Assembly: GCA_963675665.1 (NCBI GenBank)
Contig: OY776510.1
Span: 2,880,001 to 2,944,000 of the forward strand
Direction of reading: 5' to 3'
Length of the DNA stretch: 64,000 bases
Source of the DNA: Spirochaetia bacterium
GTDB lineage: Bacteria > Spirochaetota > Spirochaetia > UBA9216
Part shown: piece by piece, positions 1 through 64,000 of the stretch
How the letters are laid out: the number at the start of each line of letters is the position of its first letter
How positions within the stretch are numbered: the stretch's first letter is position 1
Translations under genes and position numbers: made by a program
The notes under the pieces: generated by a model
What the model was told of the DNA's origin: nothing
What the model saw: only the letters and a program-made list of their open reading frames with translations
Database searches by the model: none

Positions 1-271
1 TGACGGTGTGAGCCGTCTTAAAGAAAAACTTGTCGCCGAGCTTAAAGACATTGCCGGGCATAAAAAACTCGACTGGGCAATGCTTCTGGTTACAGATGTA
101 ATCAGGGAAAATTCGGTCCTTATAACAACTTCATACAACAAAGCGGAAGAACTGCTTGTATACCGCAAGATTGAAGATAACCTTTTTGATCTGCCGGGAA
201 TCCTGTCGAGAAAGAAACAGCTTCTTCCGGAGCTGCTGCGTGTTGTGGAAGAACTTGAGAACCGAGGTTGA
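1..271 (+). CDS. ppaC: C-terminal DHHA2 part of Mn-dependent inorganic pyrophosphatase (partial, runs off window start)
   Basis: C-terminal 'LLVTDVI...LPGILSRKKQLLP' is typical of family II PPases. Confidence 0.75.
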   Translation, partial: DGVSRLKEKLVAELKDIAGHKKLDWAMLLVTDVIRENSVLITTSYNKAEELLVYRKIEDNLFDLPGILSRKKQLLPELLRVVEELENRG

Positions 272-289
272 TTACACCTTAAAGAGCCT

Positions 290-937
290 CTAAAGAAAGA
301 ATTTTTTTAGTTCAGCGGGAGTTTTGAAAACGGCATCGGCGCCGCAGGCGTTCAGTACGTTTTCGGTATTCGCACCCCAGGCAACCAGCCCGCTTTTCAT
401 GCCGGCAGCTTTGGCTGCTTTATGGTCGGACGGGGCGTCCCCAATATACCAGCAGTTTTCAGGCTCTGCCGCAAGCCCGGCGCAAGCCTGTATTAACCCT
501 CCGGGAGCCGGTTTCGGAGCCTCGACATTCTCTTCGCCGAGAATTATTGCAAGGTCATAAGCGTAATGAAGATGTGCTGCAGCTTTTCTGACGAACATTC
601 CCTGGCTGTTTGATACGATTCCCATCGAATATCCCGACTTTGCAAATTCATCAAGACAGTCCTGAATGCCGGGAAACACTTTAAGATATTGGAGACCGTC
701 AGAATGAAGAAAACTGTAAAAGTCGGCAGTCATCTGCATAACTTTACCATCATCTTCCGAATCCGAATGAAGGCGGAAACGTTCGAATGTAGGGTAATTC
801 ATACCGTAAGTTATTTCTTCTGTTGTGCATTCATTAAACCCGTTTTTTTTCAACGACATATTGGTTGTTATTACAACAGCCTGGATGGAATCTACAAGCG
901 TGCCGTCGTGATCAAAAAGGATAGCAGTTTCTTTCAT
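290..937 (-). CDS. HAD-superfamily hydrolase (phosphoglycolate phosphatase-like)
   Basis: Motif I 'LFDHDGTLVDS', 'KPAP', 'YIGDAPSD'. Confidence 0.9.
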   Translation of the reverse strand: MKETAILFDHDGTLVDSIQAVVITTNMSLKKNGFNECTTEEITYGMNYPTFERFRLHSDSEDDGKVMQMTADFYSFLHSDGLQYLKVFPGIQDCLDEFAKSGYSMGIVSNSQGMFVRKAAAHLHYAYDLAIILGEENVEAPKPAPGGLIQACAGLAAEPENCWYIGDAPSDHKAAKAAGMKSGLVAWGANTENVLNACGADAVFKTPAELKKFFL

Positions 938-1093
938 AGTGGTTTTATAACATTATTACAGGTTTTAGGTAACATTACGGCGCAGGAAATATGTTAAAAT
1001 AATGGTAAACTGGTAATTATCGATAGACTGATTAAGCTTTGAATATTATCTTTTTATAGATGTATAATAAAAATATAAATATCGGTGATTTTT

Positions 1094-1223
1094 GGAGAAA
1101 TAATAAAAGTACTTCCATGTACTTTTATTATTTTGAGGTTTGAAAAGCTGAACAATTTTTGCGGTCATTACTTTCAAACCTCCTGCAAAGTAACCCGCAT
1201 TCATGCGGGGATTTTTATAGGAG
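1094..1223 (+). repeat. GGAG-bounded multi-hairpin intergenic element, copy A
   Basis: GGAG; 15-bp perfect stem aaataataaaagtac/gtacttttattattt; gaggtttgaaa/tttcaaacctc stem; cccgcat/atgcggg; tttttata; GGAG. Confidence 0.75.
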
Positions 1224-1229
1224 TAAATC

Positions 1230-1949
1230 TTGGCTATTGTTGAACTGAGGGATGTAAAAAAGATATATCCGCTGGGAAAAACTGAAGTACATGCGGTAAA
1301 AGGCGTGAGTTTTGAAATATGCAAAGGTGATTTTATATCAATCGCCGGACCGTCGGGAAGCGGCAAGTCCACAATTCTGAATATGATCGGATGTATCGAT
1401 ATCCCTACTGAGGGAACGGTTCTGATCAATGGAATTGATACGGACGGTCTCTCAGACAAGAAGATAACAGATCTGCGTCATGAAGTTCTCGGTTTTATCT
1501 TCCAGTCATTCAACCTTATTCCGGTGCTTAATGTGTATGAAAATGTTGAATTTCCGCTGCTGCTTGGAAAGGCAAGGATGGGCAAGGCGGAAAAAGCCGG
1601 CTGGATTGATATGCTCATTGATGAAGTAGGGCTTCAGGACTGGCGTAATCACAAGCCCAATGAACTCTCCGGCGGTCAGCGTCAGAGGGTCGCCATAGCG
1701 CGTGCGCTTGCTACAAAACCCGAAATTGTTCTGGCCGACGAACCTACCGCAAACCTTGATTCGGTCACCAGCGAAGCGATAATCAATCTTATGAAAAAGA
1801 TTAACAGGGACCTCGGCACAACCTTTATTTTTTCAACCCATGACCCGTCTATTGTCGGCGTGGCTGATCACATTATAAGGCTGCGGGACGGGCTCATCAG
1901 TGAAAATTACAGGCAGGATGATGCGCGTGCCTGCAGGGACGAAGACTGA
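1230..1949 (+). CDS. ABC transporter ATP-binding protein (LolD/MacB-like)
   Basis: GPSGSGKS, LSGGQRQRVAIARAL, LADEPTANLD; TTG start after AGGAG. Confidence 0.93.
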   Translation: MAIVELRDVKKIYPLGKTEVHAVKGVSFEICKGDFISIAGPSGSGKSTILNMIGCIDIPTEGTVLINGIDTDGLSDKKITDLRHEVLGFIFQSFNLIPVLNVYENVEFPLLLGKARMGKAEKAGWIDMLIDEVGLQDWRNHKPNELSGGQRQRVAIARALATKPEIVLADEPTANLDSVTSEAIINLMKKINRDLGTTFIFSTHDPSIVGVADHIIRLRDGLISENYRQDDARACRDED

Positions 1950-3472
1950 TGCCGGTTCTTTTCCGAATCGCCGTACGCAACCTGAGGCAGCACAGATCCA
2001 AAAGTCTTATCATCGGGATAATAATGGCAATAGGCGTAATGATTCTGGTAGTCGGAAATACGCTTATCAATACAATAGATACCGGCATCGAGCGTGCATT
2101 TATTGATAATTATACGGGGAATATAATGATCACCGGGATTACCGAAAACGATATCTCCCTTTTCGGCGTTCAGTCTCCCGGCGGTCTCGAAGAAACCCCT
2201 GCAATACCCGACTTCTGGCAAGTCCGCGAACATATTGAAAGCCTGCCGAATGTCGTCGGCGCCGCAAACCAGATTACCGGTTTCGGAATCATAAACGTTG
2301 AGGGCGCTGATGAGGATAAAGGTCCGTACATGGGGCTGCTGTTCGGCATTGAGCCCAGGGAGTACAGAAGCATCTTTTCCAACACCGTAATTCGTGAAGG
2401 GCATTATCTGCAGCCCGGGGAAGAAGGCATCATGATGTCGCAGACGAACCTGGAAACGATGGAAGATATTTTTGATATGGATATAGGCGTAGGCGATAAA
2501 ATCCTTATTACTGCGCCGGGTTCCGCCGGTTTTAAAATTCGTGAAGTCGAGATAATCGGTATTTACGGACTTGAATTTGATTCCGAAGCAGCCGGATACA
2601 TATCATATATCGATGCGCAGACACTGCGCGTAATGAAGGGAATGAATCTGGGAAATTCAGGTGAGATCGAACTTTCTGACGAAGAAACCTCGCTGCTTGA
2701 AAGCGACAGTTTTGACGCAATGTTCAGCATCGATACAGTAACCGGAGAAGCAGAACTTGATTTCGAGATGACAGAAGATAACCTTTTCGACATACTTGAT
2801 CTTGATACAGGCGGGATCGCAGAGGGTGAAGAAGAAGTTGCGGAAGTAATCGAAACGGAAACTGACGCTGAAACCTTAGGCGGTTCGGCAACCTGGGAAT
2901 ATATACTTCTGAAAACAGGTACCCAGCGGGCGGCAGTCCGGCTTGTAGCGGAACTGAATATGTGGTTTCTGGAAAACGGCATAAACGCGCGCGCCCAAGA
3001 CTGGAAAGCAGCGGCCGGGCCGTTCTCAACTACTGCTGATGTAATAAGAATAGTATTCAATATAGCCATAATACTGGTTGCTGTTGTGGCAATTATTATC
3101 ATGACGAATACACTGGTAATTAATGTTGTCGAACGTACCTCAGAAATAGGAACCATGAGGGCCCTCGGCGCCCACAGGGGTTTTATACGGAATATGGTCA
3201 CAACCGAGATTTTTACCATCTCAGCTATTTTCGGTTTTATGGGAATGATTACGGGCGTTATTGTACTCGTTGTAATTGGACTTATCGGTTTTGAAGCGAC
3301 CAACCCGTTTCTTGAGATTCTTTTTGCCGGTCCGGTCCTTAAACCCGTTTACTCGGTTTATTCGGTAATCGGATCATGGATTATTGTTATCCTGATCGGA
3401 ATGATTGCAAATATTTATCCGCTAAGACTTGCACTTAGAGTTCAGCCCATCAAGGCTATGACATCAGAATAG
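1949..3472 (+). CDS. FtsX/LolE-like ABC permease with long acidic periplasmic insert
   Basis: N-terminal 'RIAVRNLRQHRSKS'+TM, 'ERTSEIGTMRALG', three C-terminal TMs. Confidence 0.9.
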   Translation: MPVLFRIAVRNLRQHRSKSLIIGIIMAIGVMILVVGNTLINTIDTGIERAFIDNYTGNIMITGITENDISLFGVQSPGGLEETPAIPDFWQVREHIESLPNVVGAANQITGFGIINVEGADEDKGPYMGLLFGIEPREYRSIFSNTVIREGHYLQPGEEGIMMSQTNLETMEDIFDMDIGVGDKILITAPGSAGFKIREVEIIGIYGLEFDSEAAGYISYIDAQTLRVMKGMNLGNSGEIELSDEETSLLESDSFDAMFSIDTVTGEAELDFEMTEDNLFDILDLDTGGIAEGEEEVAEVIETETDAETLGGSATWEYILLKTGTQRAAVRLVAELNMWFLENGINARAQDWKAAAGPFSTTADVIRIVFNIAIILVAVVAIIIMTNTLVINVVERTSEIGTMRALGAHRGFIRNMVTTEIFTISAIFGFMGMITGVIVLVVIGLIGFEATNPFLEILFAGPVLKPVYSVYSVIGSWIIVILIGMIANIYPLRLALRVQPIKAMTSE

Positions 3473-3549
3473 GAGGAGGTGGAGTTTCCAAACTTCATTT
3501 GAAAACTCTTCTCATAAACCTGTCTCCAGGCAGGAACGTTTTACAGGAG
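3472..3549 (+). repeat. GGAG-bounded intergenic element, short copy D (lacks first hairpin)
   Basis: ggaggtggagtttccaaa...tttgaaaactcttctc stem; cctgtct/aggcagg hairpin; 'ttttacaggag' end identical to copy B. Confidence 0.6.
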
Positions 3550-3554
3550 AAAAC

Positions 3555-4868
3555 ATGAGGGACGTTAAGATTGCATTTAGAAATCTCACCAGGCAGAAAA
3601 AAAGAACTATTCTGTTGTCTGCAGCCATAGCGTTCGGAATCTATATCATTACAATGATAAACGGGTTTACCGGAAGTTTTATTGAAAATGTAAGCGAGAA
3701 TTTTTCAAATCTGCTGGCAGGACATATATTTATAGAGGGTGTGGAGAAATCGGAATCCGGAAAAACTTTATCGCTTGTGCGAAATGACGATATTCTGATG
3801 CAGTCGATTGAAGAAACTGCAATACCCTGGAAATACCTCACAAAGCGATCGGATCTTCACGTTTCATTGATTTTCGAAGGCGAAAGCATCAACCAGTCGG
3901 TGACGGGAGCCGACTGGGAGTCGGAAGAATATTTCAAGGAACGGATTATTCTTAAGGAAGGATCTTTTGCCGATTTACAGGCAGAAAGGCAGGGAATTAT
4001 CATCAGTGAGAAAGTCGCTGAGCGCCTTAATATAGAAATTGGCGACCGGATGCTGGTTAAGTGCAGAACATACACAGGCCAGCAGAATGTAGGCGAGTTC
4101 GTGCTTTCAGCTGTACTCATCGATGCAAGCATTTTCGGCAATACAACGGCGTATGCGAATATCTCGTATGTAAATGAACTGCTGAACCTGCAGCCTTTCG
4201 AGTACATGTCGCTTGGAATCTATCTTGAAGATCCTGAATTAATAGATTCTTCAGCAGATAAGCTGTATGAAAATCTGCTGACCAAAGTCAGCATGTTTGA
4301 CCGGAAAGCTGAAGATGAAGATGAAAACCTGATTATAGCCATGCTTGAACAGCAGGAAGAAGAGGAGTGGGAAGGTCTCCGGTTCCAACTGGTTACCCTG
4401 AATGATGTTATGAAAGAAGTTCAGCAGATAGTGGATGTTCTCAATACGGCCGCTCTTATTATTCTGCTGGTGCTTTTCGGAATTATAATGGTCGGGGTAA
4501 CGAATACTTTCAGAATGGTACTGATGGAACGTACAAAAGAAATCGGTACTATGCGCGCCGTCGGTATGCAGCGGGGAATAGTACGCAAACTTTTTCTGTA
4601 CGAGGCTTTCTTTATTGCTGTAATCGGGGTAATTGTCGGGCTGATTCTTGCTGTGATAACAATGCTGATACTGATGCAGATTAACTGGGGAGTTGAAACT
4701 CCTGCATTCATGCTGATGAAGAACGGGTATATGACGTTTAAACTTTCGGTTTTACAGGTGTTATTCAATTTTGTAGTTGTCAGCGGGCTTACGCTTCTTG
4801 CCGCTTTTTTTCCATCAAACAAAGCGGCGCTGCTTCAGCCTGCAGATGCCCTCAGGAGCACCAAATAG
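3555..4868 (+). CDS. Second FtsX/LolE-like ABC permease
   Basis: 'KIAFRNLTRQKKRT', 'ERTKEIGTMRAVG', 'PADALR' C-terminus. Confidence 0.9.
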   Translation: MRDVKIAFRNLTRQKKRTILLSAAIAFGIYIITMINGFTGSFIENVSENFSNLLAGHIFIEGVEKSESGKTLSLVRNDDILMQSIEETAIPWKYLTKRSDLHVSLIFEGESINQSVTGADWESEEYFKERIILKEGSFADLQAERQGIIISEKVAERLNIEIGDRMLVKCRTYTGQQNVGEFVLSAVLIDASIFGNTTAYANISYVNELLNLQPFEYMSLGIYLEDPELIDSSADKLYENLLTKVSMFDRKAEDEDENLIIAMLEQQEEEEWEGLRFQLVTLNDVMKEVQQIVDVLNTAALIILLVLFGIIMVGVTNTFRMVLMERTKEIGTMRAVGMQRGIVRKLFLYEAFFIAVIGVIVGLILAVITMLILMQINWGVETPAFMLMKNGYMTFKLSVLQVLFNFVVVSGLTLLAAFFPSNKAALLQPADALRSTK

Positions 4869-5029
4869 GGAGGAATGATAAAATAACTAAAAGTACTTCG
4901 TACTTTTAGTTATTTTATCATTTTGAAGTTTGAAGCAAAAACTGCTTTGCAGTTTAGCTTTCCAAACTTCACCTCTTTTACCTGCCTTCCAGGCTGCCAT
5001 ACAGCTTTTGCAGGAAATTTTTACAGGAG
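4869..5029 (+). repeat. GGAG-bounded multi-hairpin intergenic element, copy B
   Basis: 23-bp perfect stem 4874-4922; tgaagtttg/caaacttca stem then cctc; cctgc..gcagg stem; tttttaca; GGAG. Confidence 0.85.
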
Positions 5030-5034
5030 TAGAT

Positions 5035-5778
5035 ATGAAGAAACATTTTTTAATACTAATACTCGTAATTCTTGGGAGCCTGCTGTATGCAGAACCGGAT
5101 TTTGACGTAATGCTTGCCGAGATAGATCAGCTGGGCAGTTTTGACGACACGGATTTTTCCTGCGTTTACACCTTCGTTTCCGAGAAACCCGGAGAAGAAA
5201 CCGAGGTGACCCAGGCAAGAATGTTCAGACGGGATGCGAAGGAACAGTTTGTAATGCTGATTCTCAAACCTGAATACCAGAAAGGGCAGGGGTATCTTAA
5301 GGTTGACGATAACGTCTGGTTTTATGACCCTGAAAGCAGGAAATTCACCCATTCCTCCATGAAAGAAAATGTTCAGAATTCCGAGGCAAGGAATTCCGAT
5401 ATGGACGGTCTGTCGTTGTCGGAAGATTACGAAGTGGAAAGCTGGGAGATCGGAAACCTCGGAAATTTTGAAACCTACATACTTACCCTTCGTGCGTTGA
5501 ATAACGAAGTCACCTATCCAAGGCTCAGGATCTGGGTGAGAACTGATGCGACGATTGTTCTCAAGGAAGAAGATTACAGCCTTTCCGATCGCCTGATGCG
5601 TACGACCTATTTTCCCAAGTATGTAAAGGTCGGCGAGAAATATGTTCCGTCGCAGATACTTATGGTGGACAATCTGCAGGAAGGAGAAAAAACCCAGCTG
5701 ACCATGAAGAACCCGTCGACGGCTGATTTGCCCGACTCGGTTTTCTCCAAGGCGTATATCGAACGCGTGAACAATTGA
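5035..5778 (+). CDS. Outer-membrane lipoprotein-sorting (LolA-like) periplasmic protein
   Basis: Signal peptide MKKHFLILILVILGSLLYA; 'PEYQKGQGYLKVDDNVWFYDP' and 'DLPDSVFSKAY' are typical. True start is 5035 after AGGAG; the longer ORF runs through repeat copy B. Confidence 0.8.
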   Translation: MKKHFLILILVILGSLLYAEPDFDVMLAEIDQLGSFDDTDFSCVYTFVSEKPGEETEVTQARMFRRDAKEQFVMLILKPEYQKGQGYLKVDDNVWFYDPESRKFTHSSMKENVQNSEARNSDMDGLSLSEDYEVESWEIGNLGNFETYILTLRALNNEVTYPRLRIWVRTDATIVLKEEDYSLSDRLMRTTYFPKYVKVGEKYVPSQILMVDNLQEGEKTQLTMKNPSTADLPDSVFSKAYIERVNN

Positions 5779-5779
5779 T

Positions 5780-7585
5780 ATGAAAAAAGCAGCCTTCCTT
5801 TTCATTGCAGTCATGGTCTTCTTGCTGTTTTTAGCAGCCGCTGTTTACGCGCAGGACTCCGATGAGGAAACTTCGATTATGGAAGACCCGTTTGCGGACG
5901 CGTTTCTTGACCCCTTTGCCGATCCGGACGAAATTTTTGACGACGAAATGATTGGCGGGGAGGAAGAGCTTGATTCTGCCCTGATTGAAGATCCTTTCGC
6001 GGTTGATGACAACGAAGAAATGATATCGTTTGATGATATGGATTCAATGTTCGAAACAGAATCCATGGTTGAAGAAATCGATGAAGAGGAAGCTTCAACA
6101 GCTTCCGGGGCGGCTGATGAATTCCTTCTGAGCGAAGGAGTAGAATTCGGGGGCAGTTTTAACGGTTCGCTCTCGTCAAGCTTTGATTATGAGAATCTCT
6201 GGACGGAGGATTTTGATATTACAGACCCCGAACAGAGCCTGACTCCGTCGATAACCGCAGATTTGTTTTTTGACGCGCGACCCGAGACCGATTATAGGGT
6301 TTTCGGTAAACTGGGCTTTACCTCCGCTACCGGTACCCAGGATCAGCTGTCGGCATTGATACCCGACAGCGGTATAACGTTCACTACTGCTACCGATGAA
6401 GACGGTAATGCTGTTGTTACCACGGTTGATGAAGATGAAGTCGACCCAAATGATCCAAACCAGACGACAATAACGCAGGAGGACGTCGATGCCGCCGGGC
6501 AGGACACGTCGACCGAACTGAATATTACTGTTAAAGAGCTTTTCGCCGACTTCGACTGGAAGGACAGTATTTATTTCAGGTTCGGGAAAAGCATGATTAA
6601 ATGGGGCGTAGGATATTTCTGGAGCCCGTCCGATGTGCTGAATCTTACGTCAATAGATGTAGAGGACCCGACCGCAGAGAGGGAAGGTCCGGTTTCGTTT
6701 AAGATACATTATCCGTTTGATATCAATAATGCCTACCTGTACCTGATAACTGAAAATGTTGAGGAACCTCTGGATACCGCGGCTGCGGCAAAGACCGAAT
6801 TTGTAATAGGAAATACCGAGATTGGAATAGGTTCGTATTACCAGAGGGACCTTGCTCCACGTGCTGTCGCAACGTTTTCAACTACAATTGGAGATTTCGC
6901 CGTTTTCGGCGAAGGGGTTGTAAGCTGGGGATCAGACAGGGTTTTCGTAAGGAGTTCGATGGACCAGTCTGCGGCTGAAGCCGATGAAGAAGACAATCTT
7001 GTTCTGGTCCTGGATACCTACGAGGTTGACGACAGGCCTTTTTTCTCCGGTACCATCGGAACCAATTATATGCATGAATTTGAGAATGACGCCGGTAGTA
7101 TAATGTTTGCCGGTCAGTATTACTTCAACGGAGAGGGTTACGGCCGTGATGTTCCGGACGGTCTGCTTGAAGCTGCATACAGGCTGTCTCTGAATGCCGG
7201 GGAAAACGGGCTGGCCCTGGACGCCGATGAACAGCCTGAAGGATATGAAGATCCACCTGCCCTCGGAACCGGCGATCTGGTTAATTTTGGGCGTCATTAT
7301 CTTGGCGGCCTGATTTCCTGGAGTTCGATATTCAATACAGATTTGAGTTTTACAACCCTGGTTATTGCTAACATGACTGATTTGTCCGGTATGGTGATAC
7401 CGACCTTCTCATACAGCATAATGGATTACATCTCGGTTGCCGCCGGAATGCGGATGACTTTCGGCGAAGTCGGCGATGAATACACAAACCCTGCGGCCCT
7501 GCTCGGGCTTGGCGGGGACGATGCCTGGAAAGGTCCGACGATGAGCCTGACGCTCGAATGTTCAATCGGCGGAGGTAGTTTCTGA
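5780..7585 (+). CDS. Exported protein with very acidic N-terminus, probable outer-membrane beta-barrel
   Basis: Signal peptide, amphipathic strands ('YFRFGKSMIKWGVGYFWSPSD'), terminal Phe. Confidence 0.6.
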   Translation: MKKAAFLFIAVMVFLLFLAAAVYAQDSDEETSIMEDPFADAFLDPFADPDEIFDDEMIGGEEELDSALIEDPFAVDDNEEMISFDDMDSMFETESMVEEIDEEEASTASGAADEFLLSEGVEFGGSFNGSLSSSFDYENLWTEDFDITDPEQSLTPSITADLFFDARPETDYRVFGKLGFTSATGTQDQLSALIPDSGITFTTATDEDGNAVVTTVDEDEVDPNDPNQTTITQEDVDAAGQDTSTELNITVKELFADFDWKDSIYFRFGKSMIKWGVGYFWSPSDVLNLTSIDVEDPTAEREGPVSFKIHYPFDINNAYLYLITENVEEPLDTAAAAKTEFVIGNTEIGIGSYYQRDLAPRAVATFSTTIGDFAVFGEGVVSWGSDRVFVRSSMDQSAAEADEEDNLVLVLDTYEVDDRPFFSGTIGTNYMHEFENDAGSIMFAGQYYFNGEGYGRDVPDGLLEAAYRLSLNAGENGLALDADEQPEGYEDPPALGTGDLVNFGRHYLGGLISWSSIFNTDLSFTTLVIANMTDLSGMVIPTFSYSIMDYISVAAGMRMTFGEVGDEYTNPAALLGLGGDDAWKGPTMSLTLECSIGGGSF

Positions 7586-9057
7586 TGAAAAGATATTTTG
7601 ACAATAAAATGAATAAAATCCTGGTTTTACAAGCTATCCCGTTCTTCATTACAGTGACGGTTATTCTGCTGGCGTCCTGCGGTTCGGCGGGACTGGCAGC
7701 GCCTGAAAAACCCGTAGCGGCTGATCCCGATCCGGAAAACCCGAACCGGATTGAGCTGAGCTGGAAGGCCGTCGACGGAGCCGATATCTATTATGTATAC
7801 CGAAGTACGTCCGAAACCGGCAGCTACGTTAATTCAGGCTTTTCCGTAACATATAATGAAATTGAGGCCGATGACGGCGGCACGGAGATTCGTTACTCAT
7901 ATATCGAAAGCTTCGACGAGGGTAACGGCGGAACCTACTGGTATAAAATCACGGCCGCAACAGCCGAGGCTTCGGGAACCGTTGAAAGCGGGATGAGCCC
8001 GGCCGGTGATGCTTCGACATACAGCGGCACCTGGGGCGCAGCAAAGGACCTCGGCGCCGCCGGACAGCTGAAACTTGTCGCCGGTCTAAACTCGCTGTAC
8101 GCGCTCTATTCGGCTGAAGCCGGAAGCGATGTAATAAATATGCAGATATACGCAGAGGGCTGGACTGCGGCGGCATCGCCCGGAACAACCGACGGAGGCG
8201 AGAATGGTCCGTTCACGGTTTTCCTCAGCGGCGGCGAACTCTACACGGTTTTCAGTGATAGTCCGGCCCCGGCATCGGGCGCTGTCTCTATTCAGTATTA
8301 CCAGGATCCTGGAACCGGTGTTTTTGCATGGGAAGCTGTCGGCGCCGAAGGTTTTAACGGAGCTGCCGCTTCCGGTCTGTCGGCAGCAGCGGTCGGTTTT
8401 GCAGGTGATATATACTCGGCTTTTATTGAAACCGGCGGCGGAGAGGTCGGTGCCCAACTGTATAAAAATAACGAGGAAATAGATCTGCTTGCATTGATTG
8501 GTCCTATTGACGTTGCTTCGAACCTTAGGCTTGTTTCCCATAACAACAATCTCTATTTCGGTTATGAATACACCGACGGTTTGTACCTGCGTGAATACGA
8601 TACCGTCTTCGAAACCCTTGATACCGGCGGGCAGGTTACGACATCGGACATAGACGACGGAAATATAGTGTTTGTATCCGGCGGGGGCAGCCTTTACGCG
8701 GTTTATATCGAGGTCGGCGGTACGGAAGTAATTGTTCAGCAGCTGATCGGCGATGTCTGGATGCCGGTTGCAACGACGGGCGAACTTGTTACAACCGACA
8801 GCGCAGCATACGGCGCGCTTACAGCGCACTGGTTTAACGGTTACCTGTATGTTTTTTATATTGATACGGACGCCGGCGGCACAGGCTGGGTGAAGTATTA
8901 TGACGCAGATGATGGATGGCTGAACGCCCAGAGAATCGGGGGAGCGGCTGTTACCGGCTCGACAGGTCTTAAAGCCTTTCAGCTTGCGTCATCGGGAAAT
9001 ACTCTTTATGCCGGCTGGATTGAAGGCGGAAACGCTTATGTTCGTATTCTTGAATAA
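7585..9057 (+). CDS. Lipoprotein with fibronectin type III domain and beta-rich C-terminal region
   Basis: Lipobox 'LLASC'; FN3 signature 'IELSWKAVDGADIYYVYRS...YWYKITA'. Confidence 0.7.
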   Translation: MKRYFDNKMNKILVLQAIPFFITVTVILLASCGSAGLAAPEKPVAADPDPENPNRIELSWKAVDGADIYYVYRSTSETGSYVNSGFSVTYNEIEADDGGTEIRYSYIESFDEGNGGTYWYKITAATAEASGTVESGMSPAGDASTYSGTWGAAKDLGAAGQLKLVAGLNSLYALYSAEAGSDVINMQIYAEGWTAAASPGTTDGGENGPFTVFLSGGELYTVFSDSPAPASGAVSIQYYQDPGTGVFAWEAVGAEGFNGAAASGLSAAAVGFAGDIYSAFIETGGGEVGAQLYKNNEEIDLLALIGPIDVASNLRLVSHNNNLYFGYEYTDGLYLREYDTVFETLDTGGQVTTSDIDDGNIVFVSGGGSLYAVYIEVGGTEVIVQQLIGDVWMPVATTGELVTTDSAAYGALTAHWFNGYLYVFYIDTDAGGTGWVKYYDADDGWLNAQRIGGAAVTGSTGLKAFQLASSGNTLYAGWIEGGNAYVRILE

Positions 9058-9102
9058 CGCTTATGCTTGAATAAATAGCAATCTCGGTCTAAAGTAATAA
9101 TT

Positions 9103-10242
9103 ATGGAAAATAAAGAACGTCAAATCAGGGATCTTGAAAAGAAAATTGACCTGGCCGAATCAGTAATAGATGTACAGTATGAAAATATCGGCGAAGTTAT
9201 TTTTGCCGCAGAAGCGGAGAAGAAAGAATCTTCACTGGCTTCAGGTATTTTACGCGAGATTGATGAAATCGACGATGAAGTTAACAGTGAACGTGAACGT
9301 ATCAACAACATTCTGAATGCTGTTGAACGCGCCGACGAAATAGAAGCAATCCGAAAAAGTCTTACAGAAAAAATCAGGTCCATTGAAAAGGACAATATCT
9401 CGAATTATGAAACAATAGGACGGGCAAGTTTCGAAGCCTTTAAAGCCGGCGAGCTTCCTTCTGATAAGTATGCGGATATTTTTTCCGAAATAGTAAAAAC
9501 AATGGTCAAGATCGATGACCATGAGGCGGAAGCAACAAGGCTTGAAGATAAAACCGATCAGCTGGGGCTGTTCGACAAGATGAAATCCGGAGCAAGGAAG
9601 ATCTATCTTAAAAATGCCGTCAACGGATATTATCGACAGCTGCAACGCCAATACAAGAAGGCGGGAGCAAATATCTGTCATTCGGAACTGGTTATGAACC
9701 TCGAAGCTGAATCGGTTGAAAAGGCCATGACGCCTTTTCGTGAAAATCTCGAAGGTCTTGAAAAACTTGAAAAAGAAGATCAGGAGCTGACTTCGGAAAC
9801 TGAAAAATTGCAGGGCAACCTTGAAGGTCTCGGGGTTCAGTCCAATGCAGTTAAAACAGTCAATGATATCGAGAAGCACATCAATAAGCTTTATCTGGCA
9901 AGGAAGGACAAGCAAAGAGAAGCCGGCCAGCTGATATTTCTGAATCAGAAAGATGTTCTTGCCAGGTCCTCAAAGGTAAAAGTGATACTGAAAGAAATCC
10001 GGAATGAGAAAGATGTAATCACTGAAAGCCGGGAAGAAATCGAACGGTGTAAAGCAGAAATTGAAATTGAGAAACACAACAGGGAAATAAAAGCTCTTAA
10101 TCGAAAAATCAACGGATTTGAAGAAAAGATATCATCTTACAGCCAGGAGGCGGATCAGCTTAAGGAAAAGATACAGCAGGCTGAGCAGAATATAAAAAAA
10201 CTGGAGACTTCATCAGGCAATGGAGAGGAAGAAAATGGCTAA
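9103..10242 (+). CDS. Coiled-coil hypothetical protein
   Basis: 379 aa, E/K-rich heptad pattern. Confidence 0.75.
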   Translation: MENKERQIRDLEKKIDLAESVIDVQYENIGEVIFAAEAEKKESSLASGILREIDEIDDEVNSERERINNILNAVERADEIEAIRKSLTEKIRSIEKDNISNYETIGRASFEAFKAGELPSDKYADIFSEIVKTMVKIDDHEAEATRLEDKTDQLGLFDKMKSGARKIYLKNAVNGYYRQLQRQYKKAGANICHSELVMNLEAESVEKAMTPFRENLEGLEKLEKEDQELTSETEKLQGNLEGLGVQSNAVKTVNDIEKHINKLYLARKDKQREAGQLIFLNQKDVLARSSKVKVILKEIRNEKDVITESREEIERCKAEIEIEKHNREIKALNRKINGFEEKISSYSQEADQLKEKIQQAEQNIKKLETSSGNGEEENG

Positions 10243-10984
10243 GATTGGAATTATCGGCGGAAGCGGACTGGATAACCCCGAAATACTTAAAGATGCTTTA
10301 GACAAAGAAGTCGACACCTGTTGGGGCAAGCCTTCATGTCCGCTGAAAGCGGGTACTATAGCAGGAAAGGAAGTAATCATCATAGGACGTCACGGCCGGG
10401 AGCATACAATCCCTCCGACTCAGGTTAACTACAGGGCAAATATTCAGGCGCTCAAGGATGCCGGGTGCACACATATTATAGCTACCACGGCAGTAGGTTC
10501 GCTGCGGCAGGAGATAGGCCGTGGGCATTTTGTCGTACTGGATCAGTTTATTGATTTCACCCGGCACCGGGACATTACTTTTTACGAAAGTTTCGAGCCC
10601 GGCAAGATGGTCCATACCGGAATGGCGGACCCGTTTAACTCCGAACTCCGGAAACTGCTCATTTTAAAGGCTGACGAACTCGGGCTGGAGTATCATCCGG
10701 TTGGAACAGTAATTACCATTGAAGGTCCGCGTTTTTCCACCAGGGCGGAATCTCATATGTTCAGATTATGGGGAGCCGACGTAATCAATATGTCTATAGC
10801 CCCCGAGACAATTCTGGCAAATGAAGCCGGAATTCCCTACGCGGCTGTGGCCATGAGTACCGATTACGACTGCTGGAAGGAAGACGAGGCTCCTGTAAGC
10901 TGGGAAGCGGTGCTTGAGGTTTTTGAAAACAATGTCGAAAAAATGATCAGGCTGTTGACCGCCGTAATTCCGGAGATCAATTGA
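10235..10984 (+). CDS. mtnP: S-methyl-5'-thioadenosine phosphorylase
   Basis: 'IGIIGGSG', 'GRHGREH', 'EGPRFSTRAES', 'STDYDCW'. Confidence 0.9.
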   Translation: MAKIGIIGGSGLDNPEILKDALDKEVDTCWGKPSCPLKAGTIAGKEVIIIGRHGREHTIPPTQVNYRANIQALKDAGCTHIIATTAVGSLRQEIGRGHFVVLDQFIDFTRHRDITFYESFEPGKMVHTGMADPFNSELRKLLILKADELGLEYHPVGTVITIEGPRFSTRAESHMFRLWGADVINMSIAPETILANEAGIPYAAVAMSTDYDCWKEDEAPVSWEAVLEVFENNVEKMIRLLTAVIPEIN

Positions 10985-11667
10985 TAGCGCTTACCGCCGC
11001 AATGCAGCCTGAAATCGGGTTTCTAAAATCCTCAATAACCGAGCAGGAAATTATCAGGTGGAGCAACTGGGAGTTCATAATAGGCCGTCTGGGAGGGCGG
11101 GAAGTTGTTGCTGTAAAGACCGGAATCGGCAAGGTCCTTGCTGCAGCAGTTACACAGAAAATTATAGATCAGTTTTCTCCTTCTGCAATTATAATGAGCG
11201 GTATAGGAGGTTCGATTAACCCTGAAATACGAAGAGGCGATCTGGTAATCGGCATGGATTGTGTTCAGCATGATTTTGATTCGACCGAATTCGGTTTTAG
11301 GCGCGGACATATACCGCATTCAGATTATCACATCATTCCTTCGGATCCGAATTTAGTCAGAACAGCCTTGCTTTATAAAAAAGAACCGCTGAAAACCGGA
11401 CGAATTCTTACTGGAGACCAGTTTATTACCCGCGCGCATGAAAAAGAGTTTGAATACCTTAGAAATGAACTTAATGGAGATATTGTTGAGATGGAAGGGG
11501 CGGCTGCAGGATTGACTGCATTAATAAATGATGTGCCGTTTCTTATTATCCGGGTAGTCTCGGACAATGCCGACGGGGAATCAAAAGGCAGTTACAGGAA
11601 ATTCGTAAATACTGCTTCGGAACGCAGCTTTCATTTAATTGAACACATTCTAATGAACCTGGAATAA
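10981..11667 (+). CDS. mtnN: MTA/SAH nucleosidase
   Basis: 'GIGKVLAA', 'TGDQF', 'VEMEGAA', 'IRVVSDNAD'. Confidence 0.85.
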   Translation: MIALTAAMQPEIGFLKSSITEQEIIRWSNWEFIIGRLGGREVVAVKTGIGKVLAAAVTQKIIDQFSPSAIIMSGIGGSINPEIRRGDLVIGMDCVQHDFDSTEFGFRRGHIPHSDYHIIPSDPNLVRTALLYKKEPLKTGRILTGDQFITRAHEKEFEYLRNELNGDIVEMEGAAAGLTALINDVPFLIIRVVSDNADGESKGSYRKFVNTASERSFHLIEHILMNLE

Positions 11668-11671
11668 ATAA

Positions 11672-12583
11672 TTGAAAAAAATATCAGTGCCCGAGAGCAC
11701 CAGAGCTGAAGGAATTCTGGCTTTTACAACCATATTGTGGGGTATGACGTTTATAGTGATAAAGACGGGTCTTCATGATGCGTCTCCCATGATTTTTCTT
11801 TGTATCCGTTTCGGCGCTGCATTTATAATCTACACAATTTTATTCCGCAGACATTTCAGGAAACTTGGCAGGAAGACGATTGTCAGGGCTGTTTTTCTTT
11901 CACTGTTTTTTTTCAGCGGGTATGCTTTTCAGACTATAGGATTGAAATATACTACAGTTGCAAAATCGGCGTTGTTTACGTATATGTTTGCAGTGTTTGT
12001 TCCTCCGCTGCAGTTTTTCTTTACCGGCAAGAAACCGAAAATCCTGAATATTACGGCTCTCGTGATAGTTTTTTTGGGAATGTATATATTTACGGCCCCG
12101 GGAAACTCAACACTGAATACCGGTGATTTTCTGACCTTAATAGGAGCAGTAGGTTATTCTTTCTTTATCATATTTGTTGATCGCTATACCGGAGAAGAGG
12201 ATCCTGTCGTTCTTACGGGTTTTCAGTTCCTTGTAAGCGCAGCAGTTGCAGGCGTAATGTCGATATTCCTTGAGGATACTTTTGTGATCCCCACACTGAG
12301 CCTGACGGTATCGATACTTTATCTTGCAATTCCGGGCAGCGTTATTGCCATCCTGTTTATGAATAAATACCAGGGAAGGACGACTCCGATTAAAGCCTGC
12401 ATAATCTATGCGCTTGAACCGGTTTTTACAATCTTCTTCGGCTGGATTATTCTTCATGAAAAGCTGACTTCTTCCGAAATGCTTGGGGCTGTGCTTATTC
12501 TGGCGGGAGTGATTTTTACCGAGCTTGCGGGAATAATAAAAAAACGCCCCGCGATGCTGAATCGGCGGGACGGTGGACCCTAG
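11672..12583 (+). CDS. DMT/EamA family transporter
   Basis: 10 TM segments, 'LWGMTF', 'LEPVF'. Confidence 0.88.
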   Translation: MKKISVPESTRAEGILAFTTILWGMTFIVIKTGLHDASPMIFLCIRFGAAFIIYTILFRRHFRKLGRKTIVRAVFLSLFFFSGYAFQTIGLKYTTVAKSALFTYMFAVFVPPLQFFFTGKKPKILNITALVIVFLGMYIFTAPGNSTLNTGDFLTLIGAVGYSFFIIFVDRYTGEEDPVVLTGFQFLVSAAVAGVMSIFLEDTFVIPTLSLTVSILYLAIPGSVIAILFMNKYQGRTTPIKACIIYALEPVFTIFFGWIILHEKLTSSEMLGAVLILAGVIFTELAGIIKKRPAMLNRRDGGP

Positions 12584-13030
12584 CTATTTCAGAATAAAAT
12601 AGATGTTTGTCAAAAGCTCTTCTACCGGGACTTCTTCAGGAGAATTCAGATACTCTTCATACATGAACTCTTCGGGTATACGGTTCTGCTCTTTGCAGAA
12701 CGCGGAAAGTTCAGTATAGGTTTTTTCAAGGCTATCATACGGCCCTTTGTGAGTCGCTGTAGCCTGTTCTCCTCCGGGAAGTCTGGAACGTTTGACCCTG
12801 CCGTGATCAGTTGAAGCCCCGGTTGCCGGGAACCCCGCTTCGATATCCAGGTTTTCCATATCCATATTGTAATAAATTACAAAAGGCGCCCCGGTACAGG
12901 TGATTCCGTCAGTGCCGAACAGAGAAGCAATTTCACCGTATATTGAACCGAGATTTTCAGGCATATCTGCCAGTGATGTGAACATCCTTACGCTCAGGGT
13001 GTCCGTTTCATTTTTCGTAATAATTTTCAT
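12584..13030 (-). CDS. GyrI-like small-molecule-binding protein
   Basis: 'HKGPYDSL..TY..L', 'YEEYLNSP..V..EELLT.IY'. Confidence 0.85.
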   Translation of the reverse strand: MKIITKNETDTLSVRMFTSLADMPENLGSIYGEIASLFGTDGITCTGAPFVIYYNMDMENLDIEAGFPATGASTDHGRVKRSRLPGGEQATATHKGPYDSLEKTYTELSAFCKEQNRIPEEFMYEEYLNSPEEVPVEELLTNIYFILK

Positions 13031-13073
13031 AATTTTCCTCCGTTGAAATAATGATTACAGTCTAAACATCATA

Positions 13074-13093
13074 TACGACAACAGTATGTCGTA
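13074..13093. promoter_or_regulatory. Palindromic operator TACGACA-N6-TGTCGTA, probable WYL-regulator site
   Basis: Perfect 7-6-7 inverted repeat 9 bp upstream of minus-strand -10 TAGACT (13064-13059) of the GyrI-like gene. Confidence 0.7.
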
Positions 13094-13104
13094 ATTGGAA
13101 AAAA

Positions 13105-14040
13105 TTATTCGTAAATCGATGCAATTTTTTCGGCGCCGTCCCGGATTATTTCTCTTAAGCGGGGAGGCTCAAGCACTTCAACAAACTGGCCGAAGCTGAG
13201 GATGTATCCGTAAAGCCACCCGCTTTCAGGCATTCTGATGTTAATTACAATATGTTTGTCATCACGATATTCAATATCCTCAGCACGGTAATATTCTTCA
13301 ACAACTGTCCACATTTCCTTGTCGAACCGGAGTTTTATATCCAGCATATCCGGCTGTATACGGTTTCCTGTTTCTGTTTCGAAATCGTCAAAGCTTTTCT
13401 TTCTTCTGTTAAAAGTTTTGGGAAGAATCTCGGGATTGCGAATTTTTGAAGCGCGAAAGATCCTGTAATCATCTTTAAGTCTGCAGTACCCGAACAGATA
13501 CCAGGCCCGCCATTTAAATACAATAGTCATCGGTTCCACTGTTCTGACGGAATGTTCCAGTTTATTGTTGATATAATTGAAATTCAACAGCCTGTCGGCT
13601 TCAACCGCGTTCTGAACGATATTAAGGACCTTGCGCTGCTCCTCATTTCCTCCGAGCATGCTGAAATCAATATGCAGTTTTTCATGACGTTCATTGAAAG
13701 CGGCTGTATCAACCGCGGGAATAAGACCGGTCATCTTTTCTATTGTGTTATTGATTTTTTTATCTTCCAGCGAAGAACCGATACCTTTCAACGAAGATAT
13801 TATATAATAAAGATCGTCGAGACTTATAAGCTGCCTGTCCATTTTGTAGGTATCCATAATACTGTACCCGCCGTTAGGGCCCTGAATGCTTACAACAGGT
13901 ATTCCTGCAAGGTCTATGGTTTCCATATCACGCTGTATTGTGCGGACGGAAACATCAAAACGGTCGGAAAGTTCCCGTGCGCTGACCAGGTCGCGGTTCA
14001 GCAGGTATACAATAATGGACAGAAGGCGATCTATCTTCAT
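13105..14040 (-). CDS. YafY/PafBC-type HTH-WYL-WCX transcriptional regulator
   Basis: 'DVSVRTIQRD', 'GPNGGY', 'AWYLFGYC..KDDYRIFR', 'EVLEP..LR'. Confidence 0.93.
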   Translation of the reverse strand: MKIDRLLSIIVYLLNRDLVSARELSDRFDVSVRTIQRDMETIDLAGIPVVSIQGPNGGYSIMDTYKMDRQLISLDDLYYIISSLKGIGSSLEDKKINNTIEKMTGLIPAVDTAAFNERHEKLHIDFSMLGGNEEQRKVLNIVQNAVEADRLLNFNYINNKLEHSVRTVEPMTIVFKWRAWYLFGYCRLKDDYRIFRASKIRNPEILPKTFNRRKKSFDDFETETGNRIQPDMLDIKLRFDKEMWTVVEEYYRAEDIEYRDDKHIVINIRMPESGWLYGYILSFGQFVEVLEPPRLREIIRDGAEKIASIYE

Positions 14041-14147
14041 ACTGCGATGATAAGTTCCACTCCTGAAAACGTCAAGGTAACGACCATTGACTTTTTAAGA
14101 ATAGAAAGGTATATTAACTGACCTGAAAGGTTTTATAGGAGATTAAG

Positions 14148-14342
14148 ATGTCGAAAGCACATAGAGGTTTCGGAGTACGCGAACTTGTAAGCAATGGCAG
14201 GGGGACATGTCCTGTATGCGGCAGAACTGGTATCAAAGTTCTTTATGAATATGAAAAAGACGGAAAGAAGTTCAATATATGCAAACAGTGCAAGGTTGCA
14301 ATTGCAAGAGGCAAAAAGGCTGATGCCGTATCAGCTCTTTAA
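14148..14342 (+). CDS. Small basic zinc-ribbon protein
   Basis: CPVC...CKQC, AGGAG RBS, own terminator. Confidence 0.75.
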   Translation: MSKAHRGFGVRELVSNGRGTCPVCGRTGIKVLYEYEKDGKKFNICKQCKVAIARGKKADAVSAL

Positions 14343-14374
14343 ATAAACGTTACAAACCTGTACGTTTAAACCAG

Positions 14375-14411
14375 AACCCCGGCAGTGCTGACGCATGACC
14401 GGGGTTTTTTA
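14375..14411 (+). terminator. Intrinsic terminator
   Basis: aaccccgg...ccggggtt followed by T-run, between convergent genes. Confidence 0.7.
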
Positions 14412-14433
14412 TAGGTATGTCTGATAATCCTGA

Positions 14434-15138
14434 TTAGAATTTATAACCAATACATAGAAGAATGCCGGAATTAAAAGCTTTACGGTAACCCCCGTAAGTA
14501 TTCTCATCCTCGGGTGTAAAAGCCAGGGCAGACGTAACCGACACCGGAAAACGGAACTCGTAAACAAGGTGTCCGGCTTCATAACCGGCAGAGAATAAAA
14601 GTCCGGCATCATGCCGTCTGGCTTCGGTAATAATCTCCTCTTCTCCGATTGTTATATTTCCGTTTCCATTCCATTCTGATCCGGGAACATCGAATTTATA
14701 ACTGCCGCCGAGAAAATAACTGTAATATCCGCCGCCGCCCAGCCAGAAATTTTCTGTTTCCGAGAATGTGTAATTCCTTTTCAGCCATACAGGCAGCTCC
14801 AGGTAATGAAACCTCCATTTAAGGCTGCCGTCGGAAGCGTCAAGCGAGGCGCCCTTGCCGTTATAGCCGGCTTCGACCTGAACGGCAATTTCATCCGTAA
14901 TATTAAACTCAGCGCAGGCCCATGCCGCTCCCTGCAGGGCAAACATGGTAACGGAGTTCCAGCTGTTGTCTTCCAGCCAGAAAAAGCTGGGCAGTGATAA
15001 AGCTGCTTTCAATTCGGCTTCGAAAAATGCGGGCTGATCCGGGCCGGATTCCATAAGATCTTCAGCTGACAATGCCTGAGTGTAAAGCAGCAAAAGCAGT
15101 ATTGAAAGGGATATTTTAATTATTCTTTTTTTAACCAT
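14434..15138 (-). CDS. Outer-membrane beta-barrel (porin-family) protein
   Basis: Signal peptide, 'YNGKG', 'YLELPV', C-terminal 'IGYKF'. Confidence 0.75.
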   Translation of the reverse strand: MVKKRIIKISLSILLLLLYTQALSAEDLMESGPDQPAFFEAELKAALSLPSFFWLEDNSWNSVTMFALQGAAWACAEFNITDEIAVQVEAGYNGKGASLDASDGSLKWRFHYLELPVWLKRNYTFSETENFWLGGGGYYSYFLGGSYKFDVPGSEWNGNGNITIGEEEIITEARRHDAGLLFSAGYEAGHLVYEFRFPVSVTSALAFTPEDENTYGGYRKAFNSGILLCIGYKF

Positions 15139-15152
15139 AAGACCAGAATACG

Positions 15153-16385
15153 TCAGTTTGTCTTCGACGTCAAGAAATCCGCAATGCTTCCATGTTTGAT
15201 TGCCGAGATCCCTGAATCATAAAATTTCCTGATATCGGGATGATTTACCGGCCCGAAAATTGCCTCTACCACATCCACCGTATTGATCCCGGTAAGGCTT
15301 CTTGCCGGAACCCATGAACCGCCGTCGTCTCCTGCAGCAAGCAACAGGTTATTCGTCTGGAGAAGATCGGTCATTTCACGTATATCGCTGATAGAAACGG
15401 AAAAAATAGAAGCAAGCTGGTCCGTAGTAGGGCCCTTGCGGCCGTTTTCAAACTCTTCCGCTACTACGAGAAACAGTTCAAACCCGAAAGTCAGTTTTTC
15501 CGACGGAGACATGTCGCATGCCGGCTTTCCCATCCAGGATTTTTCCTTATGCTGCAGGATCCAGGCTGTTTCCATTGCTATCAGAATTATCATCCAGATA
15601 ATAAAAACCCAGAACAAAAAAATGGGAATGAGTGCAAGCGTACCGTAGATGACAGAGGTGCGGATAGCCCAGCTTGATAAATGAAAAAAGCCGTATTTAA
15701 GCAGTTCCCAGAACACCGATCCGACAGCCGATACAATTACAAGGTATTTTACCCTGACACGGCCCGAAGGCGTTATGCCGATTATCAGTAAAATGACGAA
15801 AAAATCAAAAATGTACGGCGCAATTCTGAGCAGGATTCTGTTGAGCACTGCAATATTTTCTATTTGCTTGAAAGAAAACTGCGACGACATGGTTGTGCTT
15901 GCAGCAAGAAGAAGGCTGCCGAATATTATTACCGATACATAGGTTGTGAACTTGCTTAGAAAATTAGTCTGTACCTTGCTTCCCCATACTGCGTTAAGAT
16001 TATCGCTGATGGTATTTAAAAGCAAAACGCTCGTTATTGTAAAGAAAACAAGCCCGACAACGCCGAGGGTGTTGGAATTTTCAAGAAACTGGTCAAGTAT
16101 GGCTATGACTTCAGCCTGCCGTGTCGGTATAAGCAGTCTGAAAATAAAGTCCATAATCTGAACCTGAACTACATCCAGAGCGCCGAATGCATTCATAAGC
16201 GACAGGACAAGGGCTGCAAAAGGGATGGCTGCCATTAATGTTGTATAAGCAAGACTTCCGGCCCTGGCAAATCCGGCATCCTTGATGAACTTTCTGTAGA
16301 CGTCGACTATAAGCTGGAACAGTGTTATCAGCAGAGAGATAAATATATTGTGTTTTCCGGTTTCCATTTCCATAATTTTATTCAT
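15153..16385 (-). CDS. YihY/BrkB family membrane protein with C-terminal wHTH-like extension
   Basis: 'RAGSLAYTTL..IP', 'IYGTLALIPIFLFW'; start moved to MNKIM to avoid overlap with murC. Confidence 0.85.
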   Translation of the reverse strand: MNKIMEMETGKHNIFISLLITLFQLIVDVYRKFIKDAGFARAGSLAYTTLMAAIPFAALVLSLMNAFGALDVVQVQIMDFIFRLLIPTRQAEVIAILDQFLENSNTLGVVGLVFFTITSVLLLNTISDNLNAVWGSKVQTNFLSKFTTYVSVIIFGSLLLAASTTMSSQFSFKQIENIAVLNRILLRIAPYIFDFFVILLIIGITPSGRVRVKYLVIVSAVGSVFWELLKYGFFHLSSWAIRTSVIYGTLALIPIFLFWVFIIWMIILIAMETAWILQHKEKSWMGKPACDMSPSEKLTFGFELFLVVAEEFENGRKGPTTDQLASIFSVSISDIREMTDLLQTNNLLLAAGDDGGSWVPARSLTGINTVDVVEAIFGPVNHPDIRKFYDSGISAIKHGSIADFLTSKTN

Positions 16386-16469
16386 ATTGTTATAATATCG
16401 GTAATTACACCCAATTTCTATAAAATGCCCATAATTGAAATTATTACTGAAATAATCTATTATACTGCC

Positions 16470-17936
16470 ATGATTGATGAAAAGCTGCCGGAGATAAACG
16501 GTAATGTAACATATTTTGTAGGAATAAAGGGTACCGGAATGACCGCTCTGGCCGAGATTTTTCGCGCCAGGGGTGCAATCGTAACCGGCTCGGACGTCAA
16601 AGACAAGTTTTATACCGATGATATTCTGCATGAGCTGGGAATACCGGTTTTTGAAGGTTTTTCAGAAGCCAACCTGCCGCATAGCACAAAGTTGCTTGTT
16701 TATTCGGCTGCTTATTCGCCAGATGAACACCCCGAGATTATTAAAGCCAGGGGGCTGGGAATAGATATTTTATCATATGCCGAAGCCCTCGGTCGTCTCT
16801 CCGGAGAGAGTGTTTCCGCGGGTATCTCGGGTGTTCACGGGAAAACAACTACTACGGCAATTGCCGGTACGGTTTTCAAGGAGTTTGATCTTCCGTTTTC
16901 AGTTATGACCGGTTCCGCCGCTGCAAATTTCGGCGGCAAGTCGACACTGGTTAAGGGGCATAAATATTTTATAGCTGAGACCTGCGAATACAAACGCCAT
17001 TTTCTTAATTTTCATCCCGACTATCTGGTTATTACAAGTATTGAGGCCGACCATCTTGATTATTTCTGTGACCTTGATGATGTAATAGGCGCATTTGTAG
17101 AATATGCGGAGCGGCTTCCAAAGAAGGGAACTTTGATTTATTGCGCGGATGACGCCGGAACTTTGAAAGCCGTCGGGATAATCGGGGTAAAAAGGCCTGA
17201 TCTTGTTATGGTTCCGTACGGTTTTAAAGCCGACGGCGATTTCAGAATCACCGGTTACGAACAGCTTTCCGGTGAACAAAGGTTTTTTGTAAAAAAATTC
17301 GGTGAGCGCGAATTTATTATAAAAGTTCCCGGGAGGCACAATATTCTAAACAGCACAGCAGCCGCTGCTTTGCTCCAGTCTATCCTTTTTCGCGAAGGAA
17401 TCAATACCGATTCTTACGACGGAATTGCAAAGGGGCTTGCCGGTTTCAGGGGAACCAAAAGGCGAAGTGAATTGATAGGCGAATCCGAAGGTATCCTGAT
17501 AATGGATGACTACGGGCACCATCCGGGAGCGATAAAAACAACCCTTGCAGGTCTGCGTGATTTCTACCCCGACAGAAGGATTGTTGTAGATTTTATGAGC
17601 CATACCTATTCAAGGACAGAAGCGCTTCTTGATGATTTTGCCGTTTCTTTCGGTTCGGCCGACGTTGTTCTTCTGCATAAAATCTACGCGTCGGCGCGGG
17701 AAAAGGCCGGAAATATTTCCGGACGAGATCTATACGACAGGGTAGCCGAGCAGCATGATGCTGTGTATTACTACGAAGAGGTTATGGATTCGCTCGATTT
17801 TATCAGTAAAGTGCTCAAACCAGGCGATTTATTTATTACCATGGGGGCCGGGGACAACTGGAAGCTCGGTCTGCGGCTGTTTGAAAAATTAAATCATAAT
17901 AAACCCAATCTTCAAAAACAGGGATGTGTAGAATGA
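16470..17936 (+). CDS. murC: UDP-N-acetylmuramate--L-alanine ligase
   Basis: 'GIKGTGMTALA', 'GVHGKTTTT', 'DHLD', 'DDYGHHP', 'MGAGD'. Confidence 0.93.
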   Translation: MIDEKLPEINGNVTYFVGIKGTGMTALAEIFRARGAIVTGSDVKDKFYTDDILHELGIPVFEGFSEANLPHSTKLLVYSAAYSPDEHPEIIKARGLGIDILSYAEALGRLSGESVSAGISGVHGKTTTTAIAGTVFKEFDLPFSVMTGSAAANFGGKSTLVKGHKYFIAETCEYKRHFLNFHPDYLVITSIEADHLDYFCDLDDVIGAFVEYAERLPKKGTLIYCADDAGTLKAVGIIGVKRPDLVMVPYGFKADGDFRITGYEQLSGEQRFFVKKFGEREFIIKVPGRHNILNSTAAAALLQSILFREGINTDSYDGIAKGLAGFRGTKRRSELIGESEGILIMDDYGHHPGAIKTTLAGLRDFYPDRRIVVDFMSHTYSRTEALLDDFAVSFGSADVVLLHKIYASAREKAGNISGRDLYDRVAEQHDAVYYYEEVMDSLDFISKVLKPGDLFITMGAGDNWKLGLRLFEKLNHNKPNLQKQGCVE

Positions 17937-18799
17937 AAAGTATGACCGGTTACGGTTACGCAGAATACCAGGATGAAAAAATTCATCTTATTCTCGAAAT
18001 GAAATCCTATAACAACCGTTATCTCGATATAATAATAAACCAGCCGGTTTTTCTGAATTCTCTTGAATCGGAAATCAGAAAATATATCAGTGATAACGCC
18101 GAACGCGGAAGGGTTGAACTTTATCTCCGTGTGCGCGAGCTCGAAGAAGATGTTAAAGTGCACATTGATAAAAGCGCCGCTTCTTCGTATGCGGAAGCGC
18201 TTAGGCAGTTGTCCAAAGCCGCCGGCATAGAAGAGAACGTCGGTCTCTCCCATATTCTTTCGTTCGAAGGGGTTCTAAAAACAGAAAAGAACAGGGATAT
18301 CGACGAGTACCGCACGAAAATAATGCCTCTGCTGGATTCATGTATGAGTCAATGGAACGAATCGAGACTGAAAGAAGGTCTTGAGACTGAAGCGCATATT
18401 AAATCAAATATTGATATAATTTACAATGCTCTTGAAGTGTTTGAACTGAATGCCGGACAGATGGAAGAAAACATTAAAACAAATATTAAAAACAAATTCG
18501 CGGAGGTTATAGGCGATTCCGTCGATGAACAGAGGGTGCTTGCCGAAACGGCGGTTCTGCTGGTCAAGTATTCCATAAGTGAAGAAATATCAAGGTTGAA
18601 GGGACATCTTGACTCATTTCTGAAGTCCGTTGAATCCGGTGAAGCAGCAGGAAAAAAGCTGGATTTTATCTGTCAGGAAATAAATCGTGAAGTAAACACA
18701 ATCGGCTCAAAATCGGTAATAATGCAGGTTAACCAGACGGTTGTTGAAGTTAAAGACAGCCTTGAAAACATTCGTGAACAATTGAGGAATGTGGAATAA
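17933..18799 (+). CDS. yicC: YicC/YloC family endoribonuclease
   Basis: 'MKSMTGYG', 'GKKLDFICQEINREVNTIGSK', 'REQLRNVE'. Confidence 0.92.
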   Translation: MKSMTGYGYAEYQDEKIHLILEMKSYNNRYLDIIINQPVFLNSLESEIRKYISDNAERGRVELYLRVRELEEDVKVHIDKSAASSYAEALRQLSKAAGIEENVGLSHILSFEGVLKTEKNRDIDEYRTKIMPLLDSCMSQWNESRLKEGLETEAHIKSNIDIIYNALEVFELNAGQMEENIKTNIKNKFAEVIGDSVDEQRVLAETAVLLVKYSISEEISRLKGHLDSFLKSVESGEAAGKKLDFICQEINREVNTIGSKSVIMQVNQTVVEVKDSLENIREQLRNVE

Positions 18800-18800
18800 A

Positions 18801-19328
18801 ATGAAAAAAGGACTGAAAATCGCCATTTCCGGTAAAAGCGGATGCGGAAACTCAACCGTAAGCAGTATTGTAGCCGAAAAGCTTGGTTTCGAGATGATTA
18901 ATTTTACATTCCGCCAGCTTGCTGAAGAAAAAAAGATCGAATTCAGGGAACTTTGCAGAATCGCAATGAAAGATTTTTCATATGACCGCGAGCTTGACCG
19001 CAGGCAGGTTGAGATGGCAAGCCGCGGCAACTGTGTGCTCGGAAGCCGGTTAGCTGTATGGATGCTGAAAGATGCCGATTTGAAAATCTTTCTGAACGCC
19101 TCAACCGATACCCGGGCCGGCAGAATCAGGCAGCGGGAAGGCGGTCACGCCGAAGAAGTTCTTGCTGAAACAGAAAAAAGAGATCTTAACGATTCGGCAC
19201 GGTATAAAGAAATTTATAATATCGACAATAATGATTACGGTTTTGTTGATATTGTAATCAATGCCGACAGGCTGGACCAGTATCAGATAGCGGATATAAT
19301 AATAGCTGCCGCCAAGTCTTTACAGTAG
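18801..19328 (+). CDS. cmk: Short (archaeal-type) cytidylate kinase family protein
   Basis: 'ISGKSGCGNST', 'GSRLA', 'DLKIFL.AS..RA.RI..RE', 'RYKEIYNID'. Confidence 0.75.
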   Translation: MKKGLKIAISGKSGCGNSTVSSIVAEKLGFEMINFTFRQLAEEKKIEFRELCRIAMKDFSYDRELDRRQVEMASRGNCVLGSRLAVWMLKDADLKIFLNASTDTRAGRIRQREGGHAEEVLAETEKRDLNDSARYKEIYNIDNNDYGFVDIVINADRLDQYQIADIIIAAAKSLQ

Positions 19329-19381
19329 TTGTAATTATTGATATATTGTGGTTTGAAATAGATAATATCAGGAGTATGTGA

Positions 19382-19573
19382 ATGATCCTACCTCTTTCAG
19401 AGCTTATCGACCTGCAGGAAGATGTTTATGCCTGCACATGCGCGATCATAAAAAGGGCTCAGCAGGTTACAGTAGCAGGCGATGAAGAGCTTGATAAAAA
19501 TAACGGCAAAGTCGTTTCAACCGCGATCAATCAGGTCTTAACAACCAAAGTTGAATACGCCATAGAGGACTAA
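19382..19573 (+). CDS. rpoZ: RNA polymerase omega subunit
   Basis: 'VY......IKRAQQ...KVVSTA' pattern, 63 aa, context after nucleotide kinase. Confidence 0.75.
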   Translation: MILPLSELIDLQEDVYACTCAIIKRAQQVTVAGDEELDKNNGKVVSTAINQVLTTKVEYAIED

Positions 19574-20616
19574 TGCCGGAAGAAACAACCGGAGTCGCAG
19601 CAACTGAAGCTGAATCGACTTCCGTTGTTATAACCAAGGTTAAAAAACCGAAGGTTAAAAAACCGAAGGTTAAAAAACCGAAGGTTAAAAAACCGAAGGT
19701 TAAAAAACCGAAGGTTTTACTGATCTTCGGGCCGACAGCAGTAGGAAAAACCGCACTGCTGGAAGCTCCTGTTTTTAAAAATTCAGAAATAATAAATGCC
19801 GACTCAATGCAGGTTTACCGGGGTATGGATATAGGTACGGCCAAGCCCGATGCGGCCTTTCTGTCGCGGGTAAAGCATCACCTTATTGATATTCGCGGGC
19901 CTGGCGAACAGTTTCATGCCGGAGATTTTGTTGAGCTGGCCGACAGGCTTGTAACAGAAATAATCGGGCGGGGCAGGCTTCCCGTTATCTGCGGCGGAAC
20001 GGGTTTCTATTTTAAAAACTTCATCTACGGCCTGCCGGATGCCCCGCCGTCGGATGAGCTGATTCGTAAACGGCTGCAGGCGGAGCTGGACGCGGGGGGA
20101 GCTGAAAGTCTGGTGAAAAGGCTTGAAAAGGCGGACCCCGTATCAGCCGCCAGGATAAACAAAAACGATAATTACAGGATTCTCAGGGCCCTTGAGGTAT
20201 TTGAGGTTTCGGGACGCCCGCTTTCCGAATACAGGATTCCATCAAAGCCCCGTGCAGAGTACGACTGCCTTCTTGTCGGGTTGAACCGCGAGCGTGAAGA
20301 GCTGTATAAACGGATAAATCAGCGTGTTGATATAATGTTTGCAGAAGGTCTTGAGATTGAAGTCTCGCGTCTGAGGGCGGAAGGCTGCAATGAAACGTAC
20401 CCCGGAATGAAGGGAATCGGTTACCGCGAGTTTTTTACAGCCGAAAAAGAAGGTTTGACGAGGGAGCGGCTTGCAGAACTGATTAAACGTAATTCGAGAC
20501 ATTACGCAAAAAGACAGATTACATGGTTCGGTCAGCTTGAAGGAATAAACTGGTTCAGCCCTGATGATATTGACGGAATCAGTGCCTGCGTTAAGAATTT
20601 TTTATCCGGCAGCTGA
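19573..20616 (+). CDS. miaA: tRNA dimethylallyltransferase with N-terminal (KVKKP)5 extension
   Basis: 'GPTAVGKT', 'DSMQVYRGMDIGTAKP', 'GGTGFY', 'YAKRQITW'. Confidence 0.95.
   Translation: MPEETTGVAATEAESTSVVITKVKKPKVKKPKVKKPKVKKPKVKKPKVLLIFGPTAVGKTALLEAPVFKNSEIINADSMQVYRGMDIGTAKPDAAFLSRVKHHLIDIRGPGEQFHAGDFVELADRLVTEIIGRGRLPVICGGTGFYFKNFIYGLPDAPPSDELIRKRLQAELDAGGAESLVKRLEKADPVSAARINKNDNYRILRALEVFEVSGRPLSEYRIPSKPRAEYDCLLVGLNREREELYKRINQRVDIMFAEGLEIEVSRLRAEGCNETYPGMKGIGYREFFTAEKEGLTRERLAELIKRNSRHYAKRQITWFGQLEGINWFSPDDIDGISACVKNFLSGS
19636..19716 (+). repeat. Perfect 15-bp tandem repeat AAGGTTAAAAAACCG x5.4
   Basis: Five identical units plus AAGGTT, in frame in miaA. Confidence 0.97.
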
Positions 20617-20624
20617 CCTTTTTT

Positions 20625-21182
20625 TCAGGAACCTTTCTCTTCAGAAAAAACAACAGCTGAAAATATCTCGATCTTCGTTGCCGGGTCTTTCCATGCATCT
20701 TTCGGCAGTCCGGCCTTCATGCAGGTGTGCTGCACAAAGGTGTCGCGGTCCCAACCCTGTTCGGTTGCGACCTGGGGCAGCAGCACTCCGGAACTGAACC
20801 CCCTGGTCATAAAGATACCGTGAACGCCTGTTTTTATTTCCGATATATCGGTAATTTCACGAAGAGGCGATAGAACGGAGATTTCAATATGAATACGGTT
20901 GAATTCTTCAGGTCTTAAAGCCGGGAACCGGGGATCGTCGAATGCTGCCGCATGCGCCATCGATGTAACGGTATCTATAAGGGGGCGTCGTCCGATGATA
21001 TTGCCTATACAGCCGCGGAGCATACCGCTGCTGTGAAGCGTTACAAAAGCGCCGCAAACCTGCCGAAGGTTTGCGGTCGGCGCCGGAAACTCTACCGGCC
21101 CCAGATCCAGATCTGATTTGATTTTTTCTCTGGCAGTTACAAGCAGTATTCGTTTTTCTTCCCCCGATAGGTTGAAATCCAT
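20625..21182 (-). CDS. AMMECR1 family protein (AmmeMemoRadiSam protein A)
   Basis: 'GAFVTL...LRGCIG', 'DPRF', 'LLPQVATEQGW', 'KAGL'. Confidence 0.9.
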   Translation of the reverse strand: MDFNLSGEEKRILLVTAREKIKSDLDLGPVEFPAPTANLRQVCGAFVTLHSSGMLRGCIGNIIGRRPLIDTVTSMAHAAAFDDPRFPALRPEEFNRIHIEISVLSPLREITDISEIKTGVHGIFMTRGFSSGVLLPQVATEQGWDRDTFVQHTCMKAGLPKDAWKDPATKIEIFSAVVFSEEKGS

Positions 21183-21207
21183 AATAATTCCTCCCTGAAA
21201 AGGCTGT

Positions 21208-22605
21208 TCAGTCGATGTCCATCATTCTGTTTAGTCTTTCCTGATCAAGTATAACAGATAAATTCTTTTCCTGTGTAGGAATAACCAGGCCTTTTAGTCC
21301 GTCTTTTGCGCGCCTGAGATATTTTACCTGGGTATAGTATAATTCGCCCCTGCCTGAATTGCGTCCTTTACTGTAGAACAGCGCGAGATTTCCGGCATCA
21401 AGAAGGATATCGAGCGGGACCGACTTTCCCTTTATGGTTTTGATAAAAACATATCCGCCCGGATAATCTCTTGTATGAAGCCAAAGATCATTTCCGCGCA
21501 TGAATTTTCGTAAAAGGGTATCATTTTCAGAAGAACTTCGACCAACCAGAATTGTGTATATGCCTGACCTGTAGCTGAGTCCAGGCGGTTTTTCTTTCTC
21601 GTCTTCCCGGCTGGGTTTCGGAACTGATTCTATAAACGATTTAAGGACTTCAAGGCTTTCTTCCTTCTCAACCTGCAGCCTGTCGGCTTCAATGTTTTTA
21701 AGCATAAGTCGGTGGTTCTTCAGATCTTCTTCCACTTTTTCGACCCCGGATTTTGCCTTGCGGTATCGTGTGTAATATTTTTCTGCATTCTTTTCAGGGC
21801 TGAGGGTGGGATTAAGTTCTATCTGTATCTCTTCGTTATCCGAATAATAGTTATTTACGGTTACCCATTTATCTCCGCGGCTGACAAGATGAATATTACT
21901 CATCAGCAGATCTCCGGTTTGTTTATATGCTTCAAACTGCTCATACTGTCCCGATTTTTTCTCAAGCTTGTCGAGAGTTGAGCGAATACGGGCCTCATCC
22001 GAGGCTATCCTGCGAAGGGCTTTTTCACGAAACCGCAACAACTCGGAATCATGCTCGTTTGAGCTGTAAAACTCATTGATTTTTTCGTTAAACGAACCGC
22101 TGCCGGGAAGTTCCCTTATGCTGAATTCCCTGGCAGAAGGTTTTGCCCCGGGCAGCACGAAACTGCCGCCTGAAACCTCACCGCGGGCGGGCCTGCGGTA
22201 AAAAGCGTCATGTACGTTGCCTTCGGAATCGGCGGCTATGATATTGGCGGCGCCGCTCCAGAGTCTGAACCAGAGAACAATCTCTTCGCCTGCCCGAAGA
22301 ATATCCATCCTGACGATTCTGTCGTTATTTATCTGTTTTAATGATATTACTCTTCCGCCCCTGACTCTTGATCTCATAAACTGTGCAAACCGCTGCAGTT
22401 TAATTTCATTGGCGGGTGCCGCCGGTACAAGATGAAGACGAGTTCTCCCGGGCGCCAGGCATACAATAATGCCGAAACGTCCTCCCGGCTTGTAAAACTC
22501 AAGATACAGGGTGTGGAAATTAGGCTGTTTGATCTTTTGCAGATGAGCGCCTTCAATATCAAGCTCACCAAGGACCGCATCAATTTCTTTATGGTTTAGT
22601 GACAT
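21208..22605 (-). CDS. rqcH: NFACT/RqcH (FbpA-like) ribosome quality-control protein
   Basis: 'NDRIV', 'NAEKYY.RYRKAK', 'VGR...END.L', 'DLWLH'. Confidence 0.8.
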   Translation of the reverse strand: MSLNHKEIDAVLGELDIEGAHLQKIKQPNFHTLYLEFYKPGGRFGIIVCLAPGRTRLHLVPAAPANEIKLQRFAQFMRSRVRGGRVISLKQINNDRIVRMDILRAGEEIVLWFRLWSGAANIIAADSEGNVHDAFYRRPARGEVSGGSFVLPGAKPSAREFSIRELPGSGSFNEKINEFYSSNEHDSELLRFREKALRRIASDEARIRSTLDKLEKKSGQYEQFEAYKQTGDLLMSNIHLVSRGDKWVTVNNYYSDNEEIQIELNPTLSPEKNAEKYYTRYRKAKSGVEKVEEDLKNHRLMLKNIEADRLQVEKEESLEVLKSFIESVPKPSREDEKEKPPGLSYRSGIYTILVGRSSSENDTLLRKFMRGNDLWLHTRDYPGGYVFIKTIKGKSVPLDILLDAGNLALFYSKGRNSGRGELYYTQVKYLRRAKDGLKGLVIPTQEKNLSVILDQERLNRMMDID

Positions 22606-22616
22606 ACTTCCGGATT

Positions 22617-23171
22617 CTATACAGACATCCGGCTCTTTTCAACAGCAGAATAAAAACTATCCAGATCTTTTTCCGAGAAGAAAACAAGGATTACTTCGCG
22701 GGGAAGGCTGTTATTTCTGAGGTGATCAAGTATGGTTTCATAAGCTATAACAGCGGCCAGCTTTTTGGGAAAGCCGTAAATTCCGGTTGATATTGCAGGA
22801 AAAGCAATTGTCTTGATTCCGGTTTCCGACGCAAGGTTGAGAGAATTTCGGTAAGCGTCGGCAAGGGTTTCACGTTCGTTTGTTTTACCGCCGTGCCAGA
22901 TTGGCCCTACTGTATGGATTACATATTTTGCCGGCATATTACCTGCGGTTGTAAGAACTGCTTTTCCGGGAGGAAGTCCGTCGGGATAACGGTGGGTGCG
23001 AATGTCCCTGCATTCGGCAAGAATTAAGGGCCCCCCGGCCCTGTGGATTGCTCCGTCAACGCCTCCTCCGCCAAGAAGGCTCGAATTGGCGGCATTTACT
23101 ACCGCATCAACGTCCATGGAAGTTAAATCACCGGTTAGAACCTTTAACCGGTCCGGGAATTTCTTCTCCAT
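22617..23171 (-). CDS. Macro-domain O-acetyl-ADP-ribose deacetylase (YmdB-like)
   Basis: 'VNAANSSLLGGGGVDGAIHRAGG', 'FPAISTGIYGFP'. Confidence 0.92.
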   Translation of the reverse strand: MEKKFPDRLKVLTGDLTSMDVDAVVNAANSSLLGGGGVDGAIHRAGGPLILAECRDIRTHRYPDGLPPGKAVLTTAGNMPAKYVIHTVGPIWHGGKTNERETLADAYRNSLNLASETGIKTIAFPAISTGIYGFPKKLAAVIAYETILDHLRNNSLPREVILVFFSEKDLDSFYSAVEKSRMSV

Positions 23172-23256
23172 TGAATCCTCCGGTTAATAATGATAGAGGT
23201 GTTTTCAATATATGTCCAATTAATTCGGATTTAACCGGATATAACCGAACGATGAT

Positions 23257-24315
23257 TTATTCCTGAAGCTCCTTCATTGCAGCAAGAAGCGTGTTCATAT
23301 CCGCATCGGTGCCTATAGTAATTCTTACAAAATCGGAAATACCCGGGAAGTTAAAAAATCGTACGAGTATTTTACGGTCCCTGAGTCTTGAATAGATTTC
23401 TTTTCCGGTAAGTCCGTTTCGGCGTGTAAAAACAAAATTTGCAGCGGAAGGCAGAACCTCCCATCCGAGAGCTTCGGCTTCAGCGGTAAACCTTTTCCTG
23501 GTTGCTATTATTCTTCTGATTACCGATTCAGAGTATTCTCTGTCCCGTACAGCCAGCTCGCCGCATTTCTGTGCCATGAAATCAACCGGGTATGAATTAA
23601 ATGAATCTTTAACGGTTGTAAGAGCATTAATAAGTTTTTCATTTCCAAGCGCATAGCCGAGACGAAGTCCTGCAAGCGATGAACTTTTTGAGAAGGTTCT
23701 TACAACCAGAAGATTATCATAAGCGCTGATAAGTTTTACGGCAGATTCACCGCCGAATGCGATATACGCTTCATCGATAGCAACAAGCCTGTCTTTTCTG
23801 AAGCCGTCGAGAAGTCTTTTTATTTCCGGGAGGGGCAGGCCGATGCCGGTAGGGGCGTTCGGGTTAGGAATAATCAGTCCTGCCGTATCTTCCCGAAGAT
23901 AATCATCAATGCAGATTGAGAAATCCTTATGCAAGCCGATTTTTTCAAAGGGAATATTATAAAAGCCCGAATAAACCGGATAGAACGAATATGTGAATTC
24001 AGGAAACAGCAGCGGCCCGTTTTTTCCGTCGAAAAAACCGAAAAACACAAACGAAAGAACTTCGTCCGAGCCGTTGCCGATAAAAACATTTTTAGGACTT
24101 ACATCTTCATGCTCGGCAATTGCTTCACGAAGAAGCGATGATGTAGGTTCAGGGTACAGCCTGAGTTTATTAATATCGATTGAGGACAGAAATTCCTTTA
24201 TCCTGGGTGTAGGCGGATATGGATTTTCGTTTGTGTTGAGTTTTATATATTCTCCGTCCCGGGGCTGTTCGCCCGGAACATAGGGGCTGAGGTTCGTCAT
24301 TCGTTCTGAAAGCAT
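23257..24315 (-). CDS. hisC: Histidinol-phosphate aminotransferase
   Basis: 'YVPGEQP', 'KLNTNENPY', 'GNGSDE', 'RTFSK...LAGLRLG'; true start MLSERM after GGAGA. Confidence 0.92.
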   Translation of the reverse strand: MLSERMTNLSPYVPGEQPRDGEYIKLNTNENPYPPTPRIKEFLSSIDINKLRLYPEPTSSLLREAIAEHEDVSPKNVFIGNGSDEVLSFVFFGFFDGKNGPLLFPEFTYSFYPVYSGFYNIPFEKIGLHKDFSICIDDYLREDTAGLIIPNPNAPTGIGLPLPEIKRLLDGFRKDRLVAIDEAYIAFGGESAVKLISAYDNLLVVRTFSKSSSLAGLRLGYALGNEKLINALTTVKDSFNSYPVDFMAQKCGELAVRDREYSESVIRRIIATRKRFTAEAEALGWEVLPSAANFVFTRRNGLTGKEIYSRLRDRKILVRFFNFPGISDFVRITIGTDADMNTLLAAMKELQE

Positions 24316-24321
24316 GATCTT

Positions 24322-24433
24322 CTCCAATAAAAAGTATCCGCCATGGATGGCTGTTAGTGAGGTGAAGTTTGCATGCGTAGCTGGCAAACTTCAAAATGAT
24401 AAAATAACATGGACGTTATTTTATCATTCCTCC
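24322..24433 (-). repeat. GGAG-bounded multi-hairpin intergenic element, copy C
   Basis: Shares exact blocks with copy B: ggaggaatgataaaataac, gttattttatcattttgaagtttg, caaacttcacctc; gccat/atggc hairpin; tttttatt GGAG. Confidence 0.85.
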
Positions 24434-24492
24434 AAATAAACTGTATGGCACAGAATATCTTAAGCGGCGGAAAATGTCAGCTCCATAAAGAC

Positions 24493-24521
24493 AAAAAAAT
24501 CCCCGAACGGGTAATTCGGGG
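24493..24521 (-). terminator. Intrinsic terminator of trpB
   Basis: ccccgaa/ttcgggg stem, then A and T7 on the minus strand. Confidence 0.75.
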
Positions 24522-24571
24522 AAAGCAGTTGTCCTGCTGCTGGTGTAAAATATTTAACAAAAAGGAGTTAG

Positions 24572-25768
24572 TTATCTGACTCCGTAATTATCAACTATAA
24601 AATCAATATCCTTGTCTCCGCGTCCGCTGAGGTTTACCAGGATTGATTCTCTTGGTTTTTCCTTGGCAAGTTTCATGGCGTAGGCAAGGGCATGAGCGCT
24701 TTCAAGGGCCGGAATAATTCCTTCTTTTCTGCTGAGTGTGTAGAATGCATCGAGGCAGTCTTCATCCGAAGCGGTTACGTATTCGACTTTGCTCTTGTCT
24801 TTAAGCATTGAATGCTCGGGGCCTACTCCCGGATAATCAAGACCGCTTGCAATTGAATATACAGGGGACGGGTCGCCGTTTTCTTCCTGGAGAAGATAGC
24901 ATTTGAAACCATGGATAATTCCGGGTTTTCCGTAGGTAATGGTAGACGCGTGGTCGCCGGGTTTAAATGATCTTCCTGAAGGTTCAACTCCGTAGAGCGT
25001 AGTTTCTTCATCATCAAGGAATGCCGAGAAAAGTCCCATGGCGTTGCTTCCGCCGCCGACGCAGGCTACTATATTGTCCGGAAGTTCTCCGGTCATTTCA
25101 AAAAACTGTTCCCGGGCTTCAATGCCGACAACACGCTGAAAATCTCTGACCATCATCGGAAACGGATGCGGGCCGACTACCGAACCTATACAATAGATGG
25201 TGGATATCGGGTCTTTAAGATACGCCTGGAAAGCGGAGTCAACAGCTTCCTTGAGCGTTTTCAGTCCGTGTGATACCGGGACGACTTCTGCTCCGAGAAG
25301 TTTCATTCTGATGACATTCGGATGTTCCTTTACTATATCTACTTCACCCATGTGAATTTCACATTCAAGTCCGAAATAAGCCGCGGCTGTAGCAAGAGCA
25401 ACCCCGTGCTGACCTGCGCCTGTTTCCGCTATAAGTTTTTTCTTGCCCATATATTTTGCAAGAAGGGCCTCTCCCATGCAGTGATTGAGTTTATGGGCCC
25501 CTGTATGGTTTAAATCTTCTCTTTTCAGGTATATTCTTCCGCCGAGTTCATCTGAAAGTGTTTTTGCAAAGTACACCGGAGTAGGACGTCCCTGAAAATG
25601 TTTTCTGATGTTTCTCAATTCTGAAATGAATTGATGTGATTTGCTGATTGAATAATAAGCATCAGTAATTTTATCCATTTCTCCCTGGAGTTCGGGAGGT
25701 ATATAACTGCCGCCGTATTCACCGAAATTCCCGTTAGCATCAGGAAAAGTTTTGAAATAATTGTTCAT
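24572..25768 (-). CDS. trpB: Tryptophan synthase beta chain (no adjacent trpA)
   Basis: '[13 protein letters not shown]', 'AETGAGQHG', 'GGGSNA', '[11 protein letters not shown]', 'LSGRGDKD'. Confidence 0.95.
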
Positions 25769-25819
25769 ATCGCGTTTCTCCTTGTAGTAACGACATGATA
25801 CAACGACATTATGTTTCTG

Positions 25820-27208
25820 TCAATAGAAACATTTGCGAATTTCAGCAACCATATAGAACGAACCGGCAACCAGAATGGGAAAATTGTATGAAACAGCAGT
25901 CTTCAGGGCAGTTTCAGGATCTTTTTCCAGCAGAACTGTTGAATTATCACCGCAGGTATCACTGAAAACAGAAAAAACCTTACGGGGATCGCTTTTTTTA
26001 AAGTTTCCAGGCGTGGAGATAATAATTGTTCCGAATTTGCCATCGAGCTGACGGGCCATGCCGGCTATGTCTTTTCCTTCGACGGCGCCGAAGACAAGAA
26101 CGGAATTATTCGTTGAGTTTCCAGCTTCAAAGGCTGTTGAAAAAAAGGCTTCGGAAGCCGCCCTGATCGATTCTACGGTATGGGCGCCGTCCAGTATTAC
26201 AACAGGCCTGTCCACGGTACCGGGAATAATTTCCGCCCGGCCCGGCAATGAAGCTGAGGAAATGCCTAAAGAGGGATCAAACCCGCACGGAAGCTGATCT
26301 TTACGGGTTTCGCAGATACCGGAAAGACAGGAGACGGCAAGAACGGCGTTATCAGCCTGAAACCGTCCGGGAGTTTTTAACCGGATATTGTATTCGCAGC
26401 TGTTTTTAAATTTAAGCCGGAAACTCTGACGGTATTCAGAAGAAACTGTCGCCGGGAACGACTGATAATCGGTAACGGCATGAACAAGATCATCAGGAAA
26501 GAACAGCGCTGAACCCGCCTCTTCAGCCCGTTTTCTGAAAACTGATTCAGCCTCAGGTTTCTGTCGTGCAGAGTATACGGGAACTCCCTGTTTTATAATG
26601 CCTGCTTTTTCTCCGGCTATTTCTTTAATTGTGTTTCCAAGGTAATCGGTATGCTCCAGTTCAATAATGGTAAGCACAGAGGCTTCCGGGATGAGTACGT
26701 TTGTAGCGTCAAGCCTTCCGCCGAGCCCTGTTTCAAAAACAGCCCATTCGCAGCCGGTTCTCCGGAAAACAAGAAACGACAACAGGGTAAGAAGCTCGAA
26801 TGTCGTAGGCGCTCCGCCCGGGAAATTTGTTAAAGCGCCGCCGTAAGCCCCGAATTCATCAAGCCGGGTCATCATAAATGAGGCGGTTTCAGCGTATACG
26901 GCGTCTTCAAAAAACACTCCGGCTTCGCTGATACGTTCTTTGTAGGTTTGAACATGCGGAGAACAGAAAAGCCCGGTTTTCAGCCCGTTTGCCGACAGAA
27001 CCGCTGCCATAAAGGAGGCTGTAGAGCCCTTTCCCTTTGAGCCGGCCACATGAATTGATTTAAACGCATTCTGCGGATTGTCGAACAGTTTCAGCAGTTC
27101 CCACATCCGGTCAAGCCGGTATTCGCGGGCCGTCAGGTTGGGGCTTTTTTCGAGGTTTGTAAAAGATTCAAGGAAAGCGAAAGCCGCCTCCGCCGAATTG
27201 AATTTCAT
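25820..27208 (-). CDS. folC: Folylpolyglutamate/dihydrofolate synthase
   Basis: 'HVAGSKGKGS', 'SPH', 'ETGLGGRLDATNV', 'LDGAH'. Confidence 0.92.
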   Translation of the reverse strand: MKFNSAEAAFAFLESFTNLEKSPNLTAREYRLDRMWELLKLFDNPQNAFKSIHVAGSKGKGSTASFMAAVLSANGLKTGLFCSPHVQTYKERISEAGVFFEDAVYAETASFMMTRLDEFGAYGGALTNFPGGAPTTFELLTLLSFLVFRRTGCEWAVFETGLGGRLDATNVLIPEASVLTIIELEHTDYLGNTIKEIAGEKAGIIKQGVPVYSARQKPEAESVFRKRAEEAGSALFFPDDLVHAVTDYQSFPATVSSEYRQSFRLKFKNSCEYNIRLKTPGRFQADNAVLAVSCLSGICETRKDQLPCGFDPSLGISSASLPGRAEIIPGTVDRPVVILDGAHTVESIRAASEAFFSTAFEAGNSTNNSVLVFGAVEGKDIAGMARQLDGKFGTIIISTPGNFKKSDPRKVFSVFSDTCGDNSTVLLEKDPETALKTAVSYNFPILVAGSFYMVAEIRKCFY

Positions 27209-27214
27209 CGGCGG

Positions 27215-28516
27215 CTACAGGCCGCGTTCTTTCAAAGCGTTGCCGTGGGTTATAAAACCTTCATAGTCCGCTAATGCTTTTACATGGCCGGCCGCGGATT
27301 TAAGTCCGTTGCCTGTTGCGTATACTACCGAGGAGTACTTGATAAAATCCCTGACCGATACCGCCGACCAGGTTTTTGCCCCGCCGCCTGTAGGCAGTAC
27401 GGCATTTGCCCCGGTGGAATAATTGGCAATTGAGAACGGGGTATTCTCGCCAAGCAGAATTTCTCCGGCGTTTTCAATTAAAGCCAGGGTCTCGAACGGA
27501 TCAGCAGTTTGAATCTGAAGATGTTCCGGGGCAAACTCATTAATAATTTCCGCAGCCTCTTCAAGAGTTCGGGTTATGATGATGCCGCCGTAGCCTGAAA
27601 GGACATCCTGAACGAAGGTCCTGCGCGGTTCAGGCAGTGCCTCAGTCTTTTTTCGCATTACAGCGGCCGCCTTCTCTGCGAGCTTTTCCGAGGGTGTAAT
27701 CAGAAGGGCTGATGAATCTGAACCGTGTTCGGCTTCAATCATCAGATCAAGCGCAGTTTTAACCGGGTCAGCCGATTCATCGGCCAGCACTATCGATTCG
27801 GAAGGACCGGCGGGCAGGCCGGTATCGACCTTTGAGGCGAGCAGCCGTTTTGCCGCCGCAACGTACATGCTGCCGGGGCCCGACAGCTTCACTACAGGTT
27901 TTATCGATTCGGTACCGAGCGCCAGGGCGGCTACAGCTTGAGCACCTCCGACACGGTATATTTCATGAACTCCGCAGAGCTTTGCCGCATACAGACAGGC
28001 AGGGTCTACTGAACCGTCTTTATTCGGCGGCGTAACAACTACAACACGTTTTACGCCGGCAATCGCCGCGGGAACCGCAAGCATATACAGCATCGACGGA
28101 AAACTTCCCCTGCCGCGGGGCACGTAAAGTCCGGCCGATGAAACAGCGGACGGGCGCTCCCCGGCGTATATGCCCGGGCTGATCTCGGCAAAGCTCATTT
28201 TCGGCGGGACCTGTTCCCTGTGGAATTTTTTTACGTTGTTAATCGAGTATTCGATTGCGGCCTTAACCTCATTGCTGATAAGCGATTCCGCCCGGATAAA
28301 CTCATCTTCCTGAACAGCCAGCGGAAGACTTCTGATATCGGCGCCGTCAAATTTTAGCGTCAGTTCTTTAAGCGCCGAATCTCCGTCTTTTTTGACGGAA
28401 TCTATAATAGAGCTTACCGAATCCGTAACTTCGGAAATATTCAGCTCCGAACGGGCAAAAATTCTCCCGCGTTCTGCTTTGTCAAGTTTAGCCCAATTGT
28501 GTATGTTTATATTCAT
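27215..28516 (-). CDS. hisD: Histidinol dehydrogenase
   Basis: 'GLYVP', 'GGAQAVAALA.GT', 'AGPSE', 'EAEH', 'APEHL'. Confidence 0.93.
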   Translation of the reverse strand: MNINIHNWAKLDKAERGRIFARSELNISEVTDSVSSIIDSVKKDGDSALKELTLKFDGADIRSLPLAVQEDEFIRAESLISNEVKAAIEYSINNVKKFHREQVPPKMSFAEISPGIYAGERPSAVSSAGLYVPRGRGSFPSMLYMLAVPAAIAGVKRVVVVTPPNKDGSVDPACLYAAKLCGVHEIYRVGGAQAVAALALGTESIKPVVKLSGPGSMYVAAAKRLLASKVDTGLPAGPSESIVLADESADPVKTALDLMIEAEHGSDSSALLITPSEKLAEKAAAVMRKKTEALPEPRRTFVQDVLSGYGGIIITRTLEEAAEIINEFAPEHLQIQTADPFETLALIENAGEILLGENTPFSIANYSTGANAVLPTGGGAKTWSAVSVRDFIKYSSVVYATGNGLKSAAGHVKALADYEGFITHGNALKERGL

Positions 28517-28595
28517 ATGGCATATAATATAACGATAGGACCGTTTTGTCATCATCACGTTGAAATGGAACCAAAAAAGTAATATATTCGATAGT

Positions 28596-30251
28596 ATGAT
28601 ATTGAGGCGTTTTTCTTTATTACCTGTATTATTAACAATAATTGCTGTTTCGCTGATATTTACTTCGTGCGCACAGAAATACTCACTTACTGTCTCTGGG
28701 GCAACCGGCGGAAGTGTTTCACTGTCTCCGTCAGACGGGACCTATAAGGCCGGTACTGTTATAACCCTGACTGCATCCGCCGCCAGCGGGTATTATTTTA
28801 CGGGCTGGGGTAATATTGATAAATATTCTGAAGATTACGCTACGGATAACAGTATAGAAATCATAATGCCCGAGCAAAACCTGGATCTTTCTGTGGGTTT
28901 TGCCGTTCCCGGCGAAGGCTGGACCTTTATGCTCTATATGTCAGGCGATCAAATAGAGAGGAGCCTCTCGACTAATGTCGGTATTGATCTGAACGAAATG
29001 GAAGAAGGCCTGTGGAATGCGATACAGGCCGGCAACCCCTCTGTTGCGGGCGATGTAAGAGTGCTTGCTCTTACGGACCGAAAGTATGCGGGAGATTCAA
29101 AGCTATACCTGGTAGCTCCCGACAATACTTTAACCCTGGTGTCTTCAGAAATAGTCGACGGGCCGTATACGTCGGGCAATGAACTGAATATGGGAGATCC
29201 TGATACGCTGAAAAGCTTTATTCAATACAGTATGGCCAGGTACCCGTCGGAATATAACGCCCTTGTGCTGTGGAACCACGGCGGAGGAGTAAAGAGTCTG
29301 GATTTCAGTACTGCCGACAGCCGGGAGATCTGTTCGGACGATGAGAGCGATGATGTTCTGTTTCTTAATGAACTGGATACGGCCGTTGGACAGGCTTTAA
29401 GCGGCAACGGGGGCAGTATTGACATTATCGGAATGGACGCCTGTATCATGGGCGAGGTTGAAACCGCATACGAACTGCGGGACCATACCGATTATTTTGT
29501 TGCTTCAATGGCCAATGAATGGGGTGAAGGCTGGGATTACACGCTGATATTCGATAACTTTTCAAGCGCCGGCAACCCGCCCGCGCCGTCCTCAATGGCC
29601 GACATCCTGGTACGTCAGTATAAGGAATCGACCTACGGAATATCGAATCTTATGCCTAATACCCTTACCGCCGTTAAAACAGCAGGTCTGGAAAACCTTA
29701 AAAATGCAATCGACGACCTGGCAGATCTTCTGTATGATCCTGCCGGAGGAAACAACCAAACCTATTTTGAATCCGCCAGGGACAGTTCGGTATATTATTT
29801 TACTGCATCCTCGGAATATGAAATGGAATATAATCCTTACTATGATTTATATTCATTCTGCGAACAGATTGAAGGTTCCTTACTTGACCCGGCTATTCGA
29901 ACACAGGCCGGGGTTGTAAAAACCGCGCTTGCTGCATCAGTTGCCGCCTGTTACGCCGACAGCAACGGCTATATCGATCTTGATTATTATTACGAAACCG
30001 ACGATTCTTCAGCCGTGCGCGGGTTGTCTATCCTGATACCATTTGACGGAAACAGTACTGCTGGTTATCCTTACTATTCATACGCCTGGTGGTATGTATC
30101 CACCGAACATCAGTCTTCAGGCGGTTATACCCTTGGAGGGCTTGATTTCTGCACATACGACGACAGCGGCGATGTGGAAACCTGGCGCGAGCTGTTCGAA
30201 GCCTGGTATGACAATTATGCGTCCGACGGCTATACCCCCGGCAATTACTGA
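28596..30251 (+). CDS. Lipoprotein: InlB-B-repeat-like domain plus clostripain (C11) cysteine peptidase
   Basis: Lipobox 'FTSC'; 'ITLTA...GYYFTGW'; 'WTFMLYM', 'ELNMGDP', 'WNHGGG', 'MDACIMG..E'. Confidence 0.85.
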   Translation: MILRRFSLLPVLLTIIAVSLIFTSCAQKYSLTVSGATGGSVSLSPSDGTYKAGTVITLTASAASGYYFTGWGNIDKYSEDYATDNSIEIIMPEQNLDLSVGFAVPGEGWTFMLYMSGDQIERSLSTNVGIDLNEMEEGLWNAIQAGNPSVAGDVRVLALTDRKYAGDSKLYLVAPDNTLTLVSSEIVDGPYTSGNELNMGDPDTLKSFIQYSMARYPSEYNALVLWNHGGGVKSLDFSTADSREICSDDESDDVLFLNELDTAVGQALSGNGGSIDIIGMDACIMGEVETAYELRDHTDYFVASMANEWGEGWDYTLIFDNFSSAGNPPAPSSMADILVRQYKESTYGISNLMPNTLTAVKTAGLENLKNAIDDLADLLYDPAGGNNQTYFESARDSSVYYFTASSEYEMEYNPYYDLYSFCEQIEGSLLDPAIRTQAGVVKTALAASVAACYADSNGYIDLDYYYETDDSSAVRGLSILIPFDGNSTAGYPYYSYAWWYVSTEHQSSGGYTLGGLDFCTYDDSGDVETWRELFEAWYDNYASDGYTPGNY

Positions 30252-31285
30252 TTTCTGCTATCGTAATCGAGCCCCAGCAGGTCCTGGGCCACATAGTCAA
30301 GATACTTCTCAACTTCTTCTTTGTTAAGCGTGTAGTAGAATCTTCTTGACTCTCCCTTTGTTATATTCAGAAGTTCGGCATCGACCAGTTTGGTCATATG
30401 ATAAGAAAGCGTTGCCGGCTTTAAATCAAAATGGTTTGCAAGTTCGGTACTGTACCAGGGGCGCTGGGCGGTAAGCCGGAGTATTTCAAGCCGTTTCGGG
30501 TCTCCGAAACATGAAAAAAAGATATCGGCCCTGCTTCGGGCTGAATGGTGGAGTATACGCTGATCAGTGCCTCCGCCGATTACAAGGGTACGGGTTTTCC
30601 AGAATGAGGATATTTCGTTATCGCTGAAGAGTGAAAAATACATAACAATATCAGATTTATCGATATTCTCCCTGATAAAGCTTTGGAATCCCAGCTCCTT
30701 CAGATATGCTTCTCCCCCGTGCGAAAGCCTGTCCTTGTGCCATTCAAGCTTTTCCAGTTTCATTTTCTGAAAATGTCTGCTTGCCGGAATATATGCCTGT
30801 TCATGGAACTCGGAGTAGGTTCTGTGAAGTCTTTTCAGAAAGGCATCGGGTTCTTTTAAGAATCCAATCAGCAGTTCTGATTCTTCTTTTGGATCATAAC
30901 CGGGGTGAAGCCCTTCGTCGATAAGCGCCTCATATAGCCTTTCAACAGTTATATCTTTATGAAGAGAACCCAGTAACTCGTGGTTGATAAATGATTTGAA
31001 TTCCGTACCGGTTATTCCGGACAAATCCGATAAGAAATCTTCGACTGACTTGATTTTGTTGTTGTTAATGATTCTCATCAGGCAGTAAATCGAAACAAGA
31101 ATAGTTTTCTCAATCATCAGTGAAATATCATTCAGTAGAAAAGGCGACAGTGGTTTTTCAAAATTTGCGCACCATTCGGCAATTTCAGGTATGCCCGGAA
31201 AATCCGGGTCGGCAGGTTTGTTGCGGCACGCAAAGCGCTTTACGGCAAAAATGAAATCAACAGCATCGTTATCTATAAGTTCCAT
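30245..31285 (-). CDS. Transcriptional regulator with C-terminal ArsR-type wHTH
   Basis: 'DPKRLEILRL...ELA....LKPATLSYHM.KL...LL......RFYY.LN'. Confidence 0.85.
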   Translation of the reverse strand: MELIDNDAVDFIFAVKRFACRNKPADPDFPGIPEIAEWCANFEKPLSPFLLNDISLMIEKTILVSIYCLMRIINNNKIKSVEDFLSDLSGITGTEFKSFINHELLGSLHKDITVERLYEALIDEGLHPGYDPKEESELLIGFLKEPDAFLKRLHRTYSEFHEQAYIPASRHFQKMKLEKLEWHKDRLSHGGEAYLKELGFQSFIRENIDKSDIVMYFSLFSDNEISSFWKTRTLVIGGGTDQRILHHSARSRADIFFSCFGDPKRLEILRLTAQRPWYSTELANHFDLKPATLSYHMTKLVDAELLNITKGESRRFYYTLNKEEVEKYLDYVAQDLLGLDYDSRNQ

Positions 31286-31324
31286 TCTCTGATTTTATAA
31301 TGATTTGAATTAATTTGCCATAAC

Positions 31325-31346
31325 ATATTAGAAAAATATCTAATAT
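31325..31346. promoter_or_regulatory. Palindromic operator ATATTAGA-N6-TCTAATAT
   Basis: Perfect 8-6-8 inverted repeat in the divergent promoter region of the ArsR-type gene. Confidence 0.7.
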
Positions 31347-31382
31347 AGATATAAGAAAGCAATGTATTGAAGGAGTATGAAT

Positions 31383-31523
31383 ATGTTCCATTCAATAGGT
31401 GAGATTTCAATCATGTTAAAAGAGCACGGTAAGTATGTACGCCGAAGCTGCAAAAGTAAACTCAAAAACAAACGCAGAAGCCTGCCGTCAGTTCTATCCC
31501 TGATTTTCTCTGTTTTTAAATAA
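31383..31523 (+). CDS. Unannotated 46-aa basic small protein
   Basis: AAGGAG RBS 7 nt before ATG; MFHSIGEISIMLKEHGKYVRRSCKSKLKNKRRSLPSVLSLIFSVFK. Confidence 0.55.
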   Translation: MFHSIGEISIMLKEHGKYVRRSCKSKLKNKRRSLPSVLSLIFSVFK

Positions 31524-31571
31524 ATTTCATGATAAAATGAAGCAGTCAGTTATCGGAACGGAGGCTGTTGT

Positions 31572-32375
31572 ATGTTTGAAAATTATGAAATTGTTGAAGT
31601 AGACGATTCAAATAAACACACCTACTGCATGTGTTTGGAAGAGTGGTCGGATGAAATCAGGGAGGCCGGAGACAACAAGGCCTGCTGGTATGAAAAAATG
31701 AAGGACAAGGGACTGGGCGTTAAACTTGTGAAAGATCGTGACGGTACGATCAGCGGTATGATTCAGTATGTTCCGGCCGGATACGCGCCGTTGACCGGCG
31801 ACGGGTACTATTTTATATACTGTGTATGGGTCCATGGTCATAAACAGGGTATAGGCGATCGCAGGGGTTCCGGCATGGGGACCATGCTGCTTGAGGCTGC
31901 CGAGCAGGACATGCGCAGCAAAGGCGCAAAAGGTGCTGCAGCCTGGGGGCTGTCGCTTCCGATATGGATGAAAGCCTCCTGGTATAAAAAACACGGATAC
32001 AGGACTGTTCAGAAGGACGGTATCAGGCATCTTCTGTGGAAGAGTTTCAGTGAGGGCTCCGGGCCGCCGCAATGGCTGGAACTTAAAAAGAGACCGGAAC
32101 CATTGACGGAATCAGGAAAGCTGAGAGTAACCTCGGTTGTAAACGGAATATGCCCGGTAACGAACCTCGCGTATGAACGCGCAAAGGCTGTATCGGCGGA
32201 ATTCGCGGATTCAGTTGAATTCAATGAAATATGGACCGATGATCCGTCAATAATGAATGAGTGGGGAGTTTCGGACCTGCTGATTATCGGAAGCAGGGTA
32301 ATCGCCCTGGGTCCGCCTCTTCCGAAGGAGAAGATCCGCAAGGCTGTAAAAAAACAGCTCAGGAAGGACCTTTGA
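31572..32375 (+). CDS. GNAT acetyltransferase (YoaP-like)
   Basis: 'GMIQY.P', 'FIYCVWV', 'RGSGMGTMLL', 'WYKKHGY'. Confidence 0.82.
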   Translation: MFENYEIVEVDDSNKHTYCMCLEEWSDEIREAGDNKACWYEKMKDKGLGVKLVKDRDGTISGMIQYVPAGYAPLTGDGYYFIYCVWVHGHKQGIGDRRGSGMGTMLLEAAEQDMRSKGAKGAAAWGLSLPIWMKASWYKKHGYRTVQKDGIRHLLWKSFSEGSGPPQWLELKKRPEPLTESGKLRVTSVVNGICPVTNLAYERAKAVSAEFADSVEFNEIWTDDPSIMNEWGVSDLLIIGSRVIALGPPLPKEKIRKAVKKQLRKDL

Positions 32376-33981
32376 CAATCTTTCCGGCTGAAACAGTCAT
32401 ATAAATGCCAGCTCTGCGGATTTCTTCGGGTTCCATCCTGAACAGGTTGCCGTCTATTACTGCAATGTCGGCGGCAAATCCCGGCAGAAGCTTTCCGGTC
32501 AGGTTTTCGGCGTACATCTGTGTTGAAGAACCTGCCGTATACAGCGTCAGGGATTCCTCGACATTAAGTTTTTCTTCAGGGTTCCAGCCGCCTGCCGGGC
32601 GCCTGTCTTCATGCAGCCTGCTGACCGCGCGGTAAATTCCCTGCATCGGGTTCAGCGGTGAAACCGGATAGTCTGTCCCGAAAGCCATTTCAGCGCCGCT
32701 GTCAAGAATTGACCTGAACGGCCATGCCCACCGGCAGCGTTCACTGCCGAGGATACTGTGAAACGGATGTCCGGCGAATGTGTCGCTCCATAAATGGTCG
32801 GGCTGCACCGAAGCGGTGATTCCGAGGCTGCTGAAACGGGGAATATCGTCCGGATGTATATTTTCGATATGTTCTATAGTGTGTCTTGTGTCGTTGAAGC
32901 CGTTTTTTTTCCTGACTTTTTCGAATATGTCCAGACCCAGCCTGACAGCGCCTGCGCCGCATGCATGAAAGCGTATTCTGATTCCTTCCCGGTCAAGCAG
33001 GATTGCACGGTTGATTGTCTTTTCTATATCTACCAGAGGTTCCGCATTAAACCCGGGCCTGTCGGTATACGGTTCAACAAGTACGCCGGTGTGCATGGAC
33101 GCTGTGCCGTCAAGAAATTCCTTGACGCCGCTGAAACGCAGAAAATCCGAATCATACCGGCGGCGAAGTTCAAACAGCTCTTCAATATCGGTATTCATCG
33201 GAAAGACCGGATAAATACGGCAGCTCAGTTTTTTTTCATCCAGCAGTTTTTTATAGGTTTCGCAGTTAAGGGAATTAAAAATCTGAATGTCGCTGATTGA
33301 GGTTATTCCGTAATCAGCAGCGGTTTCAAGCAGGCTTTTGTACAATCCCTCTTCTGTCTCCTGATCCACTTTAAAAGCAGCCGTGAAAACAGGTTTCATC
33401 GCGTCCGGTTCAAGCAGATAACCCGTCGGTTCTCCGTCGTCTCCAGTGAATATTTTCCCGAGTTCGGGCTGTGGAGTATTTTTTGTAATTCCGGATGCAT
33501 GTAGCGCCGCGCTGTTAAGCCATGCGCTGTGCATTTCCTCGTTGAAAAGACACACGGGAGTATTGCCGAAACGGTTGTCAAGAGAATGCCTGTCAGGCAG
33601 TGTTTTCTCCGACCAGTTGTAGTTATTCCAACCGAACCCTGTCAGCCATTCGGTACCTCTTTCGGCCTTTTCTCCGGAACCGGAAAGATAAAACGAAGCT
33701 GTCTTTTCAACACAATCCCGCTCCGAAAGACATCCTGTCAGATCTACAGACCGGGCCTGAATACTACCGAGAAATCCGTGGATATGGCTGTCGCAAAAAC
33801 CGGGAATTATCAGCCGGTCTCCGCAGTCTATAACTGTTCGGCAGGAAGAATACTCTTCAGCCGAGGGTTCGCGGCGGTGAACCGCACTTATTATTCCGTT
33901 GGATATGATTATAGTTCCGGAAAATACGTCCGTTCCGTCTGATGCAAAAATGTTACGGCTTGCAAGAAGAATATTATTCAT
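32359..33981 (-). CDS. Amidohydrolase 3 (YtcJ-like)
   Basis: 'IIPGFCDSHIH', 'HTIEH', 'FGTDYPV', 'GKL.PG..AD'. Confidence 0.9.
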   Translation of the reverse strand: MNNILLASRNIFASDGTDVFSGTIIISNGIISAVHRREPSAEEYSSCRTVIDCGDRLIIPGFCDSHIHGFLGSIQARSVDLTGCLSERDCVEKTASFYLSGSGEKAERGTEWLTGFGWNNYNWSEKTLPDRHSLDNRFGNTPVCLFNEEMHSAWLNSAALHASGITKNTPQPELGKIFTGDDGEPTGYLLEPDAMKPVFTAAFKVDQETEEGLYKSLLETAADYGITSISDIQIFNSLNCETYKKLLDEKKLSCRIYPVFPMNTDIEELFELRRRYDSDFLRFSGVKEFLDGTASMHTGVLVEPYTDRPGFNAEPLVDIEKTINRAILLDREGIRIRFHACGAGAVRLGLDIFEKVRKKNGFNDTRHTIEHIENIHPDDIPRFSSLGITASVQPDHLWSDTFAGHPFHSILGSERCRWAWPFRSILDSGAEMAFGTDYPVSPLNPMQGIYRAVSRLHEDRRPAGGWNPEEKLNVEESLTLYTAGSSTQMYAENLTGKLLPGFAADIAVIDGNLFRMEPEEIRRAGIYMTVSAGKIVKGPS

Positions 33982-34558
33982 CAGGGGTTATCGCAGCCGG
34001 CATAAGCAAACCGCTGTTCTTCAGGCTGCCAAGATTGTAAAATGCTGCAAGTTCGGTAATTTTTTCGGGTGAAACAAATGCTTCGAGATTATCAGCTTCA
34101 ACATGAATCCAGCCCGGAGGTGTTCCCCGTTTCATAATGCAATCCTCTGATTTATACCAGCCATGTTTCAATTCAGCGGCTGTTATCATCACTTCGTCGG
34201 AAATAACGATTTTACATTCCGAAGATGTACGAATATAACCGGAATTGTCCCAGAGATGAACAATGGGACGATAATCAAAGATCGCACCGTTGATAATTAT
34301 TCTGCTGAAGACCGCCGGGATTTCAGAATATCTGAAAAAAAGCCGGCTGACGGACCCTTCGCTTCTGCTGCCTTCATGGGTTATTTCAGTTTCATAGGCC
34401 CAGCCGTCAGGCAGTTTGACGGTTGCGGATTCATTTTGATTGTCGCATTCCTGTACATCGACTACTGAATCATTTTCCTGTTTGCCAAGTGAGCTACAGC
34501 CTGATAATACGAATGTAAAAAAAACGAAAATAAAGATAAAGCCGGCAAAATTCTTCAT
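33974..34558 (-). CDS. Hypothetical lipoprotein
   Basis: Lipobox 'LSGC' after a hydrophobic stretch. Confidence 0.7.
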   Translation of the reverse strand: MKNFAGFIFIFVFFTFVLSGCSSLGKQENDSVVDVQECDNQNESATVKLPDGWAYETEITHEGSRSEGSVSRLFFRYSEIPAVFSRIIINGAIFDYRPIVHLWDNSGYIRTSSECKIVISDEVMITAAELKHGWYKSEDCIMKRGTPPGWIHVEADNLEAFVSPEKITELAAFYNLGSLKNSGLLMPAAITPDE

Positions 34559-34656
34559 ACGAATAATAATATCAGAATAAGAGCCGGAACGGAACCTGTT
34601 AAAACCTGAAAAAATACATTGTTGTTTGTCTTTGCTTTTTAATCTATAATAAACCG

Positions 34657-35502
34657 ATGAATCTGAATCTGTCCGGCGGAAAACCGCTTACAGTAAAACG
34701 TAAAGCTTTTGTTATGGGAATACTGAATGCTACGCCTGATTCTTTCTATTCCGAAAGCAGAAAACCTGCGCTTAATGATGGAATTGACGCGGCAAGGAAA
34801 ATGATTGAAGAAGGCGCTGATATAATTGATATCGGCGGCGAATCTACACGGCCCGGTTCCAGCTATATCGATGCAGGGGAAGAAATTAACCGGGTGGTGC
34901 CTCTTGTGGAAGCCGTTCGTCAGTTTTCCGACATTGTTATTTCCGTCGATACGCGAAAGGCTGCGGTAGCAGAGGCCGCTGTCAAGGCAGGAGCGGACAT
35001 CATCAATGATGTATCCGGAATGCGGGATGATCCGGAGATCGGTTTTATTGCTTCGCAGTATGAAGTTCCGGTTGTGCTGATGCATATCAGGGGAACTCCC
35101 GAAACGATGCAGCTTAACCCGCATTATACGGATACTGTAGAAGAGATAATAGACGAACTTGAATTATGCATAAGCCGTGCAAAAAGTTTCGGCATTGGTC
35201 CCGGGAAGATTATTCTCGATCCGGGAATAGGTTTTGGAAAAAGGCTTGAAGACAATCTGATGATTATGAAAAATCTGGATCGTTTTGTGTCGCTGGGTTA
35301 TCCTCTGCTTATAGGTCTTTCACGGAAATCGTTTATCGGGACAATTACCGGAACTGAAGTTCAGGATCGTCTTGCAGGCAGTATTGCAGCAAATATGTAT
35401 TCGGTAATGAACGGTGCGCAGATATTGAGGGTTCATGACGTAAAAGAAACAGTATCCATGCTTGATATCCTTTCGGCAATTGAAGGAGCCGGGAAAATAT
35501 GA
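34657..35502 (+). CDS. folP: Dihydropteroate synthase
   Basis: 'MGILNATPDSF', 'GGESTRPG', 'DPGIGFGK', 'SRK', 'RVHDV'. Confidence 0.95.
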   Translation: MNLNLSGGKPLTVKRKAFVMGILNATPDSFYSESRKPALNDGIDAARKMIEEGADIIDIGGESTRPGSSYIDAGEEINRVVPLVEAVRQFSDIVISVDTRKAAVAEAAVKAGADIINDVSGMRDDPEIGFIASQYEVPVVLMHIRGTPETMQLNPHYTDTVEEIIDELELCISRAKSFGIGPGKIILDPGIGFGKRLEDNLMIMKNLDRFVSLGYPLLIGLSRKSFIGTITGTEVQDRLAGSIAANMYSVMNGAQILRVHDVKETVSMLDILSAIEGAGKI

Positions 35503-36299
35503 GTTTTTTGAATGAATTCTGGGTTTTCAGCCAGATAATCAGACCTGTTCTCGACATAGCTATTCTTTCATTCCTGATTTACCAGCTGTATAAAATACTG
35601 ATTCAGACAAGGGCACTTCAGCTTCTTAAAGGCGCAATAATCATTGTTGTAATTTATGCAGCCGCCTATATTCTGGAGCTGGATACGCTTCGATGGATTA
35701 TGAATGCGCTGGCTACGGTTATAGTTATAGTTATAGCTGTAGTTTTCCAGCCGGAACTTCGAAGTATATTTACAAAAATAGGTCAGCGCGACTGGTTTAA
35801 ATCAAGCTCAGGGGCCCGCCCCCGTCAGATAGAATCGGTTTTAAACGCTGTTGATGTTCTTGCCGGCCGGCGCCGGGGCGCATTGATAGTATTCTCAAGG
35901 AAGATGGGGCTTAAAAATATTATCGATACCGGAACAATGCTTGACGCCGAACTTTCATCAAGCCTGATTTTAACCATGTTCAGTTATGATACTCCGCTTC
36001 ACGACGGAGCAGTCATAATTCTGAACGGAAGAATCCATTCGGCAGGATGTTTCCTGCCGCTGTCCGAGCAGACCGATATCAGGCGATCGTTCGGCACACG
36101 TCACAGAGCCGCTCTCGGGCTTGCAGAAGAGACTGATGCGGTTGTGCTTATTGTTTCAGAGGAGACAGGAGCTATTTCTCTTGCCTATGACGCCAATCTT
36201 TTTTATGATCTCTCAATTGAGGAAACAAGGCGGAAACTGAAGTATCTGCTTAACTCAAGAGAAGAAACAGCAGCAGCGGAGGAGAGCAGCTTTGCCTAA
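35499..36299 (+). CDS. dacA: Diadenylate cyclase CdaA
   Basis: 3 TM, 'FQPELR', 'LHDGA', 'GTRHRAA', 'VSEETG'. Confidence 0.93.
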   Translation: MSFLNEFWVFSQIIRPVLDIAILSFLIYQLYKILIQTRALQLLKGAIIIVVIYAAAYILELDTLRWIMNALATVIVIVIAVVFQPELRSIFTKIGQRDWFKSSSGARPRQIESVLNAVDVLAGRRRGALIVFSRKMGLKNIIDTGTMLDAELSSSLILTMFSYDTPLHDGAVIILNGRIHSAGCFLPLSEQTDIRRSFGTRHRAALGLAEETDAVVLIVSEETGAISLAYDANLFYDLSIEETRRKLKYLLNSREETAAAEESSFA

Positions 36300-37239
36300 C
36301 GGATTTTCCCAGATTATTCAACGGAACTGGCCTGCAAAAATTATTTCCGTCGCAGCAGCAGTTGTCCTGTTTCTGTTTTACAGGGCAACAAGCCTGGAGG
36401 AACGATTTTTTTCGGTGCCCCTTAATATTATCATCAATGAAAGCTATGCCGTAGCTTCGTCGGTTCCTTCAAGCGTAAAGGTCACTCTCAGAGGTTCGGA
36501 AGAGAGTATCTTTCTGATACTGGAAAATGATATTGAGGTGTATGCGGACTTTTCCGATCACAGCTCGGAAGGCCAGTTCAGAGAACCTTTGAAGTTTGTG
36601 AAAACAGGTTCGGCACAGAATATTGAAGAGCTGGAAATAAGGCTTGAACCTGCAGATCTGATGCTTGAACTTGAACGTAAAATCTCGCGTTCGGTTAAAA
36701 TACAGCCGCAGCTGACAGGCTATCCTGAAAAAGGTTATGAACTGGATCAGTACCTTCTGAGTACCGACGAAGTGATCGTTGAAGGACCCGAAAGCCATAT
36801 TGAGCAGCTTGCGTTCATTCCTACCGAAGATATTAATCTTGACGGACTGAATGAGGATTTTTATGTCAGAACCAGGTTTGATATACAGGACCCGTACCTG
36901 TCGTTTCCATCCGGGGATACTGTCGGGTTTCAGGGAGTAATAACTGAAATAGTTATAATAAAAACATTTGAGGATATCGGTCTGATCTATATCGATCTTC
37001 CTCCTGATTTGGATGTAAAAACCCCGGATGTTAAAGGCAGTATAAAAGCACAGGGGAAACAGCTTATGTTTGAATCTACGGCTACTGATGATTTTTCCCT
37101 TATCGCCGACTGTTCAGACATTGCCGGGCCGGGCGAACATGAGGTTGATGTAATGCCTATCGTCCCGGCAGGTACTGCCGTCCTGAGATACACTCCGGAT
37201 AAGGTAACAGTAGTCGTTCAGGATGCGGGCGGGTTTTAA
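36292..37239 (+). CDS. cdaR: CdaR/YbbR-domain protein
   Basis: N-terminal TM 'NWPAKIIS', YbbR repeats, follows dacA. Confidence 0.85.
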   Translation: MPNGFSQIIQRNWPAKIISVAAAVVLFLFYRATSLEERFFSVPLNIIINESYAVASSVPSSVKVTLRGSEESIFLILENDIEVYADFSDHSSEGQFREPLKFVKTGSAQNIEELEIRLEPADLMLELERKISRSVKIQPQLTGYPEKGYELDQYLLSTDEVIVEGPESHIEQLAFIPTEDINLDGLNEDFYVRTRFDIQDPYLSFPSGDTVGFQGVITEIVIIKTFEDIGLIYIDLPPDLDVKTPDVKGSIKAQGKQLMFESTATDDFSLIADCSDIAGPGEHEVDVMPIVPAGTAVLRYTPDKVTVVVQDAGGF

Positions 37240-37610
37240 TGATAATAGGAATCGGGGTTGATATTGTACATGTCGACAGAATTGAACACTGGATTAAAAT
37301 GCCCGGATTAATCGAACGTTATTTTCATCCTATGGAGATAAAAGACGCAGACGCAAGAAAAACTTCAAGAAGTCTATCTCTTGCAGCAAGATTTGCTGCC
37401 AAGGAAGCTCTTGGAAAGGCTTTGGGGACCGGATTGAAAGGAATTAAGCTCAAAGATATTCAGGTTGTATCAAATCATAACGGTAAACCTGATATCCTGG
37501 TTCACGGCACAGCAAAGGCAGTTTTTGAAAGATCCGGGGCGGCTGATATATTTGTATCAATGACACATGAGCGTGATAATGCAGTTGCGGTAGTAGTATT
37601 GGAGAAATAA
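37239..37610 (+). CDS. acpS: Holo-ACP synthase
   Basis: 'GIGVDIV', 'LAARFAAKEA..KALGTG'. Confidence 0.95.
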   Translation: MIIGIGVDIVHVDRIEHWIKMPGLIERYFHPMEIKDADARKTSRSLSLAARFAAKEALGKALGTGLKGIKLKDIQVVSNHNGKPDILVHGTAKAVFERSGAADIFVSMTHERDNAVAVVVLEK

Positions 37611-37611
37611 A

Positions 37612-38460
37612 ATGGCTGAAAGCGAAAGCAAAATTACATTCTGGTCAAAAAAAGAGATTAAATGTCCTGTTTGTGAAAGCGGGTTTAAACGTGAAGAATT
37701 ACTTACGGGTCGCGGAAGGCTTATTGCCGGAACGCTGACGGGAGAACTTCGCAGGCTTTATGAGCCGTCTCAGAAATACGGCGATGTGTGCCCTCTTGTT
37801 TATCCGATAACAGTCTGTCCCGAATGTTATTTTGCCGCTTTTCAGCAGGATTTTGAATCAGTTCCTCAGGAAGTAATCGGGCCTGTACAAAATGAGAGCG
37901 AATCGAGAAAAGCCAGTATTGCCAAGATTCTGCCTGATATAGATTTTAATCAGAACAGGGGATTGAAAGAAGGCGCTGCAAGCTATTATCTTGCAATAAG
38001 CTGTTATGAGCATTTTCCGTCGTATCTGTCGCCCACAATTAAAAGGGGCATCTCCGCACTGAGGGCCGCATGGATCTTCAATGATCTTCAGCGCATGTAT
38101 CCAAACGAGAATTATGATTACTGTGCAAGGATTTTTTATTATAAAGCGCAGTTTTTTTACGGTCTCGCTGTTGAATACGAACAGGACGGAACCGAAAGCC
38201 TGGCGGAAGTTCCGCACCTTGGCCCGGATCTTGACAAAAACTATGCCCACGACGGTGTTTTTTATCTGGGCGGTCTGCTTGAGTTTAAATACGGCGATAA
38301 AAGTGATCCTGAAATGAGAAAAAAACGGCTTGAGTTTGCAAAACGCGCGGTAGCCAGGCTGTTCGGAATGGGCAAAGCGTCAAAAAGCAAGCCTTCAGCC
38401 CTGCTGGATAATGCCCGCGAGCTTTATGAGGAGATGTCGGCAGAGTCGAATGAAAGCTGA
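37612..38460 (+). CDS. DUF2225 family zinc-binding protein
   Basis: CPVC...VCPECY, 'ALRAAW'. Confidence 0.75.
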   Translation: MAESESKITFWSKKEIKCPVCESGFKREELLTGRGRLIAGTLTGELRRLYEPSQKYGDVCPLVYPITVCPECYFAAFQQDFESVPQEVIGPVQNESESRKASIAKILPDIDFNQNRGLKEGAASYYLAISCYEHFPSYLSPTIKRGISALRAAWIFNDLQRMYPNENYDYCARIFYYKAQFFYGLAVEYEQDGTESLAEVPHLGPDLDKNYAHDGVFYLGGLLEFKYGDKSDPEMRKKRLEFAKRAVARLFGMGKASKSKPSALLDNARELYEEMSAESNES

Positions 38461-38466
38461 CGGCAG

Positions 38467-39207
38467 ATGAATCGTAACATAAAACTGGTAATTGCCTACG
38501 ACGGAACTGATTTCTGCGGCTGGCAGGTTCAGAATAACGGAAGAACAGTACAGGGAGATATCGAAGCTGCGCTTAAAAAGATACATGGAACTGAAATAAG
38601 GCTTACAGGTTCAGGCCGTACCGATTCGGGAGTACACGCCAACGGACAGGTTGCGAATTTTTATACTACGACGAACATCCCTGCTGAGAAGTTTACACCG
38701 GCCCTGAATTCGATGCTGGCCTCCGATGTCCGGGTGATGAAAAGCAGCGGGGTGTCCGAAGATTTTCATTCGAGATTTGATGCAAAAAAGCGGATTTACC
38801 GTTATTATATAAAACCGGGCGGAATCTGCGAACCCAGGCATACCCGCTATTGCTGGAGACTCAGAAACCGGCCCGATACAGGCAGGTTGAACAGCTTAGC
38901 ATCCCCGTTGATCGGGATACATGATTTTACGGCATTTACAGCCGTTGGTGATCCCAGCAACTCAAGGGTTCGCGAACTGTATACCGCTTCATTTACCATG
39001 GAAGGACAGTTTATTGTCTTTGAGATTGCAGGCAATGCTTTTCTGTGGAAGATGGTGCGGAGCATTGTAGGTACGCTGATTCAGCTTGAATCGGACGGGG
39101 GCGGACCTGAACAGATGCGTGAAATTCTGGTCAGCATGGACCGCGGACGAGTCGGCGCTACGGCCCCGGCGCATGGACTTTTTCTTGACAGGATAATATA
39201 TGAATAA
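38467..39207 (+). CDS. truA: tRNA pseudouridine(38-40) synthase
   Basis: 'YDGTDFCGWQ', 'GRTDSGVHA', 'AFLWKMVR'. Confidence 0.95.
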   Translation: MNRNIKLVIAYDGTDFCGWQVQNNGRTVQGDIEAALKKIHGTEIRLTGSGRTDSGVHANGQVANFYTTTNIPAEKFTPALNSMLASDVRVMKSSGVSEDFHSRFDAKKRIYRYYIKPGGICEPRHTRYCWRLRNRPDTGRLNSLASPLIGIHDFTAFTAVGDPSNSRVRELYTASFTMEGQFIVFEIAGNAFLWKMVRSIVGTLIQLESDGGGPEQMREILVSMDRGRVGATAPAHGLFLDRIIYE

Positions 39208-39889
39208 AAAACAGTTATCTGAAATAATCGATATAATCAACGACACTGAAGATATGATGAACGACGGCTGGAAAACAGTTCACCGGAAGATTGAAATATC
39301 CGAAGCCCAACCTGCCGGAAGGGAAGCCGGAAGCGAAACTGATACGCTCGAAGCAGTAGCAGCAGAAATAGCAGCCTGCACTGCCTGCGGACTCTGTTCA
39401 ACCAGGAAGATACCGGTTCCGGGGGCCGGTGTAATTAATCCCGGGGTGATGTTTATCGGGGAAGGTCCGGGCGCGGAAGAGGACAGGACCGGCATACCTT
39501 TTGTAGGCAAGGCCGGGCAGTACCTGGATAAATGGCTGGCCGCAATTGATCTGAACCGCAGTGAAAACTGTTTTATTGGTAATATAATAAAGTGCCGGCC
39601 GCCGAACAACCGCGACCCCCATCCGGATGAAATATCCGCCTGCAGGCCCTTTCTGACACGGCAGCTGAAGATCATTAAACCTAAAATAATCATTACCCTG
39701 GGCAGGTTTGCATCCCAGGTGATTTGCAACAGCGAGGAAGGTATTGGACGGCTGCGGGGGAAAACTCACCGTTATGAGGGAATACCGGTTGTGCCTACCT
39801 ATCACCCGAGCGCTGTTTTGCGCAACCCTGATTTGCGTAGCGCCGTCTGGGACGACCTTAAAAGGGCGAAAGTTCTGCTTGATGAGTAA
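39200..39889 (+). CDS. Family 4 uracil-DNA glycosylase
   Basis: CTACGLC, 'GEGPG', 'KCRPPNNR', 'YHPS'. Confidence 0.93.
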   Translation: MNKKQLSEIIDIINDTEDMMNDGWKTVHRKIEISEAQPAGREAGSETDTLEAVAAEIAACTACGLCSTRKIPVPGAGVINPGVMFIGEGPGAEEDRTGIPFVGKAGQYLDKWLAAIDLNRSENCFIGNIIKCRPPNNRDPHPDEISACRPFLTRQLKIIKPKIIITLGRFASQVICNSEEGIGRLRGKTHRYEGIPVVPTYHPSAVLRNPDLRSAVWDDLKRAKVLLDE

Positions 39890-41843
39890 ATATATTGAAC
39901 TTGTATTTAATTCCCCGGCGCCCGGGCGCTATATGTACGAAGTTCCGGAAGGTATGGATGCCGTAACCGGGATGAGAGTCAGCGCTCCGTTCGGCAGCCG
40001 TAAAATGACCGGTTTTGTTGTAGCAGACGATGTTGACCCCGGGGAGACTGAATTTACCATTAAGACCATAGAACGGGCTATAGACAAGGTGCCGCTGTAC
40101 GGCAGCCGGGAAGTCTCTCTTGCCAACTGGCTTGCAGATATGTATTACTGTACCGAAGGCGAAGCGCTGGCGACGATGCTCCCCGGCGGCCGCCGCGAAA
40201 GCAAAACCCCTGCATTTGAAGATTTCGAGCTGCCGCCGGCAGGTGAAATAACGCTTTCGGACGAGCAGGTAAAAGCCGTGAACGGAATCCTCGGCGGAAG
40301 CGACATCATGTATTATCTTTACGGCATTACGGGATCAGGAAAAACGGAAGTTTTTCTTCAGATCGCCGACAGGGTTATGGACAACGGCGGCGGGGTTATA
40401 TACCTGGTTCCCGAGATTTCGCTGACACATCAGCTGACCGATGAGGTCAGACGACGCTTCGGAACCGGGGTTGCAGTGCTGCACTCGGCTCTGACGCCTT
40501 CCCAGAAGCTTGTAGAATGGCAGCGGATAAGAAGCGGTGAAGCCCGCTTTGTTATAGGCGCCCGTAGCGCGGTCTTTGCGCCGGTGCCTGAGCTGGGGCT
40601 AATAATTATAGATGAAGAACATGAAAACGCCTACAAATCGGGCAGCAAGCCGCGATACCACGCCAGGCAGGTGGCCATGCACAGGGCGGCTGAATCAGGT
40701 GCAAAAATCATAATGGGAAGCGCTACGCCGTCGCTTGAAGCGTGGCACCTTGTACGCAGCGGCCGTATCTCAGGCTTTGAGCTTGGCCGGCGGCTTTCGG
40801 GCGGCGCTGTGCCTTCAATCGAACTCATCGACATGAAGAAATATTCCGGCTGCATATCCGCCCCGCTGGAAGCGGCTATCCGTGAAACTGCTGAGGAAGG
40901 AAGGCAGACAATTCTGTTTTTAAACCGTCGCGGGTTTTCATACTTTTTTCACTGCAGAAGCTGCGGCTACGAATCAAGGTGCCGTAACTGCTCTGTTTCG
41001 CTGACCTATCATCGTCACCGGAACAGGCTGATTTGTCATTACTGCGGTTATTCGGAAGAGCCGAAAAACGTATGTCCCGAATGCGGGTCTCTTGATGTAG
41101 GTTATTCCGGTTTCGGTACCGAAATGATTGAGAATGAGCTTGAAACCCTGTTCCCGGATCTCAGAATTGAGCGTGTTGATACGGATTCTGTAAAACAGAA
41201 AGGCAGTCTGAAAGACCGGCTTGAAAGGTTTAAAAACAGAGAAATAGATATTCTGCTGGGTACCCAGATGGTTGCAAAAGGGCTTAATTTTCCGGGAGTG
41301 AAGCTTGTAGGCATTGTGCTTGCTGATACGGGCCTCCATCTGCCTGATTTCAGGGCGCATGAGCGTACATTCAACCTCATTGTTCAGGTTGCCGGGCGGG
41401 CCGGGCGGTTTTTTCCGGACGGCAGGGTGCTTATCCAGACCTACAAACCGGAAAACGAGGCCGTAAAAATGGCTGCAATCGGAACATTGGAACAATTTTA
41501 TGAAAGGGAACTCGAAATCAGAAAAGCATTGGCTTTCCCTCCGTTCGGCAGGCTGTTCCGGCTGGTTTTCCGGGGGAAAAACGCCGAACGTACAGCGGCA
41601 GCGGCGGAAGCTTTTGCTTCCAGGTTTGATACCGAATCTCTGCCTGATTCTACGTCGACTGAAATACTCGGGCCGGCTGAATGCCCTTTGTCGATGATCT
41701 CCGGTAATTACAGGTTTCAGATTATCATCAGGACTGATGATTTCAAGTTGATGCATTCGCTTTTTCGGGGAGCGCTGAACCAGTATGTCCCTCCAGCGGG
41801 TGTTTATCTTGAAGCCGATGTAGATCCTGTGAGTCTGCTGTAA
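39882..41843 (+). CDS. priA: Replication restart helicase PriA
   Basis: 'GITGSGKTEV', 'DEEHE', Cys clusters, 'GTQMVAKG', 'QVAGRAGR'. Confidence 0.95.
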   Translation: MSKYIELVFNSPAPGRYMYEVPEGMDAVTGMRVSAPFGSRKMTGFVVADDVDPGETEFTIKTIERAIDKVPLYGSREVSLANWLADMYYCTEGEALATMLPGGRRESKTPAFEDFELPPAGEITLSDEQVKAVNGILGGSDIMYYLYGITGSGKTEVFLQIADRVMDNGGGVIYLVPEISLTHQLTDEVRRRFGTGVAVLHSALTPSQKLVEWQRIRSGEARFVIGARSAVFAPVPELGLIIIDEEHENAYKSGSKPRYHARQVAMHRAAESGAKIIMGSATPSLEAWHLVRSGRISGFELGRRLSGGAVPSIELIDMKKYSGCISAPLEAAIRETAEEGRQTILFLNRRGFSYFFHCRSCGYESRCRNCSVSLTYHRHRNRLICHYCGYSEEPKNVCPECGSLDVGYSGFGTEMIENELETLFPDLRIERVDTDSVKQKGSLKDRLERFKNREIDILLGTQMVAKGLNFPGVKLVGIVLADTGLHLPDFRAHERTFNLIVQVAGRAGRFFPDGRVLIQTYKPENEAVKMAAIGTLEQFYERELEIRKALAFPPFGRLFRLVFRGKNAERTAAAAEAFASRFDTESLPDSTSTEILGPAECPLSMISGNYRFQIIIRTDDFKLMHSLFRGALNQYVPPAGVYLEADVDPVSLL

Positions 41844-41849
41844 GCACTG

Positions 41850-43571
41850 CTATGCATTAAAATCAAGCAGGGCTGTATGGTTCGGAGATTTTTTGGCTTC
41901 AATCTTGAGCGCGGCAATATGTTCAGCCAGCTGTTCAAGCGTCAGTTCCTTAGGAGTTTTAAAAAGGCAAATTACTGCTGCGCTGACTGTCATGAACGGA
42001 AAACTTGTTTTCCGGCCGTTTCTGCTTTTTGAGGTAATATATCCTTTTTTTCGGGCATCTTCCTTATAAAACGGAAGAACGTCATTGGCAAAACGACTGA
42101 CAATGCTGTTAATTTCATCCATGATGCCAATCCTGCCGTGTTCTTTCTCGCTATATCCGATAAAGAAATCATCACCTCCTATATGGCCGATAAATTCCTT
42201 GCTTATCATTCTGTGCTCCTGCAGGATTTCGGAGAACAGGCGTATGATACGATCTCCCTGCCTGAATCCGTATACATCATTGAAGGGTTTAAAGTTATCC
42301 AGATCAAAATATACAAGAATGTGTCCACAGGAATTCTGCTTCATTACTTCGGCCAGATAGCTGTTGATACTGGAATTTCCCGGCAGTTTCGTAAGCGGAT
42401 TTTGATCCTGTGCGATTAATATCTTTTTTTCACTCAGGATTCTTAAAATTGCTGAAGCGCCGAGCACCCCTGTGTAGCGTCCGTTTTCAGTAATAATTAC
42501 ATTTTCAAGATTCTGGTTGAGGCTGTAGAGTTCAAGTATTTTTTCAATGGGACTTGAAATCTCCATTACAGGGGCTTTCGAAATAAGACTTTCTATTCCT
42601 TCGTTTGAAGACTTGTGCTGAAGTATGGAAATCCCGTATGGAGAAAACACATATTTCTTCAGATCTGTTTCCCTGAGCAGACCTACCGGTTCATTTCCAT
42701 GATTGACTATTGGAAAAGAATTTGTGTTCTGCTCTTTTCTGAATATTTCAAGTATTTTCTCGGTAGAAATTGTATCGGGTATTGCAGGAAGTTTCTCAAT
42801 CTCACGGATTATAAAATCCCTGTCGCCTTCGGTTTTTCTTGTCTGCCTGCCGATAAATTTGTCTACCATCTCATACCTGAGTTTGAGGTTGTCAAGATTC
42901 GATTCCGGTTTCTGGATCAGGTAACCCTGAACATAATCACAGCCTATCTCACGGCAGACAAAAAATTCGCCGATAGTCTCGATACCTTCGGCAATTACCG
43001 ATATGCCCATCATGTGGGCAAGATTAACAACATTCGCTACAAAAAATTTCTTCCGGCTGTCGTCATTAATATTTTCAATAAAAAACCTGTCGATTTTTAT
43101 GAAATCGGGATCGGAATGGTAAAGCATTGTCAGACCTGAATAACCAGATCCGAAGTCGTCTATAGCTATACGGAAATGATCCTCACGGCATTTCTCCAGC
43201 ATTTTATGCGTATCCCGGTAAGAGTTGACTTCATGTTTTTCGGATATTTCAAAGCAGATGTTGCTTTTAAATATCCTTCGTTGTTTTATCGGGTTGAAAA
43301 TTGAAGAATGGAAGCCCGGATCATTGAACAGCCTGTTGTCAAGATTATAAAAAAGCTTGGCGGAGCAGAGTTCGTGCCTGCTGTATAGAGTTGAAATAGC
43401 AAGATTTCTTAATGTCAATTCAAGTTCAAGAAGATTTCCTGCATTGTATGCTTTATCGAATACTTCTGAAATTGAATCGTAGCCTGATTCTTTAAATCCC
43501 CTGAGTAAAGCTTCAAAACCCAGGGTAACCCCGGTATGGATATTCACAATCGGCTGATAGGCATAATACAT
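41850..43571 (-). CDS. EAL-CBS-GGDEF c-di-GMP enzyme
   Basis: 'FEALLR', 'DDFGSGYS', 'AEGIE', 'DNFKPFNDVYG', 'GGDDF'. Confidence 0.92.
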   Translation of the reverse strand: MYYAYQPIVNIHTGVTLGFEALLRGFKESGYDSISEVFDKAYNAGNLLELELTLRNLAISTLYSRHELCSAKLFYNLDNRLFNDPGFHSSIFNPIKQRRIFKSNICFEISEKHEVNSYRDTHKMLEKCREDHFRIAIDDFGSGYSGLTMLYHSDPDFIKIDRFFIENINDDSRKKFFVANVVNLAHMMGISVIAEGIETIGEFFVCREIGCDYVQGYLIQKPESNLDNLKLRYEMVDKFIGRQTRKTEGDRDFIIREIEKLPAIPDTISTEKILEIFRKEQNTNSFPIVNHGNEPVGLLRETDLKKYVFSPYGISILQHKSSNEGIESLISKAPVMEISSPIEKILELYSLNQNLENVIITENGRYTGVLGASAILRILSEKKILIAQDQNPLTKLPGNSSINSYLAEVMKQNSCGHILVYFDLDNFKPFNDVYGFRQGDRIIRLFSEILQEHRMISKEFIGHIGGDDFFIGYSEKEHGRIGIMDEINSIVSRFANDVLPFYKEDARKKGYITSKSRNGRKTSFPFMTVSAAVICLFKTPKELTLEQLAEHIAALKIEAKKSPNHTALLDFNA

Positions 43572-43678
43572 GCTGTTAAATTAAAGTTATTTTGTTAAGA
43601 AACAATGAGAAAATGGTTAAATAGATGCCAAAAAACAAGCTACTTTTCATCCTCAATAATAAATAGTATTATATAAAT

Positions 43679-44176
43679 ATGATTGATGTAGTTACTGTCG
43701 GCTCAGCCGATGAAAAAATATTATACAAACAGGCTGCAACAGTTGCGGATATTGATGAGCGAATTGTACGTCTTGCACAGGCAATGATAGAGTCCCTGGT
43801 AATTCACAAGGGTATAGGGCTGGCCGGGCCCCAGGTAAACGAACAGCTGAGGCTTTTCGTTACGCACGCGCAGGGAGATATTCCGCGTGTTTTTATAAAT
43901 CCTGAAATAATAATGACGTCCAACGATATTGTCCCTTATGAGGAAGGCTGTCTGAGTATTCCCGGAATATGGGCTGATGTAATGCGGCCTGCCGAGGTTA
44001 CCATTCAGGCCTGGAACGAGAATGGCAAACCGTTTACTCTTGATGCCGAAGGGGTTCTTGCCCGGGTTATTCAGCATGAATATGATCACCTGAGGGGTAA
44101 ATTATTTATCGACAGGCTCAACGAAAAAAAGCGTGAGCGTTTACTGAAAGTTTATAATAAAAAACTCGGAAGTTAA
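43679..44176 (+). CDS. def: Peptide deformylase
   Basis: 'GIGLAGPQ', 'EGCLS', 'QHEYDH'. Confidence 0.96.
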   Translation: MIDVVTVGSADEKILYKQAATVADIDERIVRLAQAMIESLVIHKGIGLAGPQVNEQLRLFVTHAQGDIPRVFINPEIIMTSNDIVPYEEGCLSIPGIWADVMRPAEVTIQAWNENGKPFTLDAEGVLARVIQHEYDHLRGKLFIDRLNEKKRERLLKVYNKKLGS

Positions 44177-44182
44177 AAAATT

Positions 44183-45130
44183 ATGAAAGTGTTTTTTGCC
44201 GGAACACCTGAAATAGCGGTGCCTTCACTTGAAAAACTGAATAATGATCATGAAGTTGTAGGGGTCCTGACTAATCCGGACCGTGGTTGCGGCCGTGGTC
44301 GGGAGATTGCATGCTGCCCTGTAAAACTGAAAGCGGACGAGTTGGGAATTCAAACATTTCAACCGGAATCGCTGGATGCCGGTTTTATAAATGCCGTGAA
44401 AGAGCTGGGTGCAGAACTTCTGGCCGTTGTTGCGTTCGGAAAAATCTTTAAAAAGGATTTTATTGATATATTTCCGTCGGGAGGACTGAATGTTCATCCG
44501 TCTCTGCTGCCGAAATACAGGGGAGCCAGCCCCATTCAGACTGCGCTGCTGTCGGGCGACAGGGAAACCGGAGTGAGTATTCAGCGGCTGGCTCTGAAAA
44601 TGGACAGCGGAGCTCTTCTGAAACAGGAACCGTATGTTTACGACGGAACCGAAACCGGAGAGTCTCTTACGGATTATTTTGCCGAAAGGGGCGCAGAGCT
44701 TCTTTCCGGCGTGATTTCCGAGATTGAAAGAGGCGAGGCTGTTGAAACTGAACAGGATGAATCGGAAGCTACATACTGTTCTTTTATAAAAAAAGAAGAC
44801 GGATTGATAGACTGGAGAAATTCTGCAGTCCGGTTGGAACGGACGCTTCGGGCGTTTACTCCCTGGCCGGGAATTTATACATTTTTAGGTGATAAAAAGC
44901 TTAATATTATTGAAGCATCGGTTTATACTGGGGAATATGATTCAGCAGCAGCCGACTCTGTTGCTGCCGGCGGTGTTGCCGGGACAGACCGAACGCATGG
45001 AATTCTGATACAAACCGGAGACGGGCTTCTTGCTGTACAGAGACTGCAACTGCAGTCGAAAAAGCCCCTCGACTGGAAATCGTTTCTTAACGGTGTCAAG
45101 AATTTCGATAAAGCTGTACTTGGAGGTTAA
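44183..45130 (+). CDS. fmt: Methionyl-tRNA formyltransferase
   Basis: 'FAGTPE', 'NVHPSLLPKYRGASP'. Confidence 0.96.
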   Translation: MKVFFAGTPEIAVPSLEKLNNDHEVVGVLTNPDRGCGRGREIACCPVKLKADELGIQTFQPESLDAGFINAVKELGAELLAVVAFGKIFKKDFIDIFPSGGLNVHPSLLPKYRGASPIQTALLSGDRETGVSIQRLALKMDSGALLKQEPYVYDGTETGESLTDYFAERGAELLSGVISEIERGEAVETEQDESEATYCSFIKKEDGLIDWRNSAVRLERTLRAFTPWPGIYTFLGDKKLNIIEASVYTGEYDSAAADSVAAGGVAGTDRTHGILIQTGDGLLAVQRLQLQSKKPLDWKSFLNGVKNFDKAVLGG

Positions 45131-45132
45131 TA

Positions 45133-46170
45133 GTGGGACCGCTTGGCGAGAAATTAAAGAGTATTCTGTTCGGAGGATCTTCAGATCCCGACCGCAGGTT
45201 TTACAGAACCTTTATGGTCTTTGCAATAGGAACAATCATAATAATGGTTGTTGCGGGATTGACCACCTTTTTCCTGACTCTCAAGGGAATAGAACAGACT
45301 ATGGTTCCCGATGTAACAGGTATTGAAATTGAGAATGCCCTTGTAGAACTTGAAGAGAAAGCACTTTATTCAAGCGTTCAGCTTCGGTATACGCAGAATA
45401 TTGAGGATAAGGGGCTGGTTGTGGAACAGGACCCCGGTCCCGGTACAAGCGTGCGCGCGGGTTCCCGTGTTGTGCTTCGGGTCAGTAAGGGATCTGCTGT
45501 AGAAAAACTGGACGATTATGTGGGTTGGAATGTTGATGATCTTGAAGCTCATATAAAGAGTATGGTTTCAATCTACGGCCCGTTGCTTTCCATAAAAAAA
45601 CCGGTAATCCGTATTTATGATAATTCTCCAACCGGAACAATACTCGTACAGAAACCTGAACCCGGCACCGATATCTCTGCGGCAACGGAGATTGAACTTG
45701 TAATAAGCAAAGGGCCGATGGGGCAGACACGAAAGGTTCCCGATTATACCGGCCTGACGTTTGGTGAGGTTATCGAGAGCGTTGCCGACGCCAATATCCG
45801 TTTTGTATTTACAACGAAGGATGCGGGCCGTAACGATGTGCCCGGTACTGTAGTCACACAGTCGCCGGCTGCCGAATCGGAAGTCCCGAACGATACGATT
45901 ATGCAATTTGTAATAGCAAGACCGGACAGTCCGCCTGAAGGTTACGTTTTTGGAATTCTTGAGCGCACCTTACCGGATTATCAGGTGCCTGTAACGCTTA
46001 AGGTTGAAGCTATTCTTCCGGATGGCGTCCGCAAACAAATATTCAATATGAAACATGCCGGAGGTCTGATTACAATTCCGTATCTTGAAGAAGAGAATAC
46101 CCTGCTGAAGGTAAGTGTTTCCGATAAAGAGATTATAACCTATCCCATAAGGGCTGTAAGATCGGAGTAG
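45133..46170 (+). CDS. Membrane-anchored PASTA-domain protein
   Basis: One TM then three repeats 'VPD..G...V.EQ.P.PG'. Confidence 0.88.
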   Translation: MGPLGEKLKSILFGGSSDPDRRFYRTFMVFAIGTIIIMVVAGLTTFFLTLKGIEQTMVPDVTGIEIENALVELEEKALYSSVQLRYTQNIEDKGLVVEQDPGPGTSVRAGSRVVLRVSKGSAVEKLDDYVGWNVDDLEAHIKSMVSIYGPLLSIKKPVIRIYDNSPTGTILVQKPEPGTDISAATEIELVISKGPMGQTRKVPDYTGLTFGEVIESVADANIRFVFTTKDAGRNDVPGTVVTQSPAAESEVPNDTIMQFVIARPDSPPEGYVFGILERTLPDYQVPVTLKVEAILPDGVRKQIFNMKHAGGLITIPYLEEENTLLKVSVSDKEIITYPIRAVRSE

Positions 46171-46235
46171 TTTTCGGAGGTAATTTTATTCTTGCATAAG
46201 TGCTGTTTTTCAGATTATTATAATGTTTGATTGAT

Positions 46236-46306
46236 GCGGCTGTCGTATAATGGTAATACCCGAGCTTCCCAAGCTCGTGCCGAGGGTTCGATTCCCTTCA
46301 GCCGCT
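46236..46306 (+). tRNA. tRNA-Gly (CCC)
   Basis: gcggctg/cagccgc acceptor stem, cgagc-tt-CCC-aa-gctcg anticodon arm, GGTTCGATTCC T-arm; CCA not encoded. Confidence 0.96.
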
Positions 46307-46419
46307 GAATTCCGACTTTTTATATTTCACCTATAATGATGAAAAATTACTTTTGTAGTCTGTTCGGGAATTGAACCCTGTTAGCGTGAAGCGGATATTA
46401 TCAGAACAATTTTAATACT

Positions 46420-46620
46420 CTATTCGCTAAGCTCGATCGGGATATGTAATGAACTGTCCCGATAAAAAAGAATCTTTTTACCCCGAAGGCCAATTTCTGC
46501 TTTATCAGCCAGCCTGGTACATCCATTTTTTTCCAATTCAATTATATCTCCTTCAATGTCAGAGGAACAAAACGCAAAATGATGAATTATTATATTCAAC
46601 GCAAGCTTCAATTGATTCAA
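46420..46620 (-). pseudogene. C-terminal remnant of a VOC/glyoxalase (methylmalonyl-CoA epimerase-like) gene
   Basis: 'IHHFAF...DIE..I.EL...G..L......G.RGKKILF.......PIELSE'; in-frame stop shortly upstream, N-terminal half missing. Confidence 0.5.
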
Positions 46621-46731
46621 TTCCGCCTGGAAAAATGAATAATCAAAATTTAATAGTTATCTGATTATATTGTTAAAAATCATATTAAAAGTTAATATAT
46701 AACGATTACTCTTTATTATAAGGCAGGAAGG

Positions 46732-48798
46732 ATGAGACTATCAAAGAAGATATCGGTAATAATCGGAGCGCTGGTTATTTTTATTTCACTGGGATTAAGC
46801 CTGACTTCACTAATCAACTCTTCCCGGACAATAAAAGAAATTGCGCGTCAGTCTTTGCTTACGGAAGCCGACATGGGCGGAAAACTTTTACATGAAAAAA
46901 TAACAAATAAATTATCATTGCTCCAGGAAATTGCAGCCATGAGCGATGTCGGCAGTATGGTTTGGGAAAGACAGCGAGCTGTTCTCAGGCCGGTTGCTAA
47001 AAGACTTGGTTACCTTGATATAGGAATTGTAAATCCGGACGGTATTGCTACTTATATTTCGAATAACAATACAGCTGATCTCAGCGATCGCGATTATATA
47101 AAAACTGCTTTGAAGGGTGACGCCGCAATTTCGGATGTTATCATCAGCAAGGTTACAGGGAATCCGGTAGTTATGTTTGCAGTACCCATATCACAGGGCG
47201 GTTTTATCAAAGGAGCGCTAATTGCACGCGGCGACGGTGATATTTTGAGTACTCTTACAAATACGATGGGTTTCGGAGAAACCGGATATGCGTATATGAT
47301 AAATGAAGAAGGCGTGGTCATTGCTCATTCCGATAAAGAGCTGGTTATAAACAGGTTTTCACCGATTGAAGCTGCAAGGTCCGATGCGGAATACCAACCC
47401 CTGGCAGATGCTGTTAACCGGATGCTTAAAGACAAAGAAGGGATGATCAATTACACATTTCAAAATAAGGAAATTTATTCCGGGTTTCAACCGGTTGAAC
47501 TTATGGGCTGGTCAATTGTAATTACAATTGAGAAACAGGAACTTATGGCCGGATTATACCGGCTTGTCGCTCATTTGATTATTGCGACCCTGATATTTTT
47601 ATTTATTGGAATTGTTGTAGCTATGGGAATAGGAAAATCCATAGCCCGGCCGCTTACCAAAATCCTGCCGGTCCTTGCCGGGATAGCTTCGGGAGATTTA
47701 ACACAAAAGATTGAATTTAATTCGAAAGATGAAATTGGGATTATGACAGATAATTTGAATACCGCGATTATGAGCCTTTCAGAAATGATCTCAACAGCCA
47801 GTCAGTCGACCTCAAAACTCAGCGGTATTGTTGAAAGCCTGTCCGTGAATATGATTGAAACTGCAACAACCATGAATCAGATAACTTCAAATATATCCAG
47901 CATAAATCAGCAGACAGACAGGCAGAATTCCTCTGTAGAAGAGGTTAATCAGAATGTCGGTAATATCAGGGAGCATATAAGGACTCTTGATGAATTGATA
48001 AATAGTCAGGCTGCGGCCATAAATCAGTCTTCCGCTGCTATTGAAGAGATGGTTGCCAATATTAAATCTATAGCTGATATTCTCAAACAGAATACATTAT
48101 CGGTGGAAAATTTGTATAAGGCAACTGAAGAAAGCCAGATTGATATTCAGGGTGTTGCTGATATTCTTAAAACTATAGAATCAGATTCGGACGGTTTGCT
48201 TGAAGCAAGTGATATTATACAGAATATTGCCGGACAGACAAATCTGCTGTCGATGAATGCCGCGATTGAAGCTGCACATGCCGGAGATGCAGGAAAGGGT
48301 TTTTCAGTGGTAGCTGATGAAATCAGAAAGCTTGCTGAAAATTCTGCCGAACAGGGCAAGACTATTTCGACTGTTTTGGTTAATTTAAAACAGCAGATCA
48401 ATACGGTTACTGCGCTTTCGGAAAAATCCCAGGAACAGTTTTCCAGTATTATGGATAACCTGGACTCTGTAAAGAATCAGGAAAATGTTATCAGGAATGC
48501 CATGGATGAACAAAGCGCCGGAAGTCTGCAGGTACTTGAAGCCATCAGGGAAATTGACAACATTACAATCGAAGTCAGAACCGGATCATCCCAGATGCTG
48601 GATAGAAGTGAAGAAGTTTTATCCGATATGAAGCGACTTTCGGGTATTACTGCAGAAATCAGCAGCGGAATTAACGAGATGGCTACCGGATCTGAACAGA
48701 TAAATGAATCAGTTCACAATGTTAATGAAATTACGCATGAAACCAAAAACTGTTTTTCTGAATTATCATCAGCGGTTTCAAATTTCAAAGTGTCCTGA
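46732..48798 (+). CDS. Methyl-accepting chemotaxis protein (dCache-HAMP-MA)
   Basis: 2 TM, '[35 protein letters not shown]'. Confidence 0.95.
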
Positions 48799-48833
48799 TG
48801 AGCAATTCAAAAGAAATTCAAAAAGGAATAAGC

Positions 48834-48862
48834 TTGACATTTAAGTAAAGTGCCAATAGGAT
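48834..48862 (+). promoter_or_regulatory. Sigma70-type promoter
   Basis: TTGACA-N17-TAGGAT 11 nt before the riboswitch. Confidence 0.75.
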
Positions 48863-48873
48863 AAATTACATTA

Positions 48874-48968
48874 CTCCGAACCTTTAATTCCTAAAGCTTT
48901 TTATAGCCATGGATAAAGGTCGCTGGGTACGATGGGAAACGATCGTGCCTTCCGTGTTTGAAAAGGAG
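48874..48968 (+). ncRNA. Moco/Tuco riboswitch (variant lacking P3)
   Basis: ctcc..ggag P1; acctttaattcc-taaagc..agccat-ggataaaggt P2; gtacgat-gggaaacg-atcgtgc P4; 'gccttccgtgtttgaaaaggag' matches the Moco-motif 3' consensus. Confidence 0.8.
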
Positions 48969-49176
48969 GATCTGAAAACATTTCTCATGTTAAATAAAAC
49001 AATCTTGTTTTAAATCTCGTTATAAATTTATCCTGCAAGCGAAATGTCATTGATCCGGGATGTCTGAAAAAAACGGAAGGCTGTTAAATCTTTTCCAGTA
49101 ACAAAATGCTCCTCACTGCCTTGCTTTACTTTACAGCAGGTGTTTTTTTATCAGGAATTTTGTCCCGGAGGTTTTT

Positions 49177-50487
49177 ATGTCATTGTATCGAAAGTATTTG
49201 CCCGAACTGAAGAGTACCACTCTGTTTCAGTCTATTGAAGATGAAGAACTGATTGCGTTACTGGAGGTAATGCATCCTGAAATTGTGTGCCGTAAGGCAG
49301 GAGAACGTGGAATGCCGCCTATTGATATGGAGAACGGTCTGTTCTGTTTTGTCCTTAAAGGAAAACCCCTGGATGAACTGGAACCAAGGCTGGATGCATA
49401 TAACATGCCAGGACCTGCCGAACCCGGAATGATGATGGGCGAGATTCCCTGCCTGTCGGAAATGCGCAAAAGCAGGGCTCCGAGAATAAAAATGAAAGGC
49501 CCTCCTCACGGCGGTCCTAAAAATGAAGAGTTTGATTTATATATGCTCCGGATGAGCGGCGAGATGTTAACCGGATTCTACGGCAGCCGATACAGCAAGG
49601 CACAGGGGATTATGCTCCGTAACTTTTTAGGCATTCTCGCCCAGAAGGTTACCGATGTCCGAAAGGAAAAGGCGGAAACTGTCGCTGCTTTTGAAGCGGA
49701 GCTTGCTCCATATCGTCTGATTGTTTCCTGTGCCGGCGTATCAATGCGGCTTGTCAAAGCCGCAGCCGGAGAGTGGAACAGGATTCACCCGGAGCTGCCG
49801 GCCGTAGTTAATCCCGGCGGTTCAGTCGATCTGATTCGTAATTTTATTAATGGTGAACCCTGTGATCTTTTAATTTCAGCTGATGATGAAATCATGCGTT
49901 CGATGCTGCTACCCGAATACATTGACGGATACCGAATATGGGCTGGTAATAAAATGGTTGTAACCGGCGAAGATATCAATACGGGGAACTGGGAGGAGAA
50001 ACTTCTTGCTGAAGATGCAACCTTCAAACACAGGAACCCGTATGGTGATCCGGGAGGTTACCGCGCTGTTATGGCAATGTTGCTGGCTGACGCATATAAG
50101 CCGGGTCTTTCTGCTCGTCTTATGAATCATCCGGGCCATATCGGTATGGAAAAAGATCCGGGGCCGTTCGGCAATATGAAACCGGCAAAATATGAATTTA
50201 CCTACTTTTCAGGAGCAAAGGCCTCCGGCTGTAATTTTGCTGAATTGCCGCCGGTAATGGATCTTTCTGATCCCGAACTGGCCGGTGAATATGCCAAAGT
50301 CAGTTTTGCCGTAGACGATAAAAACAGTGTAACAGCGACGCCTGTTTCTCATGCACTGACAATTCCAGGGACTGCGCTTCACAAGGAGGCAGCAAAAGAA
50401 TTTGCCGGACTGTTCCTGGCTGTTGACAAGGAACCCGAGGGTTTCCTGCGTCGCGACGGCATTGTCGGCGAAGACCCTCTTAAATAA
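49177..50487 (+). CDS. Fusion of Crp/Fnr-like N-terminal domain and WtpA/ModA-like oxyanion-binding domain, no signal peptide
   Basis: N-term 'LKSTTLFQSIEDEEL..LL...GE...MGE...LRNFLGILAQK'; C-term 'GGSVDLIR..DLLISAD', 'NP.GDPGGYRAVM...LA', 'LP..MDL', 'LTIP'. Confidence 0.7.
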   Translation: MSLYRKYLPELKSTTLFQSIEDEELIALLEVMHPEIVCRKAGERGMPPIDMENGLFCFVLKGKPLDELEPRLDAYNMPGPAEPGMMMGEIPCLSEMRKSRAPRIKMKGPPHGGPKNEEFDLYMLRMSGEMLTGFYGSRYSKAQGIMLRNFLGILAQKVTDVRKEKAETVAAFEAELAPYRLIVSCAGVSMRLVKAAAGEWNRIHPELPAVVNPGGSVDLIRNFINGEPCDLLISADDEIMRSMLLPEYIDGYRIWAGNKMVVTGEDINTGNWEEKLLAEDATFKHRNPYGDPGGYRAVMAMLLADAYKPGLSARLMNHPGHIGMEKDPGPFGNMKPAKYEFTYFSGAKASGCNFAELPPVMDLSDPELAGEYAKVSFAVDDKNSVTATPVSHALTIPGTALHKEAAKEFAGLFLAVDKEPEGFLRRDGIVGEDPLK

Positions 50488-50507
50488 ATTATATAAGGAG
50501 TAAAAAA

Positions 50508-51647
50508 ATGAAAAAACTAATTACAATCTTACTGTTGACGCTTTGCCTTGCGGTACCGCTGATTGCGGCCGGTCAGACTGAAAGTCCAGCAACGGAAGCA
50601 GTCGGGGAGACCTTTGTCGAACAGGCGGAAAGAAGTGTTACTGTTACTGATATGAGCGGCGACACCGTTACGGTTGTCGGAGAAATTAAGAAAATAGTCA
50701 ACCTGTGGCCGGCAGGAACTTCTTCTTTTTTTGTCATGGGCGCGGGCGATTTAATAGTCGGTCTTGCCGTAAACAAACCCGGTACAATGAATTCCTGGAC
50801 GCAGCTGTTTTATCCCGATTGCGTCAATATTCCCGCTCTCGGCGGTGTTACCCCCTCTGTTGAAGATATCATCAAGCTGAACCCGGACCTGGTTATAATT
50901 CATCCGACTACCGCAAAAGCCGGTTTTGCAGAACAGATTCGCGGTGTTGGAATTCCGGCTATCAATATCAATTTCAGCGACTATAAAACAATGATGCAGG
51001 CTTACACTGTTCTCGGAGAAGTTCTCGGAGGAGAATATCAGGAAAGATTAAGTACCTGGTGTAATGCTGTAGAAAACAAACTGGCAAATGTAAGAAGGCT
51101 GACAGCAGGTATTGATCAAGCGGACAGGCCGGTTGTTTATTATATTTCCGGCCAGACTGATTCGCTGACCGCGACCATGTCTGCCGACAGTATTATTAGC
51201 GATTGGGTTGAGTCTACCGGCGGAGTTTACGCAGCCGGGCTTATGTCGATACCTGCAAAGGAAATGACGGCAGAAGCGGTTTTCAGTCTTAATCCTGATG
51301 TGATCGTTTGCGGAGGGGTATATCAGCATATTGAGAAGAATGCCCTTGAAACTTCGGAAGGCTGGAAAGAATTGAATGCAGTAGTAAACAATAGGGTCCA
51401 CAACAATCCCTACGGCTGTTTTAACTGGGACCGTTTCGGCCTTGAAAGTCAGTTGCAGATTAATTATGCACTTATGAGTATTCAACCAGAGATAGCAAAA
51501 GCAAACGGAATCACAAAAGAATCGATGATCGAAGAAATTATTGAATTCTACAGGACTTACACTGATTATGAATTAACCCTGATCCAGGCTGAGAATATGC
51601 TTGGCGGCCTGCGCTTCGACGGCACAGCTGAAATTCCTGTTCAGTAA
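50508..51647 (+). CDS. Class III (BtuF/FhuD/MolA-like) ABC substrate-binding protein
   Basis: Spirochaete-type signal 'LIAAGQTE', 'VTDMSG..V', 'SVEDIIKLNPDLV', 'W.ELNAV.N.RVH'. Confidence 0.88.
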   Translation: MKKLITILLLTLCLAVPLIAAGQTESPATEAVGETFVEQAERSVTVTDMSGDTVTVVGEIKKIVNLWPAGTSSFFVMGAGDLIVGLAVNKPGTMNSWTQLFYPDCVNIPALGGVTPSVEDIIKLNPDLVIIHPTTAKAGFAEQIRGVGIPAININFSDYKTMMQAYTVLGEVLGGEYQERLSTWCNAVENKLANVRRLTAGIDQADRPVVYYISGQTDSLTATMSADSIISDWVESTGGVYAAGLMSIPAKEMTAEAVFSLNPDVIVCGGVYQHIEKNALETSEGWKELNAVVNNRVHNNPYGCFNWDRFGLESQLQINYALMSIQPEIAKANGITKESMIEEIIEFYRTYTDYELTLIQAENMLGGLRFDGTAEIPVQ

Positions 51648-51656
51648 TCATTTTTT

Positions 51657-52745
51657 ATGATGCAGACCGATCGCAGAAGCAACAGCCTTTCCGCAGATGG
51701 CGGAAAGGTCGTCTTTCATAAGAAGCAATTAGCCAGTACTTTTACATTTACAGGCATTCTTATCCTGTCTGTAATTCTGTTATTCGTTGTTTTTACGGCA
51801 TCTCTGGCAATCGGCAGGTTCGGAGTTCCTTTCGGCTGTACATTAAGAATCCTGTTTTCAAAGATATTTACTGTCGAACGGGTTTGGAACAATATAGAAG
51901 AGGCAGTGGTAATGGACCTCCGGTTGCCGCGAACAACAGCCGCAATCATAATAGGAGCATCGCTGGCTCTCTCCGGGGCAACATATCAGAGTATTTTCAA
52001 AAATCCCATGGTATCGCCCGACCTGCTTGGTGTATCTTCAGGCGCCTGTGTGGGCGCGGCTCTGGCAATCCTGATGAGTGCCGGAAGCGCTGTAATTCAA
52101 GTCGGAGCTTTTGCGGGCGGTTTGCTTGCAGTAGCTGTAACGGTTACAATCCCGACATTGATTCGCAACAGTTCCACCACTGTTCTGGTCCTCTCCGGAA
52201 TCGTTATCAGCAGTCTGATGTCCTCAATCATGAGTATAATCAAGTTTGTGGCAGATACGGATACGCAATTGGCGGAAATTACCTACTGGCTGATGGGTTC
52301 GTTTGCATCAATTACTTTTACCCAGATGCTGCCTGTTCTGCCTGCCATTCTTGTTCCGGCAGTTATCATACTGCTAATGCGTTACAGGCTGAATGTGCTT
52401 TCGCTCGGCGATAAAGAAGCAAGATCGCTTGGAGTAAATCTTAGGACAACGCGGGGAATGTTCATTCTTTGTTCAACACTGATAACCGCCGGCTGCGTAT
52501 GCCTGTCCGGAACAATCGGATGGGTGGGCCTTATTATTCCACATACGGCGCGAATGATAATAGGTTCTGACAATAAAAAGATGCTCCCTGTTGCGATGAT
52601 TTTCGGAGGAATCTTCATGCTGATTATAGATATTCTTTGCAGAACGATAACCTCAGCTGAATTAAGGCTGGGTATTCTGACTGGAGTAATCGGCGCTCCG
52701 TTTTTTATTTTTATCCTTTTTAAGCAAAAGAAGCAAATAAAATGA
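51657..52745 (+). CDS. FecCD/BtuC-family (MolB-like) ABC permease
   Basis: 'LRLPR', 'FKNPMVSPDLLGVSSGA', 'GTIGWVGLIIPH..R', 'GAPFF'. Confidence 0.92.
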   Translation: MMQTDRRSNSLSADGGKVVFHKKQLASTFTFTGILILSVILLFVVFTASLAIGRFGVPFGCTLRILFSKIFTVERVWNNIEEAVVMDLRLPRTTAAIIIGASLALSGATYQSIFKNPMVSPDLLGVSSGACVGAALAILMSAGSAVIQVGAFAGGLLAVAVTVTIPTLIRNSSTTVLVLSGIVISSLMSSIMSIIKFVADTDTQLAEITYWLMGSFASITFTQMLPVLPAILVPAVIILLMRYRLNVLSLGDKEARSLGVNLRTTRGMFILCSTLITAGCVCLSGTIGWVGLIIPHTARMIIGSDNKKMLPVAMIFGGIFMLIIDILCRTITSAELRLGILTGVIGAPFFIFILFKQKKQIK

Positions 52746-53512
52746 TATTAGAAGTAAATAAACTGAGTTTTCATTATCATAACAGCCGTATGATTTTTCA
52801 AGACGTAGGATTCAGCGTAAACAAGGGAGAAGTACTGACGATTCTCGGAACAAACGGAGCCGGCAAATCAACACTTCTCAACTGCATTGCCAATCTCAGC
52901 AAACCGCAAACCGGAGAGATCCTGCTTGACGGGCAGCCGATGTCAAAGATGCATATTCGTGATGTTGCGCAGATTATCGGATACGTGCCGCAGATCCACA
53001 CTCCGGCATACGGCTATTCAGTGCAGGAGTATGTTGTTATGGGCCGTACACCGTATATAGGCGCTTTTTCATCGCCTGGTGCCGGGGATTACAAAATTGC
53101 CGATGAAGCGTTGGAGCGGATGGGAATTGTGCATCTTCGGGATAAACTGTATACGGAAATTTCAGGCGGGGAGCGTCAACAGGTTCTGATTGCCCGGGTA
53201 TTTGCTCAGAAACCGCAATTAATCCTCCTGGACGAACCGACGGCTCACCTGGATTACGGAAACCAGTATCGTGTAGTACAGATGATCCGAATGCTTGCTG
53301 AAGAAGGGTACGCGATGATAATGACTACTCATAACCCTGAGCACGCTTTCATTCTCAACGGAAAGGTCGCAATTCTCAATCGTGAAGGCGTTTTAGGGGT
53401 CGGCCGTGCAGTGGAAACCCTAAACGCGGAAACACTTTCGAATCTTTATGAGCTGTCAATAAAAACGATATACGACGACGATGCGAAACGTAATATCTGT
53501 ATTGTTTTTTAA
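52742..53512 (+). CDS. ABC ATP-binding protein (FecE/MolC-like)
   Basis: GTNGAGKS, ISGGERQ, LLDEPTAHLD. Confidence 0.92.
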   Translation: MILEVNKLSFHYHNSRMIFQDVGFSVNKGEVLTILGTNGAGKSTLLNCIANLSKPQTGEILLDGQPMSKMHIRDVAQIIGYVPQIHTPAYGYSVQEYVVMGRTPYIGAFSSPGAGDYKIADEALERMGIVHLRDKLYTEISGGERQQVLIARVFAQKPQLILLDEPTAHLDYGNQYRVVQMIRMLAEEGYAMIMTTHNPEHAFILNGKVAILNREGVLGVGRAVETLNAETLSNLYELSIKTIYDDDAKRNICIVF

Positions 53513-53577
53513 CATTATCTTTACAACATAAAAACTAAATATTAATATTCACCAATAAAAAAATAAAAGGAGCTAAA

Positions 53578-54405
53578 ATGAAATTTAAAATCTCTGTATT
53601 GGCTGCGGCCATTATTTTTATCATTATACTTTTGAGTTGCACAACAAATTCCGGATTGACAGTAAAAAAAACCGGAGCACTGTTTAAAAAACCCGAATGT
53701 GTTGTTTTTGATGAGCAAAACCAATGTTTATATATAAGTAATATCAACGGATCCCCGTCAAAAAAAGACGGCAATGGTTTTATTTCAAAGACTTCAACGG
53801 AAGGGGAGATTATAGAGCAGGAATGGATTGACGGACTTGATGCACCAAAAGGCATGTTTATAAAGGACGAGATTCTTTATTGTACGGATATTAATAATTT
53901 AGTATTGATTGATATTACGATTGGCGAAATCGTTAAAAAAACAGAAATTCCCGGCTCGCTTTTTCTTAATGATTTGGTAGTTACTAATGATAAAACTATT
54001 ATCATAACAGATTCAAAAAAAGATTCAGTGTTTAAAGTTGATGATCAGAAAATCAGTATGTCGAACGTAAAACTTAAAGGTGCAAACGGTATTTATTATG
54101 ATGGGGAAAATATATATTTGGGTGCAAATGGAGATATTAATATATACAACCAGGAAACCGATTCAATAGAAGTTTTTCAGGCGGGTGTCGGAAATGTCGA
54201 CGGAATTATAGTAACAAAGAGCTGTGTTTTATTTACAAATTATTTTAACAGGTTTTCCGAAATTGAAAATAATAAAACTGTTGATATAGACAAGGGCATT
54301 CCATTTATCGACTGCAGAACGGACTTTTGTCAATTGACGGATGGTACTGTTGTTATCCCGGATTTCGATTCCAGATTGTTTTTTTATGAGAAGGTGTTAA
54401 GATAA
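53578..54405 (+). CDS. Beta-propeller lipoprotein (SMP-30/gluconolactonase-like)
   Basis: Lipobox 'LLSC', 'PE', 'YISNING...KDGNGFISK', 'GLDAPKGM', 'FLND'. Confidence 0.75.
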   Translation: MKFKISVLAAAIIFIIILLSCTTNSGLTVKKTGALFKKPECVVFDEQNQCLYISNINGSPSKKDGNGFISKTSTEGEIIEQEWIDGLDAPKGMFIKDEILYCTDINNLVLIDITIGEIVKKTEIPGSLFLNDLVVTNDKTIIITDSKKDSVFKVDDQKISMSNVKLKGANGIYYDGENIYLGANGDINIYNQETDSIEVFQAGVGNVDGIIVTKSCVLFTNYFNRFSEIENNKTVDIDKGIPFIDCRTDFCQLTDGTVVIPDFDSRLFFYEKVLR

Positions 54406-54471
54406 TTAAACCAACAGGGAATTATCCTGATAAAATAATGTTTTAAGCAGTAACTTGTAAGGAAGAAGTTT

Positions 54472-54996
54472 GTGAATGATTTACAGGTATTGGGGCTTTC
54501 CGGAGATTTTACAATAATAACACTGAAAAAAGCCTTTCGGCAAAAGTCCAAACAGTTTCATCCGGACAGGAATAATGACAATTTAAAAAGCCACCTGGCC
54601 ATGATCAGGGTGAACCAGGCCTACTCGAATCTAATGAAGACTTTAAACGAAAAAAACAGCAAGGATAATACTGAAAAGAGTTTTGATCCTTATTCAATAT
54701 ATAAAGAAGGAATAATGAGATTTCAGTCAATTCACCCTTCCAGATGGAAAACAATAAGCAAAACAGCTCTGTTTAATGCTGATGCTGTTGAAACACATCC
54801 TGAAACAACCGGGATTCTGAGAGTATTAATAAATGATATGGCTAAAGCTTATCATAGCTTTTCAATCATTGCCAATGAGTATCCGGCCAGCTGCTGGGCT
54901 CAAGACGCCGAAAACAAGCTCAGAGAGATTGAAAAAATGACTGAAAGATATAGAAAAATACTGGATTCATATCAGAGAGAAATGAATTTCAATTAA
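54472..54996 (+). CDS. J-domain protein
   Basis: 'LKKAFRQKSKQFHPDRN...MIRVNQAY'. Confidence 0.8.
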   Translation: MNDLQVLGLSGDFTIITLKKAFRQKSKQFHPDRNNDNLKSHLAMIRVNQAYSNLMKTLNEKNSKDNTEKSFDPYSIYKEGIMRFQSIHPSRWKTISKTALFNADAVETHPETTGILRVLINDMAKAYHSFSIIANEYPASCWAQDAENKLREIEKMTERYRKILDSYQREMNFN

Positions 54997-55001
54997 CCAA
55001 T

Positions 55002-55165
55002 GGGGACTTCTAAAAACTGCAGTTTTATAAAACTTTAGTTTTCGAAGCCTTCCTTAGATGTATTGGATGCTTACTTATTAACTGATAAGGAAATAAGTAA
55101 ACTCCCGGAAACACAATGTGTTTCAAACCTCTGATAAACCCAATTTAGGGTTATTAGAGGTGCCC
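55002..55165. mobile_element. 164-bp MITE with imperfect 16-bp terminal inverted repeats and 4-bp CAAT target duplication
   Basis: Left ggggacttctaaaaac vs right (revcomp) gggcacctctaataac, 13/16 identical; CAAT at 54998-55001 and 55166-55169. Confidence 0.75.
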
Positions 55166-55191
55166 CAATTATTTTTTATACGGAGGGAAAA

Positions 55192-55530
55192 ATGAAAGAC
55201 GAATTATTTATTCTGTGGACAAACGACAATCCGATAGTGTCTGAAAAAATGGTCTGCATGTATGCCCATAATGCAGTTAAAAAAAAGTGGTGGGATGAAG
55301 TAACCATAATTATCTGGGGGGCCACGGCAAAATATGCGGCAACAGACAAGAATATCAGAAACCGGATAACCGGGATGCAGAGCGATGGAGTTAAATTTTC
55401 AGCCTGTATTTCATGTGCCGAGCAGTTAGGTGTCTGCGATGAACTTGCAGAAATCGGAATTGAGCTAAAAAAATGGGGAGAACCTTTAACTGAAATAATT
55501 AAAAAAGGCAAAAAACTCATAACTGTATAA
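55192..55530 (+). CDS. DsrE family protein
   Basis: 'MYAHNA.KKKWWDEVTIIIWGA', 'ACISCA'. Confidence 0.82.
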   Translation: MKDELFILWTNDNPIVSEKMVCMYAHNAVKKKWWDEVTIIIWGATAKYAATDKNIRNRITGMQSDGVKFSACISCAEQLGVCDELAEIGIELKKWGEPLTEIIKKGKKLITV

Positions 55531-55531
55531 A

Positions 55532-56512
55532 ATGAAAGATGACGCAAAGAAAACAATAAGATCATTAAAAGAAATAAATAATTTTCCTTTTTATACAGCA
55601 ACATACTATGGGAATTACAGAATTGATGAATACATGCAGGGTGCTGTAGATTCTCCCGATGCGGTAATTCCTTTCTTTGAGGATTTGCTAAAAAATATAG
55701 GCGCCCCTTTTAAACTCTCTTTTCACCGTCCTCCTTCCGGGCAGCCCGGTTGCAGTGCTTTTTATTGCAAAACAGTTGCCGGTGATGCTGTAGTAGGCAA
55801 AAATCTTGATTGGATGCAGGCTCCTGTTCTTCTGCTGAGAACCAGGCCGGTTGGCGGATTAGAATCGCTTTCAATGGTAAACCTCAATTTTTGTGACTTT
55901 TTCAATACGGGATCTTTCAAGTATAAATTGCTGCTGTCGCCCTATGTGCCGCTTGACGGTATAAATAAAAGCGGTTTGGTTGTTTCGATGCTCTCGGTTG
56001 AAAAAGGAGCTGAATACCCGGTCAAGCCGGGCCGAATCATGGTTGGAGATTTTAATATTATCAGAATAATCCTGGATTCATGTAATGACGTTGGAGAAGC
56101 GGTGGATGTATTTAAGAAATACAATCTGATGATGACGGGAATGCTGTCGTTACATTACCTGATTGCCGATAAAAATAGATCATGTATTGTTGAATTTACA
56201 AACGGCGAAATGAATATTGAAGAAAACAAACAGGTCAACTATTTAACAAATTTCATTAAACTGAAGAATGATTCTCTTGAGACGGAAAAACGTAATTGTG
56301 ATCGTTATTGTAAAATTGAAAAAACATTAATTGAAAACAATAATCATCTGAATACCAGGCAGGCAGCAACATTATTAAAAGAAGTTTCAGTTTTTCAGCC
56401 GGAATATAAAATACCAAGTACGATCTGGTCCATTGTTTATGATATTAATTCGCTGAATATGAAAATACGAACAGGCTGTGAACCAAAACAATATTCTGTT
56501 AAACTAAGCTGA
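55532..56512 (+). CDS. Ntn hydrolase (choloylglycine hydrolase/C45-like)
   Basis: 'GCSAF' nucleophile, 'GKNLDW', 'PLDGINKSGL', 'HYLIAD', 'TNF', 'TIWS.VYD'. Confidence 0.8.
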   Translation: MKDDAKKTIRSLKEINNFPFYTATYYGNYRIDEYMQGAVDSPDAVIPFFEDLLKNIGAPFKLSFHRPPSGQPGCSAFYCKTVAGDAVVGKNLDWMQAPVLLLRTRPVGGLESLSMVNLNFCDFFNTGSFKYKLLLSPYVPLDGINKSGLVVSMLSVEKGAEYPVKPGRIMVGDFNIIRIILDSCNDVGEAVDVFKKYNLMMTGMLSLHYLIADKNRSCIVEFTNGEMNIEENKQVNYLTNFIKLKNDSLETEKRNCDRYCKIEKTLIENNNHLNTRQAATLLKEVSVFQPEYKIPSTIWSIVYDINSLNMKIRTGCEPKQYSVKLS

Positions 56513-56624
56513 GAAAGATTTCATTGATAGAATTTTAGATAAGCATTAGAATTAAAACTCAAAATGTCCTCTTGCCGAATATTTCTCTATTTTGTGCTTT
56601 AGCGGCAGGGACGGGGAGAAACAA

Positions 56625-58097
56625 ATGTTAAATTATTCCGGTTATGATGCGGTCGGGCTTTCAGAGCTTATAAGGAAGGGAGAAATCTCTGCCGTTGAAG
56701 CGACCGAGGCTGCGATCAGTAATATTCAAAGAATTAACCCGGTTTTGAATGCCGTAATATTCAAAGAGTATGAGAAGGCTGTTAAAACTGCCAGAATGCT
56801 TGACAAGTGGGATTCGCGGCTTGAAAAAAGCAGCTTATACGGTGTGCCTTTTCTGATTAAAAACCTGGTTGCTGATTGTAAGGGAATTCCTTTCAGCGAT
56901 GGATCTCGGGCAGTGCACGGCTTTGAATCCAGTGTTGATGCTGAGTTGATCAGAAGGCAGAAAGAAGCCGGTCTGATTGTTTTGGGCAGAAGTAATGCGT
57001 CGGAGTTCGGAGTTATGCCGACTACCGAGCCGGATATGTACGGACCAACTCTCAATCCGTGGAATACCGAATATACCGCGGGTGGTTCCAGCGGCGGTTC
57101 AGCGGCTGCTGTTGCGTCCGGAATGGTTCCGGTAGCCCATGGAAACGACGGTGGGGGATCGTTGCGGATACCGGCTTCCTGCTGCGGAATTTTCACTCTA
57201 AAACCTTCACGTGCACGCAACCCCCTGGGGCCTGTGTTCGGGGATCTTTCCGGAGGGATTGTATGTGAACATTGTCTTTCACGCAGCGTAAGGGATTCTG
57301 CCGCCATGCTTGATATCACCTCGGGACCGGAACCCGGAGATCCATATTGTGCTCCTGAATTCAGCGGATCATACCTGCAGGAAACCGGGAAAGATCCGGG
57401 GAAATTGAAAATCGGTATACTGTCAGAAGTTCCTGAAGGCTGGGGTAATGACGCCGGGCTGCACAGAGATTGTCTTGAAGCCGTAAATGATGCGGCAGGG
57501 CTATGCATGGAACTTGGGCATACTGTTGAGGAAATCAGATCCGCAGAATTGTCGTGGCCGGACCTTCCCAAAACATTTATAGATGTTTTCAGCTGTTTTG
57601 TCGGTCATGAGATTGAATACTGGCAGCGCCAGCTTAACAGGAAGATCTCCGAAAACGAACTTGAGCCTGCAACCTGGAACCTTTACCGGGCCGGAAAAGC
57701 CATCAGCGGCGCTGATTACCTCTCCGCATGGGAAAATCTTCAGCTTTTTACCCGGAAGACAGCACGCTGGTATATCGACGGCGAATGGGACTTGATTCTT
57801 TCGCCGGTGATGTGCGTACCGCCTCTGAAGACAGGTTCGTTTAAACCGGACCCTGATGCTCCCGACAAGTGGTTGGAAAATGCGCAGGCTTTTGTAGGTT
57901 TGACGCGTGTGCAGAACATAACCGGTCAGCCTGCCGTATCTGTTCCGCTGTTCTGGAATAACGACGGACTTCCGATAGGCGTTCAGTTTGCAGGCCGTTT
58001 TGGAAGTGAAGCTGGTCTTTTCAGGTTATCAGCACAGCTTGAAAAAGCCCGTCCGTGGTTTAAACGCACGCCGTCGGTTTTTGCTGAAGAGCAGTAG
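56625..58097 (+). CDS. Amidase-signature family enzyme
   Basis: 'GGSSGGSAAAVA', 'GNDGGGSLRIPAS', 'GLPIGVQ'. Confidence 0.92.
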   Translation: MLNYSGYDAVGLSELIRKGEISAVEATEAAISNIQRINPVLNAVIFKEYEKAVKTARMLDKWDSRLEKSSLYGVPFLIKNLVADCKGIPFSDGSRAVHGFESSVDAELIRRQKEAGLIVLGRSNASEFGVMPTTEPDMYGPTLNPWNTEYTAGGSSGGSAAAVASGMVPVAHGNDGGGSLRIPASCCGIFTLKPSRARNPLGPVFGDLSGGIVCEHCLSRSVRDSAAMLDITSGPEPGDPYCAPEFSGSYLQETGKDPGKLKIGILSEVPEGWGNDAGLHRDCLEAVNDAAGLCMELGHTVEEIRSAELSWPDLPKTFIDVFSCFVGHEIEYWQRQLNRKISENELEPATWNLYRAGKAISGADYLSAWENLQLFTRKTARWYIDGEWDLILSPVMCVPPLKTGSFKPDPDAPDKWLENAQAFVGLTRVQNITGQPAVSVPLFWNNDGLPIGVQFAGRFGSEAGLFRLSAQLEKARPWFKRTPSVFAEEQ

Positions 58098-58112
58098 CAC
58101 AGGAAAGCTAAA

Positions 58113-58979
58113 ATGAACTATTTTCATATAGATGTATTTTCATCAAAACCATTGTCCGGAAACGGATTGACGGTTGTTTTTCCTGATAAAGAACTGGAAA
58201 GTGCGCATATGCAGGAAATAACCCGTGAGTTTAATCAGTTTGAAACTATATTTCTTTATCCCTTGAATGATAACAATTATAGAGCCAGAATATTTACTGT
58301 AGATGAAGAACTGAATTTTGCCGGACATCCTGTACTGGGAGCATCGGCAGCAATATTTAATATAAACGGTAAAAAGGATAAAGAACAGAATATAAATATT
58401 GTTGTGAATAATCGAACAATAGAAACAAAAGTAAAAATGGAAGGAAAAAATATTTTTGTTGAAATGAATCAGGGCAAACCTGAATTTATTTCAACCCTGA
58501 AAGCCGGGAATATTAAAGAGATAATATCAGCATTGAACCTGGATATCTTCGACATACATACGGAATATCCCGTAGAAGTTGTATCTACCGGGTTGCCGTA
58601 CCTGCTATTGCCTTTAAAAGATTTCAATATACTGGGGAAGGCTGAAATAATATCAGGTGATTTTGAAAAATTACTTGAAAAAACCGGAGCAAAATTTATT
58701 TATGTTTTTGAACCAGCTGAAATTGAGTGCAGAACCTGGGATAATACGGGGAGAGTAGAGGATGTTGCTACCGGAAGCGCAGCCGGACCGCTTGGCGCCT
58801 ACCTTGTAAAAAACGGGTTTAAATCTGTCAATGAAGAAATCGTAATAAGTCAGGGCCGCTTTGTTCACCGGCAAAGTCAAATATATTGCAGTGTAGACGG
58901 AGAAACAAACGAAGTGAGCATTAAAGGGCCGGTTGCTTTTTTTGCGCATGGTGCTGTTCTGCATGACTTTTTACCCTGA
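58113..58979 (+). CDS. PhzF family isomerase
   Basis: 'DVF......GN', 'RIFT..EELNFAGHP', 'STG', 'EDVATGSA'. Confidence 0.9.
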   Translation: MNYFHIDVFSSKPLSGNGLTVVFPDKELESAHMQEITREFNQFETIFLYPLNDNNYRARIFTVDEELNFAGHPVLGASAAIFNINGKKDKEQNINIVVNNRTIETKVKMEGKNIFVEMNQGKPEFISTLKAGNIKEIISALNLDIFDIHTEYPVEVVSTGLPYLLLPLKDFNILGKAEIISGDFEKLLEKTGAKFIYVFEPAEIECRTWDNTGRVEDVATGSAAGPLGAYLVKNGFKSVNEEIVISQGRFVHRQSQIYCSVDGETNEVSIKGPVAFFAHGAVLHDFLP

Positions 58980-59045
58980 ACTGTTTTGATAATTTGACAA
59001 TGACGGTATATAAAACTAAGATTGAATAAAGGCGGATAGCAGTTA

Positions 59046-60449
59046 ATGGTTGGCGAATTGGCGTTATTCTTTGCGTTATTCAATAACATTGCCATTTTCA
59101 TTGCATTGATATCATTATACAGTTATCTTTACAATCTTTCCTCGCCTCTTAACGGGATTATACGACAGTTTTTATCGGGCTCATCTCGGCGGAAGCGGTG
59201 TTCTTGCAGGGGTGTTCGGGGTAATACTGGCGGCATCGGCCGGAACTCTTCTTTACTTCTGGAAAGACAGCTTTTCTTCAATTACTAAAGCTGCTTTTCG
59301 TTCGTTTATTTCCGTAATCATTATTCTTCCCGGATTTCTGCTTGTCGGAGATCTTCAGACAGGCCGGAATCTGATGATCGATATGAGCCTTCCGTTCGGC
59401 ACGGCGATTTTTACCGGTATTTTTCTCGGAGGCTTGCTTCTTAAACGGGAAGAAGCCCGTGTTCAAGTTGAAAAATCTTTGGCCGTAAGTGAAGAAAAAT
59501 ATCATGTACTTTTCGAATCGTTGCCGCTCGGAATCATTATTACCGATAAGAAAGGACATGTTATGCAGACTAATGCCCTGGCGGCTGATCTACCGGCGAT
59601 TGATCCTTATTCCCGGGAAACGATAGATTCGGGTATCAGGATTGTTAATTCGGAAAGGGAGGTTATATTGCCTTCCGAATACCCGGAAGTACTGGCCCTG
59701 AACGAAAACAGAAAGATTTCCAACCAGGAAATGGGTATAGTTTACCCGGATGGAAAGGAGTCGTGGTATAACGTTACGGTTGCGCCCATCCCCCTTAAAG
59801 ATTACGGAATTGGAATAGTTTATAATGATATCACCGAACCAAAAATAACATGCAGATGATTATAGCCCTGATGGAGACCCAGGTAAGTTATATTAATGAT
59901 GAAAGACTCCGTACCGCTATAGAAGATACACAGAACAGGATTTATTCAATGTCGCTGGTTCATGAAAAAATGTACCAATCGGGGGACCTTTCTCATATAA
60001 ATTTGGCCGAATACGCTCAGGAGCTTGTGTTATGGTTATTAGACAGTTTTGAGTTAGACAGCAGACAGATAGGTATTCAATACGATATTAAAGATGTTAA
60101 TATATCAATTGAAACAGCGATTCCCTGCGGTCTGATTTTGCAGGAATTAATTACAAATGTTTTCAAACATGCTTTCCCGTCGGGAGAACGAGGTAATATG
60201 ATCATAAAAATCGAAAGAGCAGAGGATGACAGTATTAATCTGGTTGTAGATGATGATGGAGCGGGCGTTCCGCCTTCAATGAATATAAGAGAAGATGGAA
60301 AGCTGGGCATATCGACAATTATTGCCCTGGCGGAAATGCAATTAAGAGGCAAAATGCAATTCGATACTGCAAAGGGGCTTAAAGTCTCGATTAATTTCAG
60401 GGATGATTTTCAGGTTTCAGGAAAAGTTGAACAGGTCGCGGAGAAATAA
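59046..60449 (+). pseudogene. Decayed sensor histidine kinase (LytS-type 5TM, PAS, HisKA_2, HATPase) in three frames
   Basis: Frame breaks near 59180 and 59843; 'DITE' joined out of frame to 'KNNMQMI', so the H-box 'HRV' is missing. Confidence 0.8.
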
Positions 60450-60461
60450 TCTTTAGTAATC

Positions 60462-61241
60462 ATGAATATAATCTATAAAGATCATTATCAGCTTCTCGGT
60501 ATAAACAGGTTGTCGACCCGCTCACAGATTAAAAATGCTTTTCGCCGGCTGTCGATGGTTCATCATCCCGATAAAAATAAAAACTCAGAAAAATCAAACC
60601 GGATATACAAACTGATTTTGAATGCTTATAAAATATTGTCGGATAACGAAACAAAAAAGGAATACGATGATTTTCTGAGAAAAAGCAGATTTATTAAAAA
60701 TACAGGAAAAACCGGCAACCTAAAGCTGGAAAACAGGTCTTTCTTCAACAATAAAGATATTTTGCAACAGATTAATTTAACTTTATGGGAGTTAGATGAT
60801 TTTATTTCAAAAACCCATGTTAATAATTTCCGGCGCTATATTTTGATAATCCTTACTTTTTTGGATAAATGGATTCTTGAGCCTGGCGGATTTCCTGATT
60901 ATTTTATGGAAGCGAGAAAACTGGAACGAATCGATCCCAGGGAATATATTAAAATTCTGGATGCGGATATTCCTTTTAAAAATTATATGCCGTACCTCAG
61001 TGTTAATGACTATTATGTTGATATTAGAAAAAGAACCGACAAATTTATTACAAAATATGAAAACAGGACCGAATGGAAAGAACCCGGGGACTCCGAGGTA
61101 AATCTTCTGGATGGAATAATAGAATACAACAATATGGCAATACATTACCTGAGTTATATGTTAAATATAAAACCCGGCAAAGAAGGCAGAATCCCGCCAT
61201 TTGAATTTTCAGGCGAGGTATACAATTTTGATTATAAATGA
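60462..61241 (+). CDS. J-domain protein
   Basis: 'DHYQLLGI...IKNAFRRL...HHPDKN...AY.ILSD...KEYD'. Confidence 0.88.
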   Translation: MNIIYKDHYQLLGINRLSTRSQIKNAFRRLSMVHHPDKNKNSEKSNRIYKLILNAYKILSDNETKKEYDDFLRKSRFIKNTGKTGNLKLENRSFFNNKDILQQINLTLWELDDFISKTHVNNFRRYILIILTFLDKWILEPGGFPDYFMEARKLERIDPREYIKILDADIPFKNYMPYLSVNDYYVDIRKRTDKFITKYENRTEWKEPGDSEVNLLDGIIEYNNMAIHYLSYMLNIKPGKEGRIPPFEFSGEVYNFDYK

Positions 61242-61254
61242 GGCAATTTGCAGA

Positions 61255-63018
61255 TTAGTTTTTCTCCTCACATTTTTCAAGTTCACTGTAAATTTCAAGG
61301 TTTAGTTGTCTTATCAGTTGTTCGTCCATTTTAAGAACATTGCGATCATAGGTATAAAAACCGTTTGTTTCAATTTCTACATCGCTAAGCTGGGTATAGA
61401 CTGCTGCCGAAAGGCCTTTGCTTATCAGGGGAATTAACTGTTTTTGTATAAGTTTTTTATACGCTTTTTCAAGGGCTTCTTTATTTTTGAATGAACGGTA
61501 CCCGAATTTCTTTTTCTCGTTCCATAAATGCCCTTTCACAGAAAGATTATATCCTCCGTATTCCGATATAAAATAGGCTCGGCTTTCAGAAGCATGCGGT
61601 TTTTTTAATCTGATAGAATAGATGTGTCTGCTGCAGAAGTCTCCGCCGCCCTGATCAAACCAGCCTGAAGCATTATCTATTGTCCTTGAATTGTCCGCTC
61701 GTCTTATTAATTGTTCAATTCGGTTTGAGTCAAACTGTCCCCAGCTTTCATTGAATGGTATCCACATGATGATGGACGGATGATTATAAAGATGAGTTAT
61801 CATTTCTTCCAGTTCCGATTCAAAGCTCTTGCGGTTTTGTGCTTCCACTCTTCCTGCTTTACGATATGATCTTTTCCCGGTGTCGCTTAAATGCTTGTTG
61901 CAAACCATTGTCGCCACAGTTCCCGGAAGTCCGACCATATTTTTCCCTCCGGAGACAGCATCCTGCATTACAAGTATTCCCAGACGATCGGCATGAAAAT
62001 ACCAGCGCCTGGGTTCAATTTTGATATGTTTGCGCAGAGAGTTGAAGCCGAGTTTTTTCATTTGCATGATATCAAATATCATTGCCTCGTCTGAAGGCGG
62101 GGTCATTCCCGTTTCAGGCCAGTATCCCTGGTCGAGAGCGGCGTGAAGGAAAATGGGTTTATCATTTAAAAAAAAACGCTTTTTACCGGAAGCTCCGTCA
62201 GATACATTTATTTTTCTGAGGGCAAAATAACTTTCAATGCTGTCGCCGTCAGGTTCTGAAAGCCGAATATTGAGATCGTAAAGAACCGGTGAATCAGGCT
62301 CCCAGAGGCATACTTTACTTAACTGCAGCTTTGAAGGAATATCAGATTCCAGGAGCTCATTAATTATAAGCTTTCTGTTGAGGCTGATTTCTGCTACGGC
62401 TTTGGCAGGAACGGCTGTATTAAGTACAAGTTCAATACTGCCGCTGTCGATGTCCGGGGTAATCCTGCAGGAAATAATATGATTGCTTTCAGGTACGGCT
62501 TCAAGCCAGACTGTCTGCCATATTCCGCTGGTGGCTGTATAATAGATCTTCTGTGGATTAAGCACCTGTTTGCCACGCTGCTGAAAACCTGAATCAGTAG
62601 GGTCTTCAACTTCCACAACTATTTCATTCAGTCCAGGTTTGGCATATTCAGTAATATCAATGTTGAAGGGTAAATAGCCGCCTTCATGTGAACCTGCATC
62701 GGTACCGTTTATGAAAGCCCTGCATTTCCAGTCGACAGCCTCGAAATTCAACAGAAGCCTTTTTTTGATCCAGTTGTCCGGAATTGAAAAAACTTTCCGG
62801 TACCTGATTTTTTCATCCGGTTTCAAGCCTTTGTTTACACCCGAAGCCCTGGTTTCAACAGCAAACGGCACAATTATTGTTTCGTAATCAACTGAAAATT
62901 CCCCGTTTTTACTGATAATGCTGTATTCCCATTCTCCGTTAAGGCAAAGCCAGTTTTCCCTGACCAATTGCGGCCGGGGATATTCAGGTAACGGTATAGC
63001 GGTTATATGCTTGTTCAT
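61255..63018 (-). CDS. Glycoside hydrolase family 2
   Basis: 'EYPRPQ', 'FEAVDW', 'SGIWQTVW', 'DQGYWP', 'FNESWG', 'SEYGG', 'YTQLSDVE'. Confidence 0.92.
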   Translation of the reverse strand: MNKHITAIPLPEYPRPQLVRENWLCLNGEWEYSIISKNGEFSVDYETIIVPFAVETRASGVNKGLKPDEKIRYRKVFSIPDNWIKKRLLLNFEAVDWKCRAFINGTDAGSHEGGYLPFNIDITEYAKPGLNEIVVEVEDPTDSGFQQRGKQVLNPQKIYYTATSGIWQTVWLEAVPESNHIISCRITPDIDSGSIELVLNTAVPAKAVAEISLNRKLIINELLESDIPSKLQLSKVCLWEPDSPVLYDLNIRLSEPDGDSIESYFALRKINVSDGASGKKRFFLNDKPIFLHAALDQGYWPETGMTPPSDEAMIFDIMQMKKLGFNSLRKHIKIEPRRWYFHADRLGILVMQDAVSGGKNMVGLPGTVATMVCNKHLSDTGKRSYRKAGRVEAQNRKSFESELEEMITHLYNHPSIIMWIPFNESWGQFDSNRIEQLIRRADNSRTIDNASGWFDQGGGDFCSRHIYSIRLKKPHASESRAYFISEYGGYNLSVKGHLWNEKKKFGYRSFKNKEALEKAYKKLIQKQLIPLISKGLSAAVYTQLSDVEIETNGFYTYDRNVLKMDEQLIRQLNLEIYSELEKCEEKN

Positions 63019-63048
63019 TTTGCTTTCCCTGTTTATTGCATTTATGAA

Positions 63049-63999
63049 TTATTCTGCCAAAATCAAATTGGCTTTCTTCAGAAACTGTTCTGCACCTTCA
63101 AGCGCAGTAATATCTTCGTCAATAATATTTACCGATATTTCAAGAAGAAGTTTCTTTACCAAATCACTTTTTGGAGGATCAGGAGGGTAAATATCGCTGG
63201 AATTCCCGTCTGCAACAAGTGAAATATAATCAAAAACAGGTTTAAGGCAGGATGATACATTTTCCCTGACGATAAATTTTATTTCCGTGTTAACCGGTAC
63301 TCCCCGCTCGCCCAGAAGTATATTATTAGCATCAGGATTGTTTATAAAGAAATTAATGAACTCGGCGCTTTCATTCTGATTATCGGAATTTGACGTTATA
63401 GAAAAGAATTGCGACGGTTTTAAATATGTTCCGGCTTGTCTGGGATTCTGAATTCTTGGAAGTAAAAAGAGTTCTACAGGATGATCCAATAAAGTACAGA
63501 AGGCCGGGTATGAATTGCTCCAGATATAAAAAATCCAGCTTCGACCCTGAAGAAATTCTTCTATTCCATTTTGGTTTTCTTGAATGTATTTCTTATAAAC
63601 ATCGGAAAGGACCCCGGCTTTTTTCAGTCTCAATTGAAGTTCAAAGTAGTATACGAGAATATCAGTCTGATTAAAACCCAGAGATTTTCCGTCTTTACTG
63701 TAAAGTGAATAACCGTTCTGCTTGAGTATATTAAGAAACGTCATATCTGAGACTCCGGAGAAGAACGGAAGAGTTTTTACTCCGGTTGTTTCAAATATCA
63801 CGATGGAATAATCAGTCAGCTCGTCCCAAGTCCAGTTTATATCCGGTTTCTCAATTCCTGCTTTTTCAAGTATTGCCGGATCGTAAATGACGGAAGGAGC
63901 ATTTGTGCCCAGATTTATTCCATAAATTTTATTATCAATACGCCCTGAATCCAGAAAAGCAGAGGGGATATTGGAAACGTCTATTATACCGTTTTCTAT
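63049..63999 (-). CDS. Sugar ABC transporter substrate-binding protein (partial, continues beyond window)
   Basis: Open frame to the window edge: 'GRIDNKIYGINLG..A...Y', 'WTWDEL', 'YLKPSQFFSI', 'ERGVP'. Confidence 0.82.
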   Translation of the reverse strand: MENGIIDVSNIPSAFLDSGRIDNKIYGINLGTNAPSVIYDPAILEKAGIEKPDINWTWDELTDYSIVIFETTGVKTLPFFSGVSDMTFLNILKQNGYSLYSKDGKSLGFNQTDILVYYFELQLRLKKAGVLSDVYKKYIQENQNGIEEFLQGRSWIFYIWSNSYPAFCTLLDHPVELFLLPRIQNPRQAGTYLKPSQFFSITSNSDNQNESAEFINFFINNPDANNILLGERGVPVNTEIKFIVRENVSSCLKPVFDYISLVADGNSSDIYPPDPPKSDLVKKLLLEISVNIIDEDITALEGAEQFLKKANLILAE

Positions 64000-64000
64000 A

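Follow-up and report, generated by a model that had tools for sequence, protein, structure and literature searches.

Units abutting ribosome-binding sites in Spirochaetales genomes are divergent members of the TD-1/TD-2 motif family

The four intergenic segments A, B, C and D of the window (the whole 64,000-nucleotide stretch of DNA that was analysed) are divergent members of the spirochaete TD-1/TD-2 family, with TD-2 read on the opposite strand. The Rfam model TD-2 (RF03162, clan CL00124) matched 9 of the 17 copies of the unit that we collected from three genomes, with 43.5–49.1 bits and always antisense to the gene, and copy A aligned to model positions 1–98 with the three helices in order, the GAGUUU...AAACUC core and both loops. 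The sequence-only reading had not recognised the unit as any named RNA family; its novelty is refuted, because the reverse complement is matched over the full model by TD-2, a motif published in 2007.

Identity and layout of the unit

A covariance model was built from 11 copies, and the window and two other spirochaete genomes (MAGs JAEKNX01 and DMKD01) were searched with it. The matches in the window were A, D, B and C only (99.5, 34.2, 101 and 108.4 bits, respectively, with E 2.3e-6 for D), the next best scoring 16 bits, and 13 further copies were found in JAEKNX01 and DMKD01, giving the total of 17. The family therefore occurs beyond Treponema denticola: HisD of the window is ~65% identical to that of Oceanispirochaeta, and the host is thus a member of the Spirochaetales other than T. 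denticola.

The layout common to A, D, B and C is a GGAG, an AT-rich hairpin (hp1), a TGARGTTTG...CAAACYTCA hairpin (hp2), a GC hairpin (hp3), an A/T tract, a GGAG Shine-Dalgarno (SD) sequence and the start codon. The shared architecture that had been claimed for the four segments is present at the following places, D being a truncated form that departs from the layout of A, B and C in the absence of hp1.

1094–1232, + strand: copy A, 5' leader of an ABC ATPase gene (ABC_tran), TTG at 1230
Parts of copy A, + strand: GGAG 1094–1097; hp1 1097–1134; hp2 1134–1182; hp3 1194–1209; SD GGAG 1220–1223
3472–3557, + strand: copy D, between two FtsX-type permease genes
Parts of copy D, + strand: GGAGGAGG 3472–3479; hp2 3480–3497; hp3 3519–3534 (loop TCCA); SD GGAG 3546–3549; ATG 3555
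4869–5037, + strand: copy B, from the second permease gene (stop TAG 4866–4868) to a LolA-like gene (LolA_like, ATG 5035)
Parts of copy B, + strand: GGAGG 4869–4873; hp1 4874–4922; hp2 4924–4971; CCTC linker 4972–4975; long-form hp3 4981–5014; SD GGAG 5026–5029
24433–24313, − strand: copy C, leader of a class I/II aminotransferase gene (hisC-like), ATG 24315–24313
Parts of copy C, − strand: GGAGG 24433–24429; hp1 24428–24395; hp2 24393–24363; CCTC 24362–24359; hp3 24351–24340; SD GGAG 24325–24322

Copy A begins ~25 nt past a promoter-like TTGAAT-18-TATAAT (1039–1068), and its hp3, followed by T5, is the only one of the four in the window to be listed as terminator-like. Copy C begins ~10 nt past a promoter-like site (24480–24452), which itself comes after the terminator-like hairpin of the upstream gene (24522–24500). 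In copy D the upstream stop TAG (3470–3472) overlaps GGAGGAGG, and the hp1 stem of copy B is 23–25 bp long, both by hand and in the fold. Operon junctions of the window without an element overlap or measure 1 nt, and the two junctions with an element measure 82 and 166 nt. The exact blocks of 19, 24 and 13 nt reported for B and C are present, and the four strings given as ordinary junctions left after removal of the unit read as the sequence-only reading had them. The TTTTA(C/T)(A/T) tract that it placed before the SD holds for the window genome, but the T run is missing from several copies of the other two genomes.

The gathering score of TD-2, 48.7 bits, was reached by two of the 17 copies (A, 49.1; L077, 48.8), with C (45.0), L015a, L015b, L041, L042, L018c and L052 below it at 43.5–47.2 bits. 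No TD-2 match was obtained at the thresholds used for B, D, L018a, L018b, L049a, L049b, L054 and L070; copy B gave no Rfam match at E ≤ 10, copy D gave no Rfam match, and a whole-window Rfam run at gathering score listed no TD-2. TD-1 was absent from all Rfam results, but only the best of overlapping same-clan matches is reported, which may mask a lower-scoring match to TD-1.

In the available text of the report that described TD-1 and TD-2 from T. denticola (Weinberg et al. 2007, PMC1950547), no function was found for these motifs, which are multi-copy, have variable and modular stems and lie 5' of a wide array of genes; 27 of 29 T. denticola copies of TD-1 are 5' of a same-strand gene, TD-2 is stated to occur in T. 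denticola only, and the classification table gives "No" for SD sequestration. The copies described here share with both motifs the three separate hairpins, the variable-length, modular stems, the conserved GAGUUU...AAACUC-type middle hairpin and the occurrence in tens of copies per genome; they share conserved hexaloops with TD-2 and, with TD-1, the position 5' of many unrelated genes on the same strand. They differ from TD-2 in that most copies score under its gathering score and in the middle hairpin, which reads UGAAGUUUG here and departs from the T. denticola consensus. The flanking GGAG pair is a feature of our copies for which the available text of PMC1950547 has no mention in TD-1 or TD-2.

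Placement, variation and folding of the copies

The claim that all copies are oriented with the downstream gene, made on four, extends to 17/17 in three genomes. The unit abuts the downstream SD in 16 of the 17; the sole exception is L018b, in which neither GGAG is intact. Thirteen copies have a GGAG flanking them on the left and another as their right end, and in nine the upstream same-strand ORF ends −15 to +6 nt from the first base of the unit. A, D, B and C are each located, on the coding strand, after a promoter or upstream stop and before the ribosome-binding site (RBS) of the next gene, and are thus transcribed within its mRNA.

The unit is 85–180 nt long and modular, with three separate hairpins. 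In addition to D without hp1, the variants include L077, in which hp2 and hp3 occur twice, and three copies with a long-form hp3. The genes downstream are unrelated (ABC parts, LolA-like, aminotransferase, Ldh_2, malic enzyme, pyrimidine genes, two AOR genes, aldolase and others), and B and C do precede unrelated genes as had been noted, one LolA-like and the other a class I/II aminotransferase. Clusters of copies occur at consecutive junctions within one operon, as with A, D and B inside 4 kb, and as seen for L015 (n = 2), L049 (n = 2) and L018 (n = 3). The closest pairs, L049a–L052 (91% over 88 nt) and B–C, come from unlinked loci of the same genome with unrelated flanks. Coding DNA can no longer be aligned between the three genomes, in all of which the hp2 core, loops and 5' GGAGGAAUGAU are conserved.

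When folded as RNA, A, B and C were far more stable than dinucleotide shuffles (z = −4.9, −7.6 and −5.4, respectively; 0/200 shuffles each) and copy D was not unusual (z = −0.9; 35/200). In the stems, 92.4% of cells were paired and double changes were seen at 20 of 31 pairs, values reached by 0/500 shuffles, so that stem interiors do vary by compensatory substitution with pairing kept, as the four copies had indicated. The stems are nearly all Watson-Crick with rare G-U pairs, and both strands fold equally well (sense lower in 8/17; G-U pairs, 28 vs 25). The hairpins are disjoint, and conservation is mostly in stems and loops. The SD was unpaired, or paired only in a short weak 3' hairpin, in the folds of A–D, from which alone SD pairing was read since the 17-copy folds end just before it. 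A closing helix between the 5' GGAG and the C/U-rich linker was no better than with shuffled or permuted linkers (−4.24 vs −4.27 kcal/mol, p = 0.15), and reading the copies for extra pairing between the hp3 loop and the SD gave nothing consistent. Compensatory change together with conservation of the loops and hp2 core over three species is also compatible with a function selected in the host.

A riboswitch or a regulon-specific leader was considered and rejected on the unrelated downstream genes, the disjoint hairpins and a terminator-like tail that is not conserved.

Interpretations of the unit

We tentatively favour, at somewhat short of an even chance, the reading that the TD-1/TD-2 unit is an old dispersed palindromic repeat, co-transcribed with the gene and carrying its own SD. 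The family would then be a palindromic DNA repeat of the BOX/REP/MITE kind and not a ligand- or regulon-specific RNA switch. Such a repeat could have spread into ribosome-binding regions, where it would be tolerated since each unit supplies a terminal GGAG at the usual distance from the start codon, and its hairpins would be self-contained and leave this SD unpaired. Perfect pairing may be selected for or restored by templated repair, which would keep the copies structured, and any effect on the host would probably be generic, as an mRNA spacer or stabiliser or by partial termination at hp3. Whole units are at most 87% alike and their best local match is 91% over 88 nt; with no near-identical copies, nothing points to recent transposition. 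Against this reading, the nearest neighbour lies in the same genome for only 9/17 copies (~5 expected), and copies from different genomes are almost as similar. BOX (Streptococcus pneumoniae), ERIC, REP/BIME and Correia are small multi-copy intergenic repeats, modular or palindromic and non-coding; inverted termini are present in Correia, ERIC and MITEs, some of which also generate target duplications, and REPs are single short GC hairpins. The TD family resembles BOX, ERIC, REP/BIME and Correia in co-transcription with neighbours and in stable hairpins, but, unlike it, they are not known to keep to a single position and orientation just ahead of the SD.

That strict placement is what a non-autonomous mobile element would produce if it were active, or recently so, and homed to GGAG, an account we consider unlikely. 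Equally unlikely in our view is its specific form, in which TD-1/TD-2 is RBS-homing, hairpin-ended DNA that inserts on the coding strand, 3' of a GGAG, and carries another GGAG as its own end. Insertion in this manner would rebuild the RBS and make orientation follow the gene, as it does in every copy, and with the RBS rebuilt each time, insertion would be nearly neutral; strict orientation, two flanking GGAGs and long junctions in compact operons would all follow. The GGAG borders of the 13 copies agree with such homing, as do B and D, which leave a compact stop–SD–start junction when the unit and one GGAG are removed, and L018b, which abuts no SD and has no intact GGAG. The two GGAGs are, however, not distinguishable from ordinary SD constraint, from which a target duplication is inseparable, and since the closest copies are homologous from exactly (A)GGAG onwards, the 5' GGAG may belong to the unit and not to a duplicated target. 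The SD-like words at the two ends mismatch in L015b (GGGAG vs AGGAT) and L070 (GGAG vs GAGG), the upstream ORF ends inside the unit in L015a, L015b and L042, removal of the unit restores no obvious stop for L015a or L015b, and it was an internal TTTTAT repeat, and not a GGAG, at which the tandem module of L077 originated. Terminal inverted repeats are absent, as had been claimed: the ends differ (GGAGGAATGAT... and ...TTTTAYAGGAG), unlike those of a MITE, and the sole conserved inverted repeat is internal, in hp2. Elements derived from IS200/IS605 and associated with palindromes, and REP/RAYT, likewise have no inverted termini and carry hairpins near both ends, here with a common loop motif, and they make no classical duplication; an IS200/IS605-type single-strand hairpin route is possible, and if insertion were strand-specific and took place beside a short target word, both the orientation and the bordering GGAGs would be accounted for. 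On the other hand, the 59 ORFs of the window and 23 that flank copies outside it, from 223 kb in all and a small part of each genome, contained no Y1 (HUH) or RAYT gene, no TnpB and no other transposase family, hp1 starts 0–2 nt past the left GGAG, leaving no room for an IS200/IS605-type guide segment, and, unlike in these systems, stem sequences differ widely between copies.

More probable than homing, though still doubtful, is that the host selects the unit as a cis-acting module of the sense-strand mRNA, where it would protect the 5' end, shield the SD from structure upstream or, through processing or partial termination at hp3, set the expression ratio of cistrons. A 5' SD-like GGAGG with stable hairpins resembles the "STAB-SD" mRNA stabilisers of Gram-positive bacteria. 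The sense-strand position of all copies, nearly all directly before the SD, the starts of A and C shortly past promoter-like sites, the strong covariation, the elements conserved among genomes with unalignable coding DNA, the clustering at successive operon junctions and the T5 after hp3 of copy A are consistent with this module. But no theme unites the downstream genes, the T run after hp3 is absent from many copies in the other genomes, sense folds are no better than antisense folds, and neither the closing helix nor hp3 loop–SD pairing stood out. The functional strand could instead be that of TD-2, antisense to the gene, whose two C-G-closed ANGGAN hexaloops would bind CsrA/Rsm as a small sponge or a cis-antisense recruiter; we regard this reading, in which the opposite strand may yield CsrA-binding RNAs, as improbable, more so than homing. 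Of the 34 hp1 and hp3 hairpins, 24 have CANGGANG as their antisense loop, on this strand only, and of 126 occurrences of the pattern in 2 × 203,292 nt, 102 lie outside the copies, where chance gives ~99. The loops equal the RsmE/CsrA binding consensus (A/U)CANGGANG(U/A) quoted in the available text of PMC6849547, the Rfam consensus of TD-2 from T. denticola has matching loops (AuGGAu, AcGgAU), and the 2007 authors considered TD-2 a possible non-coding RNA, according to the available text of PMC1950547. This loop match on the other strand counts against a plain dispersed repeat. It was, however, noticed after the fact, and it is missing from both hairpins of L054, from the only one of D (hp3) and from the long-form hp3 copies B and L049a; moreover, no antisense promoter-like site was seen within about 100–160 nt of the four window copies (ranges scanned) and no terminator after hp1 on their antisense strand, and strict one-orientation placement before the SD is unexpected for free-standing sRNA genes. 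The TD-2 strand shares with CsrB/RsmZ-type RNAs the two C-G-closed ANGGAN hairpins and, in hp1, the (A/U) flanks, but it has only two or three GGA sites per unit, shows no promoter or terminator of its own and is antisense to mRNA leaders.

Significance for the TD-1/TD-2 family

Since their description in 2007, TD-1 and TD-2 had stayed orphan motifs, believed to be restricted to a single oral spirochaete. If the family is only a tolerated repeat, the finding is an ordinary one. What is new is that the family also occurs in free-living Spirochaetales, that in this branch the unit has SD-like GGAGs at its borders and is positioned precisely at ribosome-binding sites, and that on the opposite strand its two conserved loops are identical to the CsrA/Rsm consensus. 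TD-1/TD-2 can thus be approached with three testable models, namely an RBS-homing repeat, an mRNA stabiliser or spacer, and a CsrA-binding antisense RNA.

Layout of the window copies

Reading the four intergenic sites bore out the architecture that the sequence-only reading had claimed for them, a multi-hairpin unit bordered by GGAG words.

Copies of the hairpin repeat in the window
1094-1232 (+): copy A, upstream of an ABC ATPase gene
3472-3557 (+): copy D, between two FtsX-type permease genes
4869-5037 (+): copy B, upstream of a LolA-like gene
24313-24433 (-): copy C, upstream of a class I/II aminotransferase gene (hisC-like)

The 5' border of the unit is a Shine-Dalgarno (SD)-like GGAG(G), followed by a first hairpin that is AT-rich and almost perfect and is missing from copy D. 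In the window copies, the middle hairpin has the base TGARGTTTG...CAAACYTCA and is followed by a C/U-rich linker, a third, GC hairpin with a TCCA/TTCA loop, an A/T tract and a second GGAG, which is separated from the start codon by 5-6 nt. That copies B and C have exact blocks of 19, 24 and 13 nt in common was confirmed. When RNA folding was compared with dinucleotide shuffles, copies A, B and C were far more stable (z = -4.9, -7.6 and -5.4, respectively), and copy D was not (z = -0.9).

The junctions that hold D and B are 82 and 166 nt long, whereas the remaining junctions of the same operon are overlaps or 1 nt. Promoter-like sites were seen ~10-25 nt upstream of the start of copies A and C, which places these two copies within 5' leaders. 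On the minus strand, a terminator-like hairpin with a T7 tail (24500-24522) lies downstream of a PALP-domain gene and a promoter-like site (24452-24480) lies directly upstream of copy C; because of this order, the hisC-like gene downstream of copy C probably has its own transcript start.

Relatives in other genomes and conservation of pairing

A genome scan with the core of the middle hairpin, ATTTTGARGTTTGN{8,38}CAAACYTC, gave at least 108 loci (L-numbers below; letters mark separate copies in one locus). Among the matches listed, the full architecture was present in 10 loci, all from two spirochaete MAGs, JAEKNX01 'Spirochaetales bin_125' and DMKD01 'Spirochaeta sp. UBA9216'; the other listed matches were unrelated hairpins, and the window's own genome was absent from the list. 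At the DNA level, only the elements aligned between the genomes, and the sequences compared contain no orthologous junctions. We built a covariance model on 11 copies and searched it against the window and the ten copy-bearing loci (223 kb in total). It returned the copies it was built on and another four full ones, and copy D scored 34 bits; no other match in the window exceeded 17 bits. In the window and the listed loci the copies number 17, with 4 in the window, at least 7 in bin_125 and at least 6 in UBA9216. Copy C had no match in plasmid and phage collections.

All 17 copies in the window and the listed loci lie on the strand of the following ORF, as had been claimed for the original four, and the unit directly abuts the SD of that ORF in 16 of them. 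The sole exception, L018b, ends ~20 nt upstream of the SD and both of its GGAGs are degenerate. For 9/17 copies, the preceding ORF on the same strand terminates between -15 and +6 nt relative to the unit's first base, and in three of those nine the stop codon is inside the unit. Downstream of the units lie varied genes for transport and central metabolism. One copy, L077 9889-10068 (-), carries the module of middle and third hairpins twice, joined at a short TTTTAT repeat that is common to the tail of the third hairpin and the end of the first.

Two other repeats were found among the matches listed. A perfect palindromic repeat aaaccaATTTTGAGGTTTG followed by a GC hairpin and CAAACCTCaaaattggttt is common to Pseudanabaena-type cyanobacterial contigs (L013, L029, L030, L037, L046, L060, L076, L095), in most of which both strands matched the scan pattern; it represents a distinct REP-like family that the scan met by chance. 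An identical 49-nt hairpin occurs in Bacteroides ilei (L001, L044, L075, L093, L100) and Mediterranea massiliensis (L064), where identity extends ~27-29 nt upstream and through all downstream sequence shown, and is a multi-copy element of Bacteroidales unrelated to the spirochaete repeat.

The observation that stems differ between copies yet stay paired held across the aligned copies, with compensatory changes. Across 16 aligned copies, standard pairs made up 92.4% of cells and both-sided changes were seen in 20/31 pairs (58 cells), figures that are favoured because the alignment was fitted to the model's own structure. None of 500 shuffles reached the observed values, and pairing fell to 38-49% when partners were slid by one to three columns. 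Copies L018a and L049b carry compensated changes even within the conserved core of the middle hairpin. Few one-sided (G-U) changes occur, and neither fold energy nor G-U pairs gave a signal for strand assignment (sense strand lower in 8/17 copies; 28 vs 25 G-U pairs), so pairing does not tell which strand matters. The pattern looks more like maintenance of a DNA palindrome or very strict selection than like a typical RNA gene.

Several candidate features were rejected. A closing helix in which the 5' GGAG would pair with the linker that follows the middle hairpin was predicted for roughly half of the 17 copies, but proved no better than with shuffled or permuted linkers. A pseudoknot between the third-hairpin loop and the SD has only 3 bp in general, with a fourth position lacking covariation, and a mini-ORF that starts at the ATG behind the 5' GGAGG would have a spacing of 1-2 nt and varies in length between copies. 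Integron attC, T-box, ANTAR and PyrR sites were discounted too, as the sequence hallmarks of each are missing.

Match to the TD-2 motif

The sequence-only reading recognised no named RNA family, but the Rfam model TD-2 (RF03162, clan CL00124) matches copies along its full length, on the strand opposite to the downstream gene. In E-value mode, copy A (49.1 bits) and L077 (48.8 bits) exceeded the gathering score of 48.7, and seven further copies scored 43.5-47.2 bits; the other 8/17 copies were unmatched. The alignment covers all three hairpins, the core of the middle hairpin and both loops. The match surfaced only in this mode on less sequence, where copy A reaches the gathering score; TD-2 was absent from the whole-window run at gathering thresholds because of speed filters. 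That run returned only a tRNA gene (46236-46306, +; RF00005, 61 bits) and a Moco/tungsten-cofactor riboswitch (48862-48984, +; RF01055, 80 bits). The riboswitch precedes an ORF for a solute-binding protein (49177-50487), after which come Peripla_BP_2, FecCD and ABC_tran genes.

Weinberg et al. 2007 (PMC1950547) reported the two motifs from Treponema denticola only, TD-1 in 28-29 copies and TD-2 in 36, with seven TD-1 copies overlapping reverse complements of TD-2. There, TD-1 is located 5' of many different genes, the stems of both motifs are variable or modular, and the authors noted no terminator or SD-sequestering structure and assigned no function. Likewise, the present family has variable or modular stems and sits 5' of unrelated genes; unlike the motifs of 2007, the window copies belong to a member of the Spirochaetales that has a large chromosome and is not T. 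denticola; close relatives have HisD at 98% and about 80% identity. Judged by the Rfam match and this description, the window copies and their relatives are a divergent branch of the named TD-1/TD-2 family. The family is real and conserved, yet already named, and is therefore not a new class. Our search for literature on TD-1/TD-2 in T. denticola and on repeats of spirochaetes yielded the 2007 paper alone.

Possible nature of the repeat

Our leading reading, held tentatively, is a palindromic repeat that dispersed long ago, is transcribed together with the gene it precedes and is tolerated because it brings its own SD. We counted for it the multiple copies with modular variants, the sharp start of homology at (A)GGAG between unrelated flanks, the closest pairs of copies being at unlinked loci of one genome, and the long element-bearing junctions in an otherwise compact operon. 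Its main rival, a module of the mRNA selected by the host, seems somewhat less likely, and the unrelated downstream genes make a regulon-specific switch unlikely. The proposal of a mobile element that targets SD sites for insertion is less probable than either of the first two readings. Near-identical copies are absent among the 17, the unit has no inverted termini (as had been stated at the outset), a scan of the ORFs in the window and next to copies turned up no transposase family, and the two SD-like words of a unit disagree copy by copy, all of which argue against recent mobility.

More doubtful still is that RNA from the TD-2 strand might be a putative CsrA/Rsm ligand. On that strand the loops of the first and third hairpins read CANGGANG in 24/34 hairpins, which is the RsmE/CsrA consensus as quoted in PMC6849547; both loops are conserved likewise in the T. 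denticola TD-2 consensus, and in the rest of the 203 kb the pattern is found at chance level only. However, the match was spotted only after the fact, and there is no antisense promoter-like site near the window copies. We found no paper linking TD-1/TD-2 to CsrA or mobile DNA.
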